Assembly (NCBI GenBank): GCA_017501225.1
Contig: JAFVXH010000022.1
Location: forward strand, 4,407-68,406
DNA from: Clostridia bacterium
GTDB lineage: Bacteria; Bacillota; Clostridia; Oscillospirales; CAG-272
Direction of reading: 5' to 3'
Length of the DNA stretch: 64,000 bases
Numbering within the stretch: the stretch's first letter is position 1; every line of letters starts with the position of its first letter. The translations under genes and the position numbers were made by a program. A model generated the notes under the pieces. It was not told where the DNA came from and did no database searches. It saw nothing but the letters and a program-made list of their open reading frames with translations. Positions 1 to 64,000 of the stretch are shown here, one piece after another.

Positions 1-1569
1 CTCGGTCATCTTCTTGTAAACGCCGAATGCGCCGCCCCAGTCACGGTTATCCTCACCGTAAGCGATGAGAGTGGGATCCTCATAGAACTTGTCAATGATC
101 GGCTCGAACAAGCCGTCGGTGACGTTGTACATCTTCATCTTGGAAACAGGCTTGCCGTTTGCATCCTTTGCGGTACGAACCTTGCCTGCGATCTCCTTCA
201 CACGGGGGCACTCCTCCTTGGGCATCAGAACGTCGGGCTTGCGCTCGGGGTCCAGGCTTGCGACCTTCTGGTTGGAGAACATGATGGAGGAGATTGCGTC
301 GGGCTCCTTGACGAGGTCCATACGGGGAGAGATCTCATCGTTGATGGCAAGTTTCATGATCTCGGTCATGCGCTTGGTGATATCCTCCTGAATGGTTGCG
401 AACTCGTTCTCGGTTGCAACGCCGCCCAGAATGAGCTTGGTCTTGAACGCGAGAATCGGATCTGCTGCCTTCCAAGCCTCGATCTCCTCTGCGGTACGGT
501 AGGTGGAGGAGTCGGAGGGAGAGTGACCGGAAACACGGTAGGTAACAACGTCAAGCAGTGCGGGACCCTTGCCCTCAAGCAGAAGCTTCTTCTTGCGGGT
601 AACGGCGTCGATGACAGCCAGCGGATCGTAGCCGTTGACACGCTCTGCGTGCATCTGCTCGGGGTTGAAGCCGGCACCGAGGCGTGCTACCATGTCATAA
701 CCCATGGTCTCACCTCTGGTCTGACCGCCCATACCGTAGTGGTTGTTGAATACGTTGAACAGGATGGGGAGTCCTCCATCGCTGTACTTGCCGTCCATAC
801 CCCAGAGCTTGGTGATCTGGTCCATGGAGGAGAAGTTGAGGGACTCGAGAACAGGGCCTCTACCGGTTGCACCGTCACCGCAGTTGGAAACGATGATACC
901 GGGCTTATGGTTGGAGCGCTTGTAAAGAGCTGCACCCAGCGCGATGGGAGCGGATGCACCGACGATCGCGTTGTTGGGCATCAGACCGAAGGGAATGAAG
1001 AAGGCGTGCATGGATCCGCCCAAGCCGCGGTTGAAGCCGGTCTTGCGGGCAAAGATCTCAGCGAGCGCACCGTAGAGCAGGAAGTTGATTGCCAGCTCCT
1101 TGATGTTACCGCCTGCGTTCATGTGCTTCTCAACGACTGCGAGAACGGAGCCTCCAAGGAACTCCTTCATAATGTCGTAAAGCTCCTTGTCATCCAGCTT
1201 CTGGATGGAGGAAAGTCCCTTTGCAAGGATCTCACCGTGGCTGCGGTGGGAGCCGAAGGAAAGGTCGTTGATATCCAGGCAGTAAGCCTCACCGACGGCG
1301 GATGCCTCCTGACCGATGGAAAGGTGCGCAGGACCGGGGTTGTTGTACTCAACGCCGTTGTAAGCGCTCTTGGTCTTGACCTCGTTGAGCATGGTCTCAA
1401 ACTCGCGGATGATTGCCATGTCGCGGTAGATGCGCATCATGTCATCCTTGGAGTAGATCTTGAGCTCCTGCTTCAAGGTCTTGTTGTATTGACATACGGG
1501 AATGTCTTCAAAATGGATGTAACCCGCCTCAAAGGCTTTACCGGGGTCGACGTATTGACTCTTTGGCAT
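1..1569 (-). CDS. 2-oxoacid dehydrogenase E1 component, fused alpha/beta, TPP-dependent (partial; 3' end runs off the window)
   Basis: Not in the ORF track because it has no stop in the window. My hand translation of the minus strand from ATG 1569-1567 (GGAGAT RBS upstream) stays open and in frame to position 1. It reads MPKSQYVDPGKAFEAGYIHF..., has the TPP motif GDGATGRG...NVFNNHYGMG, and continues into a beta-subunit-like part (..LIAYGEDNRDWGGAFGVYKKMTE). It lies directly downstream of the E2 and E3 genes. Confidence 0.85.
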   Translation of the reverse strand, partial: MPKSQYVDPGKAFEAGYIHFEDIPVCQYNKTLKQELKIYSKDDMMRIYRDMAIIREFETMLNEVKTKSAYNGVEYNNPGPAHLSIGQEASAVGEAYCLDINDLSFGSHRSHGEILAKGLSSIQKLDDKELYDIMKEFLGGSVLAVVEKHMNAGGNIKELAINFLLYGALAEIFARKTGFNRGLGGSMHAFFIPFGLMPNNAIVGASAPIALGAALYKRSNHKPGIIVSNCGDGATGRGPVLESLNFSSMDQITKLWGMDGKYSDGGLPILFNVFNNHYGMGGQTRGETMGYDMVARLGAGFNPEQMHAERVNGYDPLAVIDAVTRKKKLLLEGKGPALLDVVTYRVSGHSPSDSSTYRTAEEIEAWKAADPILAFKTKLILGGVATENEFATIQEDITKRMTEIMKLAINDEISPRMDLVKEPDAISSIMFSNQKVASLDPERKPDVLMPKEECPRVKEIAGKVRTAKDANGKPVSKMKMYNVTDGLFEPIIDKFYEDPTLIAYGEDNRDWGGAFGVYKKMTE

Positions 1570-1594
1570 AGTAATTTATCTCCTTGTAATTTTT

Positions 1595-2953
1595 TTACAT
1601 GAACATGGATTCACGAATGACTTCGCAAACGGTGGGATGGGGGAATACGATCTTCTGGATGTCCTCAACGCGCATCTCGGTTTCCACCATCATAGCGGCA
1701 CCGTAGATGATCTCGGAGGCGTAGCTTCCGATCATATGGAGTCCCACGATATTTTTATGCTTTTTGTCGGTCAGAACCTTCAGGATGCCGTAGCCGTGCT
1801 CGTTTTCTGCGATGTATCTTCCGCTGTACTTGAGCGTTACGGTCTGAACGTTGACGTCCAGTCCCTTTTCCTTTGCGCTCTCGGTGGTTTCACCGACCGA
1901 CGCGACCTCGGGATTGGTGTAGATGACGGAGGGAATGGAGTTGTAGTTGACGCGATCCTTCTTGCCGAGGATGTTGTTGATGCAAACCTCACCCTCACGG
2001 TAAGCGGTGTGCGCCAGCATGGACTTGCCGTTGACGTCGCCTGCTGCCCAGACGCCGGGAACGTTGGTTTTGCCCAGCTCGTTGGTCACGATCGCACCGC
2101 GCTCGAGCTTCAGTCCGATGTTCTCACATCCAATTCCTGCGGTTCTTGCGCGTCTGCCGATGGAAACCAGCGCGTAATCTGCGGGAAGAACGGTTACCTT
2201 GCCGTCCTTTTCATAGGAAACGCTCTTGTTCTTGATGGAGGTTACCTTCGCTCCCAGGATGAACTCTACGCCGCGGGATGCGTAATCCTTCTGCAGGAGC
2301 TTGGAGATCTCTCTGTCTACGGGACCTGCGATATGATCGAGCATTTCAACCACGTAGACCTTTGCGCCTACCGAGTTGAAGTAGGATGCCATCTCAAGAC
2401 CGATGACGCCGCCGCCAACGACGACGATGGTCTTGGGGATCACGGTCAGATCCAGAATTTCGCGGTTGGTAAGAGCGAAGCCCTCCTTCAAGGATTCCTG
2501 AAGTCCGTCGATGGGAGGAAGTGCGGGAGCAGAGCCCGTTGCGATCAGGAGCTGCTTGCCGACGTATTCCTTACCGTCAGCGGTGACAACGAAGCCCTCG
2601 CTGTTGCGCTCTTTGATCGTTGCGGTTGCCTTGACGACCTCAACGCCACTCTTCTTGAGCTTTGCGCCAACGCCTGCAACCAGCTGCTTGACAACGCCGT
2701 TCTTACGGTTGACGACGAATGCGTGGTCGATATCGGCAGAGCCGAAGGTCACGCCGTAGTCCTTGCCGTGCTTTGCGTAGTCGTAAATCTTTGCGGAATA
2801 GAGAAGGGTTTTGGTGGGAATGCAACCCTCGTTGAGGCAAACACCGCCAAGGGCTCTTTCCTCAATGACAAGGGTCTTCAGACCTGCATGACCTGCACGC
2901 TCAGCGGCGTTGTAGCCGGCAGGGCCACCGCCCAAAATGATTAAATCATACAT
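1595..2953 (-). CDS. lpdA: dihydrolipoyl dehydrogenase (E3)
   Basis: 452 aa. N-terminal FAD fold MYDLIILGGGPAGYNAAERA and redox-active GGVCLNEGCIPTK disulfide motif. AAGGAGAG RBS. Sits between the E2 and E1 genes. Confidence 0.93.
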   Translation of the reverse strand: MYDLIILGGGPAGYNAAERAGHAGLKTLVIEERALGGVCLNEGCIPTKTLLYSAKIYDYAKHGKDYGVTFGSADIDHAFVVNRKNGVVKQLVAGVGAKLKKSGVEVVKATATIKERNSEGFVVTADGKEYVGKQLLIATGSAPALPPIDGLQESLKEGFALTNREILDLTVIPKTIVVVGGGVIGLEMASYFNSVGAKVYVVEMLDHIAGPVDREISKLLQKDYASRGVEFILGAKVTSIKNKSVSYEKDGKVTVLPADYALVSIGRRARTAGIGCENIGLKLERGAIVTNELGKTNVPGVWAAGDVNGKSMLAHTAYREGEVCINNILGKKDRVNYNSIPSVIYTNPEVASVGETTESAKEKGLDVNVQTVTLKYSGRYIAENEHGYGILKVLTDKKHKNIVGLHMIGSYASEIIYGAAMMVETEMRVEDIQKIVFPHPTVCEVIRESMFM

Positions 2954-2971
2954 GTTCTATGCTCTCCTTAT

Positions 2972-4318
2972 TTATTTTACCAAAAGCAGATCGATGTTCT
3001 CGAGTGCGAAGCAGAGATCCTTGAGGAATCTTGCTGCGTCTGCGCCGTCGAGTGCTCTGTGGTCAACGGTCAGGGACAGACCCATTGCGGGGTAGCCGAC
3101 GTCAACGCCGTTCACCTCTTTGAGTCTTCTGGTGACAGAACCAACGCCAAGGATTCCGGTCTGAGGAGGATTTACGATGGGAGTGAATGCCTCAACACCC
3201 ATAGATCCGAGGTTGGAAACCGTGAAGGTTGCGCCCTTGAGGAAGTCGGGGCTGATGGTGCCGCCCTGCGCCGCGGAGATCACCTGCTTCGCCTGTACGG
3301 AAAGCTCGTTGAGGGAAAGCTTCTCTGCGTGGAAGACGGTGGGAACCATCAATCCTCTGGGCGTGTCGACCGCAACACCGAGGTTGACGGTGTTGAAGTA
3401 TCTCATGGTATCATCCAGATAGTGCGCGTTCAGACCCTTCTGCTTGAGCAGTACGCGGGATACGGCATAGAGGATGATATCGTTGATGGTGATGTTTGCA
3501 AGCTCCATCTTCTCAGCGCCTGCCTTGAGGGTCTTGCGGAGCTCCAGGACCTTGGTCGCATCAAAGGTGGTATGGAAGGACAGCTGTGCCATGCTGGTGA
3601 GCGACGCGCACATCTGCTTTGCGATGATCTTTCTGATGTTGGGAAGCTTGACGTCCTCGTATTCGGGAAGATCGGATGCAGGAGCTGCGGCAGGAGCTGC
3701 GACAGGAGCTGCAGGTGCGTTCAGATCGGCAAGCATGACCTTACCGTTGATGCCGCTACCCTCAACAGGGCTGGTATAGGATGCGGATGCTGCGCCGGAA
3801 ACGGTCAGACCGCGGTCAACAAGGCTCTGTACGTCGCGCTCGATGATGCGTCCGTTGGGACCGGTGGGAGTTGCCTTGAGCAGATCGGCGCCGGTCTTCT
3901 GTGCGAGTGCCTTTGCTCTGGGAGAGATTGCGCCGGTTGCCTCGGTTGCAACGGGAGCAACGGGAGCGGCCTGTCCGACGGGCTCTGCCTTTGCGGGCTC
4001 CTCTGCTGCGGGAGCGGGAGCTTCTGCTTGAGCTGCGGGAGCCTCCTCGCCTGCGGGTGCGAACTGAGAAGCATCCTCTCCGTCCTCACCGATGACACAC
4101 ACATTTTCAAGGCAGGGGACGTCATCGCCTTCTTCTCTGAAAATTGCCAGAATTTTGCCGCTGATGGGAGCGGTTTCATCGAAGGAAGATTTGTCGGTTT
4201 CGTAGGAGAACAGGATCTCGCCCTTTTCTACAACATCGCCAACCTTTTTGTTCCAGGATGTAATGATGCAGGATTCAACGCTTTGTCCCTGGCGGGGCAT
4301 AATAATCGGTGTTGCCAT
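2972..4318 (-). CDS. dihydrolipoamide acyltransferase (E2) of a 2-oxoacid dehydrogenase complex
   Basis: Track ORF 2972-4552 trimmed to Met79 (MATPIIMPRQGQSVESCII..). It has a lipoyl domain (ETDKSSFD), an Ala/Pro-rich linker, an E3-binding region and the catalytic DHRALDG motif. The upstream extension of the ORF overlaps a promoter and RNA-like repeats. Confidence 0.9.
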   Translation of the reverse strand: MATPIIMPRQGQSVESCIITSWNKKVGDVVEKGEILFSYETDKSSFDETAPISGKILAIFREEGDDVPCLENVCVIGEDGEDASQFAPAGEEAPAAQAEAPAPAAEEPAKAEPVGQAAPVAPVATEATGAISPRAKALAQKTGADLLKATPTGPNGRIIERDVQSLVDRGLTVSGAASASYTSPVEGSGINGKVMLADLNAPAAPVAAPAAAPASDLPEYEDVKLPNIRKIIAKQMCASLTSMAQLSFHTTFDATKVLELRKTLKAGAEKMELANITINDIILYAVSRVLLKQKGLNAHYLDDTMRYFNTVNLGVAVDTPRGLMVPTVFHAEKLSLNELSVQAKQVISAAQGGTISPDFLKGATFTVSNLGSMGVEAFTPIVNPPQTGILGVGSVTRRLKEVNGVDVGYPAMGLSLTVDHRALDGADAARFLKDLCFALENIDLLLVK

Positions 4319-4361
4319 TCTTTTTGTTTCCTTTCTATAAAATGAAATTTTTACATCTACT

Positions 4362-4390
4362 ATTTTAGCACTTTGCGTCGGGAAAGTCAA
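4362..4390 (-). promoter_or_regulatory. sigma-A type promoter for the E2-E3-E1 operon
   Basis: Minus strand reads TTGACT (4390-4385), 17-nt spacer, TAAAAT (4367-4362), about 45 nt upstream of the E2 ATG. Confidence 0.6.
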
Positions 4391-4467
4391 TACGTTTTTG
4401 ATATTTATTATATATAAATAAAGGTTAGAATGAGTGCGCGGTTTTCTTAATTTCGCACAAGAGAGAG

Positions 4468-4620
4468 AAAAAAGAAAACCACCGACGTTGTCGGTGGTCG
4501 TTACATACGGGAATCTGAACCCAAACGTGCGATATAATGCGGTGCGAATCATTTGTCAGCGATGTCGCCCGTTATAGCAAATCCTGCGGATTTGCGTGGG
4601 TTCGATTCGTGACGAATAAC
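4468..4620 (-). repeat. tandem 152-nt RNA-like repeat, unit A (structured core plus intrinsic terminator)
   Basis: The core 4505-4612 is near-identical to 4657-4764. On the minus strand it ends with hairpin CCACCGAC-AAC-GUCGGUGG followed by UUUUCUUUUUU. It has an internal 8-bp hairpin GCAAAUCC-GCA-GGAUUUGC and complementary termini. Confidence 0.6.
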
Positions 4621-4772
4621 AAAAAGAAAACCACCGACAAAGTCGGCGGATATGGGATACGGGAATCTGAACCCAAACGTGCGATATAATGCGGTGCGAG
4701 TCGTTTGTCGGCGATGTCGCACGTTATAGCAAATCCTGCGGATTTGCGTGGGTTCGATTCGTAAAGAGTATC
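4621..4772 (-). repeat. tandem 152-nt RNA-like repeat, unit B (structured core plus intrinsic terminator)
   Basis: Second copy, with the same architecture. The terminator stem CCGCCGAC-UUU-GUCGGUGG pairs fully only on the minus-strand transcript (a G-U wobble there, an A-C mismatch on plus). It is followed by UUUUCUUUUU. Confidence 0.6.
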
Positions 4773-4774
4773 GA

Positions 4775-4817
4775 CAAAAAAGAACAGACACCACGTTGTG
4801 GTGTCTGTTCTTTTTTT
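4775..4817. terminator. bidirectional intrinsic terminator immediately 3' of tRNA-Glu
   Basis: Perfect 14-bp stem 4781-4794 / 4798-4811 with a 3-nt loop, flanked by an A-run (4775-4781) and a T-run (4811-4817). Confidence 0.8.
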
Positions 4818-4891
4818 GGTGACCCCTACGGGAATCGAACCCATGCCTTCGCCGTGAGAGGGCGACGTCTTAGCCGCTTGACTAAGGGGCC
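4817..4891 (-). tRNA. tRNA-Glu (anticodon CUC), CCA encoded
   Basis: Minus strand reads GGCCCCTTAGTCAAGCGGCTAAGACGTCGCCCTCTCACGGCGAAGGCATGGGTTCGATTCCCGTAGGGGTCACCA. Acceptor GGCCCCT/AGGGGTC, anticodon stem TCGCC/GGCGA with loop CTCTCAC, T-loop GGTTCGATTCC. Confidence 0.9.
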
Positions 4892-4909
4892 TTATTCGCT
4901 GACTTGCCC

Positions 4910-4938
4910 ATTATAGCATACTTTTTTTCAAATTGCAA
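4910..4938 (-). promoter_or_regulatory. promoter for tRNA-Glu
   Basis: Minus strand reads TTGCAA (4938-4933), 17-nt spacer, TATAAT (4915-4910), about 19 nt upstream of the mature tRNA 5' end. Confidence 0.6.
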
Positions 4939-5025
4939 TAGGTTTTTTCAAAAAAAATAAAAAATTTTTCTTTTTTTGTTTTTTACGTGAAAACGGAGAT
5001 GCGGTGTCGCATCTCCGTTCCTTTT

Positions 5026-6243
5026 TTATTTGCTTTTAATCCTTTTCCAATACTCTGCGGCTGCCTGCTCGGTCTTATTGCTTCCCGGCTGATAGAAGGT
5101 TGTGCCGATCAGATCATCGGGCAGATATTGCTGCTTGACGTAATGATCCTCGTAATCGTGCGGATATTTGTATCCCTTATAGAGTGGGCTTTGCAGGTGT
5201 GTCGGGATCACGTTGCCCTTGCCTGCCTGCACCGCGGCATTTGCCGCCATGATCGCAGCCTCCGCCGCATTGGATTTCGGCGCGGTCGCAAGCACGATGG
5301 TGGCGTGGGCGAGGGGGATCTGTGCCTCCGGGATGCCGAGCTCCTTTGCCGATTCACAGCATGCGCGCGTCACGGCGGCAGCCATGGGATAGGCGGGGCC
5401 GATATCCTCGGACGCGATGACCTGCAATCTTCTGCATACCGACAAAAGCTCGCCCATTTGCAACAGCTTTGCAAGGTAAAAGACCGCGGCGTCGGGATCC
5501 GAGCCTCGGATGGATTTTTGCAGGCAGGAAAGCAGATCGAAGTGGATATCCTCGCTGTAATTGCCGATGGAGGTGTCAAAGCTATCTACGTGCTCGCGCC
5601 GAATGCACTCGTCCGCAGCGTGGTAAGCGTTTTCAAACAGAACGATAGAATGTCGCACGTCACCGCATGCGACCGTTGCGACGTAATCCAGAAGGCTGTC
5701 CTCCACCTGCTTTTGCGCGCCGTTTTCCGAATTGAGATAGTCAAGCGCGCGCCGCAGAACGGGGCGCAGCGCGATGGGGGCTACCGGCTTGAACTCAAAG
5801 AGCGACGCGCGGGAGAGAATGGCGTTGTAGATGAAAAAGTGCGGATTTTCGGTGGTCGAGGCGATCAGCGTGATGCGTCCGTCCTCCATATATTCCAGAA
5901 GCGATTGCTGCTGCTTGCGGTTGAAATACTGGATCTCGTCCAGATAGAGGAGAATTCCGCCCGAGCCAAAGACGTTGTTGGTCTGCTGAATGATATTTTT
6001 GACGTCGGCAAGCGTGGCGGACGTCGCGTTGAGGCGGTGAAAGGTCATGCCCGATGCCTTTGCGATGATGCCTGCGGCGGTGGTCTTACCCGTGCCGGGA
6101 GGGCCGAAGAAAATCATATTGGTCAATCTGCCGCTTGCCAGCATACGGCGGATAACGCCGCGTTCTCCAAACAGATGCTCCTGACCGACGATGCCGTCCA
6201 GCGTATCGGGGCGTAACAGATCCGCGAGTTGTGCGTTCTTCAT
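5026..6243 (-). CDS. rarA: replication-associated recombination protein A (AAA ATPase, RarA/MgsA family)
   Basis: Track ORF trimmed to MKNAQLADLLRPDTLDGIVGQEHL.. Walker A GPPGTGKTT, then the LYLDEIQYFNRKQQ box. A hairpin at 4993-5018 follows the stop. Confidence 0.88.
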   Translation of the reverse strand: MKNAQLADLLRPDTLDGIVGQEHLFGERGVIRRMLASGRLTNMIFFGPPGTGKTTAAGIIAKASGMTFHRLNATSATLADVKNIIQQTNNVFGSGGILLYLDEIQYFNRKQQQSLLEYMEDGRITLIASTTENPHFFIYNAILSRASLFEFKPVAPIALRPVLRRALDYLNSENGAQKQVEDSLLDYVATVACGDVRHSIVLFENAYHAADECIRREHVDSFDTSIGNYSEDIHFDLLSCLQKSIRGSDPDAAVFYLAKLLQMGELLSVCRRLQVIASEDIGPAYPMAAAVTRACCESAKELGIPEAQIPLAHATIVLATAPKSNAAEAAIMAANAAVQAGKGNVIPTHLQSPLYKGYKYPHDYEDHYVKQQYLPDDLIGTTFYQPGSNKTEQAAAEYWKRIKSK

Positions 6244-6283
6244 GGATGTCCTTTCCCAAGGAGGCATCCCGCCTCCCTGACGG

Positions 6284-8482
6284 TTACTTACCCCTATTAT
6301 AAAGCATTCCAACGATATTTGCAAGGTCTTTCTCCGCTTTTTTTCGCATATCTCTGACGCAATCCGCCAAAATCGGTGCATGGATCTGCCTTGCGGCGAT
6401 GCTCTCCTCCATTGCATCCACAAGCTCTCCCACCGAGATACCGTGTGCATTCAGGGCACGAAGTCCCATTTCCTTGCAGAATGCGGTCAGTTTGCTTTCG
6501 GAGCGATCCGTAAACACCGCGACAGCCGGCGTTTGCGCAACGCTTGCAAGGATCAGTCCGTGAAGCCGCATGCTCAGCACCAATTCGCTCTCTCCAAGCA
6601 GCGCGAGCGCGTCCTCGGCACAGTCCGGGCGCACGGGAATTCCACCGCACTGCTTTGCGAGCAGATGGGAGGAGGCGCGATCCTCCCGCCCGTCAAACGT
6701 ACAGAATACGGGAAACAGTCTGTGCCGTCTGCAAAGGATGCGTACCGCCGCGGGCAAAAGCACGCCAAGCGAGGTGCGCTCCACCTCCTTGTGCGGCACG
6801 ATCACAAGATAGCGTCCTGTCCTGGGAAGATGCGAGGCGCGACGGACTGTCAGCATCCGTCCGGCAGAGGGAGCGGAAAGCCAGAACGCCGCGTCCGCAC
6901 CGCAATACAGGTGCTCGGGAGAGATACCGTGCGTTCGCAAAAACCGAAGCGAATCTCTGTCACGCAGGCTGATATAACGGCATTTTGACAGAACGGAGAG
7001 CACCTGCTTTGTCGCACGCGCTCCTAGCAGAGGTCCGATCCCCGCGGCGTACAGACCGATATCGCAAAAGAGATTTGCCACGCGGAGCAGGGAAAGATAG
7101 TAAAGCAGCGAGCGGCTGCTGGTCGCGTTTTGCAAAAGAGAGCCTCCGCCGCAAAAAAAGAAATCCGAGCGCAGAAGGCAAAACAGGATCGCGATGGGAT
7201 TGTATCGGTGATAGCAGGCAACGCCGAATCGCGCACGATCGGCCCGTGGGGAGCCGGAGAGTGCAAGAATGCGCACGTCGGGAGCATACGCACGAAGGCC
7301 CGTTACCATCCCGAAAAAGATGGCGTCATCTCCAAGGTTTTTACATCCGAGATAGCCACCTACGGTGATTGTCGAGCGTGGCTTTACGTGCAGATATTTT
7401 TGGTAGAGCGCGCGGGTTTTTTCGCACATGACCGTGGCGTTGCAGTGCGTAAGAACCAGCTGACGCGCTTTGCTGGCGCAACGCTGACGGAATACGGGAG
7501 CGTGCAGAAGATAACACAGGTCGCTCAGCAGCGCGTCCTCCGTCGGCGAAGGACACCCTCTTGCCGAAAGATTGGTGTGGAGTGCCTCGCCAAAGACTGC
7601 GGGCTCCAAAATCCCGAAATAGCCTTCATTGCCTGCGAGAATGACCGCACACTCGGATGCGGCAGCCTCCATTGCGGCACGGGAAACACCGATAAAAATA
7701 TCAGCCGTTTGTAAAATACTTGACATATGCTCCACCGTCCCAAGCATCTCCACGGCGTCAATGCCCAGCCTTCGGTTGAGTGCGAGCGCTTTTTTGCGAA
7801 GTGCTTCGTATTCCGTTCCGCCTCCTGCGATGCGCAGGCGCACATTGGGGAATTCCTCCAGCAGGGAGGGAAGGATGCGCAAAAGGATCCTTGGCACTAA
7901 GCTGCAATCGGCGTCCAAGCGGCTGACAAACAGCAGCCTGATCGGTGCGTCTGCCGATTCCTCCTGACGCACATCCGGGATTGGCGGAAAAAAGCGCCTT
8001 GGGTCGATGCCGTTTTGGATGACCGTGATGCGCTCGGAGGGGATGCGGTACGCCTTTTTGGCGTACAGACGCAGATCCTCGCTGACGGCAATCGTGCGTT
8101 CCCCCCAATGACAGATCAGAGGGTAGGGGAAGCTTGCGCGAAAGTGCGCGTGCAGTGTGACGATCTCCAGAGTGCCGAAGCGCCCGACGCCCTTGATCAG
8201 GAGTGCGGGAATTCTTGCGTGCGCGTGGGCGACGTCAAAATGCTCCCTTTTGATCAGGCGAAGGACTTTTCTGCGCAGGAGAAGAAGCCTTACGGGATTG
8301 TGGGTGCGCGTGTCAAGGGTGTGCAGAACAACGCCTGCTTGCTCCAGTGCATCGGCAAGCTTTCCGCCGCCCGAAAGCAGGTGCACCTCGTCCCCCACAT
8401 CCAAAAGGGAGGTGGCAAGCTGCGCGATATGTGTTTCCGCACCGCCGCATTCCATGCGGTCGGTCAGTAGTAAGATCTTCAT
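6284..8482 (-). CDS. fusion protein: N-terminal GT4-type glycosyltransferase plus C-terminal polysaccharide pyruvyl transferase (CsaB-like)
   Basis: Trimmed to MKILLLTDRMECGGAETHIAQLA (GT4-like start, GGAGAC RBS). The C-terminal half, ITVGGYLGCKNLGDDAIF...FFFCGGGSLLQNATSSRSLLYY, matches my recollection of the CsaB/pyruvyl-transferase signature. Confidence 0.7.
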   Translation of the reverse strand: MKILLLTDRMECGGAETHIAQLATSLLDVGDEVHLLSGGGKLADALEQAGVVLHTLDTRTHNPVRLLLLRRKVLRLIKREHFDVAHAHARIPALLIKGVGRFGTLEIVTLHAHFRASFPYPLICHWGERTIAVSEDLRLYAKKAYRIPSERITVIQNGIDPRRFFPPIPDVRQEESADAPIRLLFVSRLDADCSLVPRILLRILPSLLEEFPNVRLRIAGGGTEYEALRKKALALNRRLGIDAVEMLGTVEHMSSILQTADIFIGVSRAAMEAAASECAVILAGNEGYFGILEPAVFGEALHTNLSARGCPSPTEDALLSDLCYLLHAPVFRQRCASKARQLVLTHCNATVMCEKTRALYQKYLHVKPRSTITVGGYLGCKNLGDDAIFFGMVTGLRAYAPDVRILALSGSPRADRARFGVACYHRYNPIAILFCLLRSDFFFCGGGSLLQNATSSRSLLYYLSLLRVANLFCDIGLYAAGIGPLLGARATKQVLSVLSKCRYISLRDRDSLRFLRTHGISPEHLYCGADAAFWLSAPSAGRMLTVRRASHLPRTGRYLVIVPHKEVERTSLGVLLPAAVRILCRRHRLFPVFCTFDGREDRASSHLLAKQCGGIPVRPDCAEDALALLGESELVLSMRLHGLILASVAQTPAVAVFTDRSESKLTAFCKEMGLRALNAHGISVGELVDAMEESIAARQIHAPILADCVRDMRKKAEKDLANIVGMLYNRGK

Positions 8483-8658
8483 GTTGCAGGTCTCCGTCCG
8501 TTGCGTGTTTTTGATTAGTTTGTGCTGTGCAGGGGCTTTTATCCAAAAAGAAAGCCGCTTCGTTTTTTCAACTGTTCCATTTTTGACCGCTTTGGATTCC
8601 TGATTTTTGTAAAATAGTAAGAAAATGGGAAAGTAGGTCAAAAATTTCACAAAAGCCC

Positions 8659-8686
8659 TTGATAATTTGCAAATTTGTGGTATAAT
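8659..8686 (+). promoter_or_regulatory. promoter for pgk-tpiA (extended -10)
   Basis: TTGATA (8659-8664), 16-nt spacer, TGgTATAAT (-10 at 8681-8686). Confidence 0.6.
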
Positions 8687-8734
8687 AATTTTATATGATT
8701 TTTATACTACGATATCGGAAAGGAAACCAAAGAA

Positions 8735-10045
<1,311 letters not shown>

Positions 10046-10116
10046 TTTGAAAAATAAACGTGGGGGAACGGACAGACCGTTCCCCCATATCAAGGAAATT
10101 GGAAAGGAATCAGAAT

Positions 10117-10887
10117 ATGAACCCGACAAAGAGAAGAACCGTGATCGCCGGCAACTGGAAGATGAACTTCACCCCTGCCGAGGCGACCGCGTTTATCAAG
10201 GAGATCGCCCCCATGGTGGCGGGCAAGGATGACTGCGACATTATTTTCTGCGCTCCCTTCGTGACCATTGCGGCAGCGCAGGAGGCAGCCAAGGGCACGA
10301 ACATCAAGATCGGTGCCGAGAACGTGCATTTTGCAGAAAAAGGCGCGTACACGGGTGAGGTCAGCGCGAAGATGCTGACTGCGTGCGGCGTGGAATACGT
10401 CATCATCGGTCACTCCGAGCGCCGTCAGTACTTCGGTGAGACCGACGAAACCGTAAATCTGCGCACCAAGGCAGCGCTTGACGCGGGCATGAAGGTCATT
10501 CTCTGCCTTGGCGAGGTCAAGGAGCAGCGCGTCAACGGCGTGACGGACGAGGTCGTTTCCATGCAGACCAAGCTGGATCTGTTGGGCGTCAGTGCTGAGC
10601 AGATGAAGAACGTCATCATCGCTTACGAGCCCGTCTGGGCGATCGGCACGGGGCTGACCGCAACGCCCGAGCAGGCAGAACAGACCTGCGCGGTGATCCG
10701 CAAGACGCTGGTTGCGATGTACGGCGAGGAGGTCGCGGAGGCAACCACCATTCAGTACGGAGGATCCATGAACGAAAAGAATGCCGCAGAGCTTCTGTCC
10801 AAGACCAACGTGGACGGCGGACTGATCGGCGGCGCTTCCCTGGTGGCTGAAAAATTCACCGCCATCGTGGATGCGGCACAGCTTTAA
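10117..10887 (+). CDS. tpiA: triose-phosphate isomerase
   Basis: Trimmed to MNPTKRRTVIAGNWKMNF. Motifs IIGHSERR, AYEPVWAIGTG, YGGS. Confidence 0.93.
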   Translation: MNPTKRRTVIAGNWKMNFTPAEATAFIKEIAPMVAGKDDCDIIFCAPFVTIAAAQEAAKGTNIKIGAENVHFAEKGAYTGEVSAKMLTACGVEYVIIGHSERRQYFGETDETVNLRTKAALDAGMKVILCLGEVKEQRVNGVTDEVVSMQTKLDLLGVSAEQMKNVIIAYEPVWAIGTGLTATPEQAEQTCAVIRKTLVAMYGEEVAEATTIQYGGSMNEKNAAELLSKTNVDGGLIGGASLVAEKFTAIVDAAQL

Positions 10888-10903
10888 TTGCATACACGTG
10901 ATC

Positions 10904-10950
10904 AAAAAACGGTGGACCGATTCAAACAGAATCGGTCCACCGTATCTTTA
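10904..10950. terminator. bidirectional intrinsic terminator between tpiA and the FkbM gene
   Basis: AAAAAACGGTGGACCGATTC-aaacag-AATCGGTCCACCGT followed by a T-rich tract. Confidence 0.75.
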
Positions 10951-12048
10951 TTTGACGTACAGATTGAGATCCCATGCGGGAATCCCGCGAAAACGGCGCA
11001 AGTAGAACTCACGGTAGTGCGGGAACAGACGGTGCACCAGAAGCGGGAGCGAAAAAATGTCCTCGTTGCGGTGATAGAGCGACACGAGCAGTGTCGGGCG
11101 GTATTTGCGGATGCTTTCCACCGAGCCGTAAAGCGCGCGCGCTTCAGCCCCCTCGACGTCGTACTTGATATAATCGACGGGAGCGCCGTCCAGGATGCGG
11201 TCCAGGGGAGCAACGGGAACCGCGATCTGCCTGATCGGGCGGTCCTTGATGACCGAGGAGCGGTTTTCTCCCAAGGAGGCGTTGCGATTGCCGCTGCCGT
11301 CAAAATATAGGGTTGCCTCCCTGTCCCAAGCACCTACGGGGAAGGGGAGAACCTTGGCGCGCACCTCTGCTTTTGCATACGCCTCCAGCTTGCGGAAGTT
11401 GCGTGCATCGGGCTCCATGGCATAGACCGTTTGTATCGCGCCGTCCGCGTGTGACAAAAGCGCGCGGATGCTGTCCCCATTGTAAGCGCCAAGGTCTGCC
11501 GTCACCGCCTTTTCGTGGGGGGCGACCAGCTCTCTCATCACACTTTCCTCATCGCTCTCGGCGTTTTTCAGAAAAGAAACGTCGCCCGTCAGCTTAAAAC
11601 GCAACACGTTCTCAAAGATTTTGCGCGATTCCGCATCGGAAAGAAGGTCATACGCCGCGTCAAGCTCCTCTCGGTGCGCCTCAAAAAACGCTCTGTCAAA
11701 GAGTCCGTCCCCGAAGGCGGGGACGTCGGGTGCGTAGAGCTCTGCCTCTCGGGCGACACGGTCAATGCACTCCAGAACCTCGGGGCGTGAGGAGCCGAAG
11801 GCGAGCAGAACGATGACTCCGTCGGCACCGTAAAGCTCCTTGATCTCGCTCCAGGTACGCACGGGCATGCCGCGGAAGCTGTGTCCTCGGACAAAGCCGT
11901 CGCTTGCAAAGACGGCGGAAATCTCGATCCCTCTCTGCGCGCACACGGCAAGAATTTTTTCCGCGCCGTTTCCCATGCCGTAAAGCACGATTGTTTTTTT
12001 AGTGCCCGCAAGGTGTTCCCAAAGATCGGTGCGGCATTCAAAATCCAT
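10948..12048 (-). CDS. FkbM-family methyltransferase
   Basis: 366 aa. DLGAYNGDS SAM-binding region, ..IDYIKYDVEGAE.., ..NRNASL.. These are typical of the FkbM family as I recall it. Confidence 0.75.
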   Translation of the reverse strand: MDFECRTDLWEHLAGTKKTIVLYGMGNGAEKILAVCAQRGIEISAVFASDGFVRGHSFRGMPVRTWSEIKELYGADGVIVLLAFGSSRPEVLECIDRVAREAELYAPDVPAFGDGLFDRAFFEAHREELDAAYDLLSDAESRKIFENVLRFKLTGDVSFLKNAESDEESVMRELVAPHEKAVTADLGAYNGDSIRALLSHADGAIQTVYAMEPDARNFRKLEAYAKAEVRAKVLPFPVGAWDREATLYFDGSGNRNASLGENRSSVIKDRPIRQIAVPVAPLDRILDGAPVDYIKYDVEGAEARALYGSVESIRKYRPTLLVSLYHRNEDIFSLPLLVHRLFPHYREFYLRRFRGIPAWDLNLYVK

Positions 12049-12133
12049 AAAGCAAACTCCTTTTTTGGCGTTGACAAACTCGACGTTTTGTTGTATACTG
12101 AAATCAGAAAAAAGAAAAATGGAGGATCCAATT

Positions 12134-12475
12134 ATGTCCGACTGTTTGTTTTGTAAGATCGTAGCAGGTCAGATTCCCTCAACCAAGGTTTACGAGGATG
12201 AAACCGTATATGCCTTTCGGGATATCAATCCCATGGCACCCGTGCATATTCTGGTCGTGCCCAAGCGCCATATTTCGTCCGCAGACGAGGTGACGGCTGA
12301 GAACAGTGCCGATATCGCACGCATTTTCGAGGTCATTCCGCGCATTGCCAAGGAGGAAGGGCTTACCAACGGCTACCGTGTCATCACCAACTGCGGTGCT
12401 GACGCATGCCAATCGGTCAAGCATCTGCATTTCCACATTCTCGGCGGCAAGCAATTGCCCGACAATATGGGTTGA
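12134..12475 (+). CDS. HIT-family (Hint-like) nucleotide hydrolase
   Basis: Trimmed to MSDCLFCKIVAGQIPS.., GGAGGA RBS, histidine triad HLHFHILGG. Confidence 0.9.
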   Translation: MSDCLFCKIVAGQIPSTKVYEDETVYAFRDINPMAPVHILVVPKRHISSADEVTAENSADIARIFEVIPRIAKEEGLTNGYRVITNCGADACQSVKHLHFHILGGKQLPDNMG

Positions 12476-12485
12476 CAGTATTGAT

Positions 12486-12515
12486 AAGAGGGGCGCTTGG
12501 CGCCCCTCTTTTTTG
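12486..12515. terminator. bidirectional intrinsic terminator (HIT gene / aspartate kinase)
   Basis: GAGGGGCGC-ttg-GCGCCCCTC followed by TTTTTT. Confidence 0.8.
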
Positions 12516-12519
12516 CTTC

Positions 12520-13836
12520 TTATTTTACAAATTCCGCGTAGATGGCGCGCTGAGCCTTTTCCAGATCATGCTCCTCAACACCGATGATGATGTTGAGCTC
12601 GCTCGAGCCCTGGTCGATCATACGAATGTTGACGTCCGCCTTGGAAATGGCGTTAAAGACTCTTGCCGCCGTTCCCTTTGCCTTGACCATACCGCGTCCG
12701 ACGACGGCAAGCAGGGCAAGACCGTCCTCGATCATGATGCTGTCGGGGCGAACGCGCTTGTTGATGGTTGCGATCACACGCTCACGGCGTCCCTCCAGAT
12801 GCGCGGAGGAAACGATGACGCTCATGGTGTCAACGCCCGAGGGAAGATGCTCAAAGGAGATATCGTGATCCTCCAGAACGTCCAGCACGCGTCTGCCAAA
12901 GCCGATCTCGGCATTCATCATATCCTTTTCGATGGTGATGACCGAAAAGCCCTTTTTGCCCGCAATGCCCGTGATGATACGCTTGGAATCGTACTCGGCG
13001 GTGCTCGCGACGATCATGGTGCCGTCGGCGGTCGGCTCATTGGTGTTGCGGATATTGATCGGAATTCCCGCGTTGCGAACGGGGAAGATCGCCTCCTCGT
13101 GAAGCACCGATGCTCCCATGTAGGAAAGCTCGCGCAATTCACGGTAGGTGATGGATTGGATGGGGGCGGGATCGTCCACGATGCGGGGATCTGCCATCAG
13201 AAAGCCCGAAACGTCGGTCCAGTTTTCATACAGCTCCGCATCTGCCGCCTGTGCGACGATGGAGCCCGTAATATCGGATCCGCCGCGGCTGAAGGTCTTG
13301 ATGGTTCCGTTGGGCATCACGCCGTAGAAGCCGGGGATGACCGCGCGCTCGTGCTTCTGGAGCTCCATACGCATCTCGCGATTGGTGCGCTCCTCGTCAT
13401 AAAGACCGTTGTCGCGGAAGAAGATGACCGATTCGGCATCAATGAAATCATAGTGCAAAAATTTTGCTAAGATCAGGGAGTTGAGATACTCACCGCGGCT
13501 TGCGGCAAAATCTCTGCCCGAGTGATGCAGAATGGCGTTGCGGATGTATTCCAACTCTCCGGAAATGTCAAAGTCCAGCTCCAGATCACGGATAATACTG
13601 TTATACCGTTCGGCGATCTGCGCATAGTATTCGGTGATATCCTCGCGGTTGTGCACCATGTCATAGCAGCGGTAGAGCATATCGGTGACCTTGGTATCGG
13701 CACTGCATCTCTTACCGGGGGCAGATGCGACGACGAAGCGGCGCTTCGGATCTGCCTTTACAATATCGGCTACTCTGCGGAAATGCTCAGCATCTGCCAA
13801 AGAGGAGCCGCCAAATTTTACAACCTTGATTCCCAT
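12520..13836 (-). CDS. aspartate kinase
   Basis: Trimmed to MGIKVVKFGGSSLADAEHF (GGAAAGGA RBS). Amino-acid kinase fold, then C-terminal ACT-like repeats (..LLAVVGRGM.., ..NIRMIDQGSSE..). Confidence 0.9.
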   Translation of the reverse strand: MGIKVVKFGGSSLADAEHFRRVADIVKADPKRRFVVASAPGKRCSADTKVTDMLYRCYDMVHNREDITEYYAQIAERYNSIIRDLELDFDISGELEYIRNAILHHSGRDFAASRGEYLNSLILAKFLHYDFIDAESVIFFRDNGLYDEERTNREMRMELQKHERAVIPGFYGVMPNGTIKTFSRGGSDITGSIVAQAADAELYENWTDVSGFLMADPRIVDDPAPIQSITYRELRELSYMGASVLHEEAIFPVRNAGIPINIRNTNEPTADGTMIVASTAEYDSKRIITGIAGKKGFSVITIEKDMMNAEIGFGRRVLDVLEDHDISFEHLPSGVDTMSVIVSSAHLEGRRERVIATINKRVRPDSIMIEDGLALLAVVGRGMVKAKGTAARVFNAISKADVNIRMIDQGSSELNIIIGVEEHDLEKAQRAIYAEFVK

Positions 13837-13903
13837 GGGTTTTATCCTTTCCTGCCTGCCCGCGTTGAGTTTGAAAAAAGCAGGCTTACGTCTGTTATTA
13901 TAC

Positions 13904-13932
13904 ATTATATGAAAAATGGGAGGCTTTGTCAA
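13904..13932 (-). promoter_or_regulatory. consensus promoter for aspartate kinase
   Basis: Minus strand reads TTGACA (13932-13927), 17-nt spacer, TATAAT (13909-13904). Confidence 0.65.
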
Positions 13933-13983
13933 GATAAAATCCCTCAAAGCATCAAAAAATGTCACATTTTCAAGGATTTTTAC

Positions 13984-14014
13984 AGAAAAAAGGGCGGTAG
14001 AAAGCCACCGCCCT
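13984..14014 (-). terminator. intrinsic terminator after the radical SAM gene
   Basis: Minus strand reads GGGCGGTGGCTTTCTACCGCCC followed by TTTTTTCTG. Confidence 0.7.
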
Positions 14015-14029
14015 GCGATATTCGTACCG

Positions 14030-14923
14030 TCAGAAGGTCTTTTCGAAAAAATCCGGAGTAAAGACGCTTGATGCGGACTCTCTCTCCTGAACGTATCCGT
14101 CAAATCCAAGGCGCTGTGCTTCCTTGCAGACCGCATCGTATTCAAAGGAGGTCACGCGGCGGTGCAGCTCGGGGAAGGGACAGTCGGTTGCAAATTCGGG
14201 CGTATACTGGCTCATCAGAGAAAGCGGGAAGGCTTGGCTTCCGAATTCTTTTTCGAGCGCTTGCAGAAGCGCGATCGAATCCTGTCTGCCGCCCGGCAGC
14301 ACCAGATGCCGCACGATCACACCGCGCGTCATCATTCCGTCGGTATCATATTCGCACCTGCCCACCTGGCGGAGCATCTCGCGGAGTGCCGCGACCGCAG
14401 TGGGGAAGTAGTGGGGGGCGGCGGAGTAAAGCTGTGCGCGATGTCCGTCAAAATACTTGATGTCGGGGAGATAAATATCGACAAGACCATCGAGCGTGCG
14501 CAGGGTTTCCGTCTTTTCATAGCCTCCGCAATTGTATACGATGGGGATATGCAGTCGCGGCTTGATATGCGCGAGAAGGGGACGCAGCTGCAGGGCGTAA
14601 TGCGACGGCGTGACCAGATTGATATTGTGCGCGCCCTCCTCCTGAAGGCGAAGCATCTGCGCCTCCAGCTCGTCGGGCGTCAGGATCTCCCCCTTTGCCG
14701 TGTGGCTGATGACGCGGTTCTGGCAATAGACGCAACGCAGATTGCAGCCCGAAAAGAAGACCGTTCCCGAGCCGTCCTTACCGCTGATGCAGGGCTCCTC
14801 CCATGCGTGTCGCGCGATCCGCGCGATAACGAATTCGTTTGGTGCTTGGCAAAATCCAAGCTCCTCGCCCACGCGGCTTTTGCCGCATTCCCGCGGGCAG
14901 GCGGTACAACCGTTTGCGCTCAT
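14030..14923 (-). CDS. radical SAM protein, PflX-like (pyruvate formate-lyase activase-related)
   Basis: Trimmed to MSANGCTACPRECGKSR.. (GGAGGTGA RBS). Radical SAM cluster motif CNLRCVYCQN. Confidence 0.8.
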   Translation of the reverse strand: MSANGCTACPRECGKSRVGEELGFCQAPNEFVIARIARHAWEEPCISGKDGSGTVFFSGCNLRCVYCQNRVISHTAKGEILTPDELEAQMLRLQEEGAHNINLVTPSHYALQLRPLLAHIKPRLHIPIVYNCGGYEKTETLRTLDGLVDIYLPDIKYFDGHRAQLYSAAPHYFPTAVAALREMLRQVGRCEYDTDGMMTRGVIVRHLVLPGGRQDSIALLQALEKEFGSQAFPLSLMSQYTPEFATDCPFPELHRRVTSFEYDAVCKEAQRLGFDGYVQERESASSVFTPDFFEKTF

Positions 14924-15025
14924 TCCGTCACCTCCGTTCCATGCTTCATTATACCGCGCAGGACGCCGAGTTGCAAGACGTTTTGCGAATTTTGAAAACT
15001 TTTTTCGGAAACGGTGAGCGGAAAG

Positions 15026-15054
15026 TTGACATTTTCTCAAAACTGTGGTATGAT
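15026..15054 (+). promoter_or_regulatory. promoter for the ymdB-like gene
   Basis: TTGACA (15026-15031), 17-nt spacer, TGgTATGAT (-10 at 15049-15054). Confidence 0.55.
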
Positions 15055-15093
15055 AAGGAACGGAAATCAAGCAATAGAATTGAGGAAACACAA

Positions 15094-15864
15094 ATGCGCA
15101 TTCTGGCACTTGGCGACGTGGTGGGTGAGGGAGCGATCCTGCACCTGGAGCACAAGCTTTGGAAGTATCGCTTGCAAAATCAGATCGATATGACGGTGGT
15201 CAACGGGGAGAACGCCAGCGCTGTCCGCGGACTTTGCCAAAAGGACGCAAGACGCCTTCTGGATGCGGGCGCCGACGTCCTCACGCTCGGCAATCACACC
15301 TACGGTATGCGGGATCTGTATCCCTTTTTGGAGGAGGAGTCCTGCATCATCCGTCCCGCCAACTATCCGCCTACGTGTCCAGGCGCCGGATATACGGTGA
15401 TCACGGTGTGCGGCTATCGCGTGCTTTGCATCAACGTCCAAGGGCGGGTATATCTCGATCCTCTGGACTCTCCCTTTGACGCCGTAGATAAAATTCTTAC
15501 GCGCGAGGCGGGGAATTACGACTTTTCCATTCTGGATATCCACGCCGAGGCGACCAGTGAAAAGCTTGCCATAGCGCACTGGTTCGACGGCAGAATTCCG
15601 ATGATGTTCGGCACGCACACGCACGTTCCGACGGCGGATGCGCGTGTCCTTCCGAAGGGCTCGGGATACGTGACCGATCTTGGCATGACAGGACCTGTGG
15701 ACGGGATCATCGGCACCAAGGCAGAGCAGGTGATCGAGCGCTTTCGCACCGCGATGCCCACGCGCTTTGACGTGGCGGAGGGCGAAATCGAGGCACAGGG
15801 TGTGATCTTCGATTACAATACGGACACAGGGCGCGTGCAGTCGGTTACGCGTATTTCGTTCTGA
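15094..15864 (+). CDS. YmdB-like metallophosphoesterase (TIGR00282 family, 2',3'-cyclic-nucleotide phosphodiesterase)
   Basis: Trimmed to MRILALGDVVGEGA.. Motifs VVNGENAS, LGNHTY, DIHAEATSEK, GTHTHVPTAD. Confidence 0.85.
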   Translation: MRILALGDVVGEGAILHLEHKLWKYRLQNQIDMTVVNGENASAVRGLCQKDARRLLDAGADVLTLGNHTYGMRDLYPFLEEESCIIRPANYPPTCPGAGYTVITVCGYRVLCINVQGRVYLDPLDSPFDAVDKILTREAGNYDFSILDIHAEATSEKLAIAHWFDGRIPMMFGTHTHVPTADARVLPKGSGYVTDLGMTGPVDGIIGTKAEQVIERFRTAMPTRFDVAEGEIEAQGVIFDYNTDTGRVQSVTRISF

Positions 15865-15884
15865 GCGATGTAAAGGAATCCCAA

Positions 15885-15914
15885 GGGGAGAAATTCAAGC
15901 AGAATTTCTCCCCC
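15885..15914. terminator. hairpin between convergent genes (weak terminator)
   Basis: GGGGAGAAATTC-aagca-GAATTTCTCCCC. Only short T tracts flank it. Confidence 0.45.
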
Positions 15915-15923
15915 GTTTCGTAC

Positions 15924-16142
15924 TCATTCCTCTATTTGGTCAAAGCTTTCGCGCGCACGGAAAATCAAAGAAATACACCAAACGCCTGCAAGACCTACCA
16001 CCGTATAGATAATACGGCTGAGCAGGCTTGCGGGGCCGCCGCAAATCCAGGCGACAATGTCAAACTGAAACAGACCGATGCTGCCCCAGTTGAGCGCGCC
16101 GACTACGGTAAGAATCAGCGCAATGCGGTCTAAGATCATCAT
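15924..16142 (-). CDS. DUF378-family small membrane protein
   Basis: Trimmed to MMILDRIALILTVVGALNWGSIGLFQFDIVAW.. (AAAGGATGGAG RBS), 72 aa, two TM helices. Confidence 0.75.
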   Translation of the reverse strand: MMILDRIALILTVVGALNWGSIGLFQFDIVAWICGGPASLLSRIIYTVVGLAGVWCISLIFRARESFDQIEE

Positions 16143-16327
16143 ATAGCTCCATCCTTTCTGGTTATGCGGGAACCTTTTGGTTCCACCGCTTTTAGTATGC
16201 AGTCCTGACCTGCAAATGATGAGTGGAAAATGTTGCTTTTGACGCATTTTCTGGAATTCGGCGGTATTGAGTGCCAAAATCGACAACAAAAATGCAAAAA
16301 AATGTCAAATGTTTGTAGGATTAAAAC

Positions 16328-16356
16328 TTGACAATTCCGCAATACTCCTATATAAT
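16328..16356 (+). promoter_or_regulatory. consensus promoter driving the THF riboswitch-folT transcript
   Basis: TTGACA (16328-16333), 17-nt spacer, TATAAT (16351-16356). Confidence 0.7.
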
Positions 16357-16383
16357 AGGGGTAGTTGCAAACAGATGCAACAA

Positions 16384-16492
16384 GAAGAGTAAAGGCACAA
16401 GCGTTGGACGCAGTCCTCAGTGCCGCCCGGACGGGGAGTTGTCGGGTGGACGAAAAGCGTATGCTTGCGGTTTGTGCTTTGCATCCCGCTTC
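16384..16492 (+). promoter_or_regulatory. THF (tetrahydrofolate) riboswitch, THF-I class
   Basis: GAAGAGUAAAGGCACAAGCGUUGGAC...GGGGAGUUGUC...GACGAAAAGCGUAUGCUUGCGGUUUGUGCUUUGCAUCCCGCUUC. The conserved blocks GAGUA / GCGUU / GGGA.U / ACGAA.GCG / GCGG / UGCAUCCGCU and the P1/P2 pairings match the Eubacterium siraeum THF aptamer as I recall it. Sits upstream of a folT-like gene. Confidence 0.8.
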
Positions 16493-16582
16493 ATAATATG
16501 GCTTCGATTGGGGACAGTATACCGTTTCTGTTTTATCTCCTTTCTTTCGCCGTTATGGGCGGAACAAAGGAGGTATTTTTTT

Positions 16583-17146
16583 ATGAAAAAAGCAACAAAA
16601 GGCTCTCTGCGTTCCGGTATTGTCCGTCTTTGTCTGAACGCGCTGTTCGTAGCGCTTTACGTGGTGCTCAGCATTTATCTGGGAATTAAAATTTCCACCG
16701 TGGAAATCTCCTGGGCAACGCTGCCCGTTCTGCTTTGCGCATTTCTGCTTGGTCCCTGGGATGCTCTGGCGGTCGCACTGCTCGGCTCGTTTCTGGAACA
16801 GATGCTCACCTTTGGACTGTCGCCCACTACGTGGCTCTGGATGCTTCCCGTGGTGCTGCAAGCGCTCTTTGTGGGCTTGCTTGCAAAGGTGATTGCCAAG
16901 CATACGGCGGGGAACAGGACCGTTTTGTTCTCGGCAATTCTGATCGTGGTGGCGGAGCTCTTGCTGACCGCTATGAATACGGGCGCGCTTTATCTGGACG
17001 GCGCGATCATGGGATATCCCGTAAAAGCCCTTTGGGTGCTCCTGCCCACGCGCTTGATCAACGGAAGCGTGCGCGCGCTGCTTTCGGCAGTCCTCATTTG
17101 TGACCTTTTGCCCGCATTGCGCCGCGTGACGAAGAAATTTCTCTGA
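16583..17146 (+). CDS. folT: ECF-transporter S component, folate family
   Basis: Trimmed to MKKATKGSLRSGIVRLCLNALFVALYVVLS.. (AAAGGAGG RBS). 187 aa with about 5-6 TM segments. Preceded by a THF riboswitch and followed by folC. Confidence 0.75.
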   Translation: MKKATKGSLRSGIVRLCLNALFVALYVVLSIYLGIKISTVEISWATLPVLLCAFLLGPWDALAVALLGSFLEQMLTFGLSPTTWLWMLPVVLQALFVGLLAKVIAKHTAGNRTVLFSAILIVVAELLLTAMNTGALYLDGAIMGYPVKALWVLLPTRLINGSVRALLSAVLICDLLPALRRVTKKFL

Positions 17147-17233
17147 TGCTTACAGTGCCGCCCCTCTGCGCAGGGGCGGCACTGCCGATGCAACGCCAAG
17201 ATAGGACGATCGAAAAAGAGAGGAGGGGACTGC

Positions 17234-18511
17234 ATGACCTATTTGGAAACCATTGACTATATTCACGCGCGCGGAGGAGCGAAATGTAAGCCCGATCTCT
17301 CTCGCATGCGCCGCTTGCTGGCGCGCCTTGGAAACCCGCAGGATGCGCTTCGCTGCATTCACGTAGCGGGCACCAACGGCAAGGGAAGCGTTTGCGCGAT
17401 GCTGGACTGCGTCCTGCGCTGTGCGGGATATCGCGTAGGGCTCTTTACCTCGCCCTATATCCGCCATTTTGAGGAGCGCGTGCGTGTAGACGGTCAGAGC
17501 ATTGACCGAGAAACCCTTGCGGAGCTCGGAACGCTGACCAAACGCGTGATCGAGGAATGCGGTGAGGAATTCTCCGAATTTGAAGTGATCACGGCAATCG
17601 GATTTTTGTATTTTGCAAGGCAAAAGGTGGACTACGTGGTGCTGGAGGTCGGTCTTGGCGGACGCTTGGATCCTACCAACGTCATCGACTTTCCCGTGCT
17701 TTCCGTCATTACGGGAATCGATTTTGACCATACCGCCGTTCTCGGCAATACCATTCAGAGCATTGCGACGGAGAAGGCGGGCATTATCAAGCAGGGGAGT
17801 CCCTGCGTCTTTGGAGGAAGCGACGGCATCGCTTGCCGTACGGTCAAGGACGTTGCCGCTGCCAAGGGTGCACCCTTTTATGCCGTGGATCACGCGCCGC
17901 TTTGCGTAAGCAGGATGGATCTTGACGGCACGGTGCTGAGCTTTGGCGGATATACGGATCTTCGGATCTCCCTGCTGGGGACCTATCAAAAGGAAAACGC
18001 CGCTACGGTGCTGACGGCACTCTCCGTCTTGGAGCAAGAGGGAATCAGGATCGGTGAGGATGCCGTGCGAAACGGGCTTGCCACGGTCGCATGGCCCAGC
18101 CGCTTTGAATTGATGAGAAAGGATCCTGTCGTGATCTGCGACGGCGGACACAATCCGCAGGGCGTGGGTGCTGCGGTTGCGAGCGTGCGGGAATATTTTC
18201 CCGATCAACGTGTCAATATTCTGACGGGCGTGATGGTCGATAAGAGCTACCGAGAGATGATCGAGCGATTGATGCCCGTTACGCATCGCGCGTATACCGT
18301 TACACCGCAAAATCCGAGAGCGCTACCCGCAAAGGAATATGCCGCACAGCTTTTGTCGCACGGCGTGGATGCCGTTGCCTTTGATTCGATCAAGGAGGGC
18401 TTACAAGCGGCAATCGACGCCTCACGCAAGGAGAAAAGGCCGCTGCTATGTCTTGGCTCGCTTTACTTATACGGAAGCATTGCCGAGCTTTTGGAACAAA
18501 TGGAGAATTGA
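17234..18511 (+). CDS. folC: bifunctional folylpolyglutamate synthase / dihydrofolate synthase
   Basis: 425 aa. HVAGTNGKGSV P-loop and Mur-ligase-like architecture. Confidence 0.9.
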   Translation: MTYLETIDYIHARGGAKCKPDLSRMRRLLARLGNPQDALRCIHVAGTNGKGSVCAMLDCVLRCAGYRVGLFTSPYIRHFEERVRVDGQSIDRETLAELGTLTKRVIEECGEEFSEFEVITAIGFLYFARQKVDYVVLEVGLGGRLDPTNVIDFPVLSVITGIDFDHTAVLGNTIQSIATEKAGIIKQGSPCVFGGSDGIACRTVKDVAAAKGAPFYAVDHAPLCVSRMDLDGTVLSFGGYTDLRISLLGTYQKENAATVLTALSVLEQEGIRIGEDAVRNGLATVAWPSRFELMRKDPVVICDGGHNPQGVGAAVASVREYFPDQRVNILTGVMVDKSYREMIERLMPVTHRAYTVTPQNPRALPAKEYAAQLLSHGVDAVAFDSIKEGLQAAIDASRKEKRPLLCLGSLYLYGSIAELLEQMEN

Positions 18512-18516
18512 ACGAA

Positions 18517-18553
18517 CAAAGGACCGAGAACGTGCCGTTCTCGGTCCTTTTTG
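18517..18553. terminator. bidirectional intrinsic terminator after folC
   Basis: AAAGGACCGAGAACG-tgc-CGTTCTCGGTCCTTTTT. Confidence 0.8.
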
Positions 18554-18564
18554 ATTTGTGCGGC

Positions 18565-19038
18565 TTACAGCTTGGGTGTTTTATAAAGGTCTTTGCTTGC
18601 GTTCTGGCAGCAACGCTTCAATTTTTTGACGCCTGCCTCGCTCAAATCGCCTGCACTGACGACTTGATAATCCCAACGCGTAACCTCGTAGAGATCACGC
18701 TCGCTGTCGCCAATGGTTTTGACCCACTTCTCACGGTTGGTTTCGACGCGCTCGATCGTATAGTTGTGCTTGGGGCACTTGAGCGTCCAATAGGTCGTTC
18801 CGGGTTTGCGCGCTTCCTTGTATTTTCGCGTTCCTGCCTCCAGCTCGCCAAAGGAATTCAGGCGCAAAACGTTGACCTCGTGCGCTGCGCTGATCAATTC
18901 CCCTTGTTCCTGCCGAATACTGCCATATTCCAGCTCCTTGCCGCAAAAGGGACATTTATTTTTATTCAGTGATCCGCCTGCAAACAGTCCGAAAATTACC
19001 ATGATGAAAACCGATCCTTTCGTTATTTCTGCTTTCAT
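18565..19038 (-). CDS. hypothetical protein, N-terminal TM helix plus CxxC...CPxH zinc-ribbon-like motif
   Basis: Trimmed to MKAEITKGSVFIMVIFGLFAGG.. Has KCPFCGKELEY and LKCPKHNY. The start is uncertain (alternative Met at 19002). Low-GC context. Confidence 0.5.
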   Translation of the reverse strand: MKAEITKGSVFIMVIFGLFAGGSLNKNKCPFCGKELEYGSIRQEQGELISAAHEVNVLRLNSFGELEAGTRKYKEARKPGTTYWTLKCPKHNYTIERVETNREKWVKTIGDSERDLYEVTRWDYQVVSAGDLSEAGVKKLKRCCQNASKDLYKTPKL

Positions 19039-19153
19039 TATACCTTTGCAGAGGTGTTTTGTCAATAAGGATCGCAAAAAATCGGAGAGAAGAAAAATAG
19101 GAGCCCTATTTTCAAAAAAGATTTGAAGCCGTGACCTTACCAAGACGGTGAGA

Positions 19154-19615
19154 TCACGGAAGCAAATCACAGATATTGATAATATTCTTTTTCTTTCGCT
19201 TTGCAACCTTGAGTGACTGATACGCACCGCCATAATCGTGATTTACATATGCTATAATCATATCGGCGTTTGCCATCATCCATTCATTCCTTTTTGAAAT
19301 TGCGAATTTTGCAGGTACGCGCTCGATAGGTGGATAAATTGATGTATCGCAAACTCCGTCTTTCTGCATCTGTTGGATTTTTGCTTGCTCTGATAAACTG
19401 ATGAATGGTGTTATGTAGACAAGCTCAATATTGGTATGCTCTTGCTTCAATTCCCGACACACACGGGCACAGATTGCATCGAATTCTCCGTAACCGCCAA
19501 GATAAAAAGTAACCTTCTTTTCGTTGATGAGGTGCTTCTGTATCTGTTCCCTTACAAGTTCTTTCACTCTGCTTTTTAAAGGAACACAAGAATGACCTGC
19601 AAAGCTGATGATCAT
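19154..19615 (-). CDS. SLOG-fold / DUF1273 (YpsA-like) protein
   Basis: Trimmed to MIISFAGHSCVPL.. (GAGGAGAG RBS). FYLGGYGEFDAICAR, VYITPF and RNEWMMANADMIIAYV parallel the B. subtilis YpsA blocks as I recall them. Low GC. Confidence 0.6.
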   Translation of the reverse strand: MIISFAGHSCVPLKSRVKELVREQIQKHLINEKKVTFYLGGYGEFDAICARVCRELKQEHTNIELVYITPFISLSEQAKIQQMQKDGVCDTSIYPPIERVPAKFAISKRNEWMMANADMIIAYVNHDYGGAYQSLKVAKRKKKNIINICDLLP

Positions 19616-19633
19616 ATTTCTCTCCTCGCTTTT

Positions 19634-19645
19634 GTGGAATTCCAC
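19634..19645. promoter_or_regulatory. palindromic operator-like site 1 (GTGGAATTCCAC)
   Basis: Perfect 12-bp palindrome in the divergent XRE/SLOG intergenic region. Confidence 0.55.
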
Positions 19646-19691
19646 GATTTCTGAATATATTATACGTGAAATTAAAAAGTTTGTCAATATC

Positions 19692-19703
19692 GTGGAACTC
19701 CAC
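19692..19703. promoter_or_regulatory. palindromic operator-like site 2 (GTGGAACTCCAC)
   Basis: One-mismatch copy of the same palindrome, 58 bp from site 1. Confidence 0.55.
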
Positions 19704-19736
19704 GAGATAAAAAATTCATATTTTCCTATAATAATT

Positions 19737-19748
19737 GTGGAATTCCGC
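19737..19748. promoter_or_regulatory. palindromic operator-like site 3 (GTGGAATTCCGC)
   Basis: One-mismatch copy, 45 bp from site 2 and just upstream of the XRE RBS. Confidence 0.5.
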
Positions 19749-19763
19749 AAAAAAACGGAGGAT

Positions 19764-20006
19764 ATGAATTTGAAATTGAACGACGCGATCATCAAACGCA
19801 TTGAGGAAGTTTGCAAGGAACGTGGCAGCAACGTATGTGATATCGCCCTGAAGGGTGGAATGTCACCCTCGGCAATTTACGATCTGATCAAGGGAAGGAC
19901 CAAATGCTCAAAGATCATCACTGTCAAACGCTTTTGCGAGGGTGCGGAAATAACGTTATCCGAGTTTTTTGACAGAGATTATTTTAACGCTTCCGAGGAA
20001 GATTGA
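19764..20006 (+). CDS. XRE/Cro-CI family helix-turn-helix transcriptional regulator
   Basis: Trimmed to MNLKLNDAIIKRIEEVCKERGSNVCDIALKGGMSPSAIYDLIKGR.. (ACGGAGGA RBS), 80 aa. Confidence 0.8.
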   Translation: MNLKLNDAIIKRIEEVCKERGSNVCDIALKGGMSPSAIYDLIKGRTKCSKIITVKRFCEGAEITLSEFFDRDYFNASEED

Positions 20007-20023
20007 TTTTTACAAATGCAATT

Positions 20024-20056
20024 AAAAAGGACGGAGAGCTGACTCTGTCCTTTTTG
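20024..20056 (+). terminator. intrinsic terminator after the XRE gene
   Basis: AAAAAGGACGGAGAGCTGACTCTGTCCTTTTTG. Confidence 0.75.
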
Positions 20057-20085
20057 TTGTATATGACAGTCCTTTCAAATAAATA

Positions 20086-20114
20086 TTGACTCTTTATCGA
20101 TTTTGTGGTATAAT
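20086..20114 (+). promoter_or_regulatory. promoter for the preQ1 riboswitch-queT transcript
   Basis: TTGACT (20086-20091), 17-nt spacer, TGgTATAAT (-10 at 20109-20114). Confidence 0.65.
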
Positions 20115-20156
20115 AAGCGAAGTGAGGCGATTTTCAAAGCATGGAAAAAGCCTTAC

Positions 20157-20199
20157 GGGTGAGTTCGAAACCATCCTCACCGAAAACAAAACTAAGGAG
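20157..20199 (+). promoter_or_regulatory. preQ1-I riboswitch
   Basis: GGUGAG-UUCGAAACCAUC-CUCACC hairpin followed by the A-rich tail GAAAACAAAACUAAGGAG, which includes the SD. The layout resembles the Tte/Bsu preQ1-I aptamers as I recall them. Sits directly upstream of queT. Confidence 0.7.
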
Positions 20200-20205
20200 T
20201 ATATC

Positions 20206-20721
20206 ATGAAGCGAAACACACAAAAGAAGAGGATCCTTTGGATCTGCCAAGGGGGGCTTGTTGCCGCCCTGTACGTCGTCCTGACCGTGCTGATCAGCTC
20301 GATCGGGCTTGCAAGCGGAGCCATTCAGCTGCGCGTATCGGAGGCGCTGTGCATCCTGCCGATCTTTATGCCTGCGGCGATCCCGGGACTGACCGTCGGA
20401 TGTCTGATCTCCAATCTGATCACCAACGGCATCTGGCAGGACGTGGTATTCGGAACGCTGGCGACGCTGATCGGTGCCCTCGGAGCATACGGTTGCCGCT
20501 ACATCCGTCCCGACACACTGGGGGCGTTCTTAGCTCCTTTTCCGACGGTGCTTGCCAACACGCTGATCGTGCCGTTCGTCCTGGCTTACGGATACGGAAT
20601 GCAGGACGGGATCCTGCTTTTGATGTCGACGGTCGGGATCGGTGAATTTTTGTCGGCATACTGTCTGGGACTTCTGCTTTGGGTCAGCCTGCGAAAATAT
20701 AAGGACAAGCTGTTCATGTAA
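20206..20721 (+). CDS. queT: queuosine-precursor transporter QueT
   Basis: Trimmed to MKRNTQKKRILWICQGGLVAALYVVLT.. 171 aa, polytopic membrane protein. ..RVSEALCILP.. is typical of the QueT family as I recall it. Confidence 0.8.
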   Translation: MKRNTQKKRILWICQGGLVAALYVVLTVLISSIGLASGAIQLRVSEALCILPIFMPAAIPGLTVGCLISNLITNGIWQDVVFGTLATLIGALGAYGCRYIRPDTLGAFLAPFPTVLANTLIVPFVLAYGYGMQDGILLLMSTVGIGEFLSAYCLGLLLWVSLRKYKDKLFM

Positions 20722-20755
20722 AAAATACGAGTCAAATTCGGGAAAGGAGGGCGTT

Positions 20756-22111
20756 ATGGAGCACCGTTGTAATCTGATTTTGCCGGATCCTGTCGCGCAT
20801 GCGCTGGAGCGCTTGGAGCGTGCGGGATACGAGGCGTATGCCGTCGGCGGATGCGTGCGGGATTCTCTTTTGGGAAGAGCTCCGAACGATTGGGATATCA
20901 CCACCTCCGCCCGCCCCGAGGAAACCGCGCGCGCCTTTTCGGATTGCAGAACGGTCGAGATCGGCGTCCGTCACGGAACGCTGACGGTGATCCTTGAGGG
21001 AATGCCGCTGGAAATCACCACCTTCCGAAGCGACGGTGTCTACGAGGACAATCGCCATCCCGTGCAGGTGCGCTTTTCCATGTCCGTCGAGGAGGATCTT
21101 TCGCGCCGCGATTTTACCGTCAACGCGATGGCATATCATCCGAAGCGGGGACTTGTGGACGTATTTGGAGGTCTGGAGGATCTGCACGCCCGCCGCATTC
21201 GCTGCGTGGGGGATGCCAAGACCCGCTTTTGCGAGGACGGTCTGCGGATTTTGCGTGCCATCCGCTTTGCATCCGTGCTGGATTTTTCCGTCGAGGCGCA
21301 GACTGCCTCTGCCGTGCACGAGTGCCGTGGGCTTCTTTCCAACATCGCGCCCGAGCGCATCCGTGTGGAGCTTTGCAAGCTGGTGTGCGGCAAGGGTGCC
21401 GTTGCTATTTTGCGCGAGTACGTGGACGTGTTGGGTGAGTTTCTCCCCGAGCTCCTTCCCATGGTGGGGAAGGATCAGAACACGAAGTATCATTGCTTCG
21501 ACGTCTACGAGCACACCCTGCAGGCGCTTGCGTTTGCGGACGAAAGTGCCGATCTGATCACACGTCTTGCGATCCTGTTTCACGATATCGGAAAGCCCTT
21601 GTGCTATACCGAGGACGAGCTTGGCGGGCATTTTAAGGGACACGCCGGTAAGGGAAAGGAGATTGTGGAGGACATCTGCCACCGTCTGCGTTTCGACAAT
21701 GCGACAAGGGATTCGCTCGTTCTGTTGGTCGAGCGACACGATCCGCCGCTTTCCGCCGAGCCCAAGGCAGTCAAGCGATTGATGCGGCAGATGCGGGACG
21801 AGGATATTTTCCGCCTTTTGGAGGTCAAGCGGTGTGACCGCTTGGCGCATGCAAAGGGATATGACGCGCCACCTCCCGAGCTGGAACAAATTCCGCAGGT
21901 GATGCAGCAGATCCGCGAAGCGGACGCTTGCCTGTCCCTGAAAAGCCTTGCCGTCAAGGGGGATGATCTGATGAAGATCGGGATCCCGAAGGGCAGGGCG
22001 ATCGGCGAGATCCTTGCCGGGCTTTTGGAATCGGTATTGGATGAGGCGCTTCCCAATGAAAAGGATGCCCTCCTGACAGCGGCGAAAGAGCTTTGGAATA
22101 CGAAAAAATAA
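20756..22111 (+). CDS. cca: CCA-adding tRNA nucleotidyltransferase with HD domain
   Basis: Trimmed to MEHRCNLILPDPVAHALERLERAGYEAYAVGGCVRDSLLGR..DWDI. HD region ..LFHDIGKP... GGAAAGGAGG RBS. Confidence 0.9.
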   Translation: MEHRCNLILPDPVAHALERLERAGYEAYAVGGCVRDSLLGRAPNDWDITTSARPEETARAFSDCRTVEIGVRHGTLTVILEGMPLEITTFRSDGVYEDNRHPVQVRFSMSVEEDLSRRDFTVNAMAYHPKRGLVDVFGGLEDLHARRIRCVGDAKTRFCEDGLRILRAIRFASVLDFSVEAQTASAVHECRGLLSNIAPERIRVELCKLVCGKGAVAILREYVDVLGEFLPELLPMVGKDQNTKYHCFDVYEHTLQALAFADESADLITRLAILFHDIGKPLCYTEDELGGHFKGHAGKGKEIVEDICHRLRFDNATRDSLVLLVERHDPPLSAEPKAVKRLMRQMRDEDIFRLLEVKRCDRLAHAKGYDAPPPELEQIPQVMQQIREADACLSLKSLAVKGDDLMKIGIPKGRAIGEILAGLLESVLDEALPNEKDALLTAAKELWNTKK

Positions 22112-22153
22112 AAAAGAAACCGAGGAACGGATTTCCGTTCCTCGGTGTTTTTT
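22112..22153. terminator. bidirectional intrinsic terminator (cca / lipoprotein gene)
   Basis: AAAAAAGAAACCGAGGAACGG-atttc-CGTTCCTCGGTGTTTTTTG. Confidence 0.8.
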
Positions 22154-22164
22154 GCATATGTGAA

Positions 22165-23850
22165 TTATTGAGGCAAATCCACCTTCTCATTCGTCATTGT
22201 GGGCATGGTGATGCTGGTCTGAGCCGTCTGCTCCGGACCCGCGCCGGGCTGTCCGCCGGGATCGTTCTCGCTTGCGATGATGCGATCGTACTCAGCGAGT
22301 GCGTCCTCCTTGGTTTTCAGGATCTCCTCGGTGATCTCGGGGAAGTTGGTCACGGTTTCGGTAATGCGTGCCGTCAGGGTCATATCCGTCACGGCTTCAC
22401 CGTTCTGCTTTTCAAGCATGCCGATGCTAACGGTCCAGCCCTCCTCAGTGGTATCACCGACGACGGTGAAGGTCGTATCGGACAGGTAAGCTGCCTGATA
22501 TTTCTCGGTTGCGGCCTGATCCAGGATCTGCTCGTAGGTTTCCTTGTCCCAGGTGTATGCCTTGACGTTGGTGGTGGTCTGGTTGAAGGTCACGTTTGCA
22601 AACTGATCGCCTGCGTTCTCGGTCTTGGAAAGGTCAAGCATCAGATCAAGCTTGACGTTGGTATCGCCGTAGATATCAAAGTCCTCGCTCTCATAGTAAT
22701 CGCCCTTCTCGGGGTGAGTTACCAACTTCTCTTCCCACTCAGAGCCAAGATAGTCTTCCACGGTGGTAACGTCCAGCTTTACTTTTGCGCCGCAGATATC
22801 GTCACCCTGGTACAGGATCTCAAGGGAAGCGGACTGCGTCACAAGAGCACCGTCCTCGCCCTGAGGCAATGCAGCGGTGATGGCAAGCTTCTGGGGAAGC
22901 TCCGCGCCTTCGTTCATTGCAAAGGATACCTCGATCTTGAAGGCGTCAAGCTCAAAATCCTCGGTGTCAATGGCTTCCTTTACCTCGGCGAGAAGGTCGA
23001 GGGCGAGAAGCTTCTGATTCTTCATGGTTACGTCAAGCTGGAAGGTGATGGCATCAATAGCGGCATCGATCATGCCCTTTGCGTAGGTCATCGCCTCCTG
23101 AAGCTCTGCGTCGGTAGCACCTTCCTGCTCTGCCTTGAAGCCAAGGTACTGCTCAATGTAAGCATGGGCAACCTTTTGGATGTACTCCTTCTTGACGGAG
23201 AAGACGTTGTCCTTTGTCATGGTCAGGTCGTCTGCGGTGAACTCGGGAATGTCAAATTTGAATTCGGGGGCATCGTCCTCCTCGGGGATCTCACTCATAA
23301 AGGGGGAAATGACACCGCCGTTGATGGAATCGAAGTTGGGAATCAGATCGCTGACGTTCCAGCCGTCACCGACGAACTTGCCGGTCTCCGGATCCTGCTG
23401 CAGGAAAACGGCCTTGAAGTCCTCCTCAAGGAAGAGAAGGAATGCGCCCTGGTTAGGAGCTGCTACGTAGAGAATACCGTCCTTGATCTGCAGAGTGGCA
23501 AAATTGGTGAGCGTCTGCTCGCCCTGCGTTGCGTCTACCTTTGCCTCGAGCGTGATCGCGGCGATCTCGTCGTAAAGCTCTGCGAGTGCTTCATCGGTCA
23601 GAACGTCCTCGACGGAGGGAGTCTCATCGGAAGAAGCGTTGGTCAGGAGCTCGTTGATGCCGCTGACCAGAGCTGCCTGGTTTGCCTCAGGCGTATTGCT
23701 GACGGTGGGGGGAGTTAAGGGGGTGTCAGGATTGGCGGTAGTGGTTGCCTCGGTGGTCTGCTCGCCGCCGTTGGTTCCGCCGCAAGCGATGAACAGCATG
23801 CTCATGCACAGAAGAACTGCGATGAGAGCCAAAAGCTTGGTTTGTTTCAT
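22165..23850 (-). CDS. acidic lipoprotein of unknown function
   Basis: 561 aa. Signal peptide with lipobox MKQTKLLALIAVLLCMSMLFIACGG. Thr/Pro-rich linker, then a D/E-rich body with no motif I recognise. Confidence 0.7.
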   Translation of the reverse strand: MKQTKLLALIAVLLCMSMLFIACGGTNGGEQTTEATTTANPDTPLTPPTVSNTPEANQAALVSGINELLTNASSDETPSVEDVLTDEALAELYDEIAAITLEAKVDATQGEQTLTNFATLQIKDGILYVAAPNQGAFLLFLEEDFKAVFLQQDPETGKFVGDGWNVSDLIPNFDSINGGVISPFMSEIPEEDDAPEFKFDIPEFTADDLTMTKDNVFSVKKEYIQKVAHAYIEQYLGFKAEQEGATDAELQEAMTYAKGMIDAAIDAITFQLDVTMKNQKLLALDLLAEVKEAIDTEDFELDAFKIEVSFAMNEGAELPQKLAITAALPQGEDGALVTQSASLEILYQGDDICGAKVKLDVTTVEDYLGSEWEEKLVTHPEKGDYYESEDFDIYGDTNVKLDLMLDLSKTENAGDQFANVTFNQTTTNVKAYTWDKETYEQILDQAATEKYQAAYLSDTTFTVVGDTTEEGWTVSIGMLEKQNGEAVTDMTLTARITETVTNFPEITEEILKTKEDALAEYDRIIASENDPGGQPGAGPEQTAQTSITMPTMTNEKVDLPQ

Positions 23851-23905
23851 GATTACAAATTCCTTTCGTAGATGTATTGGTCGGTGAATACCGACCGTTG
23901 GTTAC

Positions 23906-23935
23906 ATTATAGCACAGATGCGTTTGATTTGTCAA
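23906..23935 (-). promoter_or_regulatory. promoter for the lipoprotein gene
   Basis: Minus strand reads TTGACA (23935-23930), 18-nt spacer, TATAAT (23911-23906). Confidence 0.55.
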
Positions 23936-24012
23936 TGTTTTCTCCGATTTTTTCAACGCTTTTTCTGACAGAGAAAAAGATGGGAAACGTCGGTTGTGCG
24001 TGTCTTTCGGAA

Positions 24013-24045
24013 AAATCCCCCGCATGCTTGCGGCACGCGGGGGAA
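24013..24045 (-). terminator. intrinsic terminator after the flotillin gene
   Basis: Minus strand reads CCCCCGCGTGCCGCAAGCATGCGGGGG followed by ATTTTTCC. Confidence 0.65.
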
Positions 24046-24052
24046 AAGGGGA

Positions 24053-25450
24053 TTATTCCTCGATCGGTTCTTCCGCCGCCGGAGCGTTCTCCTCTATCTT
24101 TTTACCAAGGAGAGAGGGAAGCTGCATGCCTGCCATGGTAAAGACCTCATCCAAGGGAGGAACGGATTTCATCATTCCCGAGATGAAGTTTGCCGTGGAG
24201 GTCTTTCCGTCGGCACCCTGTCCTCCGTCCCAGACGGTGACCTTGTCGATCTTGATGTTCTTGATGGCGTCTACCTGAACGCGCATCAGATCCTCAAGCT
24301 TGTCGGCGATCAGGAGCTTGAGAGCTGCGTCGGAATCTCCGCCCGCGGACTGCACGATCTCAGCAAAGCCCGCAGCCTGCTTTTTCAGAATTTCCTCCAT
24401 ACCGCGCGCCTCAGCCTGCATCTTTGCGTAGATGGCGTCTGCCTCACCGCGTGCTTTTCTGCGGAGCTGCTCTGCCTCAGCCTCAGCGGCAAGCTCCATT
24501 TCCTTCTTCTTTGCCTCGGCGCGGACGATGATGTCTGCCTCAAGCGTTGCCTGCTCCTTGGCACGTCTTGCTTCCTCGGCGGCACGCTCTGCGGCGTAGG
24601 ATTCCTCCAACGCTCTTGCGGCCTGGATTTTTTCTGCCGTGGTCGAGATCTTGAGCGCCTCGGCTTCCTTTTCCTTCAGGGCAGCCTCGGACATCGCGAT
24701 CTTCATCTTGGCTTCGTTTTCACCCTGGATCGCTACAGAGTTTGCCTCTGCGACCTTGATTCTCTGATCCATCTTTGCATTCGCTTCACCGATCGAGCCG
24801 TCTCTGTCCTGCTCGGCGACGCTTCTCTTTGCGTCGTTGATCGCCTTAGCGGCAGCTTCCTTACCAAGGGCTGCGATGTATCCCGACTCGTCGCTGATAT
24901 CGGTGACGTTGACGTTGATCAGGCGCAGACCGATCTTTTTCAGCTCGGTTTCGACGTTGCTGCTGACAGCGGCCAGGAACTTGTCGCGGTCGGTATTGAT
25001 CTCCTCAATATCCATGGTCGCGATGATCAGACGGAGCTGACCGAAGATGATATCCTTGGAGAGCTCCTGGATCTCGGAAAGCTGAAGACCGAGAAGGCGC
25101 TCTGCGGCGTTCTGCATGACACCGGGCTCGGTGGAAATACCGACGGTGAAGCGGGAGGGAACGTCAATACGGATGTTCTGTCTGGAAAGCGCATTCTTCA
25201 GGTCGACCTGGATCGAGATGGGAGTCAGATCCAGATAGGAGTAGGACTGGAACACCGGAATGATGAATTCCGCGCCGCCGTGAATGCATTTCGCGCTGCG
25301 GTTGGTACCGTCCTTGTTCTTTCCGATCGAGCCGTAGACGACCATGATCTTGTCGGAGGGGCACTTCTTATATCTGGAGCAGATCCAGAATATGAAGGAC
25401 ACCAGGATCAAAACCAAGGCACAGATGAGATAGATGATTTCGGGCTTCAT
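24053..25450 (-). CDS. flotillin-like SPFH-domain protein (FloT/YuaG-like)
   Basis: 465 aa. N-terminal TM, SPFH/band-7 region, then a long Ala/Glu-rich coiled coil (..AEAEAEQLRRKARGEADA..). GGAGGA RBS. Confidence 0.85.
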   Translation of the reverse strand: MKPEIIYLICALVLILVSFIFWICSRYKKCPSDKIMVVYGSIGKNKDGTNRSAKCIHGGAEFIIPVFQSYSYLDLTPISIQVDLKNALSRQNIRIDVPSRFTVGISTEPGVMQNAAERLLGLQLSEIQELSKDIIFGQLRLIIATMDIEEINTDRDKFLAAVSSNVETELKKIGLRLINVNVTDISDESGYIAALGKEAAAKAINDAKRSVAEQDRDGSIGEANAKMDQRIKVAEANSVAIQGENEAKMKIAMSEAALKEKEAEALKISTTAEKIQAARALEESYAAERAAEEARRAKEQATLEADIIVRAEAKKKEMELAAEAEAEQLRRKARGEADAIYAKMQAEARGMEEILKKQAAGFAEIVQSAGGDSDAALKLLIADKLEDLMRVQVDAIKNIKIDKVTVWDGGQGADGKTSTANFISGMMKSVPPLDEVFTMAGMQLPSLLGKKIEENAPAAEEPIEE

Positions 25451-25499
25451 AAGTAAATCCTCCTTGTTTGTGTTTATTTTTTAAAAACTAAGACCTACG

Positions 25500-26144
25500 T
25501 TATTTGCGCTTGACCAGAAGATCGTTCTCTCCGATCAAGCCGATCACCGTGACCATGCTGCCCGTGGGGATGGGCTCTTTGTCATCGGTAAAGGCTTCAC
25601 GCTCGACGTAAACGCCCTGCAGAAGCAGATGGACCTTGCCCTCACCCGTGCGGGAGGGGGGAATGGTCAGATGCACCTTTGCATCCTTGCCAATGGCATT
25701 CCGATTGTCCAGATTTCCGTCGCCTCGCAGCTTCATGACTCCACGGAACAGAAAAGCGAGCGCGATCATCATGGCGGCACCGCAAACGAAGGCTACGGGA
25801 ACGGAGATATACAGCGCAACCCCAAGGCTCTCCATCACCACGCCGACCCAGCCGAATACGACGAGGAAGGCGATGATGCCTCGCACGGTAAAGATACGCA
25901 AGCCGTCAAGACCGGACACGTCGTGGTCAACGGGGAGGTCCTCGTTACCGAATACGCCGTCGGGAGCATCGGCATCCACGTCCGCATCAAGATCCACGTC
26001 CCCGTCACCGAAGCCGTCGGACTCACCCGAGAGTCCCAAAAACATCAACAGCGTCTGGATCAGCAGGACCAGAGTAGAGGGAATTGCGATACAGTAAAAG
26101 ATCTGCGCCGCAAGTCCTAAGTTGTTCCACCATTCCAACATCAT
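25500..26144 (-). CDS. NfeD-like membrane protein (YuaF-like partner of flotillin)
   Basis: Trimmed to MMLEWWNNLGLAAQIFYCIAIP.. (AAAGGAG RBS). Several TM helices, an acidic loop, and a C-terminal OB-like segment GEGKVHLLLQGVYVEREA.. Lies immediately upstream of the flotillin gene. Confidence 0.75.
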   Translation of the reverse strand: MMLEWWNNLGLAAQIFYCIAIPSTLVLLIQTLLMFLGLSGESDGFGDGDVDLDADVDADAPDGVFGNEDLPVDHDVSGLDGLRIFTVRGIIAFLVVFGWVGVVMESLGVALYISVPVAFVCGAAMMIALAFLFRGVMKLRGDGNLDNRNAIGKDAKVHLTIPPSRTGEGKVHLLLQGVYVEREAFTDDKEPIPTGSMVTVIGLIGENDLLVKRK

Positions 26145-26260
26145 TTTTCTCCTTTCTGAACCGATGGAATTTGCAATATTCAAAAGTCTATGCGTCGATC
26201 TGCCGTCTTGATTTTTGATTGCTTGACGGAGTGAGGAACGCACTTCCTGAATACGCTTTG

Positions 26261-26289
26261 ATTATATCACACGGTCATGTGATTGTCAA
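26261..26289 (-). promoter_or_regulatory. consensus promoter for the nfeD-flotillin operon
   Basis: Minus strand reads TTGACA (26289-26284), 17-nt spacer, TATAAT (26266-26261). Confidence 0.6.
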
Positions 26290-26367
26290 GAGGTTTTGGT
26301 GAGATTTTTTCGATTTTCCGTTTTGCACAATTTTGAAAAATGCTTTTGTGGACTCTATACAAAACGC

Positions 26368-26395
26368 TCCCACGCCGCAATGACGTGGGAGCAAA
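26368..26395 (-). terminator. intrinsic terminator ending the scfA-scfB-decarboxylase operon
   Basis: Minus strand reads GCTCCCACG-tcattgcgg-CGTGGGAGC followed by GTTTTG. Confidence 0.6.
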
Positions 26396-26412
26396 AGGTC
26401 TTATCCTATTTA

Positions 26413-27774
26413 TTATTTTGCGGGCTCCTCATCCTCGGTTACCACGTCGACCGCGTCCATTCCGTAGAGCGAAAGAAGCGCGGCGGTCTCCCCCGTGATG
26501 CGCTCACCGCACAGAACGATCGGAATGGCGGGGGGACAGGAAAGCGTGGGGATCGCGCAGACGCGTCCGATTGCTGCCTGCGTAGGAATGCGCTCCTTGC
26601 TTGCAAGCAGAGCCTTGCGCATCGTCATTGCGGGGGAAGCGGGAGTGGGGATCGGGTGGGAAAGTGACGCGAGCGGTGTCTTTTTCGGCAACGCGCACAG
26701 CACCGAGCAAAGATGCTCGATCTCCGCGTCCGTGTTCGCGGGGGAGAGCATCAGGACGGCATAGGCGTCGTCGTGGAATTCGATGAAGATATGATGCTCC
26801 GAAAGGTACGAAGCAAGCTCATGCCCCGAATATCCGTACGCGCGTGTCGGGAGCGTCAGCTTCAGAGGCTCGCCATCGGGGAGCGTCCAGCCGTTTTCGC
26901 GGAGTCTTTGCTTGACGGCGGTCAATTTCTCGATGGTATGGGCGAGCGCCTTCGGGTAGTCCGACGAAAGGATTGCATTGCACAGATCCAAGGATTGCAA
27001 AATCAGGTAGGACGGACTTGTGGATGAGAACACCGACAGCAAGGAGCGCGCGTTCTGCGCGTAAATGGCGGGGGCGTCGGCAGAAATATGCAGATAAGCG
27101 CCACCCGTCAGGGCGGGAAGCGTTTTATGCGCCGAATCGCAGCACATGGTCGCGCCAAGCGCGATCGGATGCTCAGACGGAGAAAGAAACGCAAGGTACG
27201 CTCCGTGCGCGTTGTCCACGAGAAGCGGAACCCCGTATCTCTTGCAGACGGCGGAAAGTCCGGCGATATCCAGGCGGTTTCCCAGATAATCGGGCGAGGT
27301 TACGTAGCAAGCGGCAACGGGTGCTTCGCTTGTCCGTAAGGCACTCTCAAGATCTGCGGGCGTGATGGGGCATTCGCACAGATGTGCGCGTTCTTTTGGG
27401 TAGAGCCACGCGACGTTGACATCCAGCAGGGCTGCCGCGAACACGAAGGCACGGTGCGCGTTCCGAGCTGCCAAAACCGTGGGGACGGTACCTTTTTTTG
27501 CACCCTGTACCGCAAGAGCGAGCATCGCCTTGATGGCAAGGGTCGATCCTTCGCAGGAATAAAAGGTGTGTCCCACGCCGAACAGAGAGGCGGCGTTTCT
27601 CTCACTTTCCGCAATGATTCCGTGGGCGGCGGACAGATCGTCCGCACCGTCGATCTCGGTAATATCCAATGCCTCGCAGCCAAGAATTGCGCATCCCTTG
27701 TGCGCGGGCATATGAAACCTTGCAGGGTTCTTTTCGGCGTATGCCCTTACAAAATCCGCGATCGGGGTATTCAT
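26413..27774 (-). CDS. Orn/Lys/Arg decarboxylase-family PLP-dependent enzyme
   Basis: 453 aa. MNTPIADFVRAYAEKNPARFHMPAHKG.. and the PLP-lysine region CDSAHKTLPALTGGAYLH. Its ATG overlaps the scfB stop by 4 nt. Confidence 0.8.
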   Translation of the reverse strand: MNTPIADFVRAYAEKNPARFHMPAHKGCAILGCEALDITEIDGADDLSAAHGIIAESERNAASLFGVGHTFYSCEGSTLAIKAMLALAVQGAKKGTVPTVLAARNAHRAFVFAAALLDVNVAWLYPKERAHLCECPITPADLESALRTSEAPVAACYVTSPDYLGNRLDIAGLSAVCKRYGVPLLVDNAHGAYLAFLSPSEHPIALGATMCCDSAHKTLPALTGGAYLHISADAPAIYAQNARSLLSVFSSTSPSYLILQSLDLCNAILSSDYPKALAHTIEKLTAVKQRLRENGWTLPDGEPLKLTLPTRAYGYSGHELASYLSEHHIFIEFHDDAYAVLMLSPANTDAEIEHLCSVLCALPKKTPLASLSHPIPTPASPAMTMRKALLASKERIPTQAAIGRVCAIPTLSCPPAIPIVLCGERITGETAALLSLYGMDAVDVVTEDEEPAK

Positions 27775-29147
27775 GCTTCCTCAGCCTCTGCAACCTGCAT
27801 CATGATCGCGCACTCCATACGCTTTTTGAAGAGCTCGCAGCCGTACTGATATACGCCTCCGATGCTTCCCGTTGCGTGATAGGAGTTTGCGGCGCAGCCG
27901 CCCGAGCAATAGAGCTTTGCCCAGCATTCGCGGCACTCGGGACGGGAGTAGGCATTACAATGGCGGAAGCCCTCCTGAACCTCGGTGTTCTGCACGCCGT
28001 TCCAGATGTCGCCAAGACGGTACGCCTCGTCGCCCACGAATTGGTGGCAGGGGTACAGATCTCCCCAAGGTGTGACAGCCAGATATTCCGTGCCCGAGCC
28101 GCAGCCCGTGATCCTTTTATAGATGCAGGGACCGTGCTTCAGATCGATCATGTAATGGTAGAACGTGAAGGGACGTCCCTCCTTTTTGCGCTTGAGCATC
28201 TCCTTGGCAAGGATCTCGTACTGCTCGAACAGAACGGGAAGATCCTCGGGAGTCAGGGCATAGGGGTCGGTCGGAGGGCAGACGACGGGCTCCATGCTAA
28301 GCTCGGTAAAGCCGAGATCCGCCATGTGGAACAGGTCGTTTGTAAAATCGGTATTGTTATGGGTAAAGGTGCCTCTGACATAGTAGCTCTTATCTCCGCG
28401 CTTTTCGATGAAGCGCAGGAAGTTGGGAAGGATCTTATCGTAGCTTCCCTTGCCGGCAAAGTCGCGGCGGAAGTGGTCGTGCACCTCGCGACGACCGTCC
28501 AGACTGAGAACCACGTTGGACATCTCGCGATTGCAGAATTCGATGACCTCGTCATCCAGAAGCACACCGTTGGTGGTCAGGGTAAAGCGGAAATTCTTAT
28601 TATGCTCCTTTTCGATGCTGCGGGCGTAAGCGACCAGCTGCTTGACCACGTCCCAGTTCATCAGGGGCTCGCCACCGAAGAAATCGACCTCCAGATTGCG
28701 GCGCGTGTCGGAATTTGCGATCAGAAAATCAAACGCCTGCTTGCCGACCTCAAAGCTCATCAGCGCGCGCTCGCCCTGATATTTTCCCTGGCTGGCAAAG
28801 CAGTAGGAGCAGTTGAGATTGCAGGTGTGCGCCACGTGAAGGCAGAGCGCCTTTACCACCTTGGAGTTGTTCTTGTAATCGATCGCAAGTCCCTCGTAGG
28901 TGTCCTCGGAAAAGAGCTTTCCGGCACTCTCCAGTGCTTCGATGTCCGAAATGCAGGCAAGGATCTCCTCACGCGTGACGTCGGGGCGCTGACCGTATTT
29001 TTGCAGAATTTCCCCGACAATTTGCTCACGTGTATGCGTTTTATAGAGCGCGATGATGTCATACGCGACCTCATCGACGGTGTGGACCGAGCCGCTTGCG
29101 GTATCCAGCACGATATTGTATCCGTTGAGTTTGTACTGATGTACCAT
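27771..29147 (-). CDS. scfB: thioether cross-link-forming SCIFF peptide maturase (radical SAM/SPASM)
   Basis: Trimmed to MVHQYKLNGYNIVLDTASGSVHTVDEVAYD.. (AAGGAGA RBS). CNLNCSYCF radical SAM motif and a Cys-rich C-terminal SPASM region (..CRECWAKLYCSGGCAAN..). Confidence 0.88.
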   Translation of the reverse strand: MVHQYKLNGYNIVLDTASGSVHTVDEVAYDIIALYKTHTREQIVGEILQKYGQRPDVTREEILACISDIEALESAGKLFSEDTYEGLAIDYKNNSKVVKALCLHVAHTCNLNCSYCFASQGKYQGERALMSFEVGKQAFDFLIANSDTRRNLEVDFFGGEPLMNWDVVKQLVAYARSIEKEHNKNFRFTLTTNGVLLDDEVIEFCNREMSNVVLSLDGRREVHDHFRRDFAGKGSYDKILPNFLRFIEKRGDKSYYVRGTFTHNNTDFTNDLFHMADLGFTELSMEPVVCPPTDPYALTPEDLPVLFEQYEILAKEMLKRKKEGRPFTFYHYMIDLKHGPCIYKRITGCGSGTEYLAVTPWGDLYPCHQFVGDEAYRLGDIWNGVQNTEVQEGFRHCNAYSRPECRECWAKLYCSGGCAANSYHATGSIGGVYQYGCELFKKRMECAIMMQVAEAEEA

Positions 29148-29220
29148 GTACAGTCTCCTTTTTTGACAAATATAAAACGCTGGCTTATACAAGACAGCGT
29201 TTTTGAGGTTGTTTTGTTGT

Positions 29221-29367
29221 TTAAGCGTTCTTGTTTTCGCAGTTCTGATTGATCACGCCGCAGGAGGTCTTGCAAGCGGACTGGCAGGAGGTCTGGCACT
29301 CGCCGCAACCGCCATTCTTTACGGTGTTCTGAATATTCTTGGTTTCAATGGTCTTAATTCTTTCCAT
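29221..29367 (-). CDS. scfA: SCIFF (six-cysteines-in-forty-five) ribosomal peptide precursor
   Basis: Absent from the ORF track (48 aa). My translation is MERIKTIETKNIQNTVKNGGCGECQTSCQSACKTSCGVINQNCENKNA, with exactly six Cys and the GGCGECQTSCQSACKTSC core. GGAGAC RBS. 73 nt upstream of scfB. Confidence 0.9.
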   Translation of the reverse strand: MERIKTIETKNIQNTVKNGGCGECQTSCQSACKTSCGVINQNCENKNA

Positions 29368-29428
29368 GTTCAAAGTCTCCTTATCTCGTTTGTTTCGGGC
29401 GGACGCACCGCCCCTTATTCAATTTGTT

Positions 29429-29457
29429 ATTATATCATATTCCGTTCTCTCTGTCAA
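29429..29457 (-). promoter_or_regulatory. consensus promoter for scfA-scfB
   Basis: Minus strand reads TTGACA (29457-29452), 17-nt spacer, TATAAT (29434-29429). Confidence 0.65.
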
Positions 29458-29602
29458 GGCGAAATCGAAAAAAAACGAAAAAAGCGGGCTTTTATTTTCC
29501 TCCGCCTTCAAAAATGAGAAAAGGAGTGCGTTCCCATCCGTCCAAAGCCCTGCATTTTTGAAGATACGTATGCGTTTTTTCGCATTTTTTATGAAAAGAG
29601 GG

Positions 29603-29631
29603 TAGACAAATTCCGCAAAACGTGTTAGAAT
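29603..29631 (+). promoter_or_regulatory. candidate promoter for mgsA
   Basis: TAGACA, 17-nt spacer, TAGAAT, about 50 nt upstream of the ATG. Confidence 0.4.
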
Positions 29632-29682
29632 GAAGGAAACAAGTCAGCGCACAACGGTTTGCGCGAAAGGAGCTTTGGATTT

Positions 29683-30063
29683 ATGAAAATCGCATTGATC
29701 GCACACGATAAAAAGAAGGATGCCATGATCGAATTGGCGATCCGCTACCGCGACGTATTGAGCCAACACGAGCTTTGCGCCACGGGAACGACGGGCACGC
29801 TCGTCATGGGAGAAACGGGGCTTCGGATCACCCGCATGAAAAGCGGTCCTCTGGGAGGAGATCAGCAGATCGGCTCCATGATCGCGGAGGGAAATCTGGA
29901 CCTGGTCGTGTTTCTGCGCGATCCTTTGACGGCACAGCCTCACGAGCCTGACGTTTCCGCGCTGCTGCGCCTTTGCGACGTGCAGAATATCCCGCTTGCC
30001 ACCAACGTACAAAGCGCGAAGATCATGCTGGAATGCCTGCGCGACGGCGGCTTCGAAAAATAA
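29683..30063 (+). CDS. mgsA: methylglyoxal synthase
   Basis: Trimmed to [17 protein letters not shown].. Motifs [27 protein letters not shown]. Confidence 0.92.
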
Positions 30064-30164
30064 CGGAGATGCGGCGCGGAGCCGCGGAATTTACCGATCT
30101 GCACGCGCGGACGTCCGCTAAGATCAAAATTTCCAAACACGCAACGGTTTGTTCATAAAATCCT

Positions 30165-30206
30165 GCCGGTTGTTTCCCGTTTTTCGGGAAATCACCGGCT
30201 TTTGTT
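30165..30206 (+). terminator. intrinsic terminator after mgsA
   Basis: GCCGGTTGTTTCCCG-tttttc-GGGAAATCACCGGC followed by TTTTGTT. Confidence 0.65.
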
Positions 30207-30565
30207 ATTATTGCACATTTTTCTGCTGTGATTTTCGACCTTTTAGACAAACGCGCCGTTTTACACCCTCCGTTTTTCGATTTTGGAAAGCGCAAATCGA
30301 GGTACGTGTTGCGTTATTTGCGTATTTGCGATGTGGGGAGCAGCCTTGCATATCATGAATACGGACATTAATCCGGCAAACATGTCCTAATTGTTCATTG
30401 CCTTTTGCGGCAAAATCAGGTACAATAAATTGGATATCGGCGCGCATTCAAACTGTTTATTATTATATATAAATAATATCGCACGCATGTGCGGGAATGC
30501 TGCAATGCCGGAGAGCGGTATTTTACCGCCGCTTCCACCAATCAACCGAAAAATGAGGTACCGAA

Positions 30566-31975
30566 ATGACGAACAAAAAAAGATTACCCACCGCCTTGAT
30601 CTGCTTGCTTCTCTTGATCTCCGTTGTGCTGATCTCCTGTGCCGGCGGCACCGATTCGGGTAGCTCGACCACGGAAAAGACCACTGCAGAGTCCACGCCT
30701 GAGGCAACCACGGATGCAACCACCGAAGCAACTACGGTGGCAACGACAGAGGCAACGACAGAGGCAACGACGGAAGCCACCACGGTGGCAACGGGCTCGG
30801 ACGGATTTCCGCTGATCCCCACAGATCTTACCGCCGAGGTGATCGGAAAGGGAAATCAGATCCTTTCCCGTCTTGTGGACGATCCCATCACCGTGGAGAT
30901 TCACGACGGCGTGACCATTGATCTCAAATATCAGGGCTGGCCTACCATCTGTACCAGTGCCGACGGAAGCGTCATCTACGCCGTTTCCTCGGTGCGGATC
31001 GCCCACGTTGATATTTTCGGAGCCATCGGCTTTACCAAGAGTACGGACGGCGGCAAGACCTGGGAGCCCCTTCGCATCATCAAGGATACCCCTCTTGACG
31101 ACCGTGACTCGGGCATCGTGGACCTTGGAAACGGACACCTGATGGTGACCTGGTTTACACACGACGCAGTCAAATACCTGGATGGCGGAGTCTACCAGGC
31201 CTATCGCCGCAATCTTACCCAAGAGCAGCGGGATGCCGTGGATGCGCGTCTTGGTGCTTTGAGCGGAGAAGCGGCATTGGAAGGCTCTTACGTGATGCAC
31301 TCCTTGGATTACGGACAGACCTGGGGCGAGCCTATCGCCATTCCCGTAACGCTGCCGCACGGCGCAACCCTGATGCAGGACGGAAAAACCCTGATCTGCA
31401 TCGGACTGAAATGGGGAACCGCGGGCGCTTCCTTGGAAGGCGGCAAACGTATGCACATATTCAAGAGTGAAGACGGCGGCTATACCTGGAAATTCCACGG
31501 AACCCTTGATACGTCCGGCTTCAGCAGTCCCAGTGAGGCACATATTATTCAGCTGCGCGACGGCTCCTTCCTTGCCGCGTTCCGCTACGTTGTGGATGCG
31601 GGCAACAGTCTCGCGATCGGAACGGCAGTTGCTACCTCCCGCAACGGGACGCATTGGCAGGCACCCGTATCGGTCGGAGCGTCCGATCACAACGGAGCGC
31701 CCCCGCACCTGTTGGAGCTCTCCAACGGAATCGTGGTTCTGACCTACGGTCACAGACTCTTTCCCACGGGCATCCGCGCCCGCCTGAGCTACGACGGCGG
31801 ACACACCTGGGAGGACGAGATCGAGCTTTCCCGCTCACAGACCTGGGAGCAAACCGACCTCGGTTACCCCTCCACGGTCGAGCTTGCCGACGGAACCCTC
31901 CTGACTGCATACTATCAGCCGTATGGCAAGGACGGTCAGTGCTCCTTCCTGTTTGTGAAGTGGCAGCTGGTATAA
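30566..31975 (+). CDS. sialidase-like BNR/Asp-box beta-propeller lipoprotein (array gene 1, TEAT-linker type)
   Basis: 469 aa. Lipobox LLISVVLISCAGG and linker ..ATTEATTEATTEATTVATG. Asp-boxes STDGGKTW, SLDYGQTW, SEDGGYTW, SRNGTHW, SYDGGHTW. Shared motifs GWPT, DTPLDDRD, APPHL, GYPS. Confidence 0.75.
   Translation: MTNKKRLPTALICLLLLISVVLISCAGGTDSGSSTTEKTTAESTPEATTDATTEATTVATTEATTEATTEATTVATGSDGFPLIPTDLTAEVIGKGNQILSRLVDDPITVEIHDGVTIDLKYQGWPTICTSADGSVIYAVSSVRIAHVDIFGAIGFTKSTDGGKTWEPLRIIKDTPLDDRDSGIVDLGNGHLMVTWFTHDAVKYLDGGVYQAYRRNLTQEQRDAVDARLGALSGEAALEGSYVMHSLDYGQTWGEPIAIPVTLPHGATLMQDGKTLICIGLKWGTAGASLEGGKRMHIFKSEDGGYTWKFHGTLDTSGFSSPSEAHIIQLRDGSFLAAFRYVVDAGNSLAIGTAVATSRNGTHWQAPVSVGASDHNGAPPHLLELSNGIVVLTYGHRLFPTGIRARLSYDGGHTWEDEIELSRSQTWEQTDLGYPSTVELADGTLLTAYYQPYGKDGQCSFLFVKWQLV
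30698..30792 (+). repeat. in-frame 12-nt tandem repeat encoding (T-E/D/V-A-T)n linker
   Basis: Imperfect ACNGARGCNACN units inside array gene 1. Confidence 0.8.
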
Positions 31976-32043
31976 TCAGCTTGCCTTTCGATTGAGATCA
32001 AAGCAAAATTCGCTCCATAACGCAAGGAGGTACCAAACTGCGT

Positions 32044-33450
32044 ATGAAAACAAAAAGCTTGCTTACATCCTTGATCTGCCTGCTTCTGATGCTTTCTGCC
32101 GTGCTGATTTCCTGCGGCGAGGGCGCAAATCAGGGTCAGGCAACGGGAGAACCTACGACCGAGGCAACCACCGGCGTGACTACTGATGCAACCACCGAAG
32201 CGACTACCGAGGCAACCACGGAAGCTACCACGGAAGCTACCACGGAAGCCACCACAGTGGCAACGGGAGCGGATGGTTTTCCGCTCATTCCCACAGGCCT
32301 TACGGCAGAGATCATCGGGGAGGACAATCAGATCCTTGCCCGGCTTGTAGACGATCCCATTACCGTGGAGATCTATAACGGTGTCACCATCGACCTGCAC
32401 TATCAGGGCTGGCCTACGGTCTGTACCAATGCTGACGGAAGCGTCATCTATGCCGTTTCCTCGGTGCGAAACGCACACGTTGATATTTTCGGTGCCATCG
32501 GCTTTACCAAGAGCACGGACGGTGGCAAGACCTGGGAGCCCCTTCGCATCATCAAGGATACGCCTCTGGATGACCGTGACTGCGGTATTGTGGACCTTGG
32601 CAACGGACATCTGATGGTAACGTGGTTTACCCACGACGCTGTTAAATACCTTGAAGGTGGCAAATACGATTATTTCCGTAGGGCTCATACAGAGCAAGAG
32701 CTGGACGCTGTTGATGCGCGCCTTGCTGCTCTTAGCGGAGCGGATGCACTTGGGGCATCCTACGTGATGCACTCTTTGGACGGAGGACAAACGTGGGGCG
32801 AGCCCATCGTCATTCCCGTGACAACGCCACACGGCGCGACTCTGGCAAACGACGGCAAGACCCTGATCTGTGCCGGAACCCGATGGGGAACTGCCGGAAA
32901 ACAGCTTGCAAGCGGATACGCGCATATTATCGTCAGCACGGACGGCGGATATACGTGGCAGCGGCGAAGCGGCGTGAACGTTATCGGCTTCAGGGGCGCG
33001 TGTGAGGCACATATCATTCAGCTTCGCAACGGTGGCTTCCTCTGTGCCTTCCGATATGCGGTTACGGTCGGAAGCAACACAAGTGCACTTGCAACGGCAA
33101 TCTCAACCTCTGCGGACGGAATCGATTGGACTGCTCCCGTCCCGATGACGGATATCAATCAGGAGAACGGCGCACCTCCGCATCTGTTGGAGCTTGACAA
33201 CGGCGTCGTGGTGCTGACCTACGGACGTCGCCTGACTCCGACGGGCATCCGCGCCCGCCTGAGCTACGATGGCGGCAAGACCTGGACCAAGGAGATCATC
33301 CTTGCCGTTTCGGATACCTACAGCAAGGCTGATCTTGGATATCCCTCCACGGTTCAGCTTGCGGACGGAACGCTTCTGACGGCTTATTATCAGCCTAAGG
33401 GAAATGATGGCTACTGCTCCTTCCTCTTTGTGAAGTGGCAGCTTACATGA
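32044..33450 (+). CDS. sialidase-like BNR/Asp-box beta-propeller lipoprotein (array gene 2, TEAT-linker type)
   Basis: 468 aa. Lipobox VLISCGEG and linker TTEATTEATTEATTEATTEATTVATG. Closely parallels gene 1 along the whole propeller. Confidence 0.75.
   Translation: MKTKSLLTSLICLLLMLSAVLISCGEGANQGQATGEPTTEATTGVTTDATTEATTEATTEATTEATTEATTVATGADGFPLIPTGLTAEIIGEDNQILARLVDDPITVEIYNGVTIDLHYQGWPTVCTNADGSVIYAVSSVRNAHVDIFGAIGFTKSTDGGKTWEPLRIIKDTPLDDRDCGIVDLGNGHLMVTWFTHDAVKYLEGGKYDYFRRAHTEQELDAVDARLAALSGADALGASYVMHSLDGGQTWGEPIVIPVTTPHGATLANDGKTLICAGTRWGTAGKQLASGYAHIIVSTDGGYTWQRRSGVNVIGFRGACEAHIIQLRNGGFLCAFRYAVTVGSNTSALATAISTSADGIDWTAPVPMTDINQENGAPPHLLELDNGVVVLTYGRRLTPTGIRARLSYDGGKTWTKEIILAVSDTYSKADLGYPSTVQLADGTLLTAYYQPKGNDGYCSFLFVKWQLT
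32155..32262 (+). repeat. in-frame 12-nt tandem repeat encoding (TEAT)n linker
   Basis: Repeated ACCGARGCNACY units inside array gene 2. Confidence 0.8.
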
Positions 33451-33499
33451 TCGGATTTTTTTGCAATCACGATAAACGTATCAAAAGGAGATTGAGGCT

Positions 33500-34705
33500 A
33501 TGAAGAACCGTACGTTTCGGGCAAAGGTGTTGCCCGAGAATTACAACAAGCGTCTGGGAGATAAGCCCATCACGGTGGAGATCTGCAACGGTGTGACCGT
33601 CGATCTGGATTATCACGGCTGGCCCAGCATTCACAGAGGCAAGGACGGCGTACTGTACGCGGTTTCCTCGATCCGCACGCAGCACATCTGCCCCTTTGGC
33701 GCGATCGGACTGACCAAGAGCTACGACGGAGGAGAAACCTGGACGCCTTACCGCATCATTATTGATACGCCCTTGGACGACCGCGATTGCGGCATCGTCG
33801 ATCTTGGCGAGGGGCACCTGATGGTTTGGTGGTTTACACACGATGCGGTGAAATATCTGGAGGGTGAGCCCAAGACGCACCCGTACCGCCACTGGAGATA
33901 CAATCCGGCAAGAACCCCCGAGCAGCTTGCCGCAATCGATGAAAAATACGCAAAGCTTGACGAGGAGGCGGCATGCGGCGGCTCTTACGTGGCACACTCC
34001 CTCGACGGCGGAGAAACCTGGGGTGATCCCATCCGCGTTCCCGTCACCTGCCCCCACGGACCTACCCTGATGAACGACGGGAAGACGTTGATCGTGGCGG
34101 GATATCCGTGGTATTCCTACAAGGTCATGGATCCGCCTCTGCCCGGAAAGCACGTCCATTTGCTCACCAGCACGGACGGTGGATACACCTGGAGCATGCT
34201 CAATTCCATTCCGTTCCCCGCGCGTATCTTTGGGGACGCGTCGGAGTTCCACGTGCTTCAGCTTCGCTCGGGCACCATTCTCGCCGTGTACCGCGACAGC
34301 GGAACGGGGGAGAACCGTGGGCATCTGAAGACCAGCGTCGCGAGAAGCGAGGACGGAGGCAAGACCTGGAGTGAGTTTGAGCGTGTTCCCACCGCTACGG
34401 GTGGACCTCCTCACCTGTTCCAGCTTGCCGACGGCAAGGTGCTTCTGACCTACGGCTGCCGTACGGCTCCCGCTTGCGGTGAAAGATGTGTGGTCAGTGA
34501 CGATGACGGACTTACCTGGAGCAACGAGATGGTCATCAGCGTTGCAACCAGGGGCTTTGACATTGACCTCGGTTACCCCTCCTCCGCACAGGCGGATGAC
34601 GGTAGCATCGTAACGGTTTACTATCAGAAATTCGGCGAGGAGCCCAACTGCTCCTTCCTTTACACCAAATGGGAGCTGATCGAGGAAGGCACCATCGAGA
34701 TCTGA
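33500..34705 (+). CDS. sialidase-like BNR/Asp-box beta-propeller protein, leaderless (array gene 3)
   Basis: 401 aa. Starts MKNRTFRAKVLPENYNKRLGDKPITVEI with no hydrophobic signal. Asp-boxes SYDGGETW, SLDGGETW, STDGGYTW, SEDGGKTW, SDDDGLTW. AAAGGAG RBS. Confidence 0.75.
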   Translation: MKNRTFRAKVLPENYNKRLGDKPITVEICNGVTVDLDYHGWPSIHRGKDGVLYAVSSIRTQHICPFGAIGLTKSYDGGETWTPYRIIIDTPLDDRDCGIVDLGEGHLMVWWFTHDAVKYLEGEPKTHPYRHWRYNPARTPEQLAAIDEKYAKLDEEAACGGSYVAHSLDGGETWGDPIRVPVTCPHGPTLMNDGKTLIVAGYPWYSYKVMDPPLPGKHVHLLTSTDGGYTWSMLNSIPFPARIFGDASEFHVLQLRSGTILAVYRDSGTGENRGHLKTSVARSEDGGKTWSEFERVPTATGGPPHLFQLADGKVLLTYGCRTAPACGERCVVSDDDGLTWSNEMVISVATRGFDIDLGYPSSAQADDGSIVTVYYQKFGEEPNCSFLYTKWELIEEGTIEI

Positions 34706-34777
34706 TACACCTCCCAAGGATGAATACAAAGCAGGGAACTGCACGGCATAAAAAAATTGAAACTCAGAGGTATGATT

Positions 34778-36004
34778 ATGAAAAAGAATCGCACGTTTCG
34801 AGCAAAGGTGTTAAGGGAAAACGCCGAGATCAATCTGGCGCCCAATCCCGTGACGGCAGACGTTTATGACGGCGTGACCATTGACCTGGACTGCCACGGC
34901 TGGCCTACCATTCATAAGGGAATGGACGGCACGCTTTATGCTGTTTCCTCGGTCAGAAAGACGCATATGGATCCTTACGGTGCCATCGGTATGACGCAAA
35001 GCTCGGACGGAGGACAGACCTGGACGCCTTACCGCATCATCATTGATACGCCCCTGGATGACCGCGATTGCGGTATCATCGATCTTGGTGGCGGACACCT
35101 GATGGTATGGTGGTTTTCTCCCGATGCAACTAACTATCTGGGAAAGAACTACCGCGATTGGTACTACTATCGCTGTAACGCCGCGCAAAGAGATGCGCTG
35201 CTCAAGAAAATGGAATCTATCGTCGGTACGGAGGCGGCGCTCGGCGGCTCCTTCGTGTCGCACTCTCTGGACGGCGGAAAAACCTGGGGCGAGAAGATGC
35301 GCGTTCCGGTATCCAGCCCTCACGGACCTACCCTGATGAATGACGGAAAGACACTCTTGTCCTCCGGTCACTACTATTTCTCCGAGCGTTACGACGGACA
35401 AAAGTGGGTGCAGCCCAACATTTACGCCGTGATCAGTAAGGACGGCGGATATACCTGGGAGGTGCTCGCATCTCTCCCGCGTCCCAAGCCTACGTTCGGA
35501 TGCCCCTGCGAGCCGCACATTCTGCAGCTCAAGGACGGAACGATCCTGCTGGCTTACCGCGACAACGGTAACGGTCCTGACCGCGGAGAGCTTAAAACCT
35601 CGATCGCGAGAAGCGAGGACGGAGGCAAGACCTGGAGCGAATTTGAGCGCGTGCTCAACGCCAACGGCGGACCTCCTCACCTGTATCAGCTGAACGACGG
35701 CAAGGTGCTCCTGACCTACGGTTGCCGCACCGCTCCCGCGTGTGGGGAACGTTGCGTCGTCAGTGAGGACAGCGGCAAGACCTGGAGCAACGAGATGGTG
35801 CTCAGCGTCGCAAAGGCAGGCTATTGTAACGATTTGGGTTATCCCTCCTCCACACAGCTGGACGACGGCACGATCCTGAGCCTTTACTATCAGCGTCTTG
35901 ACAACAACGAGGCGGATGACGACAAGTTGATGTACGCCCCCTCACTCCTGCTTACCAAATGGAATTTGATCGAGGAAGCGGGCTGGTACGAGGACGAGGA
36001 ATGA
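34778..36004 (+). CDS. sialidase-like BNR/Asp-box beta-propeller protein, leaderless (array gene 4)
   Basis: Start chosen at MKKNRTFRAKVLRENAEINLAPNPVT by analogy with genes 5 and 6 (the track ORF starts 21 nt earlier). 408 aa, five Asp-boxes. Confidence 0.75.
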   Translation: MKKNRTFRAKVLRENAEINLAPNPVTADVYDGVTIDLDCHGWPTIHKGMDGTLYAVSSVRKTHMDPYGAIGMTQSSDGGQTWTPYRIIIDTPLDDRDCGIIDLGGGHLMVWWFSPDATNYLGKNYRDWYYYRCNAAQRDALLKKMESIVGTEAALGGSFVSHSLDGGKTWGEKMRVPVSSPHGPTLMNDGKTLLSSGHYYFSERYDGQKWVQPNIYAVISKDGGYTWEVLASLPRPKPTFGCPCEPHILQLKDGTILLAYRDNGNGPDRGELKTSIARSEDGGKTWSEFERVLNANGGPPHLYQLNDGKVLLTYGCRTAPACGERCVVSEDSGKTWSNEMVLSVAKAGYCNDLGYPSSTQLDDGTILSLYYQRLDNNEADDDKLMYAPSLLLTKWNLIEEAGWYEDEE

Positions 36005-36014
36005 AAAAACTGCT

Positions 36015-37244
36015 ATGAAGAAGAATCGTACGTTTCGGGCAAAGGTACTGAAAGAGAACGCCGAGATCAATCTCGCTCCCAATCCCGTGACGGCAGAGGT
36101 CGGCGGTGGTGTGACCATTGATCTGGACTATCACGGCTGGCCAACGCTTCACAAGGGACTTGACGGAACGCTTTACGCGGTTTCCTCGGTGCGCAAAACG
36201 CACGTTGATCCCTACGGTGCGATAGGCCTTACGCAAAGCTTTGACGGCGGCAAGACCTGGACGCCCTATCGCATCATTATGGACACTCCGTTGGATGATC
36301 GTGACTGCAGTCTGATCGACCTGGGTGGAGGACATCTGATGCTCTGGTGGTTTTCTCCCGACGCGTCCTCTTATATCGGCGACCGCTACCGTGAATTCTA
36401 TTTCCGCCGTTGCTCCAGTAAGGAGCAAGAGGTGGAGCTACTCAAGAAAATGGAAGCTCTTGAGGGTGAGGATGCCCTTGGCGGCTCCTTCGTGTCGCAC
36501 TCGCTGGACGGCGGTAAGACCTGGAGCAAAAAAGCGCGCGTTCCGGTATCCTCTCCGCACGGTCCCGTCCTGATGAACGACGGAAAAACTCTGCTTGCGG
36601 CAGGACACTACTATTTTTCCGAGCGTTACGACGGACAAAAGTGGACGAAGAACATTCACCTCGTCTGCAGCCGTGACGGCGGATATACCTGGGAACGCTT
36701 TGCGGAGCGTCCGAGACCCGCTATCAACTTCGGAACTCCGTGTGAACCTCACGTGCTCCAGCTTCGCGACGGCACGATCCTGCTTGCCTACCGCGACAGC
36801 CACAGAATGTCCGATGAGGTGCGCGGAGGGCTGAAGACCTGCATTGCCCGTTCCGAGGACGGCGGCAAGACCTGGACCGATTTCGAGCGCGTCATCAACG
36901 CAAACGGAGGACCACCTCATCTGTATCAGCTCAGTGACGGCAAGGTGCTCCTGACCTACAGCTGCCGTTACGCTCCCGCGTGCGGTCAGCGCTGCGTTGT
37001 CAGTGAGGACGGCGGCAAGACGTGGAGCAACGAGATGGTGCTCAGCGTCGCAAAGGACGCCTTCCACCACGATCTGGGCTACCCCTCCTCCGTACAGCTG
37101 GAGGACGGCACCATTCTGACACTGTTTTATCAGCGTCTGGACGATGATCCCGAAGCGCCAAAAACGCTTCTTTACCACTGCTCGCTTCTCCTGACCAAAT
37201 GGAATCTGATCGAGGAAGCCGGCTGGTATGAAACCGAAGATTGA
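36015..37244 (+). CDS. sialidase-like BNR/Asp-box beta-propeller protein, leaderless (array gene 5)
   Basis: 409 aa. MKKNRTFRAKVLKENAEINLAPNPVT. Asp-boxes SFDGGKTW, SLDGGKTW, SRDGGYTW, SEDGGKTW, SEDGGKTW. Confidence 0.75.
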   Translation: MKKNRTFRAKVLKENAEINLAPNPVTAEVGGGVTIDLDYHGWPTLHKGLDGTLYAVSSVRKTHVDPYGAIGLTQSFDGGKTWTPYRIIMDTPLDDRDCSLIDLGGGHLMLWWFSPDASSYIGDRYREFYFRRCSSKEQEVELLKKMEALEGEDALGGSFVSHSLDGGKTWSKKARVPVSSPHGPVLMNDGKTLLAAGHYYFSERYDGQKWTKNIHLVCSRDGGYTWERFAERPRPAINFGTPCEPHVLQLRDGTILLAYRDSHRMSDEVRGGLKTCIARSEDGGKTWTDFERVINANGGPPHLYQLSDGKVLLTYSCRYAPACGQRCVVSEDGGKTWSNEMVLSVAKDAFHHDLGYPSSVQLEDGTILTLFYQRLDDDPEAPKTLLYHCSLLLTKWNLIEEAGWYETED

Positions 37245-37283
37245 AGTTCTGAAAAATACGCATAAAAGCACAGAGGTGTAATT

Positions 37284-38504
37284 ATGAAAAAGAATCGCAC
37301 GTTTCGAGCTAAGGTGCTCAAGGCAAACGCCGAGATCGATCTGGCGCCCAATCCCGTGACGGTCGAGCTTGGCGACGGTGTGACCGTTGACCTGGATTAC
37401 CACGGCTGGCCCACGCTTCACAAGGGACTTGACGGAACGCTTTACGCCGTTTCCTCGGTTCGCAAGACTCACCACGATCTTTGCAGCGCGATCGGTATGA
37501 CGCAAAGCTCCGACGGAGGCAAGACCTGGACGCCTTACCGCGTCATTGTGGATACTCCGCTTGACGACCGTGATTGCAGCATCATTGACCTCGGAGGAGG
37601 TCACCTGATGGTTTGGTGGTTTTCTCCCGACGCCGCGGGCTGTCTTGGTGAAAATTACCGCGATTGGTACTTCCACAGATGTACCGCAGAGCAAAAGGAG
37701 GTGCTCCTGAAGCGCCTTCAGTCCCTCGAGGGGGATGACGCGTTGGGCGGATCCTTCGTATCTCACTCCTTGGATGGCGGCAAGACCTGGAGCAAGCGTA
37801 TGCGTGTTCCGGTATCCTCCCCGCACGGACCTGTTCTGATGAACGACGGCAAGACCCTGCTTGCATCGGGACACTACTACTTCTCCGAGCGTTACGACGG
37901 ACAGACTTGGGCAAAAGCAAATATCTATGCCGTGATCAGTAAGGACGGCGGATATACGTGGGAGGTGCTTGCATCTCTGACGCGCCCCAAGCATATGTTC
38001 GGAGGCCCCTGCGAGCCTCACATCCTGCAGCTCCGCGACGGTACCATTCTGTTGGTTTGCCGTGAGTGCGGAAGAGGCGAGGATGCCGGTCAGAACCGCA
38101 CCACCATCGCACGAAGCGAGGACGGCGGTAAGACCTGGAGCGATTTCGAGCGTGTCATCACCGCAAACGGAGGACCTCCTCATCTGTATCAGCTCAGTGA
38201 CGGCAAGGTGCTCCTGACCTACGGCTGTCGCATCGCGCCCGCTTGCGGTGAGCGTTGCGTCGTCAGCGAGGACGGCGGCAAGACCTGGAGCAACGAGATG
38301 GTACTCAGTGTTGCAAAGCAGCCCTATCACAACGATCTGGGCTATCCTTCCTCCGTACAGGTGGAGGACGGCACCATTCTGACGCTTTACTATCAGCGTA
38401 CGGACGATACGATCGATACGCCGAACCTTTCCTACGTTTGTAAGCTTCTCCTGACCAAATGGAACCTGATTGAGGAAGCCGGTTGGTCCGAGGTCGAGGA
38501 TTGA
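37284..38504 (+). CDS. sialidase-like BNR/Asp-box beta-propeller protein, leaderless (array gene 6)
   Basis: 406 aa. MKKNRTFRAKVLKANAEIDLAPNPVT. Very similar to genes 4 and 5. AGAGGTG RBS. Confidence 0.75.
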   Translation: MKKNRTFRAKVLKANAEIDLAPNPVTVELGDGVTVDLDYHGWPTLHKGLDGTLYAVSSVRKTHHDLCSAIGMTQSSDGGKTWTPYRVIVDTPLDDRDCSIIDLGGGHLMVWWFSPDAAGCLGENYRDWYFHRCTAEQKEVLLKRLQSLEGDDALGGSFVSHSLDGGKTWSKRMRVPVSSPHGPVLMNDGKTLLASGHYYFSERYDGQTWAKANIYAVISKDGGYTWEVLASLTRPKHMFGGPCEPHILQLRDGTILLVCRECGRGEDAGQNRTTIARSEDGGKTWSDFERVITANGGPPHLYQLSDGKVLLTYGCRIAPACGERCVVSEDGGKTWSNEMVLSVAKQPYHNDLGYPSSVQVEDGTILTLYYQRTDDTIDTPNLSYVCKLLLTKWNLIEEAGWSEVED

Positions 38505-38529
38505 CCAAACGGAGGTTTCGAACTATCCT

Positions 38530-39759
38530 ATGAAAACCATGAAAAACCGTACCTTTCAAGCAAGGGTGACACGCGAAAAGGCAAATCGCAAGATCGTGTC
38601 CGAGCCCATCACGGTCGAAATTTACGACGGTGTTACCATTGATCTGAATTATCACGGCTGGGCAACCCTTTGCAAGGGAGAAGGGAATACCGTTTACGCG
38701 GTTTCCTCCGCACGTATCCAGCACGTTGATCCCTTCGGTGCGATCTGCTTTGCCAAAAGCACAGACGGCGGAGAGAGCTGGGAGCCTGCCCGTATCATTA
38801 TGGACACGCCCTTGGATGACCGCGATGCGGGCATCGTAAATCTTGGCGGCGGACACCTGATGATCTGGTGGTTTAACCATGATGCCGAGAAGTACCTGGA
38901 GGGAGATCCCAAAACGCACCCTTACCGACATTGGAGATACAATCCCGCAAGAACTCCCGAGCAGCTTGCGGCACTTGACGCAAAATTCGCAGCACTGACT
39001 CCCGAACAGGCGCGTGGCGGTGCTTACGTCGCACACTCGCTGGATGGAGGCGATACGTGGGGAGATCCCATTCGCATTCCCATCACCTGCCCGCACGGAC
39101 CAACCCTGATGAACGACGGAAAGACGCTGCTTGCGGCGGGTCTTGGCTGGTATGCCGATCAGCTGCTTGACGAGCCGCTTCCAAGCCACCATTTCCACCT
39201 CTTCAAGAGCTTTGACGGAGGATACACGTGGGAGAAGTTCTGTTCGGTTCCGTATCCGCCTCTGCTGTTTGGCGCGGTCTGCGAGCCGCACGCCCTGCAG
39301 CTTCGTGACGGCACCATCCTGGTTGCCTATCGTGATAGCGGAAAGATCCGAGGCGTGAACGACTGCGAGCTGAAAACCTGCGTGTCCCGTTCCGTGGACG
39401 GAGGAAAGACCTGGACCGAGTTCGAGCGTGTTCCCACGGTTAACGGAGCGCCCCCGCACCTGTTGGAGCTTTCCGACGGCAAGGTGCTCCTGTCCTACGG
39501 CTGCAATACCTCTCCCGCATGCGGCGCGCGCGTCGCGGTCAGCGATGACGGCGGCGAGACCTGGAGCAACGAGATGGTCATCAGCGTTGCCAACAACGGA
39601 TATGACGATGACTTAGGATATGCCACGTCGGTGCAGCTGGATGACGGCAGGATCCTTACGGGCTACTACCAAAAGTACGAGGATGAGCCGAATTGCTCCT
39701 TCCTTTGTACCAAGTGGGAGCTTATAGAGCAGACCGGCTGGGATTGGACCCGGCAGTGA
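38530..39759 (+). CDS. sialidase-like BNR/Asp-box beta-propeller protein, leaderless (array gene 7)
   Basis: Start chosen at MKTMKNRTFQARVTREKANRK.. (Met at 38539 is also possible). 409 aa. Most similar to gene 3. Shows GYAT instead of GYPS and YGCN instead of YGCR. Confidence 0.7.
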   Translation: MKTMKNRTFQARVTREKANRKIVSEPITVEIYDGVTIDLNYHGWATLCKGEGNTVYAVSSARIQHVDPFGAICFAKSTDGGESWEPARIIMDTPLDDRDAGIVNLGGGHLMIWWFNHDAEKYLEGDPKTHPYRHWRYNPARTPEQLAALDAKFAALTPEQARGGAYVAHSLDGGDTWGDPIRIPITCPHGPTLMNDGKTLLAAGLGWYADQLLDEPLPSHHFHLFKSFDGGYTWEKFCSVPYPPLLFGAVCEPHALQLRDGTILVAYRDSGKIRGVNDCELKTCVSRSVDGGKTWTEFERVPTVNGAPPHLLELSDGKVLLSYGCNTSPACGARVAVSDDGGETWSNEMVISVANNGYDDDLGYATSVQLDDGRILTGYYQKYEDEPNCSFLCTKWELIEQTGWDWTRQ

Positions 39760-39805
39760 TCGGACAAAAAAGAAACCAAGTAATCAATAAAAAGGAGATA
39801 TACCC

Positions 39806-41203
39806 ATGAACAAACACAACATTTTAGTGGTACTGACGTGCCTTCTGATCGTGTTCGCAACCGTTCTGACCGCTTGTGGCGGCGGCGGTGACGATAACGG
39901 TGCGGAAACCACGAAAAGACCCAAGAAGACCACCGAAAGAACCGAAGCAACCACCGCTGCAACCACTGCACCGATGGTTACCGCCAACAACCTCGTAGCA
40001 CAGGTCAACAAGGCAGATCAGAACAACGTTCTCTGCCGCCTGACCGAGGGTGTTGAGATCGAGATCTTTGACGGCGACCCCACCTATGACGGCGTTACCA
40101 TCGAGCTCAACTACATTGGCTGGCCCACCATCTGCAAGGGTGACGGCAATACCCTGTACGCTGTTGGCTCTGCACGCCTGGAGCACGTCGATCCCTTTGG
40201 CACGACCATCTTTATGGAAAGCCAGGATGGCGGCGTGACCTGGAGCAAGCCCCGTGTGATCGTCAATACTGCTCACGACGACCGTGACGCAGGCATCGTT
40301 TACATGGGCAACGGCCGCATGCTGGTATCCTACTTTACCGTTGACATTCAGGGCTACATCGACGGTGAAAACTCCTATTGGAGAAACCGTCCCAACGTCA
40401 GCGAGGAGCAGGAGAACGCACTGCTTGCACGCTGGGCAACCATGTCCACGGCACAGATGCAGGGCGGCTCCTACGTTATCTATTCCGACGACTACGGACA
40501 GACCTGGGGCGAGCCCGTACAGGTTCCCGTTTCCGCACCTCACGGACCGACTCTCGGTGCTGACGGAAAGACGCTGTATTATTTCGGACATCCCGAGCAT
40601 TCCGGCGCTGCAGGATTTAGCTTCGATACCACGAAGCTCCACCTCATTTACAGCACCAACTACGGACGGGAATGGAGACACCTCAGCCAGGTCGATAAGC
40701 CCACCGGCATTTCCTCCTACGAGCCTCACGTCATTCAGCTTACGGACGGTTCCTTTGTCATTGCGGTCCGTTCCGATACCAATCAGGCGGATGAAACCGG
40801 AAATCGCGGAATGGCAGTCTTTACCGCAACCTCCAAGGACGGAAGAACCTGGACTCCTCTGAAGCGCGTCGCACAGGACATGTTCGGAGGACCTCCTCAC
40901 CTGCTGCAGCTGAAAAACGGTGTTGTCGTTCTGACCTACGGCTACCGCCTCAATCCTTGCGGCAACCGTGTCCGCCTGAGCTATGATGGAGGAAAGACCT
41001 GGGGCAAGGAGATCGTGCTTTGCGCGTCGGTTACTCCTAAGGACAACGATATGGGTTACCCCTCCACCATCGAGCTGGATGACGGTACTCTGATCACTGC
41101 ATACTACCAGCCCTACAGTATGACAGATAAGAACGCCAACGGTAAGAACGAGCTGTTCTGCTCCTTCCTCTACACCAGATGGACTCTGGTAGAAGCAGGC
41201 TAA
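39806..41203 (+). CDS. sialidase-like BNR/Asp-box beta-propeller lipoprotein (array gene 8, KKTTERTEATTAATT-linker type)
   Basis: 465 aa. Lipobox VLTACGGGGDDNG, linker TTKRPKKTTERTEATTAATTAPMVT, then the propeller. AAAGGAG RBS. Confidence 0.75.
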   Translation: MNKHNILVVLTCLLIVFATVLTACGGGGDDNGAETTKRPKKTTERTEATTAATTAPMVTANNLVAQVNKADQNNVLCRLTEGVEIEIFDGDPTYDGVTIELNYIGWPTICKGDGNTLYAVGSARLEHVDPFGTTIFMESQDGGVTWSKPRVIVNTAHDDRDAGIVYMGNGRMLVSYFTVDIQGYIDGENSYWRNRPNVSEEQENALLARWATMSTAQMQGGSYVIYSDDYGQTWGEPVQVPVSAPHGPTLGADGKTLYYFGHPEHSGAAGFSFDTTKLHLIYSTNYGREWRHLSQVDKPTGISSYEPHVIQLTDGSFVIAVRSDTNQADETGNRGMAVFTATSKDGRTWTPLKRVAQDMFGGPPHLLQLKNGVVVLTYGYRLNPCGNRVRLSYDGGKTWGKEIVLCASVTPKDNDMGYPSTIELDDGTLITAYYQPYSMTDKNANGKNELFCSFLYTRWTLVEAG

Positions 41204-41228
41204 TTATTTCTTGATAAAGGAATATATC

Positions 41229-42599
41229 ATGCGAAAACAGACATTGACTGCGATCATTTGTCTTTTGATCGCGTTCGTCACCGTCCTGACCGCTTGCGGC
41301 GGGGGCGGTGACGATAACGGCGACGCCACCACGGCAAGACCGAAGAAGACCACGGAGAGGACTGAGGCGACTACCGCCGCGACCACGATGCCGATGGTAA
41401 CGGCATCGAACCTGATCGCACAGGTGAATAAAGAGGATCAGAATCAAGTTCTTTGTCGCTTGACCGAGGGCGTTGAGGTCGAGATCTACAACGGTGTGAC
41501 GATCAATCTTGAATATATCGGCTGGCCCACAATTTGCAAGGGCGACGGCGACACGCTGTACGCAGTCGGCTCTGCGCGCCTTGAGCACGTCGATCCCTTC
41601 GGCACGACCATCTTCATGGAAAGCCATGACAATGGAGCCACGTGGAGCGCACCCCGTGTGATCGTCAATACCTATCTTGACGACCGCGATGCAGGTATCG
41701 TTTATATGGGCAACGGCCGCATGGTCGTGAGCTGGTTTACCGCCGAGGTTCAGCCTTATATCGACGGTGATTCCTCTTATTGGAGAAACCGCCCCAACGT
41801 GACCGAGGAGCAGGAGAATGCGGTGCTTGCAAGCTACGAAACGCTGACTCTTGCGCAGAAGCAAAGCGGCTCCTACGTCATCTATTCCGATGACTATGGC
41901 AAGACCTGGGGAGATCCCGTTCAGGTTCCCGTTTCGTCGCCTCACGGCCCGACTCTGGGTGCTGACGGAAAGACCTTGTACTACTTAGGACATACCGAGC
42001 ATCCCGGTGCTGCAGGCTTCAGCCTTGATGCAAAAAAGCTTCACGTGATCTACAGCACCAATTACGGACAGAGCTGGCGTCATTTTTGCGAGATCGACAA
42101 GGTCTCGGGCATGTCCTCCTACGAGCCTCATCTGATTCAGCTGAAGGACGGCTCCTTCGTGGCGTCCGTTCGAGTGGATACCGACAAGACCGCCTTCAAG
42201 CGCGGTATGGCTGTCTTTACCGCGACCTCCAAGGACGGCCGCACCTGGACGCCCTTCAAGCGTGTGGCTGCGGATATGTTCGGAGGTCCTCCTCACCTGA
42301 TGCAAATGAGCAACGGCGTGGTGGTACTGACCTACGGCTATCGCTTGACTCCCAGCGGAACCCGCGCCCGTCTGAGCTATGACGGCGGAAAGACCTGGGA
42401 CAAGGAGATCGTGATCGCCGTTACGGTTCAGCCCGATTTTGCTGACGTAGGATATCCCTCCACCATCCAGCTTTCCGACGGTACGCTTCTGACCGCATAT
42501 TATCAGCCGTATAGTAAGGAAGACATCAGTGGCAACGGTAAGAATGAACTGTTCTGCTCCTTCCTATATACCAAATGGAGCTTGACAGAAGCAGAGTAG
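41229..42599 (+). CDS. sialidase-like BNR/Asp-box beta-propeller lipoprotein (array gene 9, same linker type)
   Basis: Trimmed to MRKQTLTAIICLLIAFVTVLTACGGGGDDNGDATTARPKKTTERTEATTAATT.. 456 aa. Confidence 0.75.
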   Translation: MRKQTLTAIICLLIAFVTVLTACGGGGDDNGDATTARPKKTTERTEATTAATTMPMVTASNLIAQVNKEDQNQVLCRLTEGVEVEIYNGVTINLEYIGWPTICKGDGDTLYAVGSARLEHVDPFGTTIFMESHDNGATWSAPRVIVNTYLDDRDAGIVYMGNGRMVVSWFTAEVQPYIDGDSSYWRNRPNVTEEQENAVLASYETLTLAQKQSGSYVIYSDDYGKTWGDPVQVPVSSPHGPTLGADGKTLYYLGHTEHPGAAGFSLDAKKLHVIYSTNYGQSWRHFCEIDKVSGMSSYEPHLIQLKDGSFVASVRVDTDKTAFKRGMAVFTATSKDGRTWTPFKRVAADMFGGPPHLMQMSNGVVVLTYGYRLTPSGTRARLSYDGGKTWDKEIVIAVTVQPDFADVGYPSTIQLSDGTLLTAYYQPYSKEDISGNGKNELFCSFLYTKWSLTEAE

Positions 42600-42615
42600 A
42601 AAAAGGAGATTTTAC

Positions 42616-43971
42616 ATGAAAAACCATACATGGGTCATGGTTCTTTGCCTTTTGATCGCGTTTGTCACCGTCCTGACCGCTTGCGGCGGGAGCGGTGACG
42701 ATAACGGCGACGCCACCACGGCAAGACCGAAGAAGACCACGGAGAGGACCGAGGCAACAACCGCCGCGACGACTGCCCCCATGGTGACAGTATCCGATCT
42801 GATCCCTCAGATCAATGAGGCGGATCAAAATCTGATCCTTTCCCGCCCGATGGAGGGGATCGAGGTTGAGATCTACAACGGCGTTACCTACAACCTACAT
42901 TATCTCGGCTGGCCCACCGTTTGTAAGGGAGATGGAGAGACCCTTTATGCGGTCGCATCCCTGCGCCTTGAGCACATCGATCCCTTTGGAACGACGGTAT
43001 TTATGGAAAGCCACGACAGTGGCAAAACCTGGACCAAGCCTCGCGTCATCGTTGACACCGCCCACGATGAGCGCGATTCCGGTATCGTTTATATGGGGAA
43101 CGGTCGCATGCTGGTCAGCTATTTTACCCCTGACGTACAAAGATATATCGACGGCGATTACTCCTATTGGCAAGGTAGGGAAGATATTACCGAGGAGCAG
43201 AAGAAGGCAGTGCTTGCCCGCTACGAAACGCTTTCCTTGACGGAAAAGCAGGGAGGCTCCTATGTCGTTTACTCGGATGACTACGGACAGACCTGGGGCG
43301 AGCCCGTACGGGTTCCCGTTTCCGCTCCTCACGGACCGACTCTCGGTGCTGACGGAAAGACGCTGTATTATTTCGGACATCCCAATAATCCCGGTGCCGC
43401 AGGCTTTAGCTTTGATACAACCAAGCTGCACGTGATTACCAGCACCAACTACGGAAAAAGCTGGAAGCATCTGTGCCAGGTGGAAAAGCCCACGGGACTT
43501 TCCTCCTATGAGCCTCACCTGATCCAGCTGTCCGACGGCTCCTTTGTAGCCGCGGTTCGCTCGGATACCGATAAGACCAATACGGCTACTCGCGGAATGG
43601 CGGTTTATACCGCAACCTCAAAGGACGGAAGAACATGGACTCCCATGAAACGCGCGAGCAGAGATATGCTGGGAGGACCCCCTCACCTGATGCAGATGGA
43701 CAATGGCGTTGTCGTTCTGACCTACGGCTACCGTGAAGGAGAATGCGGATCCCGCGCTCGCCTGAGCTATGACGGGGGACAAACGTGGGGAGAGGAGATC
43801 GTGCTTGCCATCTCGGCATTGCCCGATAGCACCGACTGCGGATACCCCTCGACTGTCCAGCTTGCGGACGGAACACTTTTCACCATATATTATCAAGAGT
43901 ACGCTCCCAAGGATTATTTCTGCTCCATTCTGTATACCAAATGGAGCTTGGTAGAAGCGGATGCGCAATAA
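42616..43971 (+). CDS. sialidase-like BNR/Asp-box beta-propeller lipoprotein (array gene 10, same linker type)
   Basis: 451 aa. MKNHTWVMVLCLLIAFVTVLTACGGSGDDNGDATTARPKKTTERTEATTAATT.. AAAGGAG RBS. Confidence 0.75.
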   Translation: MKNHTWVMVLCLLIAFVTVLTACGGSGDDNGDATTARPKKTTERTEATTAATTAPMVTVSDLIPQINEADQNLILSRPMEGIEVEIYNGVTYNLHYLGWPTVCKGDGETLYAVASLRLEHIDPFGTTVFMESHDSGKTWTKPRVIVDTAHDERDSGIVYMGNGRMLVSYFTPDVQRYIDGDYSYWQGREDITEEQKKAVLARYETLSLTEKQGGSYVVYSDDYGQTWGEPVRVPVSAPHGPTLGADGKTLYYFGHPNNPGAAGFSFDTTKLHVITSTNYGKSWKHLCQVEKPTGLSSYEPHLIQLSDGSFVAAVRSDTDKTNTATRGMAVYTATSKDGRTWTPMKRASRDMLGGPPHLMQMDNGVVVLTYGYREGECGSRARLSYDGGQTWGEEIVLAISALPDSTDCGYPSTVQLADGTLFTIYYQEYAPKDYFCSILYTKWSLVEADAQ

Positions 43972-44008
43972 ACAGAAAAGACTAATAACGAACTACGGAG
44001 AACTACTT

Positions 44009-45469
44009 ATGCAACTCAAAAACCCTTTGGTGCTTGCGGTGTGCCTTCTGATTATGGTATCTACCGTTCTCGCTTCCTGCAATCCGACGGGTAGCGGCTC
44101 GAACGCAACCGGTGAACCCACAGAACCTACTGCAGACGCGACAACAGAGGTAACGACCGAAGCTACAACCGAAGCTACAACCGAAGCTACAACTGAAGCT
44201 ACCACCGAGGCGACAACCGAAGCCACCACCGAAGCTACTACGGGTGGAACAGAAAAGCCTCCCGTCACAACGGTAACGCATATGACAGCAGAAATTTTAG
44301 CAGGAAATCAAATCATTGGGCGTTTGCAAAACGACCCGGTTACCATTGAAATTTACAACGGAGTCACCATTGATCTGCATTACATCGGCTTTCCTACCAT
44401 TTGCAAAGGCGAGGGAAGCACTCTTTACGCAGTAGGCTCTGCCCGATTTGAGCATATCGATCCCTTTGGAACGATGGTGATGTTTGAAAGCCACGACAAC
44501 GGCGCGACCTGGAGCGAGCCTCGCGTGATCGTGGACACCCCCCTGGATGACCGCGATTCCGGAATTGCTTATCTTGGCAACGGACGCATCCTTGTCAGCT
44601 GGTTTTCGCCAAGCGCGAAGGAATTCATTGACGGCAATTACGCATATTTTCTGGAAAAACGAAAGCACGTCACTGATGAACAAAAGCAGGCGGTCTATGA
44701 CCTTTACGCAAGCCTTTCCGAGCAGGAACAGGCAGCGGGATCCTGGGTCATGCTCTCCGAGGATTACGGCAAGACCTGGAATACGCCCGTTCGCGTTCCG
44801 ATCTCCGCGCCTCACGGTCCGTCCGTGGGAATTGACGGAAAGACGCTGTACTACTTCGGTCACCCCAACAACCCGAAGGCGGCAGGTGCCCCTGACGTCC
44901 AAGCGGGACTCCTCTACGTGTATACCAGTGCGGACTACGGTAAGACCTGGCAGCAGATGAGCTATCTGACGCGCCCCCTTACCTGCTACGAGCCTCACAT
45001 CCTTCAACTCAAGGACGGATCCTTTATTGCCGCCGTTCGTGCGGATACCGATAAGAGCAACGACAGGACGCGCGGAATGGCGGTCTACGTTGCGACCTCA
45101 GAGGACGGCGTGACCTGGACGGAGCTGACGCGTCTTACCGAGGATATGCTGGGAGGACCTCCTCACCTGATGCAGATGTCCAACGGTGTGGTGGTTCTGA
45201 CCTACGGATACCGCGAGTCGCTTTGCGGTACTCGCGCGCGTCTGAGCTATGACGGCGGCGTTACGTGGGGCAAGGAGATCATACTTGCCGTTTCCGCTTC
45301 CTCGAACAACACCGACTGCGGATATCCCTCAACCGTTGAAATTGAGCCCGGTGTTCTGATCTCGGCGTACTATCAGCCTTACTCCCGTCAGGATATTATC
45401 CAGAACGACAAGGGAGAGCTGAACGGATCGCTGATGTATACGAAGTGGATGCTCACCGAAACCAAGTAA
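44009..45469 (+). CDS. sialidase-like BNR/Asp-box beta-propeller lipoprotein (array gene 11, TEAT-linker type)
   Basis: Trimmed to MQLKNPLVLAVCLLIMVSTVLASCNPTG.. 486 aa. Linker TTEVTTEATTEATTEATTEATTEATTEATTEATTGG. Confidence 0.75.
   Translation: MQLKNPLVLAVCLLIMVSTVLASCNPTGSGSNATGEPTEPTADATTEVTTEATTEATTEATTEATTEATTEATTEATTGGTEKPPVTTVTHMTAEILAGNQIIGRLQNDPVTIEIYNGVTIDLHYIGFPTICKGEGSTLYAVGSARFEHIDPFGTMVMFESHDNGATWSEPRVIVDTPLDDRDSGIAYLGNGRILVSWFSPSAKEFIDGNYAYFLEKRKHVTDEQKQAVYDLYASLSEQEQAAGSWVMLSEDYGKTWNTPVRVPISAPHGPSVGIDGKTLYYFGHPNNPKAAGAPDVQAGLLYVYTSADYGKTWQQMSYLTRPLTCYEPHILQLKDGSFIAAVRADTDKSNDRTRGMAVYVATSEDGVTWTELTRLTEDMLGGPPHLMQMSNGVVVLTYGYRESLCGTRARLSYDGGVTWGKEIILAVSASSNNTDCGYPSTVEIEPGVLISAYYQPYSRQDIIQNDKGELNGSLMYTKWMLTETK
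44138..44242 (+). repeat. in-frame 12-nt tandem repeat (ACCGAAGCTACA)n encoding (TEAT)n linker
   Basis: About eight consecutive units, several identical at the DNA level, inside array gene 11. Confidence 0.85.
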
Positions 45470-45506
45470 TCTTACTTCCCAAAATACCAAACTACGGAGG
45501 ACATTT

Positions 45507-46868
45507 ATGAAAAGAAAAAGCCTGCTGACCTTGGCGCTTTGTCTGCTGATCGCGTTTTCCACCGTTCTTGCCGCTTGCGGAGGGGACAGTGACAACGGCG
45601 ACGAAACCACGGCAAGGCCGAGGAAGACCACGGAACGGACCGAGGCGACCACTGCCGCTACGACCGCTCCCATGGTAACCGCTACCGATCTGGTGCCCCA
45701 GATCGACAAAGCGGATACCAACCAGATCCTTTCGCGCCTGACCAAGCCTCTGACCGTCAATATTGACGAGAACACCACCATTGATCTGCAATATCAGGGT
45801 TGGCCCACCGTTTGCAAGGGCGAGGACGGCACGCTTTATGCGGCAGCAAGTGCGCGTGTGCTTCACGTCGATCCCTTTGGCGTCGTCGTATTCTATGAAA
45901 GCCACGACAACGGAAAGACCTGGAGCGAGCCCAGCATCGTTTACGACAGTCCCTTGGATGACCGCGATGCGGGAATCGTTTACCTCGGGAACGGCAAGAT
46001 TCTGGTAAGCTGGTTTACCAACCTTGGACAGAGCTATATCGACGGCGATCTCTCCTCCTGGAGAAACAGCAATAAGATCTCGGATGAGCAGGAGGATGCC
46101 TACATTGCACGCTTCAATCAGCTTCCGCTTTCCGAAAGACAGAACGGATCTTACGTCATCCTCTCCGAGGACTACGGAAAGACCTGGGGAGAGCCCATCC
46201 AGGTTCCCGTTTCCGCTCCTCACGGACCGACACTGGGCAAGGACGGAAAGCTTTATTACCTCGGAACGGCACACAATGCCTCGGCAGCAGGCTTTAGCAG
46301 CTTCAACGGCAGCCGCTATCTGTACGTCATTTCCAGCGCCGATGGCGGAAGAACCTGGAGAGAGGTTTCCGCGCTTGAGAAGCCCACGACAAGCTTTGAT
46401 TTCTGCGAGCCTTACATCATTCAATTGACCGACGGCTCCTTCATTGCCGCCATTCGCGTGGCCATCGCACTTCACGATACCACCGATCCCACGCAGGGAA
46501 TGTGTACCTTCACCGCAACCTCCAAGGACGGTCGCAATTGGACGTCTATGGCACGCGTCAGTGAGAACATGTGGGGAGGGCCTCCTCATCTGCTGCAGCT
46601 CTCCAACGGCGTTGTGCTTCTGACCTACGGATACCGCATCACACCAACCTGCAGCATCCGCTACCGCCTGAGCTATGACGGAGGCAAGACCTGGAGCAGT
46701 GAGGAGCTGCTCACGCCCGCCCACAATCCCAACAATAACGACATGGGATATCCTTCCACGGTTGAGCTTGAGGACGGTACGCTTCTGACTGCCTATTATC
46801 AGACGTATCGGACGGATGGCTATTGCTCCTTCCTGTATACGACCTGGAAGCTGGTAGAGCAGGAATAA
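45507..46868 (+). CDS. sialidase-like BNR/Asp-box beta-propeller lipoprotein (array gene 12, KKTTERTEATTAATT-linker type)
   Basis: 453 aa. MKRKSLLTLALCLLIAFSTVLAACGGDSDNGDETTARPRKTTERTEATTAATTAPMVT.. The propeller is more diverged. Confidence 0.72.
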   Translation: MKRKSLLTLALCLLIAFSTVLAACGGDSDNGDETTARPRKTTERTEATTAATTAPMVTATDLVPQIDKADTNQILSRLTKPLTVNIDENTTIDLQYQGWPTVCKGEDGTLYAAASARVLHVDPFGVVVFYESHDNGKTWSEPSIVYDSPLDDRDAGIVYLGNGKILVSWFTNLGQSYIDGDLSSWRNSNKISDEQEDAYIARFNQLPLSERQNGSYVILSEDYGKTWGEPIQVPVSAPHGPTLGKDGKLYYLGTAHNASAAGFSSFNGSRYLYVISSADGGRTWREVSALEKPTTSFDFCEPYIIQLTDGSFIAAIRVAIALHDTTDPTQGMCTFTATSKDGRNWTSMARVSENMWGGPPHLLQLSNGVVLLTYGYRITPTCSIRYRLSYDGGKTWSSEELLTPAHNPNNNDMGYPSTVELEDGTLLTAYYQTYRTDGYCSFLYTTWKLVEQE

Positions 46869-47025
46869 CCCCCCTCGGTTCACTTTTGAACATCACAGTT
46901 CTATTCCATTTGACGTTTTTTTACATTTTGCCGTTTGGAAAGCCGCAGCGTAATAAAAACGCTATGACTTGTCCGTCCTTTTGGCAGTGTGTATGAAAAT
47001 AGATAACAAAAAGGAGAAATCAGAC

Positions 47026-49389
47026 ATGAAAGTAACATCAAAGATCATTGCCATCTTGCTCTGCCTTGCCATGACGGCGGGGGCGCTGATTCCTTGCGTA
47101 TCCGCTGCGGCTGACGTGCTGAGTGAGCAGGGTGACACCGTTTCTGCGCCGATCAACCTCAAAGACCTTTTGGCAGAGACGGATCAAACTCCGGAGCCCC
47201 CGTTTGATCTTGACATGCTCAAGGTATCCTATCAGTTCAACACCGATAAGAGCGCGATCCGTCTGGTCACCACCGTTGACGGATTGGAGTATACGGAGGC
47301 AGGATTTGTTCTCACCCTCGGAGATCAGCGTGCAAGCATTACGATCCACGAGGTCTACGGCTCCATCCTCGGTGCGGGACAGACCTATACGCCCACTATG
47401 GCAGGTGCTCCTACCTCGGAGTATTTTGCACTGTTTAACGTTACGGATCTCCCCGAGGAGTTCTCTCTCCTTGCCAAGGCGTTCGTTAGGACCACGGACG
47501 GAAATACCTATTTCGGCGCGGAACGTGAGATCATCAAGAAGCGCGGAGAATTGATTCTCGACACAAATGGCACCGTCAGCGGTTCCGTCGTATCCTGGAA
47601 TGATCTGGGGTGGGAGGTACACACTCATACCGCTGATGAGTGGGTGGTTACTAAGGAAGCGACTTATGACAGCGAGGGCTTGATGGAAGGTGTCTGCGCT
47701 TGCGGCGAGAAGTTAACGCAGGTCATCGCGAAGCGTGTTCTCGAGCTGGATCACGCTTTGAATGGCGACGGACAGAGCTATTCCATTACCGGTATCGGTG
47801 ATTGGGAGGATCCCGACGTCGTCATCCCCGTAACCTGTAATAGCCTGCCGATTACAAGCATCGGCTCCTTTGCATTCTACTCTTGCCTGGACATTGAAAG
47901 CATGACGTTTGCAGGAACCAAGGCACAGTGGGAAGGCATCAGCAAGGGAACGAACTGGGCACCCGCTAATTTGTCCCAGGTCGTTTGCTCCGACGGTACC
48001 GTAGCCGTTCAGCATGACGTTGCGGTGACCACCTCGGGTATCGTTTCGAATTTCAGCACAAAGCCCATGACCTACACGCTTGGCGATGTTAGTGTCAACC
48101 TCACCTTCCACGGCTGGCCTTCCATTACCGTGGATGAGAACGGCACGCTGTACGCAGTCAGCTCGGCTCGTCTGAGACACTCTTTGCCCATCGGCTGCAA
48201 CGTATTGATGAAGAGCACGGACGGAGGCACGACTTGGTCGAATCCCGTCATCATTCACGATACTCCCATGGATGACCGCGATACCGGTATTGAATACCTT
48301 GGCAACGGTAAGTTCCTCGTTACCTTCTTCACCACGGGTGTTGATAAGAAGAGCGACGGTACTTACACCACGAAGTTCTTAAAGGAAGGTCAGAGCATTA
48401 CCACCAAGGACGGTTACACGATCGTAGGTAAGGCGGGTGACACCGGTTGGCAGGATCAGGAGCCTGCTTGGGCTAGCGATCTGCTCACTTACTGGACGAC
48501 CTGCAATCTCGCAGACCTGATGAGTGGCTACCATTGCCTGATCTCTGACGATTACGGACAAACGTGGGAGTTGAAGTACAATACTCCTGTTTCCGCACCG
48601 CACGGCGCGATCCAGCTGGCAAACGGTGACTTGTTCTACGTCGGTCACAGCAACCAGAATAGAATTTTCGCATACGTCAGCAAGGATGGAGGACTTACTT
48701 GGACTCTCAAATCCACCATTGCGGTCGGCACTCCTTACTCTATGCTCGAGCCTCACGTCGCAGAGCTGCCGAACGGACGCCTGATCGCAACCTGGCGCGT
48801 CAACCTGACCAAGGTCACGATCGGCGATATTACGTACGAAGGTGCGGATGTCGGTGGACTTGATGCGAACGGTATCGGTATCTTCAAATACGGCGACCAT
48901 TACTATCGCATCTACCACGACGGCAACGACGGCAACAATAGCAACAACAGGATTGAAGATCTGGGCACGACCAAGCCCGCAACGCTCTATAGCGGATGCA
49001 CCTACATGGCGTACTCGGATGACGGCGGAGCTACCTGGAGCAAGTGTGAGCCCGTCTTTGACAAAAACGGCAAGCTGATCAACGGATATCCGCCCGAAAT
49101 GACGGTAACGCCCGAGGGAATCCTGGTTCTGACCTACTCGATCAGAGAGCCCGGTAACTACACCACCTGCGTGACCTACAGCTTCGACGGCGGTCTGACC
49201 TGGGAGCCCTCCGTAACCATCCGTACCGCTTCCACCTCTACGACCAAATACACCGACCACGGATATCCTTCGACGACTTATCTTGGCAACGGCGAGTTCA
49301 TCACGGTATACTATGAGGATTATAATGCCCAAAACCAGGGTATTCTGCGTTATACCAAGTGGACGCTCCAGAGCGGTCTTAGCGCGTAA
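47026..49389 (+). CDS. secreted multidomain protein: N-terminal extension (about 360 aa, includes an LRR-like segment) plus a sialidase-like Asp-box beta-propeller with large insertions (array gene 13)
   Basis: Trimmed to MKVTSKIIAILLCLAMTAGALIPCVSAAAD (AAAGGAGAAA RBS). 787 aa. C-terminal part has HGWPS, STDGGTTW, DTPMDDRD, SDDYGQTW, SKDGGLTW, EPH, SDDGGATW, SFDGGLTW, GYPS. Confidence 0.7.
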   Translation: MKVTSKIIAILLCLAMTAGALIPCVSAAADVLSEQGDTVSAPINLKDLLAETDQTPEPPFDLDMLKVSYQFNTDKSAIRLVTTVDGLEYTEAGFVLTLGDQRASITIHEVYGSILGAGQTYTPTMAGAPTSEYFALFNVTDLPEEFSLLAKAFVRTTDGNTYFGAEREIIKKRGELILDTNGTVSGSVVSWNDLGWEVHTHTADEWVVTKEATYDSEGLMEGVCACGEKLTQVIAKRVLELDHALNGDGQSYSITGIGDWEDPDVVIPVTCNSLPITSIGSFAFYSCLDIESMTFAGTKAQWEGISKGTNWAPANLSQVVCSDGTVAVQHDVAVTTSGIVSNFSTKPMTYTLGDVSVNLTFHGWPSITVDENGTLYAVSSARLRHSLPIGCNVLMKSTDGGTTWSNPVIIHDTPMDDRDTGIEYLGNGKFLVTFFTTGVDKKSDGTYTTKFLKEGQSITTKDGYTIVGKAGDTGWQDQEPAWASDLLTYWTTCNLADLMSGYHCLISDDYGQTWELKYNTPVSAPHGAIQLANGDLFYVGHSNQNRIFAYVSKDGGLTWTLKSTIAVGTPYSMLEPHVAELPNGRLIATWRVNLTKVTIGDITYEGADVGGLDANGIGIFKYGDHYYRIYHDGNDGNNSNNRIEDLGTTKPATLYSGCTYMAYSDDGGATWSKCEPVFDKNGKLINGYPPEMTVTPEGILVLTYSIREPGNYTTCVTYSFDGGLTWEPSVTIRTASTSTTKYTDHGYPSTTYLGNGEFITVYYEDYNAQNQGILRYTKWTLQSGLSA

Positions 49390-49469
49390 GCGAGGTCGGA
49401 GTATATTCTGTTCGACAGTGCCCGGATCTGATCCGGAAAAACGGACGGTAATTCCGTCAAACACACAAC

Positions 49470-49506
49470 AAAGGGGAGCCTTTTCAAGGCTCCCCTCATT
49501 TTTGTT
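49470..49506. terminator. bidirectional intrinsic terminator (end of array / end of P-type ATPase gene)
   Basis: AAAGGGGAGCC-ttttcaa-GGCTCCCCT followed by CATTTTTGTTG. Confidence 0.75.
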
Positions 49507-49507
49507 G

Positions 49508-52186
49508 TCAATATCCGTTTTTCTTGCCAAACAGACGGCAAAGTGCTTTTCGCAAAAGATCTGCAGGAAACACCGAGAGAGAAAGCAGCATGGTGAGCAG
49601 CAGCTCCCTTGGGAGCAGCGGGGCGGTGCGCAGAACACTCCCTCCAAGATAGACGAACACAAGCTGGATCGCAAGGATGGCAAGCATGATGATCAGAAAA
49701 ACGGGATTTTTGGAAAGCCCCGTCAGCATCTTGAGCCGGTCGGAGCGCGCGTTGAAGCAGTTGAACACGGAGGAAAAAATGAACAGCGCGAAGAATGCGG
49801 TCAAAAGATAGATCCGATTTTGTGCCGGACGGAAAAGCGCGGTTATGGCAGGCGAGGTTAAAAAGTAAAGGCAGAGTCCTACGGTAAAGCTGCCGAGCAA
49901 TAGGATCTGATTGATCATATATCCGTTGAGGATCGGCTCCTCCCGTTTCTTCGGAGGCTCCTTCATGTAATCGGGCATGGGCGGCTCTCCCGCAAAGGCA
50001 AGCCCTCCCAAGGTATCCATAATGATGTTGATCCAGAGCATTTGCACCACCGTGACGGGGGAATCAATTCCCAAAAACGGACAGATCATGGTCACTCCCA
50101 TGGCGCAAAAGTTCATGGTCAATTGCAGGGTGATAAATTTGCGGATGCTCTTGAACACGGTCCGTCCGTAAAGCACGGCACGCACGATGGAGGCAAGGCT
50201 GTCGTCCAAGATGATGATATCCCCCGCATCCTTTGCCACCTGTGTGCCGCTTCCCATGGAGAAGCCAACGTCCGCGTAGCGCAGGGCAGGGGCATCGTTG
50301 ATCCCATCCCCCGTCATTCCAACTACCAGCCCACACTCCTGCGACAGGCGAACCAGCCTGCTTTTGTCGCTCGGGAGTGCGCGTGCCACCACCGCAAGGG
50401 TGGGGAGAAGCTCCTTCAGTTTTGCATCGGATAATTGAGATAGCTCCTCCCCCGTCAAAAGTAGGGGACGCTTCGTCGTCAGGATTCCCGCCTGCTCGGC
50501 GACCGTGCGTGCGGTTTCGGGGTTATCACCCGTGATCATCACAACGCCGATCCCCGCCTCCTGTAGGGATCTGACCGACGTCCTGGCATCGCGGCGCAGA
50601 GAATCCTTGATACAGACCATGCAAACAAGCGAAAACGAGCCCTTGGGGCGGCTTTCATGCAACGTAGCGGGGATCGCGTCATCGGAAAGGAGCAGGGCAA
50701 GCACGCGTTCCCCCGCCCGCGTGTGCTCCGATTGCATGCCTTGGATTTTCCGCCGATCCAAGGATACGCGTCCAAGGTCTGCGTCCAGAGCACCGCCCGC
50801 AAGAGGCAGGAGAATTTCGGGAGCCCCCAAAAGGAGTGTCAGATTCCGCTTTCCCCCAAGGCTGACAGCGCAGTATTTGCGTGCGCTGTCAAAGGGAAGG
50901 CGGGATAGCACGCGATAGCCCACGGGCTCGGGAAAGGAAAGCACGGACTGCAGAAGCGCGCGCTCGGTCGAGCTTCCGCCCAGGGCGATGGGAGAACCGC
51001 TTGGTGCCTTTCCCACGCTTGCCTCGTTGCCAAAGCGAAAGCAAAGGGAAGCGAGCTCCGCATGCGCGCGCGACGTCTGAAAGCAGGATTTGATGCTCAT
51101 TTCCTCACCGTTTGGCAAAATCAGGGAGGAAACCTGCATTTTTCCCTCGGTCAAGGTTCCCGTTTTGTCGGTAAAAAGGATATTCATGCTTCCCGCCGAC
51201 TCAATGCCGACGGGCTTGCGTACCAGCACCTGATCCTTCACCATTTTGCGGATGTTGGAGGACAGCACCACCGCGATCATCATGGGAAGTCCCTCGGGGA
51301 CAGCGACCACGATCACGGTCAGAGCAAGCGTCAGCGCGTGCAAAAGCTGCTCAAACAGATAAGGTATGTTGATAAGCTTCAGGCGAATGAGCTCCGGATT
51401 CATCCCACTGTCGATGAAGAAGGTATTGAACAGATAGGCAAACGCCACCAGGAGTGACGCGATATATCCTAAGACGCTGATTTGCCGTGCGAGCTTGGAG
51501 AGGCGTTGCTTTAAGGGACTCTCCCGCTGCTCGGATTGGATCTCACGCGAGATCTCTCCGAGTGCGGTATGATCCCCGACCGCAGTCACCAGATACTCGC
51601 ATGCACCAAGCGTTACGGTACATCCCCGAAAGAGTGAGCTCTTGGATGCGGGTTGCATCTGCGTACTGCCAACGGTTTTGCGTATTTCGCGATTTTCACC
51701 CGTCAAGGGCGATTGATCCGTGCGCACCTCGCCCGACAGCAGATACCCGTCGGCTGGAATCTGTTCCCCGGCTGAGAGGAGGACCACGTCCCCGACCACG
51801 ATCTGCTCCATGGGGATCTGTCGCACGCTTCCTCGTCTGACGCGAACCGATGTGTTGGAGGCTTCCCGACGCAAACGCTCAAAGGCTTTCCCCGAGGTGT
51901 ACTCCGAGAGGGTAGAGATCAGGGTAGCAAGCAGGACCGCAACACCGATGCCAAGCGTTTCGATCCAATCCGCGCCCCGGAACAGCAGCAGAAGATTGAT
52001 GCACAGAGCACCGAGCAGGATGCGGATGACGGGATCGTTGAGATTGGAAAAGAACTGTCCCAAAAAGCCTTTTCCCTTTTGCTTGGTTAAGATATTCGCG
52101 CCGTGTGCCTCGCGGGAGCGTGCTGCCTCCTCCTCGGTAAGCCCGATGCGTGCGGATGGATCGGTTTTCTTTTTTTGCCCGTTCAT
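49508..52186 (-). CDS. cation-transporting P-type ATPase (Ca2+-ATPase-like, P2 type)
   Basis: 892 aa. DKTGTLT phosphorylation motif, TGDN, GDGINDAPAL, about 10 TM segments. Confidence 0.88.
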   Translation of the reverse strand: MNGQKKKTDPSARIGLTEEEAARSREAHGANILTKQKGKGFLGQFFSNLNDPVIRILLGALCINLLLLFRGADWIETLGIGVAVLLATLISTLSEYTSGKAFERLRREASNTSVRVRRGSVRQIPMEQIVVGDVVLLSAGEQIPADGYLLSGEVRTDQSPLTGENREIRKTVGSTQMQPASKSSLFRGCTVTLGACEYLVTAVGDHTALGEISREIQSEQRESPLKQRLSKLARQISVLGYIASLLVAFAYLFNTFFIDSGMNPELIRLKLINIPYLFEQLLHALTLALTVIVVAVPEGLPMMIAVVLSSNIRKMVKDQVLVRKPVGIESAGSMNILFTDKTGTLTEGKMQVSSLILPNGEEMSIKSCFQTSRAHAELASLCFRFGNEASVGKAPSGSPIALGGSSTERALLQSVLSFPEPVGYRVLSRLPFDSARKYCAVSLGGKRNLTLLLGAPEILLPLAGGALDADLGRVSLDRRKIQGMQSEHTRAGERVLALLLSDDAIPATLHESRPKGSFSLVCMVCIKDSLRRDARTSVRSLQEAGIGVVMITGDNPETARTVAEQAGILTTKRPLLLTGEELSQLSDAKLKELLPTLAVVARALPSDKSRLVRLSQECGLVVGMTGDGINDAPALRYADVGFSMGSGTQVAKDAGDIIILDDSLASIVRAVLYGRTVFKSIRKFITLQLTMNFCAMGVTMICPFLGIDSPVTVVQMLWINIIMDTLGGLAFAGEPPMPDYMKEPPKKREEPILNGYMINQILLLGSFTVGLCLYFLTSPAITALFRPAQNRIYLLTAFFALFIFSSVFNCFNARSDRLKMLTGLSKNPVFLIIMLAILAIQLVFVYLGGSVLRTAPLLPRELLLTMLLSLSVFPADLLRKALCRLFGKKNGY

Positions 52187-52272
52187 TTTTTATCCTCCAT
52201 ACTTTTTCTATCCCAATATATGAGATCGAAAAGGGAAGTATGAGGTTCGTCCGCGATTTTAAGACGTAAAAA

Positions 52273-52310
52273 CGCCCCGCAGAGCTGTTCTCTCTGCGAG
52301 GCGTCTTTTC
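52273..52310 (-). terminator. intrinsic terminator after coaW
   Basis: Minus strand reads ACGCCTCGCAGAG-agaacag-CTCTGCGGGGCGT followed by TTTTACG. Confidence 0.65.
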
Positions 52311-52320
52311 TGTTTTTTGA

Positions 52321-53178
52321 TTACCCGACGGTGTTTTTGCTGAGCGCCGCACCGATGACGGTACCGAACTGCGAATTTTCGGGAATGATGAAGCGCACGC
52401 CAAAGCTGTCCGAAAGATTTTCGAACACGCTGCGGATGGAGGAGATCGTGGTCAGATTTCCCGTCAGAACGATGTTCTGAAGCTTGTAGCTTCTTGCCGC
52501 AAAGATGGAAAGCATGGCAATGGTTTCCGCTACCATGTTGGCAATACCGAGCGCAAGATCTCCGGAGCTTGCAAGATCCGAAACGTTTCCGAAATTGGAG
52601 GCGGTCAGATTTTCGTTGATGCCCTGATAGGTATGCGCGTGCGAAAGATCCTTGATACGAAGGTCAATGTTGGCAAGATCGCCCTCGGAGCAAAGCTGCT
52701 CGATGTGGTCGATGTTGTCCACGCCCAGAAGCTTGCGGGAAAGTCCTACCAGCGTGCCGCCGCCGACACCCGTACCGCCAAGGTATTCGATCTGACAGCC
52801 GCCGTTCTCCTTTTTTGCGTGAATGAGGGCCGTGCCCGTGCCCATGCTGACGACGATTGCCTCGTCAAGCCCGGAAAGATAAAGACCTCCGATTCCGATG
52901 GAGGAGAATTCCGGCACCGGACGGCAGTCCAGATCGTAGATCGGTCCGCGCAAATGTCCCGCACCTGCGCCTGTCATCAGGACCTGCGAGATATCCGAAA
53001 GTCCCAAGCCGTTCTCTGCCGTGAATTTTCCAAATGCGCCGTAAACCGACGTCAGCGGATCGGTCGCGCGCACGAATTGAGGCGCGATCAATTCCTCCGC
53101 TCCGTTTTCCAAGCTGCGAAATCCGACGATCTTCGTCGTGGTTCCGCCAACGTCAATGCCGATGACAGCCTTACTCAT
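52321..53178 (-). CDS. coaW: type II pantothenate kinase
   Basis: 285 aa. MSKAVIGIDVGGTTTKIVG.. (ASKHA fold) with ..SMGTGTAL.. and GGTGVGGGTL, like staphylococcal CoaW as I recall it. Confidence 0.78.
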   Translation of the reverse strand: MSKAVIGIDVGGTTTKIVGFRSLENGAEELIAPQFVRATDPLTSVYGAFGKFTAENGLGLSDISQVLMTGAGAGHLRGPIYDLDCRPVPEFSSIGIGGLYLSGLDEAIVVSMGTGTALIHAKKENGGCQIEYLGGTGVGGGTLVGLSRKLLGVDNIDHIEQLCSEGDLANIDLRIKDLSHAHTYQGINENLTASNFGNVSDLASSGDLALGIANMVAETIAMLSIFAARSYKLQNIVLTGNLTTISSIRSVFENLSDSFGVRFIIPENSQFGTVIGAALSKNTVG

Positions 53179-53314
53179 ACCGATCTGCCTCCTTTTGCTT
53201 TGCTTTTGATAAGCCTTCTCGAAAAAACTTTTTTATATTATACCATTGACTTGTAAAAATTGCAACCTTATGCTATAATATTTTCGTAACTTTTTGAAAG
53301 GGGAGGGCAAAACG

Positions 53315-55081
53315 ATGGCTTTTGATGCGGGAATGCTTGCTTGCGTGCTGGCGGAAATTCGGGAAAAAAGTCTTGGCGCGCGGGTAGAAAAGGTCTTTCA
53401 GCCCGAAAAGGATGAGATCGTTCTGCAGATGCGAAGCATCGAGGGAGGCAAGCGCCTTCTGATCAACGCAGGCTCCTCTACGCCCCGTATTTGCTTTACT
53501 ACCGAGCAAAAGGAAAATCCCATGTCCCCTCCCATGCTGTGCATGCTTTTGCGCAAGCATCTGCAGGGCGCAAAGCTTTGCGCCGTCCGTCAGTGCGGCT
53601 TTGAGCGCGTGGCGGAGCTGGAATTTCTGACGCGGGACGAGATGGGATTTGAATGCAAGCGTTATCTGATCGTGGAGATCATGGGAAAGTATAGCAATCT
53701 CGTCTTTGCCAACGAGGCAAAAAAGATCTTGGCGGTGCTTCATACCGTGGATTTTTCCACCTCCTCACGCCGCCAGCTCCTGCCCGGAATGACCTACGAG
53801 CTTCCCCCTAAGCAGGATAAGCAAAATCCGCTCGACTGCTCCCGGGAGCAGCTCCTTGCGCTCACGACGGAAGCGGGAGAGGACCGTCCGATCGACAAAT
53901 GGATCACGTCCGTCTTTTGCGGCATTTCCTCGGCGATCGCGCGCGAGGTTGCCTTCCGTGCAGGGGGCTCGTGCGACGCGACGGTGTCCTGCACTAGCCG
54001 TGAGAAGATTGCGGACGCCTTGGACGAGGTATTGACGTGTATCCGCGAGGAGCGCTTTGCTCCTACGATGATCCTTCGGGACACAACCCCTGTCGAATAC
54101 GCCTTTTATCCGCTTTTGCACTATGGAGAAGGCTTTGAAGTACAAGGCTATGAGAGCGCGGGAAAGCTTCTCGACGTCTTTTTCCAGAAGAAGGATCACG
54201 AGCAGCATATCCGTCAGCGCGCGGGGGACATTCTGCGTATTTTAAGCAACGCCGACGCACGTCTGCGCAAGAAGCTGGATCTGCAGCGTGGGGAGCTTGC
54301 CGACTGTGAAAAGGGCGAGGAGTACAAGAGAGATGCCGATCTCATTACGGCAAATCTCTATCAGCTCTCCCGCGGCATGTCGCGTGTGGAGCTGACCGAC
54401 TACGGGGACTATCACGAGGACGGCAGCTTCGGCACGCGTGTCATCACGCTGGATTCCCGTCTGTCGCCTGCCGCGAACGCGCAGCAATATTATAAGAAAT
54501 ACAATAAGAGCAAAACGGCAAAGGTCGAGCTTGCGCGCCAGATCTCGCTTGGCGAGGCGGAGCTTTCCTACATCGACAGCGTCCTTGATGCCCTGACGCG
54601 TGCCGAAACCGCCGCGGATCTTGCCGAGATCCGTGATGAGCTTTACCGCTCGGGATATGCCTCCCGCATGAAGGGACACGCGCTTCAAAGAAAGCAAACG
54701 ACCCCCACCGTGGCGCAATTCCGAACCTCGGGCGGATACGTCGTTCTGTGCGGAAAGAACAACCTGCAAAACGAATATATTACCCATAAGGTCGCGGGCA
54801 AGCAGGATTATTGGTTCCACGTCAAGAATCTTCCCGGCTCCCATACCGTGATGCTTTGTAACGGAGAGGAACCGAGCGAGCGTGATTTTACCGAGGCTGC
54901 CGAGATCGCGGCGTATTTTTCCAAGGGAGCTGACGGGCAGAACGTCGAGGTGGATTACACCTTGGTCCGAAACGTCAAAAAGCCCGCGGGAGGAAAGCCC
55001 GGACTTGTCATTTACCATACGAACTGGTCCTGCATCGTCACTCCTGACGGAGCGAGGGTGCAAGCTCTCAGAGAAAAATAA
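53315..55081 (+). CDS. rqcH: ribosome quality-control factor RqcH (NFACT / FbpA-family)
   Basis: Trimmed to MAFDAGMLACVLAEIREKSLGARVEKVFQPEKDEIVLQMRS (GGGAGGG RBS). Coiled-coil middle and a C-terminal NFACT-R-like ..DYWFHVKNLPGSHTV.. Confidence 0.85.
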   Translation: MAFDAGMLACVLAEIREKSLGARVEKVFQPEKDEIVLQMRSIEGGKRLLINAGSSTPRICFTTEQKENPMSPPMLCMLLRKHLQGAKLCAVRQCGFERVAELEFLTRDEMGFECKRYLIVEIMGKYSNLVFANEAKKILAVLHTVDFSTSSRRQLLPGMTYELPPKQDKQNPLDCSREQLLALTTEAGEDRPIDKWITSVFCGISSAIAREVAFRAGGSCDATVSCTSREKIADALDEVLTCIREERFAPTMILRDTTPVEYAFYPLLHYGEGFEVQGYESAGKLLDVFFQKKDHEQHIRQRAGDILRILSNADARLRKKLDLQRGELADCEKGEEYKRDADLITANLYQLSRGMSRVELTDYGDYHEDGSFGTRVITLDSRLSPAANAQQYYKKYNKSKTAKVELARQISLGEAELSYIDSVLDALTRAETAADLAEIRDELYRSGYASRMKGHALQRKQTTPTVAQFRTSGGYVVLCGKNNLQNEYITHKVAGKQDYWFHVKNLPGSHTVMLCNGEEPSERDFTEAAEIAAYFSKGADGQNVEVDYTLVRNVKKPAGGKPGLVIYHTNWSCIVTPDGARVQALREK

Positions 55082-55095
55082 ACAGAGGAGAAAAT

Positions 55096-56004
55096 ATGTA
55101 CGATATTATCATAGTCGGCGCAGGCCCTGCCGGAATGACGGCGGCACTGTATGCTTTGCGCGCACAAAAGAAGGTGCTCCTGATCGAGGGAGAGAGCTAC
55201 GGCGGTCAGATCGTCGAATCGCAGGGCGTTGAGAACTATCCCGGATTTACCGAGATCAACGGATACGATCTGGCGGAGAATATGATGCGTCAGCTGCGTG
55301 CTTTGCAGGTAGAGCTTCTCCCTGCGCACGTGGACGGTATTGGGCAGACAGACGGCGGATTTGAGGTCAGAATGGGCACAAAAACCGCGTGCGGACGCGC
55401 GGTCATCCTTGCTACGGGACTGAAGCACCGAAAGCTTGGCGTTCTTGGCGAGGAGCAATTCCTTGGCAGAGGCGTGTCCTTTTGCGCGCTGTGTGACGGC
55501 GGATTTTTCCGTGGGCGTGAGGTCGCGGTGGTCGGTGGCGGAAACACCGCTCTGCAGGACGCGCTCTATCTTTCCGAGCTTTGCGCAAGGGTTACGCTGA
55601 TCCACCGCAGAGAGGGCTTCCGTGCCGAGGAGGCTCTTGTCGAAAAAGCAAGAAAGAACGAGAAGATCACGATCCTGACCGACACGGTGGTGAAGGAGAT
55701 CCGCGGTGAGATGACCGTCCGTGAGCTTCTTTTGCAGAACGTGCGGACAAAAGAGGAAAGCACGCTTGCGGTATCGGGGATCTTTGAAGCCGTCGGTCAG
55801 ATCCCGCAGAACGGGGCGTTCGCGTCGCTTGTTGCTCTGGATGAGAGCGGATACCTGACAGCGGGCGAGGATTGCAAAACGGACGTTGCGGGCATCTTTG
55901 CGGCGGGGGATTGCCGTACCAAGGAGGTGCGCCAGCTTACCACGGCAACCGCGGACGGTACGGTCGCGGCGATCAGTGCCATTGCGTACCTGGACGCACT
56001 GTAA
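55096..56004 (+). CDS. trxB: thioredoxin-disulfide reductase
   Basis: 302 aa. GAGPAG, redox CALCDG, GGGNTA, GDC. Confidence 0.9.
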   Translation: MYDIIIVGAGPAGMTAALYALRAQKKVLLIEGESYGGQIVESQGVENYPGFTEINGYDLAENMMRQLRALQVELLPAHVDGIGQTDGGFEVRMGTKTACGRAVILATGLKHRKLGVLGEEQFLGRGVSFCALCDGGFFRGREVAVVGGGNTALQDALYLSELCARVTLIHRREGFRAEEALVEKARKNEKITILTDTVVKEIRGEMTVRELLLQNVRTKEESTLAVSGIFEAVGQIPQNGAFASLVALDESGYLTAGEDCKTDVAGIFAAGDCRTKEVRQLTTATADGTVAAISAIAYLDAL

Positions 56005-56185
56005 GAATGTCACTGTAGCTCGGGGGCGAGTCGGTTTGATACACCGCTCGCCCCTGACCGCTTCATTTTTTCCAAAAAAATAACATCCTGTAAATATTTA
56101 TTTGGAACTATTATAATCTTGAATTTTTGGAAAAAATATGCTATAATGATAATTGTAATTTTTTGGAAGAGAAAGGAAAAACCCA

Positions 56186-57934
56186 ATGCAACTTATCAAA
56201 CGGTTGGCAGGATGTGTCAGGGATGCGAAGAAATACGCGATCTGGACCCTGATCTTTATCGTGGGCGAGGCGATCATCGAAACCTTCCTCCCCTTTATCA
56301 CTGCCGATCTCATCAACAAAATCAGTAAGGAGAATATGGATACGGGCGAGGTCGTCAAGGTTGGCATCCTTCTGGCGGTCATGGCGCTTCTTTCGCTGGC
56401 TTGCGGCGGAATTGCAGGATTCACCTCCGCGCGCGCAAGCTCGAGCTTTTCCAGGAACATACGTCACGATCTGTTCGACAAGATCCAGACCTACTCCTTC
56501 ACCAACATCGACAAATTTTCTTCTTCCTCTCTGGTAACCCGTATGACGACCGACGTTTCCAACGTGCAAATGGCGTTTATGATGCTGATCCGGATCGCTG
56601 TCCGCAGTCCGCTGATGCTGATTTTCTCGCTGATCATGTCCTTCCGCATGGGCGGTTGGCTGGCGATGGCATTTGTGATCGTGGTTCCGGTTCTGGTGAT
56701 CGGTCTTTTGCTGATCGCGAAGTACGCAATGCCCGCATTCCGTGCGGTATTCCATAAGTATGACCACCTCAATGAATCCATTGAGGAGAACGTGCGCGGC
56801 AGCCGCGTGGTCAAGAGCTTTTCTCGCGAGGAATACGAAAAAAAGAAATTCGGCGAGAAGGCAGAGGATATCCGTGCGGACTTCACAAAGGCGGAGCGCA
56901 TCGTGGCACTCAACACGCCTCTGATGCAGTTCTGCATGTATTTTAACATGATTTTCGTCCTGATCGTCGGATCGATGCTGGCGATCAAGTTCCGCGGCAC
57001 CACCATTGACGTCGGTCACATTTCGGCAATTTTGACCTACGGTGTGCAGGTTCTGATGAGCCTGATGTCGCTTTCTATGATCTACGTGATGCTGACCATG
57101 TCGATCGAGTCGGCAAAGCGTGTGTGTGAGGTGCTCTTTGAGGAGAGCGCTCTGAAGAATCCCGAATCCCCCGTTATGACCGTCCGGGACGGCTCGATCG
57201 TTTATGAGGACGTCAACTTCAAGTATTCCGCGGCGGCACAGAAGAACGCGCTTTCGGGAATCAATCTCACCATCCCCTCGGGTGCGACTGTCGGAATCAT
57301 CGGAGGCACCGGCTCGGGAAAATCCTCCTTGGTGCAGCTTATTCCGCGTCTGTATGACGTCAGCGAGGGAAGCGTCAAGGTTGGCGGCGTCGACGTGCGT
57401 GATTACGATATGGACGTTCTTCGCTCGGAGGTCGCGATGGTTTTGCAAAAGAATCTTCTCTTCTCGGGCACCATCAAGGAGAATTTGCGTTGGGGTAACG
57501 AGAACGCAAGCGACGAGGAGCTGATCGAGGCTTGCCGTCTTGCGCAGGCAGATGACTTCGTGCGCTCCTTCCCCGATGGGTACGATACCAAGATCGAGCA
57601 GGGAGGCACCAACGTATCGGGCGGACAGAAGCAGCGCCTTTGCATCGCGCGTGCACTCCTGAAAAAGCCCAAGATCCTGATTCTGGACGACTCCACCAGC
57701 GCCGTGGATACCAAGACCGACGCCCTCATTCGTCAGGGCTTTGCGTCCTATATTCCGCAGACCACCAAGATCATCATTGCACAGCGCATCGCGTCCGTGC
57801 AGGAGGCAGATCTGATCGTGGTGATGGAAAACGGACAGATCCACGCGTGCGGCAATCACGAGGAGCTGATGCAAACCAGCACCATTTACCGCGAGGTTTA
57901 TGAGCAGCAAACGAACGGAGGTGTGAAGGCATGA
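56186..57934 (+). CDS. ABC exporter permease/ATPase fusion (heterodimer subunit 1)
   Basis: 582 aa. Six TM segments, then an NBD with Walker A GGTGSGKSS, signature SGGQKQR, Walker B ILILDDSTSAVD. Confidence 0.88.
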   Translation: MQLIKRLAGCVRDAKKYAIWTLIFIVGEAIIETFLPFITADLINKISKENMDTGEVVKVGILLAVMALLSLACGGIAGFTSARASSSFSRNIRHDLFDKIQTYSFTNIDKFSSSSLVTRMTTDVSNVQMAFMMLIRIAVRSPLMLIFSLIMSFRMGGWLAMAFVIVVPVLVIGLLLIAKYAMPAFRAVFHKYDHLNESIEENVRGSRVVKSFSREEYEKKKFGEKAEDIRADFTKAERIVALNTPLMQFCMYFNMIFVLIVGSMLAIKFRGTTIDVGHISAILTYGVQVLMSLMSLSMIYVMLTMSIESAKRVCEVLFEESALKNPESPVMTVRDGSIVYEDVNFKYSAAAQKNALSGINLTIPSGATVGIIGGTGSGKSSLVQLIPRLYDVSEGSVKVGGVDVRDYDMDVLRSEVAMVLQKNLLFSGTIKENLRWGNENASDEELIEACRLAQADDFVRSFPDGYDTKIEQGGTNVSGGQKQRLCIARALLKKPKILILDDSTSAVDTKTDALIRQGFASYIPQTTKIIIAQRIASVQEADLIVVMENGQIHACGNHEELMQTSTIYREVYEQQTNGGVKA

Positions 57935-59895
57935 AAAGAAAAGCACAGCACACAGCCGATCAGAAGCCGCAAATGCCAAACGGCGGTACGGTGCCCCACA
58001 AGAAGCCGAAGTTCAATCCGGGACTCCTCGGCCGCGTCATCAAAATGCTGATTGGCTATTATCCCGCACTCTTTCCCATTTCCATTCTCTGCATCATTTT
58101 CACCGCCGTTACGTCCGCGATCCCCGCTCTGTTTTTGCAGAAGGTCGTTGAACTGATCCGCGTATGGCAGGTATCGGGTGACTGGGCAAGCGCCTCCAAG
58201 GAGATCTTGCCGCAGATCCTGTTTTTGGCGTCCATGTACGTCTTGGCGCTCCTTTCCATTACCGTTGAGTCCCAGCTCATGGCAAGCATCACGCAAGGCT
58301 TCCTTTGCAAGATGCGCCGCACCATGTTTGAGAAGATGCAGAATCTTCCGATCAAGTATTTTGATACGCACAAGCATGGCGATATCATGAGCTATTATAC
58401 CAACGATATCGATACCTTGCGTCAGCTGGTATCGCAGTCCATCCCCACCTTCGTGCGTTGCAGTGTCATCGTCCTGACCGTACTCTTCATCATGCTGTAT
58501 TACAGCATTTGGCTGACATTGCTTTTGTTGGTCGGTGTCGCTTTGATGATGCTGGTTTCCAAAAAGGTCGGCGGCGGCTCTGCCAAGTACTTTATGCGCT
58601 TGCAGCGCTCGGTCGCATCCCTGGAGGGATATGCGCAGGAGATGATGAACGGTCAGAAGGTCGTCAAGGTCTTCGGACGCGAGAAGCAGTGCAAGGAGGG
58701 CTTTGACGAGATCAACGATGCTCTCTACAGCGATTCCTACCGTGCCCATGCGTATGCGAACATGTTAGGGCCGATCATTATGAACCTCGGCAACATCATG
58801 TACGTGGCAGTGGCGCTGGTCGGAGGACTGATGGCAGTCACCGGTGCGCGCAATCTCAGCCTGTTTGGAACCTTCCCGACCGTCGGGGTGGACATCATCG
58901 TGCCGTTCCTTAGCATGACGCGCCAGTTTACGGGTAATATCAACCAGCTTTCCCAGCAGATCAACTCGATCGTAATGAGTATCGCGGGAGCGAAGCGTAT
59001 CTTTGAGCTGATGGATCAGATTCCTGAGCCGGATGACGGATACGTGACGCTGGTCAACGCGACCGTCGGAGAGGACGGAAGCATTTCGGAAAGTGACGTC
59101 CGCACGGGCGTCTGGGCATGGAAGCATCCGCATACAGACGGAAGCATCACGTATACGCTCCTGCAGGGCGACGTTCGCATGACTGAGGTGGACTTCGCGT
59201 ACGAGGAGGGCAAGACGGTATTGCATGACGTATCGGTCTATGCCGAGCCCGGACAAAAGGTCGCGTTCGTCGGTGCTACGGGCGCGGGTAAGACTACCAT
59301 TACCAACCTGATCAACCGATTCTACGATATCGCGGACGGAAAGATCCGATACGACGGTATCAATATCAACAAGATCAAAAAAGCCGATCTGCGCAGATCC
59401 TTGGGCATCGTGCTGCAGGATACCAACCTCTTTACCGGTACGCTGATGGAGAATATCCGATACGGCAACCTGGATGCGACGGATGAGGAATGCATTCGCG
59501 CGGCGGTCTTAGTCGGCGCGGACGATTTCATCACACGTCTGCCGAACGGATATCAGACCGAGCTTTCCAACAACGGAGCGAACCTCTCGCAGGGACAGCG
59601 ACAGCTCATCGCCATCGCGCGCGCAGCCGTTGCGGATCCTCCCGTTATGATCCTGGATGAGGCGACCTCGTCCATCGACACGCGCACCGAGGCGATCGTA
59701 CAAAAGGGCATGGATGCTCTGATGAAGGGCAGAACCGTGTTCGTCATCGCGCACCGCCTGTCTACGGTACGCAATTCCGACGTGATCATGGTGCTCGACC
59801 ACGGACGCATCATCGAGCGCGGAAGTCACGATCAGCTCATCGCCGAAAAAGGGCAGTACTATCAGCTCTACACCGGCGCGTTCGAGCTGGAATGA
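57931..59895 (+). CDS. ABC exporter permease/ATPase fusion (heterodimer subunit 2)
   Basis: 654 aa. Its start overlaps the upstream stop (ATGA). Walker A GATGAGKTT, signature SQGQRQL, Walker B MILDEATSSID. Has an extra segment of about 35 aa just before the NBD. Confidence 0.88.
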   Translation: MKRKAQHTADQKPQMPNGGTVPHKKPKFNPGLLGRVIKMLIGYYPALFPISILCIIFTAVTSAIPALFLQKVVELIRVWQVSGDWASASKEILPQILFLASMYVLALLSITVESQLMASITQGFLCKMRRTMFEKMQNLPIKYFDTHKHGDIMSYYTNDIDTLRQLVSQSIPTFVRCSVIVLTVLFIMLYYSIWLTLLLLVGVALMMLVSKKVGGGSAKYFMRLQRSVASLEGYAQEMMNGQKVVKVFGREKQCKEGFDEINDALYSDSYRAHAYANMLGPIIMNLGNIMYVAVALVGGLMAVTGARNLSLFGTFPTVGVDIIVPFLSMTRQFTGNINQLSQQINSIVMSIAGAKRIFELMDQIPEPDDGYVTLVNATVGEDGSISESDVRTGVWAWKHPHTDGSITYTLLQGDVRMTEVDFAYEEGKTVLHDVSVYAEPGQKVAFVGATGAGKTTITNLINRFYDIADGKIRYDGININKIKKADLRRSLGIVLQDTNLFTGTLMENIRYGNLDATDEECIRAAVLVGADDFITRLPNGYQTELSNNGANLSQGQRQLIAIARAAVADPPVMILDEATSSIDTRTEAIVQKGMDALMKGRTVFVIAHRLSTVRNSDVIMVLDHGRIIERGSHDQLIAEKGQYYQLYTGAFELE

Positions 59896-59910
59896 TCAAA
59901 ACAATCAAGC

Positions 59911-59952
59911 AAGCCCCCGTTTCGAAAAAAACGAAACGGGGGCTATTTTTTT
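59911..59952 (+). terminator. intrinsic terminator after the ABC operon
   Basis: AGCCCCCGTTTCG-aaaaaaa-CGAAACGGGGGCT followed by ATTTTTTTG. Confidence 0.85.
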
Positions 59953-59963
59953 GCTTTTTGGGG

Positions 59964-59992
59964 TTTACAAACGGAAAAACGTGTGATATAAT
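59964..59992 (+). promoter_or_regulatory. candidate promoter in an AT-rich spacer
   Basis: TTTACA (59964-59969), 17-nt spacer, TATAAT (59987-59992). The nearest ORF start is about 290 nt downstream. Confidence 0.4.
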
Positions 59993-60285
59993 GAAAAATG
60001 CCAAACAAATTTCATAAAGCAATGATTAGGGTATTTCTCTCTTTTTTGAAAAAGGGTGAATGATACCTTTTTTCGGCGTACACAATTAACATGTGAATTT
60101 GGCAAAAACGCGGGTTCCCATGGTAATTGTGCAAGGAATATCCTGAATAATTGCTTGAAATTTGTTTGGCGACAATTGGAGCCTGCGTTTTTCGGTGCGT
60201 TGACTTCGGTTGGCGCACTTTTTTATTTTTGTGCAGGACCGGAAACTCGGAATGGTATGAATATTTCCAAAAGGGGGATCGTAAC

Positions 60286-60990
60286 GTGAGTTTTTTGGAC
60301 GAGCTGCAGCGAGTCAGACAGGGGAAAATTGATTTCGAATGGGTTGAAAAGCAAAGGGAGCTTGCATTGCAGAACGCTGCTGCAAGCTATTATGAAATAT
60401 TGAAGGAGCGTTTATTGATACGCGCAAGAAATGCCGGGCTTCACATACTGGAGGGATACTATTTTATTGATTCCCATTCTCTGTATTCCAATCAGATGTA
60501 TGATCTGGGACGGGATATGAGGGAAAAGATCGGAATTGAGGTTCTCTCGCCAAAACGGCATTTTGACGGTACACGTCCGGATTATAGCGAGCTGATTGAG
60601 GAAAAGCATATTGATTATGGATACCATAACCCCTCCGGTTATTGCCTGAAACAGGATCGGGATGTACGGTTGCATGCTGAATACGGTTATTACAGCTGCG
60701 CCCTGAGTGTTGGCGTGGCGTTATACGGAACGGTCAATTGCACGGCTTGCGGCGTGTTAAAAAACAAATTTCATTACAGTGTGGAATTTAACAAGTATAT
60801 GCATGTTTTTGCGGAGCTGTTAAAAAGTATGGCGCAAAAGGATGGGATTTCGTTACACGGGCCGTTTATCAAAAGCTTTCGGGCGGGGATTGAAATTGCC
60901 GAGGATGACGGGATCATTCTGTCACAGCAGCTTGATTGCAGCCGCAGCAGCGAATGGATGGCAGCCATCCGGTATCAAATTCTATTGTGA
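60286..60990 (+). CDS. hypothetical protein (orphan, low GC)
   Basis: GTG start at 60286 preceded by AAGGGGGA, 234 aa. The upstream part of the track ORF has no RBS. I recognise no motif. GC is visibly lower than in the flanks. Confidence 0.5.
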   Translation: MSFLDELQRVRQGKIDFEWVEKQRELALQNAAASYYEILKERLLIRARNAGLHILEGYYFIDSHSLYSNQMYDLGRDMREKIGIEVLSPKRHFDGTRPDYSELIEEKHIDYGYHNPSGYCLKQDRDVRLHAEYGYYSCALSVGVALYGTVNCTACGVLKNKFHYSVEFNKYMHVFAELLKSMAQKDGISLHGPFIKSFRAGIEIAEDDGIILSQQLDCSRSSEWMAAIRYQILL

Positions 60991-61049
60991 TCAAGAATTT
61001 TGGAGTATGAGAAATATCAGCCGGCATTTACATAAAATTGATAGAAAAC

Positions 61050-61090
61050 AGCCCCACCATCCGAAAGAATTCGAATGGTGGGGCTTTTTT
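61050..61090. terminator. bidirectional intrinsic terminator (orphan gene / DegT gene)
   Basis: AGCCCCACCATCCGAAAGAATTCGAATGGTGGGGCT followed by TTTTT. Confidence 0.75.
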
Positions 61091-61102
61091 ATAAACGCTT
61101 TC

Positions 61103-62374
61103 TCACTTACTATTCTTCGCAATGACTGCCTTGATGCCCTCGATGACCTTTTCGATGTGCTCCTTTTCCCAGGAGGGATGCAGGAAAAGCGACACCGTCT
61201 GGTCACGCAGCGATCTTGCGACGGGGCAGACGACCTTGGAATAATCCACGGTCTTAGGATCGGTGTATTCCTTGGACTTGAACGGGAACTGCGCATCTCC
61301 AAAGCCTACGCCCTCCTGATATGCCTGCTCGAGATAGCTCTCGGGCCACAGAATACCGGAGCAGGGGATACCCAATGCGATCAGCTCCTTGATAAAATCC
61401 TTTGCGGTGATGGTGACGACGTCAAGATCCAACAGGATCGGGTACCACCAATATGCGTTCTTGCGCTCCGCGGTATTGACGGGCACTGCCTTGATGCCGC
61501 GAAGTCCCGTGAGTGCCTTGTCGTACATTGCGGCGTACTCAAAGCGGCGCGCGAGGTTCCAATCGTCAAAGCGACGGAGCTCGCAAAGACCGATCATGGA
61601 CTGCATCTCGGTCATGCGGTAGTTGAATCCGACGCGACGGTGGATGTAGGGAAGCTTTTCCTCAAGTGCCAGCATGTTCATACGCGTGCGGACGTCGTAT
61701 CCGTGGTCGCGGAAGGAGCGGCACTCCCATGCGAGATCCTCGTTGTTGGTGATGACCATACCGCCCTCACCGCCCGTGGTGAAGTGCTTGGACTGGCAGA
61801 AGGAATAGCATCCGACGTCGCCCACAAGTCCTACCATGGTATCCTTGTATTTGCCGCCGATGCACTGCGCGCAGTCCTCAACGACGTAAAGCTTGTGCTT
61901 CTTTGCGATCTCCAGAATGGGACCCATGTCGGCAACCACGCCGTACAGGTGCACGACCACGATCGCCTTGGTTCGGGTCGTGATGAGTGCTTCAATACAT
62001 TTGGGATCCAGCGTGTGATCCTCGGTCACGTCACCGAACACGGGAACGGCGCCCGCCTGAACCACCGAGAAGGAGGATGCGATAAAGGTGTAGGAGGGCA
62101 CGATGACTTCATCCCCGGGGCCTACGCCAAGAGCTGAGAGCGCGATGTGGAGCGCCGCTGTTCCGTTGGTGCAGGAGATCGCGAATTTCGCGCCCGACCA
62201 CTTTGCGAACGCGTCCTCAAACTCCATGCCGACCTTACCCGTCCAATAGTTGACCTTTCCGGAAAGCAGAACCTTGGACACCTCCTCGGGCACCTCGGGT
62301 GCAAATTGCGGCCAGCCGGGGAAGCCGATCTCCTCAACGCCCGAGCCGTTCATTACGAGATCTTTTTTTGCCAT
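61103..62374 (-). CDS. DegT/DnrJ/EryC1/StrS-family PLP-dependent sugar aminotransferase
   Basis: 423 aa. ..SCTNGTAALHIALSALGVGPGDEVIVPSYTF.. and the PLP lysine in FCQSKHFTTGGEGG. Confidence 0.85.
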   Translation of the reverse strand: MAKKDLVMNGSGVEEIGFPGWPQFAPEVPEEVSKVLLSGKVNYWTGKVGMEFEDAFAKWSGAKFAISCTNGTAALHIALSALGVGPGDEVIVPSYTFIASSFSVVQAGAVPVFGDVTEDHTLDPKCIEALITTRTKAIVVVHLYGVVADMGPILEIAKKHKLYVVEDCAQCIGGKYKDTMVGLVGDVGCYSFCQSKHFTTGGEGGMVITNNEDLAWECRSFRDHGYDVRTRMNMLALEEKLPYIHRRVGFNYRMTEMQSMIGLCELRRFDDWNLARRFEYAAMYDKALTGLRGIKAVPVNTAERKNAYWWYPILLDLDVVTITAKDFIKELIALGIPCSGILWPESYLEQAYQEGVGFGDAQFPFKSKEYTDPKTVDYSKVVCPVARSLRDQTVSLFLHPSWEKEHIEKVIEGIKAVIAKNSK

Positions 62375-62505
62375 GATTTCAGTACCTCATTTCATTTTGA
62401 TTTATCTTTTTGATAAAAATATTTAGCATTTCTTCTTTTGCAAGAATCAGACATCCGCGCAAGAGAGGGGGAGCGCGGATGCCTTTTGAAAAAATGTCAA
62501 GAATA

Positions 62506-62534
62506 TTGACATTTCCTTGCATATATGATACAAT
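62506..62534 (+). promoter_or_regulatory. candidate promoter for the AraC-family gene
   Basis: TTGACA, 17-nt spacer, TACAAT. The -35 lies inside the inverted repeat TGTCAAgaataTTGACA (62495-62511). Confidence 0.45.
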
Positions 62535-62599
62535 ATTTTTGACGGAATGTATTTATCCAAGATTTCCGAAAATTTATCATTTCTTCCGCGAGGTAAATT

Positions 62600-63490
62600 A
62601 TGGACTTTCGACAGCATCCGATCAAGCGCGAAATTGAGATCGAGGGCTTTCACAGCATTTATTATTTTGAGTTCGACAAGGACTTTTATTATTTGCCCGA
62701 AAAGTACGATTTCTGGGTCATGACCTATTGCGATATGGGAAAGATCATTTCCATCGCGGACGGTGTCGCGCAGACCGTTGAGCAAGGGCAGCTGGTGTTC
62801 AATCCTCCAAACGAGGTGCACGCGCACGTTTCCAATAAGGTCGATCCCAACAATATGCTGATCGTGGCATTCAGCTGTCACAGCCCCGCCATGGAGTTCT
62901 TTGAGCACAAGACGTTTACGCTGGGCAAGACCGAGAAGACGCTCTTATCCCTCTTTGCCAAGACCGCAAGGGAGGCACTGGGGAAGCTGCCGGGGGATTA
63001 TTACAACCGCGATCCGCTGGATTTTACCGACGCTCCCGTAGGCACGATGCAGCTGCTGGAATGCTATCTGACCGAGCTTTTGCTCCTGCTTTTGCGCGGA
63101 GGAGATGAGGCATCCTACAGCACGCCGCTTGCAGGCGAGGCATCGCGCGAGCTGGTGCAAAGCTCACTTGCGGAGATGATCGTTTCCTATCTGCGTGAGA
63201 ACGTACGGAATACGGTTACACTGTCCGATCTTTGCGACCGCTTCTTTATGGGCAAATCCGGACTTTATAAGCTGTTTGACGAGCATCTGGGGCAGAGCCC
63301 GATGGAATACTTCGCCGCGCTGAAAATTGCGGAGGCAAAGCGCCTGTTGCGCCATGGGGAGCTTTCGGTCGGTGCTATTTCCGATATGCTCTCTTATTCC
63401 TCCATCCATAATTTTTCCAGAGCCTTCAAGAACGCCACGGGAGTATCTCCCATGGATTACCGAAAAAAGTCGGTGCACCGTGAAGAATAA
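62600..63490 (+). CDS. AraC-family transcriptional regulator (cupin-like N-domain plus HTH)
   Basis: 296 aa. C-terminal ..LSDLCDRFFMGKSGLYKLFDEHLGQSPMEYF....YSSIHNFSRAFKNATGVSPMDYR. Confidence 0.88.
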   Translation: MDFRQHPIKREIEIEGFHSIYYFEFDKDFYYLPEKYDFWVMTYCDMGKIISIADGVAQTVEQGQLVFNPPNEVHAHVSNKVDPNNMLIVAFSCHSPAMEFFEHKTFTLGKTEKTLLSLFAKTAREALGKLPGDYYNRDPLDFTDAPVGTMQLLECYLTELLLLLLRGGDEASYSTPLAGEASRELVQSSLAEMIVSYLRENVRNTVTLSDLCDRFFMGKSGLYKLFDEHLGQSPMEYFAALKIAEAKRLLRHGELSVGAISDMLSYSSIHNFSRAFKNATGVSPMDYRKKSVHREE

Positions 63491-63491
63491 A

Positions 63492-63525
63492 AAGAACAGA
63501 CACGCCGCAAGACGTGTCTGTTCTT
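63492..63525. terminator. bidirectional intrinsic terminator (AraC gene / cupin gene)
   Basis: AAGAACAGACACG-ccgcaaga-CGTGTCTGTTCTT followed by TTATT. Confidence 0.7.
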
Positions 63526-63537
63526 TTATTGGTTGCT

Positions 63538-63885
63538 TTACGCGTTCAGGATCAGCGCGATAAAAATAAGATCCTCTGTGCCGATATTCTTGACGCTATG
63601 TCCTTTGCCAAGGGGCGTGTAGGTGACGTCACCCGCCTCGACGCGCTGCGTCCGCCCATCCTCGGTATATTCCCCGACGCCGGAGAGGAAATAATACGCC
63701 TCGGAGTCGGTCGTGTGGACGTGATAGCCCACCTCGCCGCCGGGGGCAAGCGTTGCCCTCGCAAGGGTGCCGACGCTGTCGGGAAGACTTACGGCAAGCG
63801 ACATTTTGTCAAGGGAGAGATGGCCTGCACCACCCATGGGGGAAAGCTCCTCAAATTGAGGGATCTGTTCTTTTTTTGCTAACAT
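63538..63885 (-). CDS. cupin-domain protein
   Basis: 115 aa. G.EVGYHVH....EAYYFLSG.G and ..GHSV.N match the two cupin motifs. Confidence 0.75.
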   Translation of the reverse strand: MLAKKEQIPQFEELSPMGGAGHLSLDKMSLAVSLPDSVGTLARATLAPGGEVGYHVHTTDSEAYYFLSGVGEYTEDGRTQRVEAGDVTYTPLGKGHSVKNIGTEDLIFIALILNA

Positions 63886-64000
63886 AGGTTCCTCACAACG
63901 GCTTGATTTCCCCGGCGCTTACAGCTTGCCATACAGGGATTGAAATCATTATAACACATTTTAGAAGGGATTGCAAATACTTTTGAAAATCGGATCAGTC

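Follow-up and report, generated by a model that had tools for sequence, protein, structure and literature searches.

Organization of a 13-gene propeller array

Within the 64,000-nucleotide stretch of DNA that we analyzed (the window), 13 open reading frames on the plus strand, all paralogous, fill positions 30566-49389 and are bounded by mgsA and a convergent P-type ATPase gene (Table 1). Both flanks consist of housekeeping genes: an Orn/Lys/Arg decarboxylase, SCIFF with its radical-SAM maturase, and mgsA upstream; the P-type ATPase, a pantothenate-kinase-like gene, NFACT/RqcH, and TrxB downstream. The array and its immediate surroundings are free of transporters, regulators, nan genes, and mobile elements, and sialic-acid (nan) catabolic or transport genes are absent from the entire 64 kb window. 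A preliminary description of this DNA had reported a monotypic array of 13 same-strand paralogs in four architectural subtypes, with no transporter, regulator, sialate gene, or mobile element interleaved or adjacent, and the gene content bears this out.

Table 1. Genes of the array and candidate regulatory sites, with positions in the window.
Feature	Position	Strand	Length (aa)	Description
Promoter-like site	30398..30426	+		Sigma-70-type; TTGCCT, 17 nt, TACAAT; ~140 nt upstream of g1; candidate operon promoter
g1	30566..31975	+	469	Clade A; lipoprotein (lipobox LISC), Thr/Glu/Ala-rich TEATT linker, BNR_2 propeller
g2	32044..33450	+	468	Clade A; lipoprotein, TEATT linker, propeller; 75% identity with g1
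g3	33500..34705	+	401	Clade B; propeller alone, without signal peptide (predicted cytoplasmic)
g4	34778..36004	+	408	Clade B; propeller alone, without signal peptide
g5	36015..37244	+	409	Clade B; propeller alone, without signal peptide
g6	37284..38504	+	406	Clade B; propeller alone, without signal peptide; copy used for model
g7	38530..39759	+	409	Clade B; propeller alone, without signal peptide
g8	39806..41203	+	465	Clade C; lipoprotein (LTAC), TTxRPKKTTERTEATTAATT linker, propeller
g9	41229..42599	+	456	Clade C; lipoprotein, propeller
g10	42616..43971	+	451	Clade C; lipoprotein, propeller
g11	44009..45469	+	486	Clade C (propeller phylogeny); lipoprotein (LASC), long TEATT linker
g12	45507..46868	+	453	Clade C; lipoprotein (LAAC), propeller
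g13	47026..49389	+	787	Clade D; signal peptide, N-terminal region of ~340 aa, propeller with large loop insertions
Terminator-like hairpin	49472..49496	+		GC-rich strong hairpin, then T-run; terminator-like on both strands, common to the convergent P-type ATPase gene; candidate operon terminator

All 13 reading frames are intact, and each has its own Shine-Dalgarno sequence. Counted from these Shine-Dalgarno-bearing start codons, the intergenic gaps from g1 to g13 measure 68, 49, 72, 10, 39, 25, 46, 25, 16, 37, 37, and 157 nt, exactly as first described and in line with the operon-like spacing proposed then. The whole array is probably co-transcribed as one operon, because the gaps are short, a single promoter-like site lies upstream, and the only strong terminator-like hairpin follows g13. 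Of four promoter-like sites detected on the plus strand, only the one in Table 1 precedes the array; the leader gave no Rfam match and no significant fold (z = -1.7). The hairpin after g13 is the only strong one on the plus strand within 29900-49800, and the preliminary description had noted none in the gaps between the first 12 genes; the other plus-strand site in the array, a weak 5-pair stem at 44029-44045, lies inside the signal-peptide codons of g11.

Seven products carry lipoboxes (g1, g2, and g8-g12), while g3-g7 lack both a signal peptide and any hydrophobic N-terminus. In the secreted multidomain protein g13, the signal peptide lacks a canonical lipobox, which corrects the preliminary description; the N-terminal region of g13 gave no match in Pfam and contains only a fragment resembling LRR_5/BspA-type surface proteins. 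Five strict S-x-D-x-G-x-T-W Asp-boxes, previously ascribed to every copy, are present in g3-g7 and g13 but not in g1, g2, g11, and g12 (four each) or g8-g10 (three, or four under a relaxed pattern). The sequence blocks GWPT, DTPLDDRD, PHGP, EPH, GGPPHL, and GYPS recur in most copies with minor variants.

Fold, closest relatives, and conserved residues

A Pfam search, one of the checks proposed at the outset, matched all 13 products to BNR_2 (PF13088) above the gathering score (E 1e-13 to 3e-23). The shared propeller domain of ~380 aa aligns across the copies at pairwise identities of 30-79%. An AF2 model of g6 is a six-bladed beta-propeller (pLDDT 91, pTM 0.92) whose blade 2 bears a helical insert some 40 residues long. 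Searching the PDB with this one model confirmed the expected sialidase-like fold, but the best match was Dfer_1899 of Dyadobacter fermentans (PDB 5HX0), with GH33 sialidases following at a TM of about 0.6. GH93 arabinanases appeared among the weaker matches of the sequence searches. Dfer_1899 is the closest relative both by sequence (E 3.5e-20 with g6; 4.8e-33 with the profile of the family) and in fold (Foldseek E 2e-18, TM 0.66-0.73), and shares the motifs E..R, GxPxH, YGxR, DLGYP, and YY with the array family. Unlike the array genes it is a single-copy gene of a Bacteroidota genome, with ~21% identity in an alignment that is poor in the helical insert and in the first third of the sequence. 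Its structure was deposited with no function assigned, and a literature search found no publication on it. The best reading is that the array proteins belong to an uncharacterised Dfer_1899/5HX0-like clade of the sialidase superfamily.

The GH33 sialidases (for example NanI and NanH of Clostridium perfringens, Salmonella NanH, and that of Micromonospora viridifaciens) have in common with the array the six-bladed propeller, Asp-boxes in the turn joining the third and fourth strands, and a blade-1 strand that aligns as xxP-[ST]-L...DGT. Identity is just 12-21%, and sequence alignments to GH33, driven by the Asp-boxes, slip between blades. By position and spacing, equivalents of the GH33 Glu/Tyr pair, of two arginines, of the 'DAR' arginine, and of the aspartate after the first Asp-box may all be recognized. 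The array motif E244-R260-R324-Y354-Q371 (spacing 16, 64, 30, 17) appears to match that of Salmonella NanH, where Crennell et al. reportedly described E231-R246-R309-Y342-E361 (15, 63, 33, 19) in 1993. Tyr354/Glu244 is therefore a candidate nucleophile pair, an assignment drawn from one blade-1 alignment and motif spacing rather than from model coordinates.

Eleven residues are invariant in all 13 copies (R60, H63, D94, R96, D97, H181, E244, R260, D351, Y354, and Y370; g6 numbering), most of them also among 85 diverse homologues. Peculiar to the family, and unlike GH33, are the DDRD motif and a set of histidines (H63 and H181 invariant, H300 usual), besides the blade-2 insert. Glycine (Gly41) takes the place of the GH33 RIP-motif arginine in every copy and in the family consensus, and when NanI is aligned, the loop bearing its acid/base aspartate is shortened or absent in the array proteins. 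In GH33, the glutamate of the LYE motif buttresses the RIP arginine; judged by position, it is glutamine in 12 of the 13 copies. The initial sialidase-like reading hence holds for the fold, whereas we rejected a canonical GH33 identity on account of the lost arginine, the missing acid/base loop, and the closer relationship to Dfer_1899.

Conservation and divergence of the array

The array is common to a small lineage of uncultured Clostridia and not unique to the source genome: It is colinear over 21.2 kb at 96% identity in an independent MAG, and the same order and content was assembled independently there and in at least 3 further metagenome samples. In three more distant MAGs, the phylogeny and synteny comparison suggested beforehand revealed arrays of 13, 9, and at least 8 genes, in which the same four clades again follow one another as A-B-C-D and the mgsA/SCIFF synteny is kept. 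In related arrays, the counterparts of g13 reach a giant size of about 1500-2000 aa. The preliminary description did not recognize such an array as described, and our literature search likewise found no description of one.

Duplication is ancient (dS about 1), and purifying selection acts on the copies, with dN/dS of 0.16-0.34 between paralogs and 0.07-0.19 between strains. Among g1-g12, the B-C loops differ most, with a pairwise identity of 0.27 vs 0.54-0.60 for the strands, the D-A loops, and the Asp-box turns; following general sialidase topology rather than measurements on the g6 model, these B-C loops would sit on the active-site face. When two strains were compared, 10 of 12 array genes were 90-97% identical as against 98.5-100% for the flanks, while g7, and g12 where it aligned, reached 99%. 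For most array genes, synonymous divergence between strains is 3-10 times that of the flanks and occurs in mosaic patches, and the indels between strains in g2 and g3 lie in the blade-2 helical insert.

A possible panel of glycosidases

Single-copy relatives of the family occur in many phyla, including MAGs from non-host settings (marine SAR202, Dehalococcoidia, and groundwater Verrucomicrobia). Though some of their contexts are uninformative, their neighbors include AraC regulators (10 loci), Gfo/Idh/MocA oxidoreductases (8), GH78 rhamnosidase (5), a melibiase-like gene (4), GH92, GH2, and GDSL esterases; they adjoin rhamnosidase, mannosidase, and galactosidase genes, and no sialate lyase, epimerase, or kinase gene was found beside them.

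We lean, with some confidence, toward reading the locus as an operon, restricted to its lineage, whose genes encode glycosidases of graded specificity that belong to an uncharacterised branch of the sialidase superfamily. The array would be a tandem expansion, particular to this lineage, of six-bladed beta-propeller enzymes, in which exo-acting glycoside hydrolases combine a single catalytic core with differing substrate-contacting loops to form a panel of related specificities. This core would comprise Tyr354/Glu244, Arg260, and Arg316 or Arg324, plus the DDRD and histidine residues (g6 numbering). With 7 copies predicted to be tethered outside the membrane via a lipid anchor and Thr-rich stalk, one secreted, and five cytoplasmic, one family would serve two compartments, which suggests that a complex glycan may be trimmed at the cell surface and imported fragments completed inside. 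The array may be a tool set, arisen within the lineage, for breaking down a single complex polysaccharide. The two-compartment scheme would require uptake genes from outside the locus, which contains neither transporter nor regulator. A broad specificity panel had been proposed from the start, and it is the general form of this idea that we favor; a panel for nonulosonic acids or their linkages is not favored because the relatives reside in non-host MAGs and near rhamnosidase, mannosidase, and galactosidase rather than sialate genes. The substrate is thus presumably something other than sialic acid.

We consider it unlikely that the copies are true GH33 exo-alpha-sialidases that release different sialic acids or nonulosonic acids from host glycans or act on different linkages in them. 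Close homologues are publicly annotated as 'exo-alpha-sialidase' or 'sialidase family protein', the fold and the positional Tyr/Glu pair with at least 2 arginines are retained, and the source may be a gut microbe with access to sialoglycans, as the ruminant-gut-like MAG accession and sample names hint. Yet the substitutions of the RIP arginine and, by position, of its buttressing glutamate, the deleted acid/base loop, the Asp-box-driven nature of all sequence matches to GH33 structures, the lack of nan genes in the window and near relatives, and the non-host distribution of the family speak against it. Rather improbable, too, are non-catalytic surface or binding propellers (adhesins or a variable coat) expanded and made mosaic by diversifying pressure from phage or host. 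Export of 8 copies, 7 of them as long-stalked lipoproteins, the elevated and patchy divergence of the array relative to its flanks, and the adhesin-like extensions of g13 and its giant counterparts (LRR_5 fragment, GLUG motif) would fit this idea, but five copies lack export signals, active-site-type charged and aromatic residues are invariant in the array and across phyla, dN/dS is low (0.07-0.34), and relatives are located in glycan-degradation loci.

Quite improbable in our view is another reaction class, be it a lyase, a transglycosylase, or a hydrolase of non-carbohydrate substrates: Superfamily beta-propellers host varied chemistry, and the incomplete GH33 catalytic set, the family's own histidines and DDRD, and the weaker GH93 matches agree with it, whereas the Tyr/Glu pair of retaining sialidases, kept by position, and neighborhoods made up mainly of glycoside hydrolases and sugar regulators do not. 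That the array arose as an artefact of assembly (through an expanded or chimeric repeat) or is a collection of decaying pseudogenes can practically be dismissed, even though the sequence is a metagenome assembly and a related short contig (L093) has split reading frames in two copies. Repeat collapse or expansion is implausible because the copies are only 30-79% identical as proteins and the best stretches in a scan for DNA repeats reached no more than about 90% identity across 100-300 nt; the independent assembly and the intact, Shine-Dalgarno-bearing genes under purifying selection argue in the same direction.

The array resembles two known phenomena. In gut bacteria, glycoside hydrolases and surface lipoproteins have generally expanded as tandem paralogs, with birth-and-death duplication yielding panels of related specificity and Thr-rich linkers anchoring lipoproteins; in such loci, enzymes of several families normally stand beside transporters, regulators, and binding proteins, unlike the single family and zero accessory genes found here. 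The trans-sialidase multigene family of Trypanosoma cruzi is likewise a massively expanded sialidase-fold family of diverged, surface-anchored paralogs, many without canonical catalytic residues. Those genes are eukaryotic, dispersed, present in hundreds of copies, and linked to immune evasion, whereas the array is bacterial, comprises 13 genes under purifying selection in a probable operon, and includes five predicted cytoplasmic members.

Organization and inheritance of the array

The thirteen genes of the array (g1 to g13, in order) run along a single strand with gaps of 10-72 nt between them and 157 nt ahead of g13, distances that agree to the nucleotide with those of the preliminary description when starts backed by Shine-Dalgarno sequences are used. 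All 13 products match the Pfam family BNR_2 (PF13088) at 51.6-83 bits, above its gathering score of 31.4 bits and in line with the earlier assignment to the Asp-box propellers, and they share an aligned domain of about 380 residues. No riboswitch or structured RNA was found in the leader before g1 (no match in Rfam and no significant fold). Judged from the sequence, one long transcript over the whole putative operon is plausible.

Upstream, the array is flanked by genes for an Orn/Lys/Arg decarboxylase, the radical-SAM maturase of the SCIFF peptide, SCIFF itself, and mgsA, and downstream by a convergent P-type ATPase gene followed by a pantothenate-kinase-like gene, NFACT/RqcH, and thioredoxin reductase; the remaining scanned open reading frames (ORFs) of the window code for housekeeping or cell-envelope functions. 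The accessory genes that had been described as absent are indeed missing: We found no transporter, regulator, sialic-acid gene, or mobile element within or adjoining the array, and no sialate lyase, epimerase, kinase, or transporter gene in its flanks or the other scanned ORFs. The neighborhood of SCIFF and its maturase also precedes the related arrays of loci L002 and L090, the latter from a metagenome-assembled genome (MAG) of a second strain.

Coordinates of array genes, signals, and further features of the window; the start codons of g1 to g13 were all chosen by an upstream Shine-Dalgarno sequence
Feature	Coordinates	Strand	Remark
g1	30566-31975	+	clade A
g2	32044-33450	+	clade A
g3	33500-34705	+	clade B
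g4	34778-36004	+	clade B
g5	36015-37244	+	clade B
g6	37284-38504	+	clade B; modeled copy
g7	38530-39759	+	clade B
g8	39806-41203	+	clade C
g9	41229-42599	+	clade C
g10	42616-43971	+	clade C
g11	44009-45469	+	clade C
g12	45507-46868	+	clade C
g13	47026-49389	+	clade D
Promoter-like site	30398-30426		upstream of g1; sole one 5' of the array
Strong terminator-like hairpin	49472-49496	+	3' of g13; only strong one on this strand in the scanned region
Weak 5-pair stem	44029-44045	+	within signal-peptide codons of g11; the one other site on this strand inside the array
SCIFF peptide gene	29221-29367	-	six cysteines in forty-five residues
Radical-SAM maturase of SCIFF	27771-29192	-	adjoins the SCIFF gene
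THF riboswitch	16383-16493	+	Rfam RF01831, 73 bits
Mur-ligase-family gene	17234-18511		3' of the THF riboswitch; possibly folylpolyglutamate synthase
GT4 glycosyltransferase fused to polysaccharide pyruvyl transferase domain	6284-8650	-	788 aa
Three consecutive ORFs	22165-26243		561, 486, and 247 aa; no Pfam match (E up to 1e-4)

Pairwise identity of the paralogs over the propeller domain is 30-79%, and the best stretches in a DNA repeat scan of the array reach about 90% identity over 100-300 nt, so that we regard the copies as true diverged paralogs and not as a repeat that could be collapsed or inflated. The nearest paralog pairs have a dS of about 1 with dN/dS of 0.16-0.22 (0.2-0.34 for more distant pairs), as befits old duplicates retained under purifying selection. 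The exact g6 protein was found on four metagenome contigs, and the same locus is present in the NCBI MAG GCA_017502365.1 (L090) and three further metagenome assemblies; along 21.2 kb, the contig of the former is colinear with the window and 96.1% identical to it. An assembly artefact or an array of pseudogenes is rejected by this paralog divergence, the colinear second MAG, and the purifying selection, and we consider its probability close to nil. On one short metagenome contig of the same species (L093, 6376-8736), two array genes appear split into ORFs of 319, 337, and 130 aa, which could reflect strain-level pseudogenization or an assembly error.

The comparison of phylogeny and synteny proposed in the preliminary description turned up arrays of this family in three more distantly related MAGs (L001, L002, and L003), which share paralog clades and, in L002, the SCIFF-mgsA neighborhood with the window. 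A neighbor-joining tree of the copies from the window and related genomes contains four clades common to several genomes: Clades A and C are lipoproteins, clade B proteins lack a signal peptide, and clade D is the terminal multidomain protein. Among the related arrays, that of L001 has 13 copies and fills its contig of 23.5 kb, that of L002 comprises at least 8 and lies directly 3' of the same SCIFF-mgsA neighborhood, and that of L003 has 9, most of them on branches of their own beside clade C. The order of clades is identical in the window, L001, and L002, and the copy number per clade varies by genome (clade B has one member each in L001 and L002 and five in the window), which makes the array older than these species and points to birth-and-death evolution. 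Elsewhere, at 78 genome loci spread over many phyla, one member of the family, rarely two, occurs per approximately 20 kb.

Between the window and the second-strain MAG, flank genes are 98.5-100% identical and array genes mostly 90-97%, with a synonymous divergence of 0.10-0.36 in every array gene but g7 compared to 0.03-0.04 in the flanks, and with dN/dS of 0.07-0.19 in the array. These differences form a patchy mosaic (window positions 30566-46003 against L090). Gene conversion by resident paralogs was not supported as the source of the patches since the positional orthologue was the best match in all but one tile (copying between g1 and g2 is a possible exception), which suggests that diverged alleles were imported by recombination. 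Two in-frame strain indels, 15 nt at 32649 in g2 and 12 nt at 33867-33883 in g3, map to a helical insert in blade 2 that is among the more variable parts across the paralogs.

Fold, nearest relatives, and predicted localization

A confident AF2 model of g6 based on 85 homologues (pLDDT 91, pTM 0.92) has six four-stranded blades, with the helical insert in blade 2 measuring about 40 residues, in keeping with the sialidase-like propeller that had been anticipated. Its top match in the PDB by sequence, profile, and fold is 5HX0, the Dyadobacter fermentans protein Dfer_1899 that was deposited as a protein of unknown function; with the E/R/H/R/DLGY/YY motifs common to both, the array copies belong to a Dfer_1899-like clade on sequence, fold, and motifs alike. 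GH33 sialidases and KDNases follow at a TM of about 0.6 and 12-21% identity, and Foldseek returned many GH33 structures for the g6 model at E 1e-12 to 5e-15. The family is sizeable: Of 1.84 billion cluster representatives searched exhaustively, 268 matched at E up to 1e-30 and 1680 at E up to 1e-10, and its members, where named, are labeled "exo-alpha-sialidase" or "sialidase family protein". NCBIfam matches were sub-threshold only (about 22-24 bits for the neuraminidase model against a cutoff of 900), and a metagenome scan with g6 returned distant relatives only, without habitat information. Literature searches yielded nothing relevant on Dfer_1899/5HX0, BNR_2 arrays, GH33 copy number in the rumen, or new sialidase-like GH families; within this literature, the array appears undescribed, and tandem expansion of a hydrolase family is in itself already known.

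Strict S-x-D-x-G-x-T-W Asp-boxes number 3-5 per copy at five equivalent positions, so that the five boxes previously ascribed to every copy hold strictly for g3-g7 and g13, but one or two are degenerate in the lipoproteins. The latter (g1, g2, and g8-g12) have a predicted signal peptide with a canonical lipobox, read directly off the sequences with the pattern [LVI][ASTVI][GAS]C: LISC in g1 and g2, LTAC in g8-g10, LASC in g11, and LAAC in g12. A Thr/Glu/Ala-rich linker follows, partly made of 12-nt tandem repeats at the DNA level. In g3-g7, the propeller starts from the N-terminus without any signal peptide or hydrophobic N-terminus, and these proteins are predicted to be cytoplasmic. The last copy, g13 (787 aa), carries a signal peptide with the non-canonical lipobox LIPC, then about 340 additional N-terminal residues and a propeller with large loop insertions. 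Pfam and NCBIfam scans found no domain in this N-terminal region, for which a homology search returned only fragments resembling LRR_5/BspA-type surface proteins. As a whole, g13 looks like a shortened version of the giant clade D proteins of approximately 1500-2000 aa in the related arrays (L001 16849-21161, L002 14289-20237, and L003 13011-18953), in which a C-terminal propeller is the only recognizable domain besides a weak GLUG motif in L001.

When the alignment of g1-g12 was partitioned by the strand assignment of the g6 model, mean pairwise identity was 0.27 for the loops joining the second strand of a blade to its third, with those of blades 3, 4, and 6 the most variable (0.11-0.16), and 0.54-0.60 in strands, inter-blade loops, and Asp-box turns. 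Sialidase Asp-boxes sit on the face opposite the active site, so the variable loops would lie on the active-site face; given this placement, we infer a constant catalytic core with diversification around it.

Putative active site and relation to GH33 sialidases

The array proteins have the six-bladed propeller and the Asp-box repeats of GH33 but not its (F/Y)RIP motif. In blade 1, G41-W42-P43-T-L (g6 numbering) aligns in register with R-I-P-A-L of Clostridium perfringens NanI; the position of the RIP arginine is Gly41 in all 13 copies, none of which has R-[ILV]-P there, and the first arginine of the triad that binds the carboxylate in GH33 is thus absent. Invariant R60 aligns with the Arg of the NanI "DAR" motif, and the six-residue NanI segment that holds the acid/base Asp (D291 by our own offset calculation) is a gap in the array family; two residues past it, D65 is Asp in 11 of the 13 copies and Cys in the wider-family consensus. 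This blade is the only part of a GH33 alignment in register: A full-length mapping of catalytic residues with phmmer, hmmsearch, and hhalign was discarded because Asp-box periodicity makes longer alignments slip by one blade, and equivalences downstream of blade 1 are therefore inferred from motif and spacing.

On this basis, E244 (EPH) and Y354 (DLGYPS), found in every copy and in 5HX0, would be the GH33 Glu and Tyr, and R260 (13/13), R316 (12/13), and R324 (12/13) are by their spacing candidates for the second and third arginines of the GH33 triad. We take the spacing of E244, R260, R316/R324, Y354, and Y370-Q371 to be that of the Glu, Arg, Arg, Tyr, and "LYE" Glu of GH33 (Salmonella NanH numbering). 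The position matching the "LYE" Glu is Gln in 12 of the 13 copies; this Glu supports the RIP arginine in GH33, and as a positional reading the Gln fits the loss of its partner. The family's own invariants are H63, the DDRD motif (D94-D97), and H181, joined by H300 in 12 copies, and most family-specific motifs recur in 5HX0. In our reading, the active site is probably sialidase-derived, with the nucleophile pair kept and the sugar-acid binding site remodeled.

The sialidase reading that the preliminary description entertained is not favored, with glycine for the RIP arginine throughout and no sialic-acid genes found near the array or among the recurrent neighbors of its relatives. Since a defining GH33 feature is missing, we do not class the proteins with the GH33 sialidases, and for all their likeness in fold, they are unlikely to be true sialidases. 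Non-catalytic surface proteins, which the lipoboxes of seven copies might suggest, are a distinctly unlikely explanation, and enzymes of another reaction class a quite improbable one. We instead favor, with moderate confidence, a lineage-specific and probably co-transcribed expansion of putative glycosidases. These enzymes would come from an uncharacterized clade of the sialidase superfamily, and their surface-anchored and cytoplasmic members would form a panel of specificities on one probably non-sialic glycan.

More tentatively, the Dfer_1899-like clade may be a new GH family beside GH33 with a rebuilt carboxylate site for a non-sialic sugar, here deployed as a 13-enzyme operon against one polymer. 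Such a family would have kept the Tyr/Glu nucleophile, lost the RIP arginine, and gained the DDRD motif and His residues; its substrate might, for instance, be a different acidic sugar, or a deoxy sugar, from the glycans of plants or microbes. The operon would be self-contained, with anchored and cytoplasmic paralogs jointly dismantling one highly heterogeneous polymer.

Genomic context of relatives and implications

Clustering the neighbors of 79 relatives, present as single copies or at most two per locus, revealed as recurrent partners AraC-type regulators and a PnuC-like transporter (10 loci each), Gfo/Idh/MocA oxidoreductases (8 loci), short-chain dehydrogenases (5 loci), and GH78 alpha-L-rhamnosidases (5 loci in four phyla), besides a melibiase-like protein directly 3' of the relative at 4 loci; single loci add GH92, GH2, GDSL esterases, and FG-GAP proteins. 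Genes for sialate lyase, epimerase, or kinase did not turn up among these neighbors, and by the ORFs scanned around it, the array is not part of a nan-type locus for sialic-acid utilization. Hosts include marine SAR202, Dehalococcoidia, Armatimonadota, Lentisphaerota, Verrucomicrobiota, and Bacteroidota. Together with the neighbors, this host range speaks for a function in glycan degradation and against a substrate found only in animals. The contexts of two common single-copy relatives are uninformative (housekeeping genes or prophage).

The Dfer_1899-like clade comprises hundreds of 50%-identity clusters in many phyla with one deposited structure, and should the "exo-alpha-sialidase" label assigned by annotation pipelines prove wrong, sialidases are being overcounted in metagenomes from the gut and the environment. 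As 13 natural variants of one core with differing loops, the array offers a panel for finding the substrate and mapping specificity. An operon of a single family with both lipoprotein and cytoplasmic isoforms would be an unusual layout of glycan breakdown for gram-positive gut bacteria.

Elsewhere in the window, the GT4/pyruvyl transferase fusion suggests that this organism may make a pyruvylated cell-surface polymer. Among the relatives, an AraC-family regulator precedes single-copy members in L010, L007, L012, and L021 (Eubacteriales/Clostridia MAGs), and a melibiase-like protein of approximately 515-575 aa lies directly 3' in the first three and as the second gene downstream in L021; this mini-locus could help to identify the substrate.
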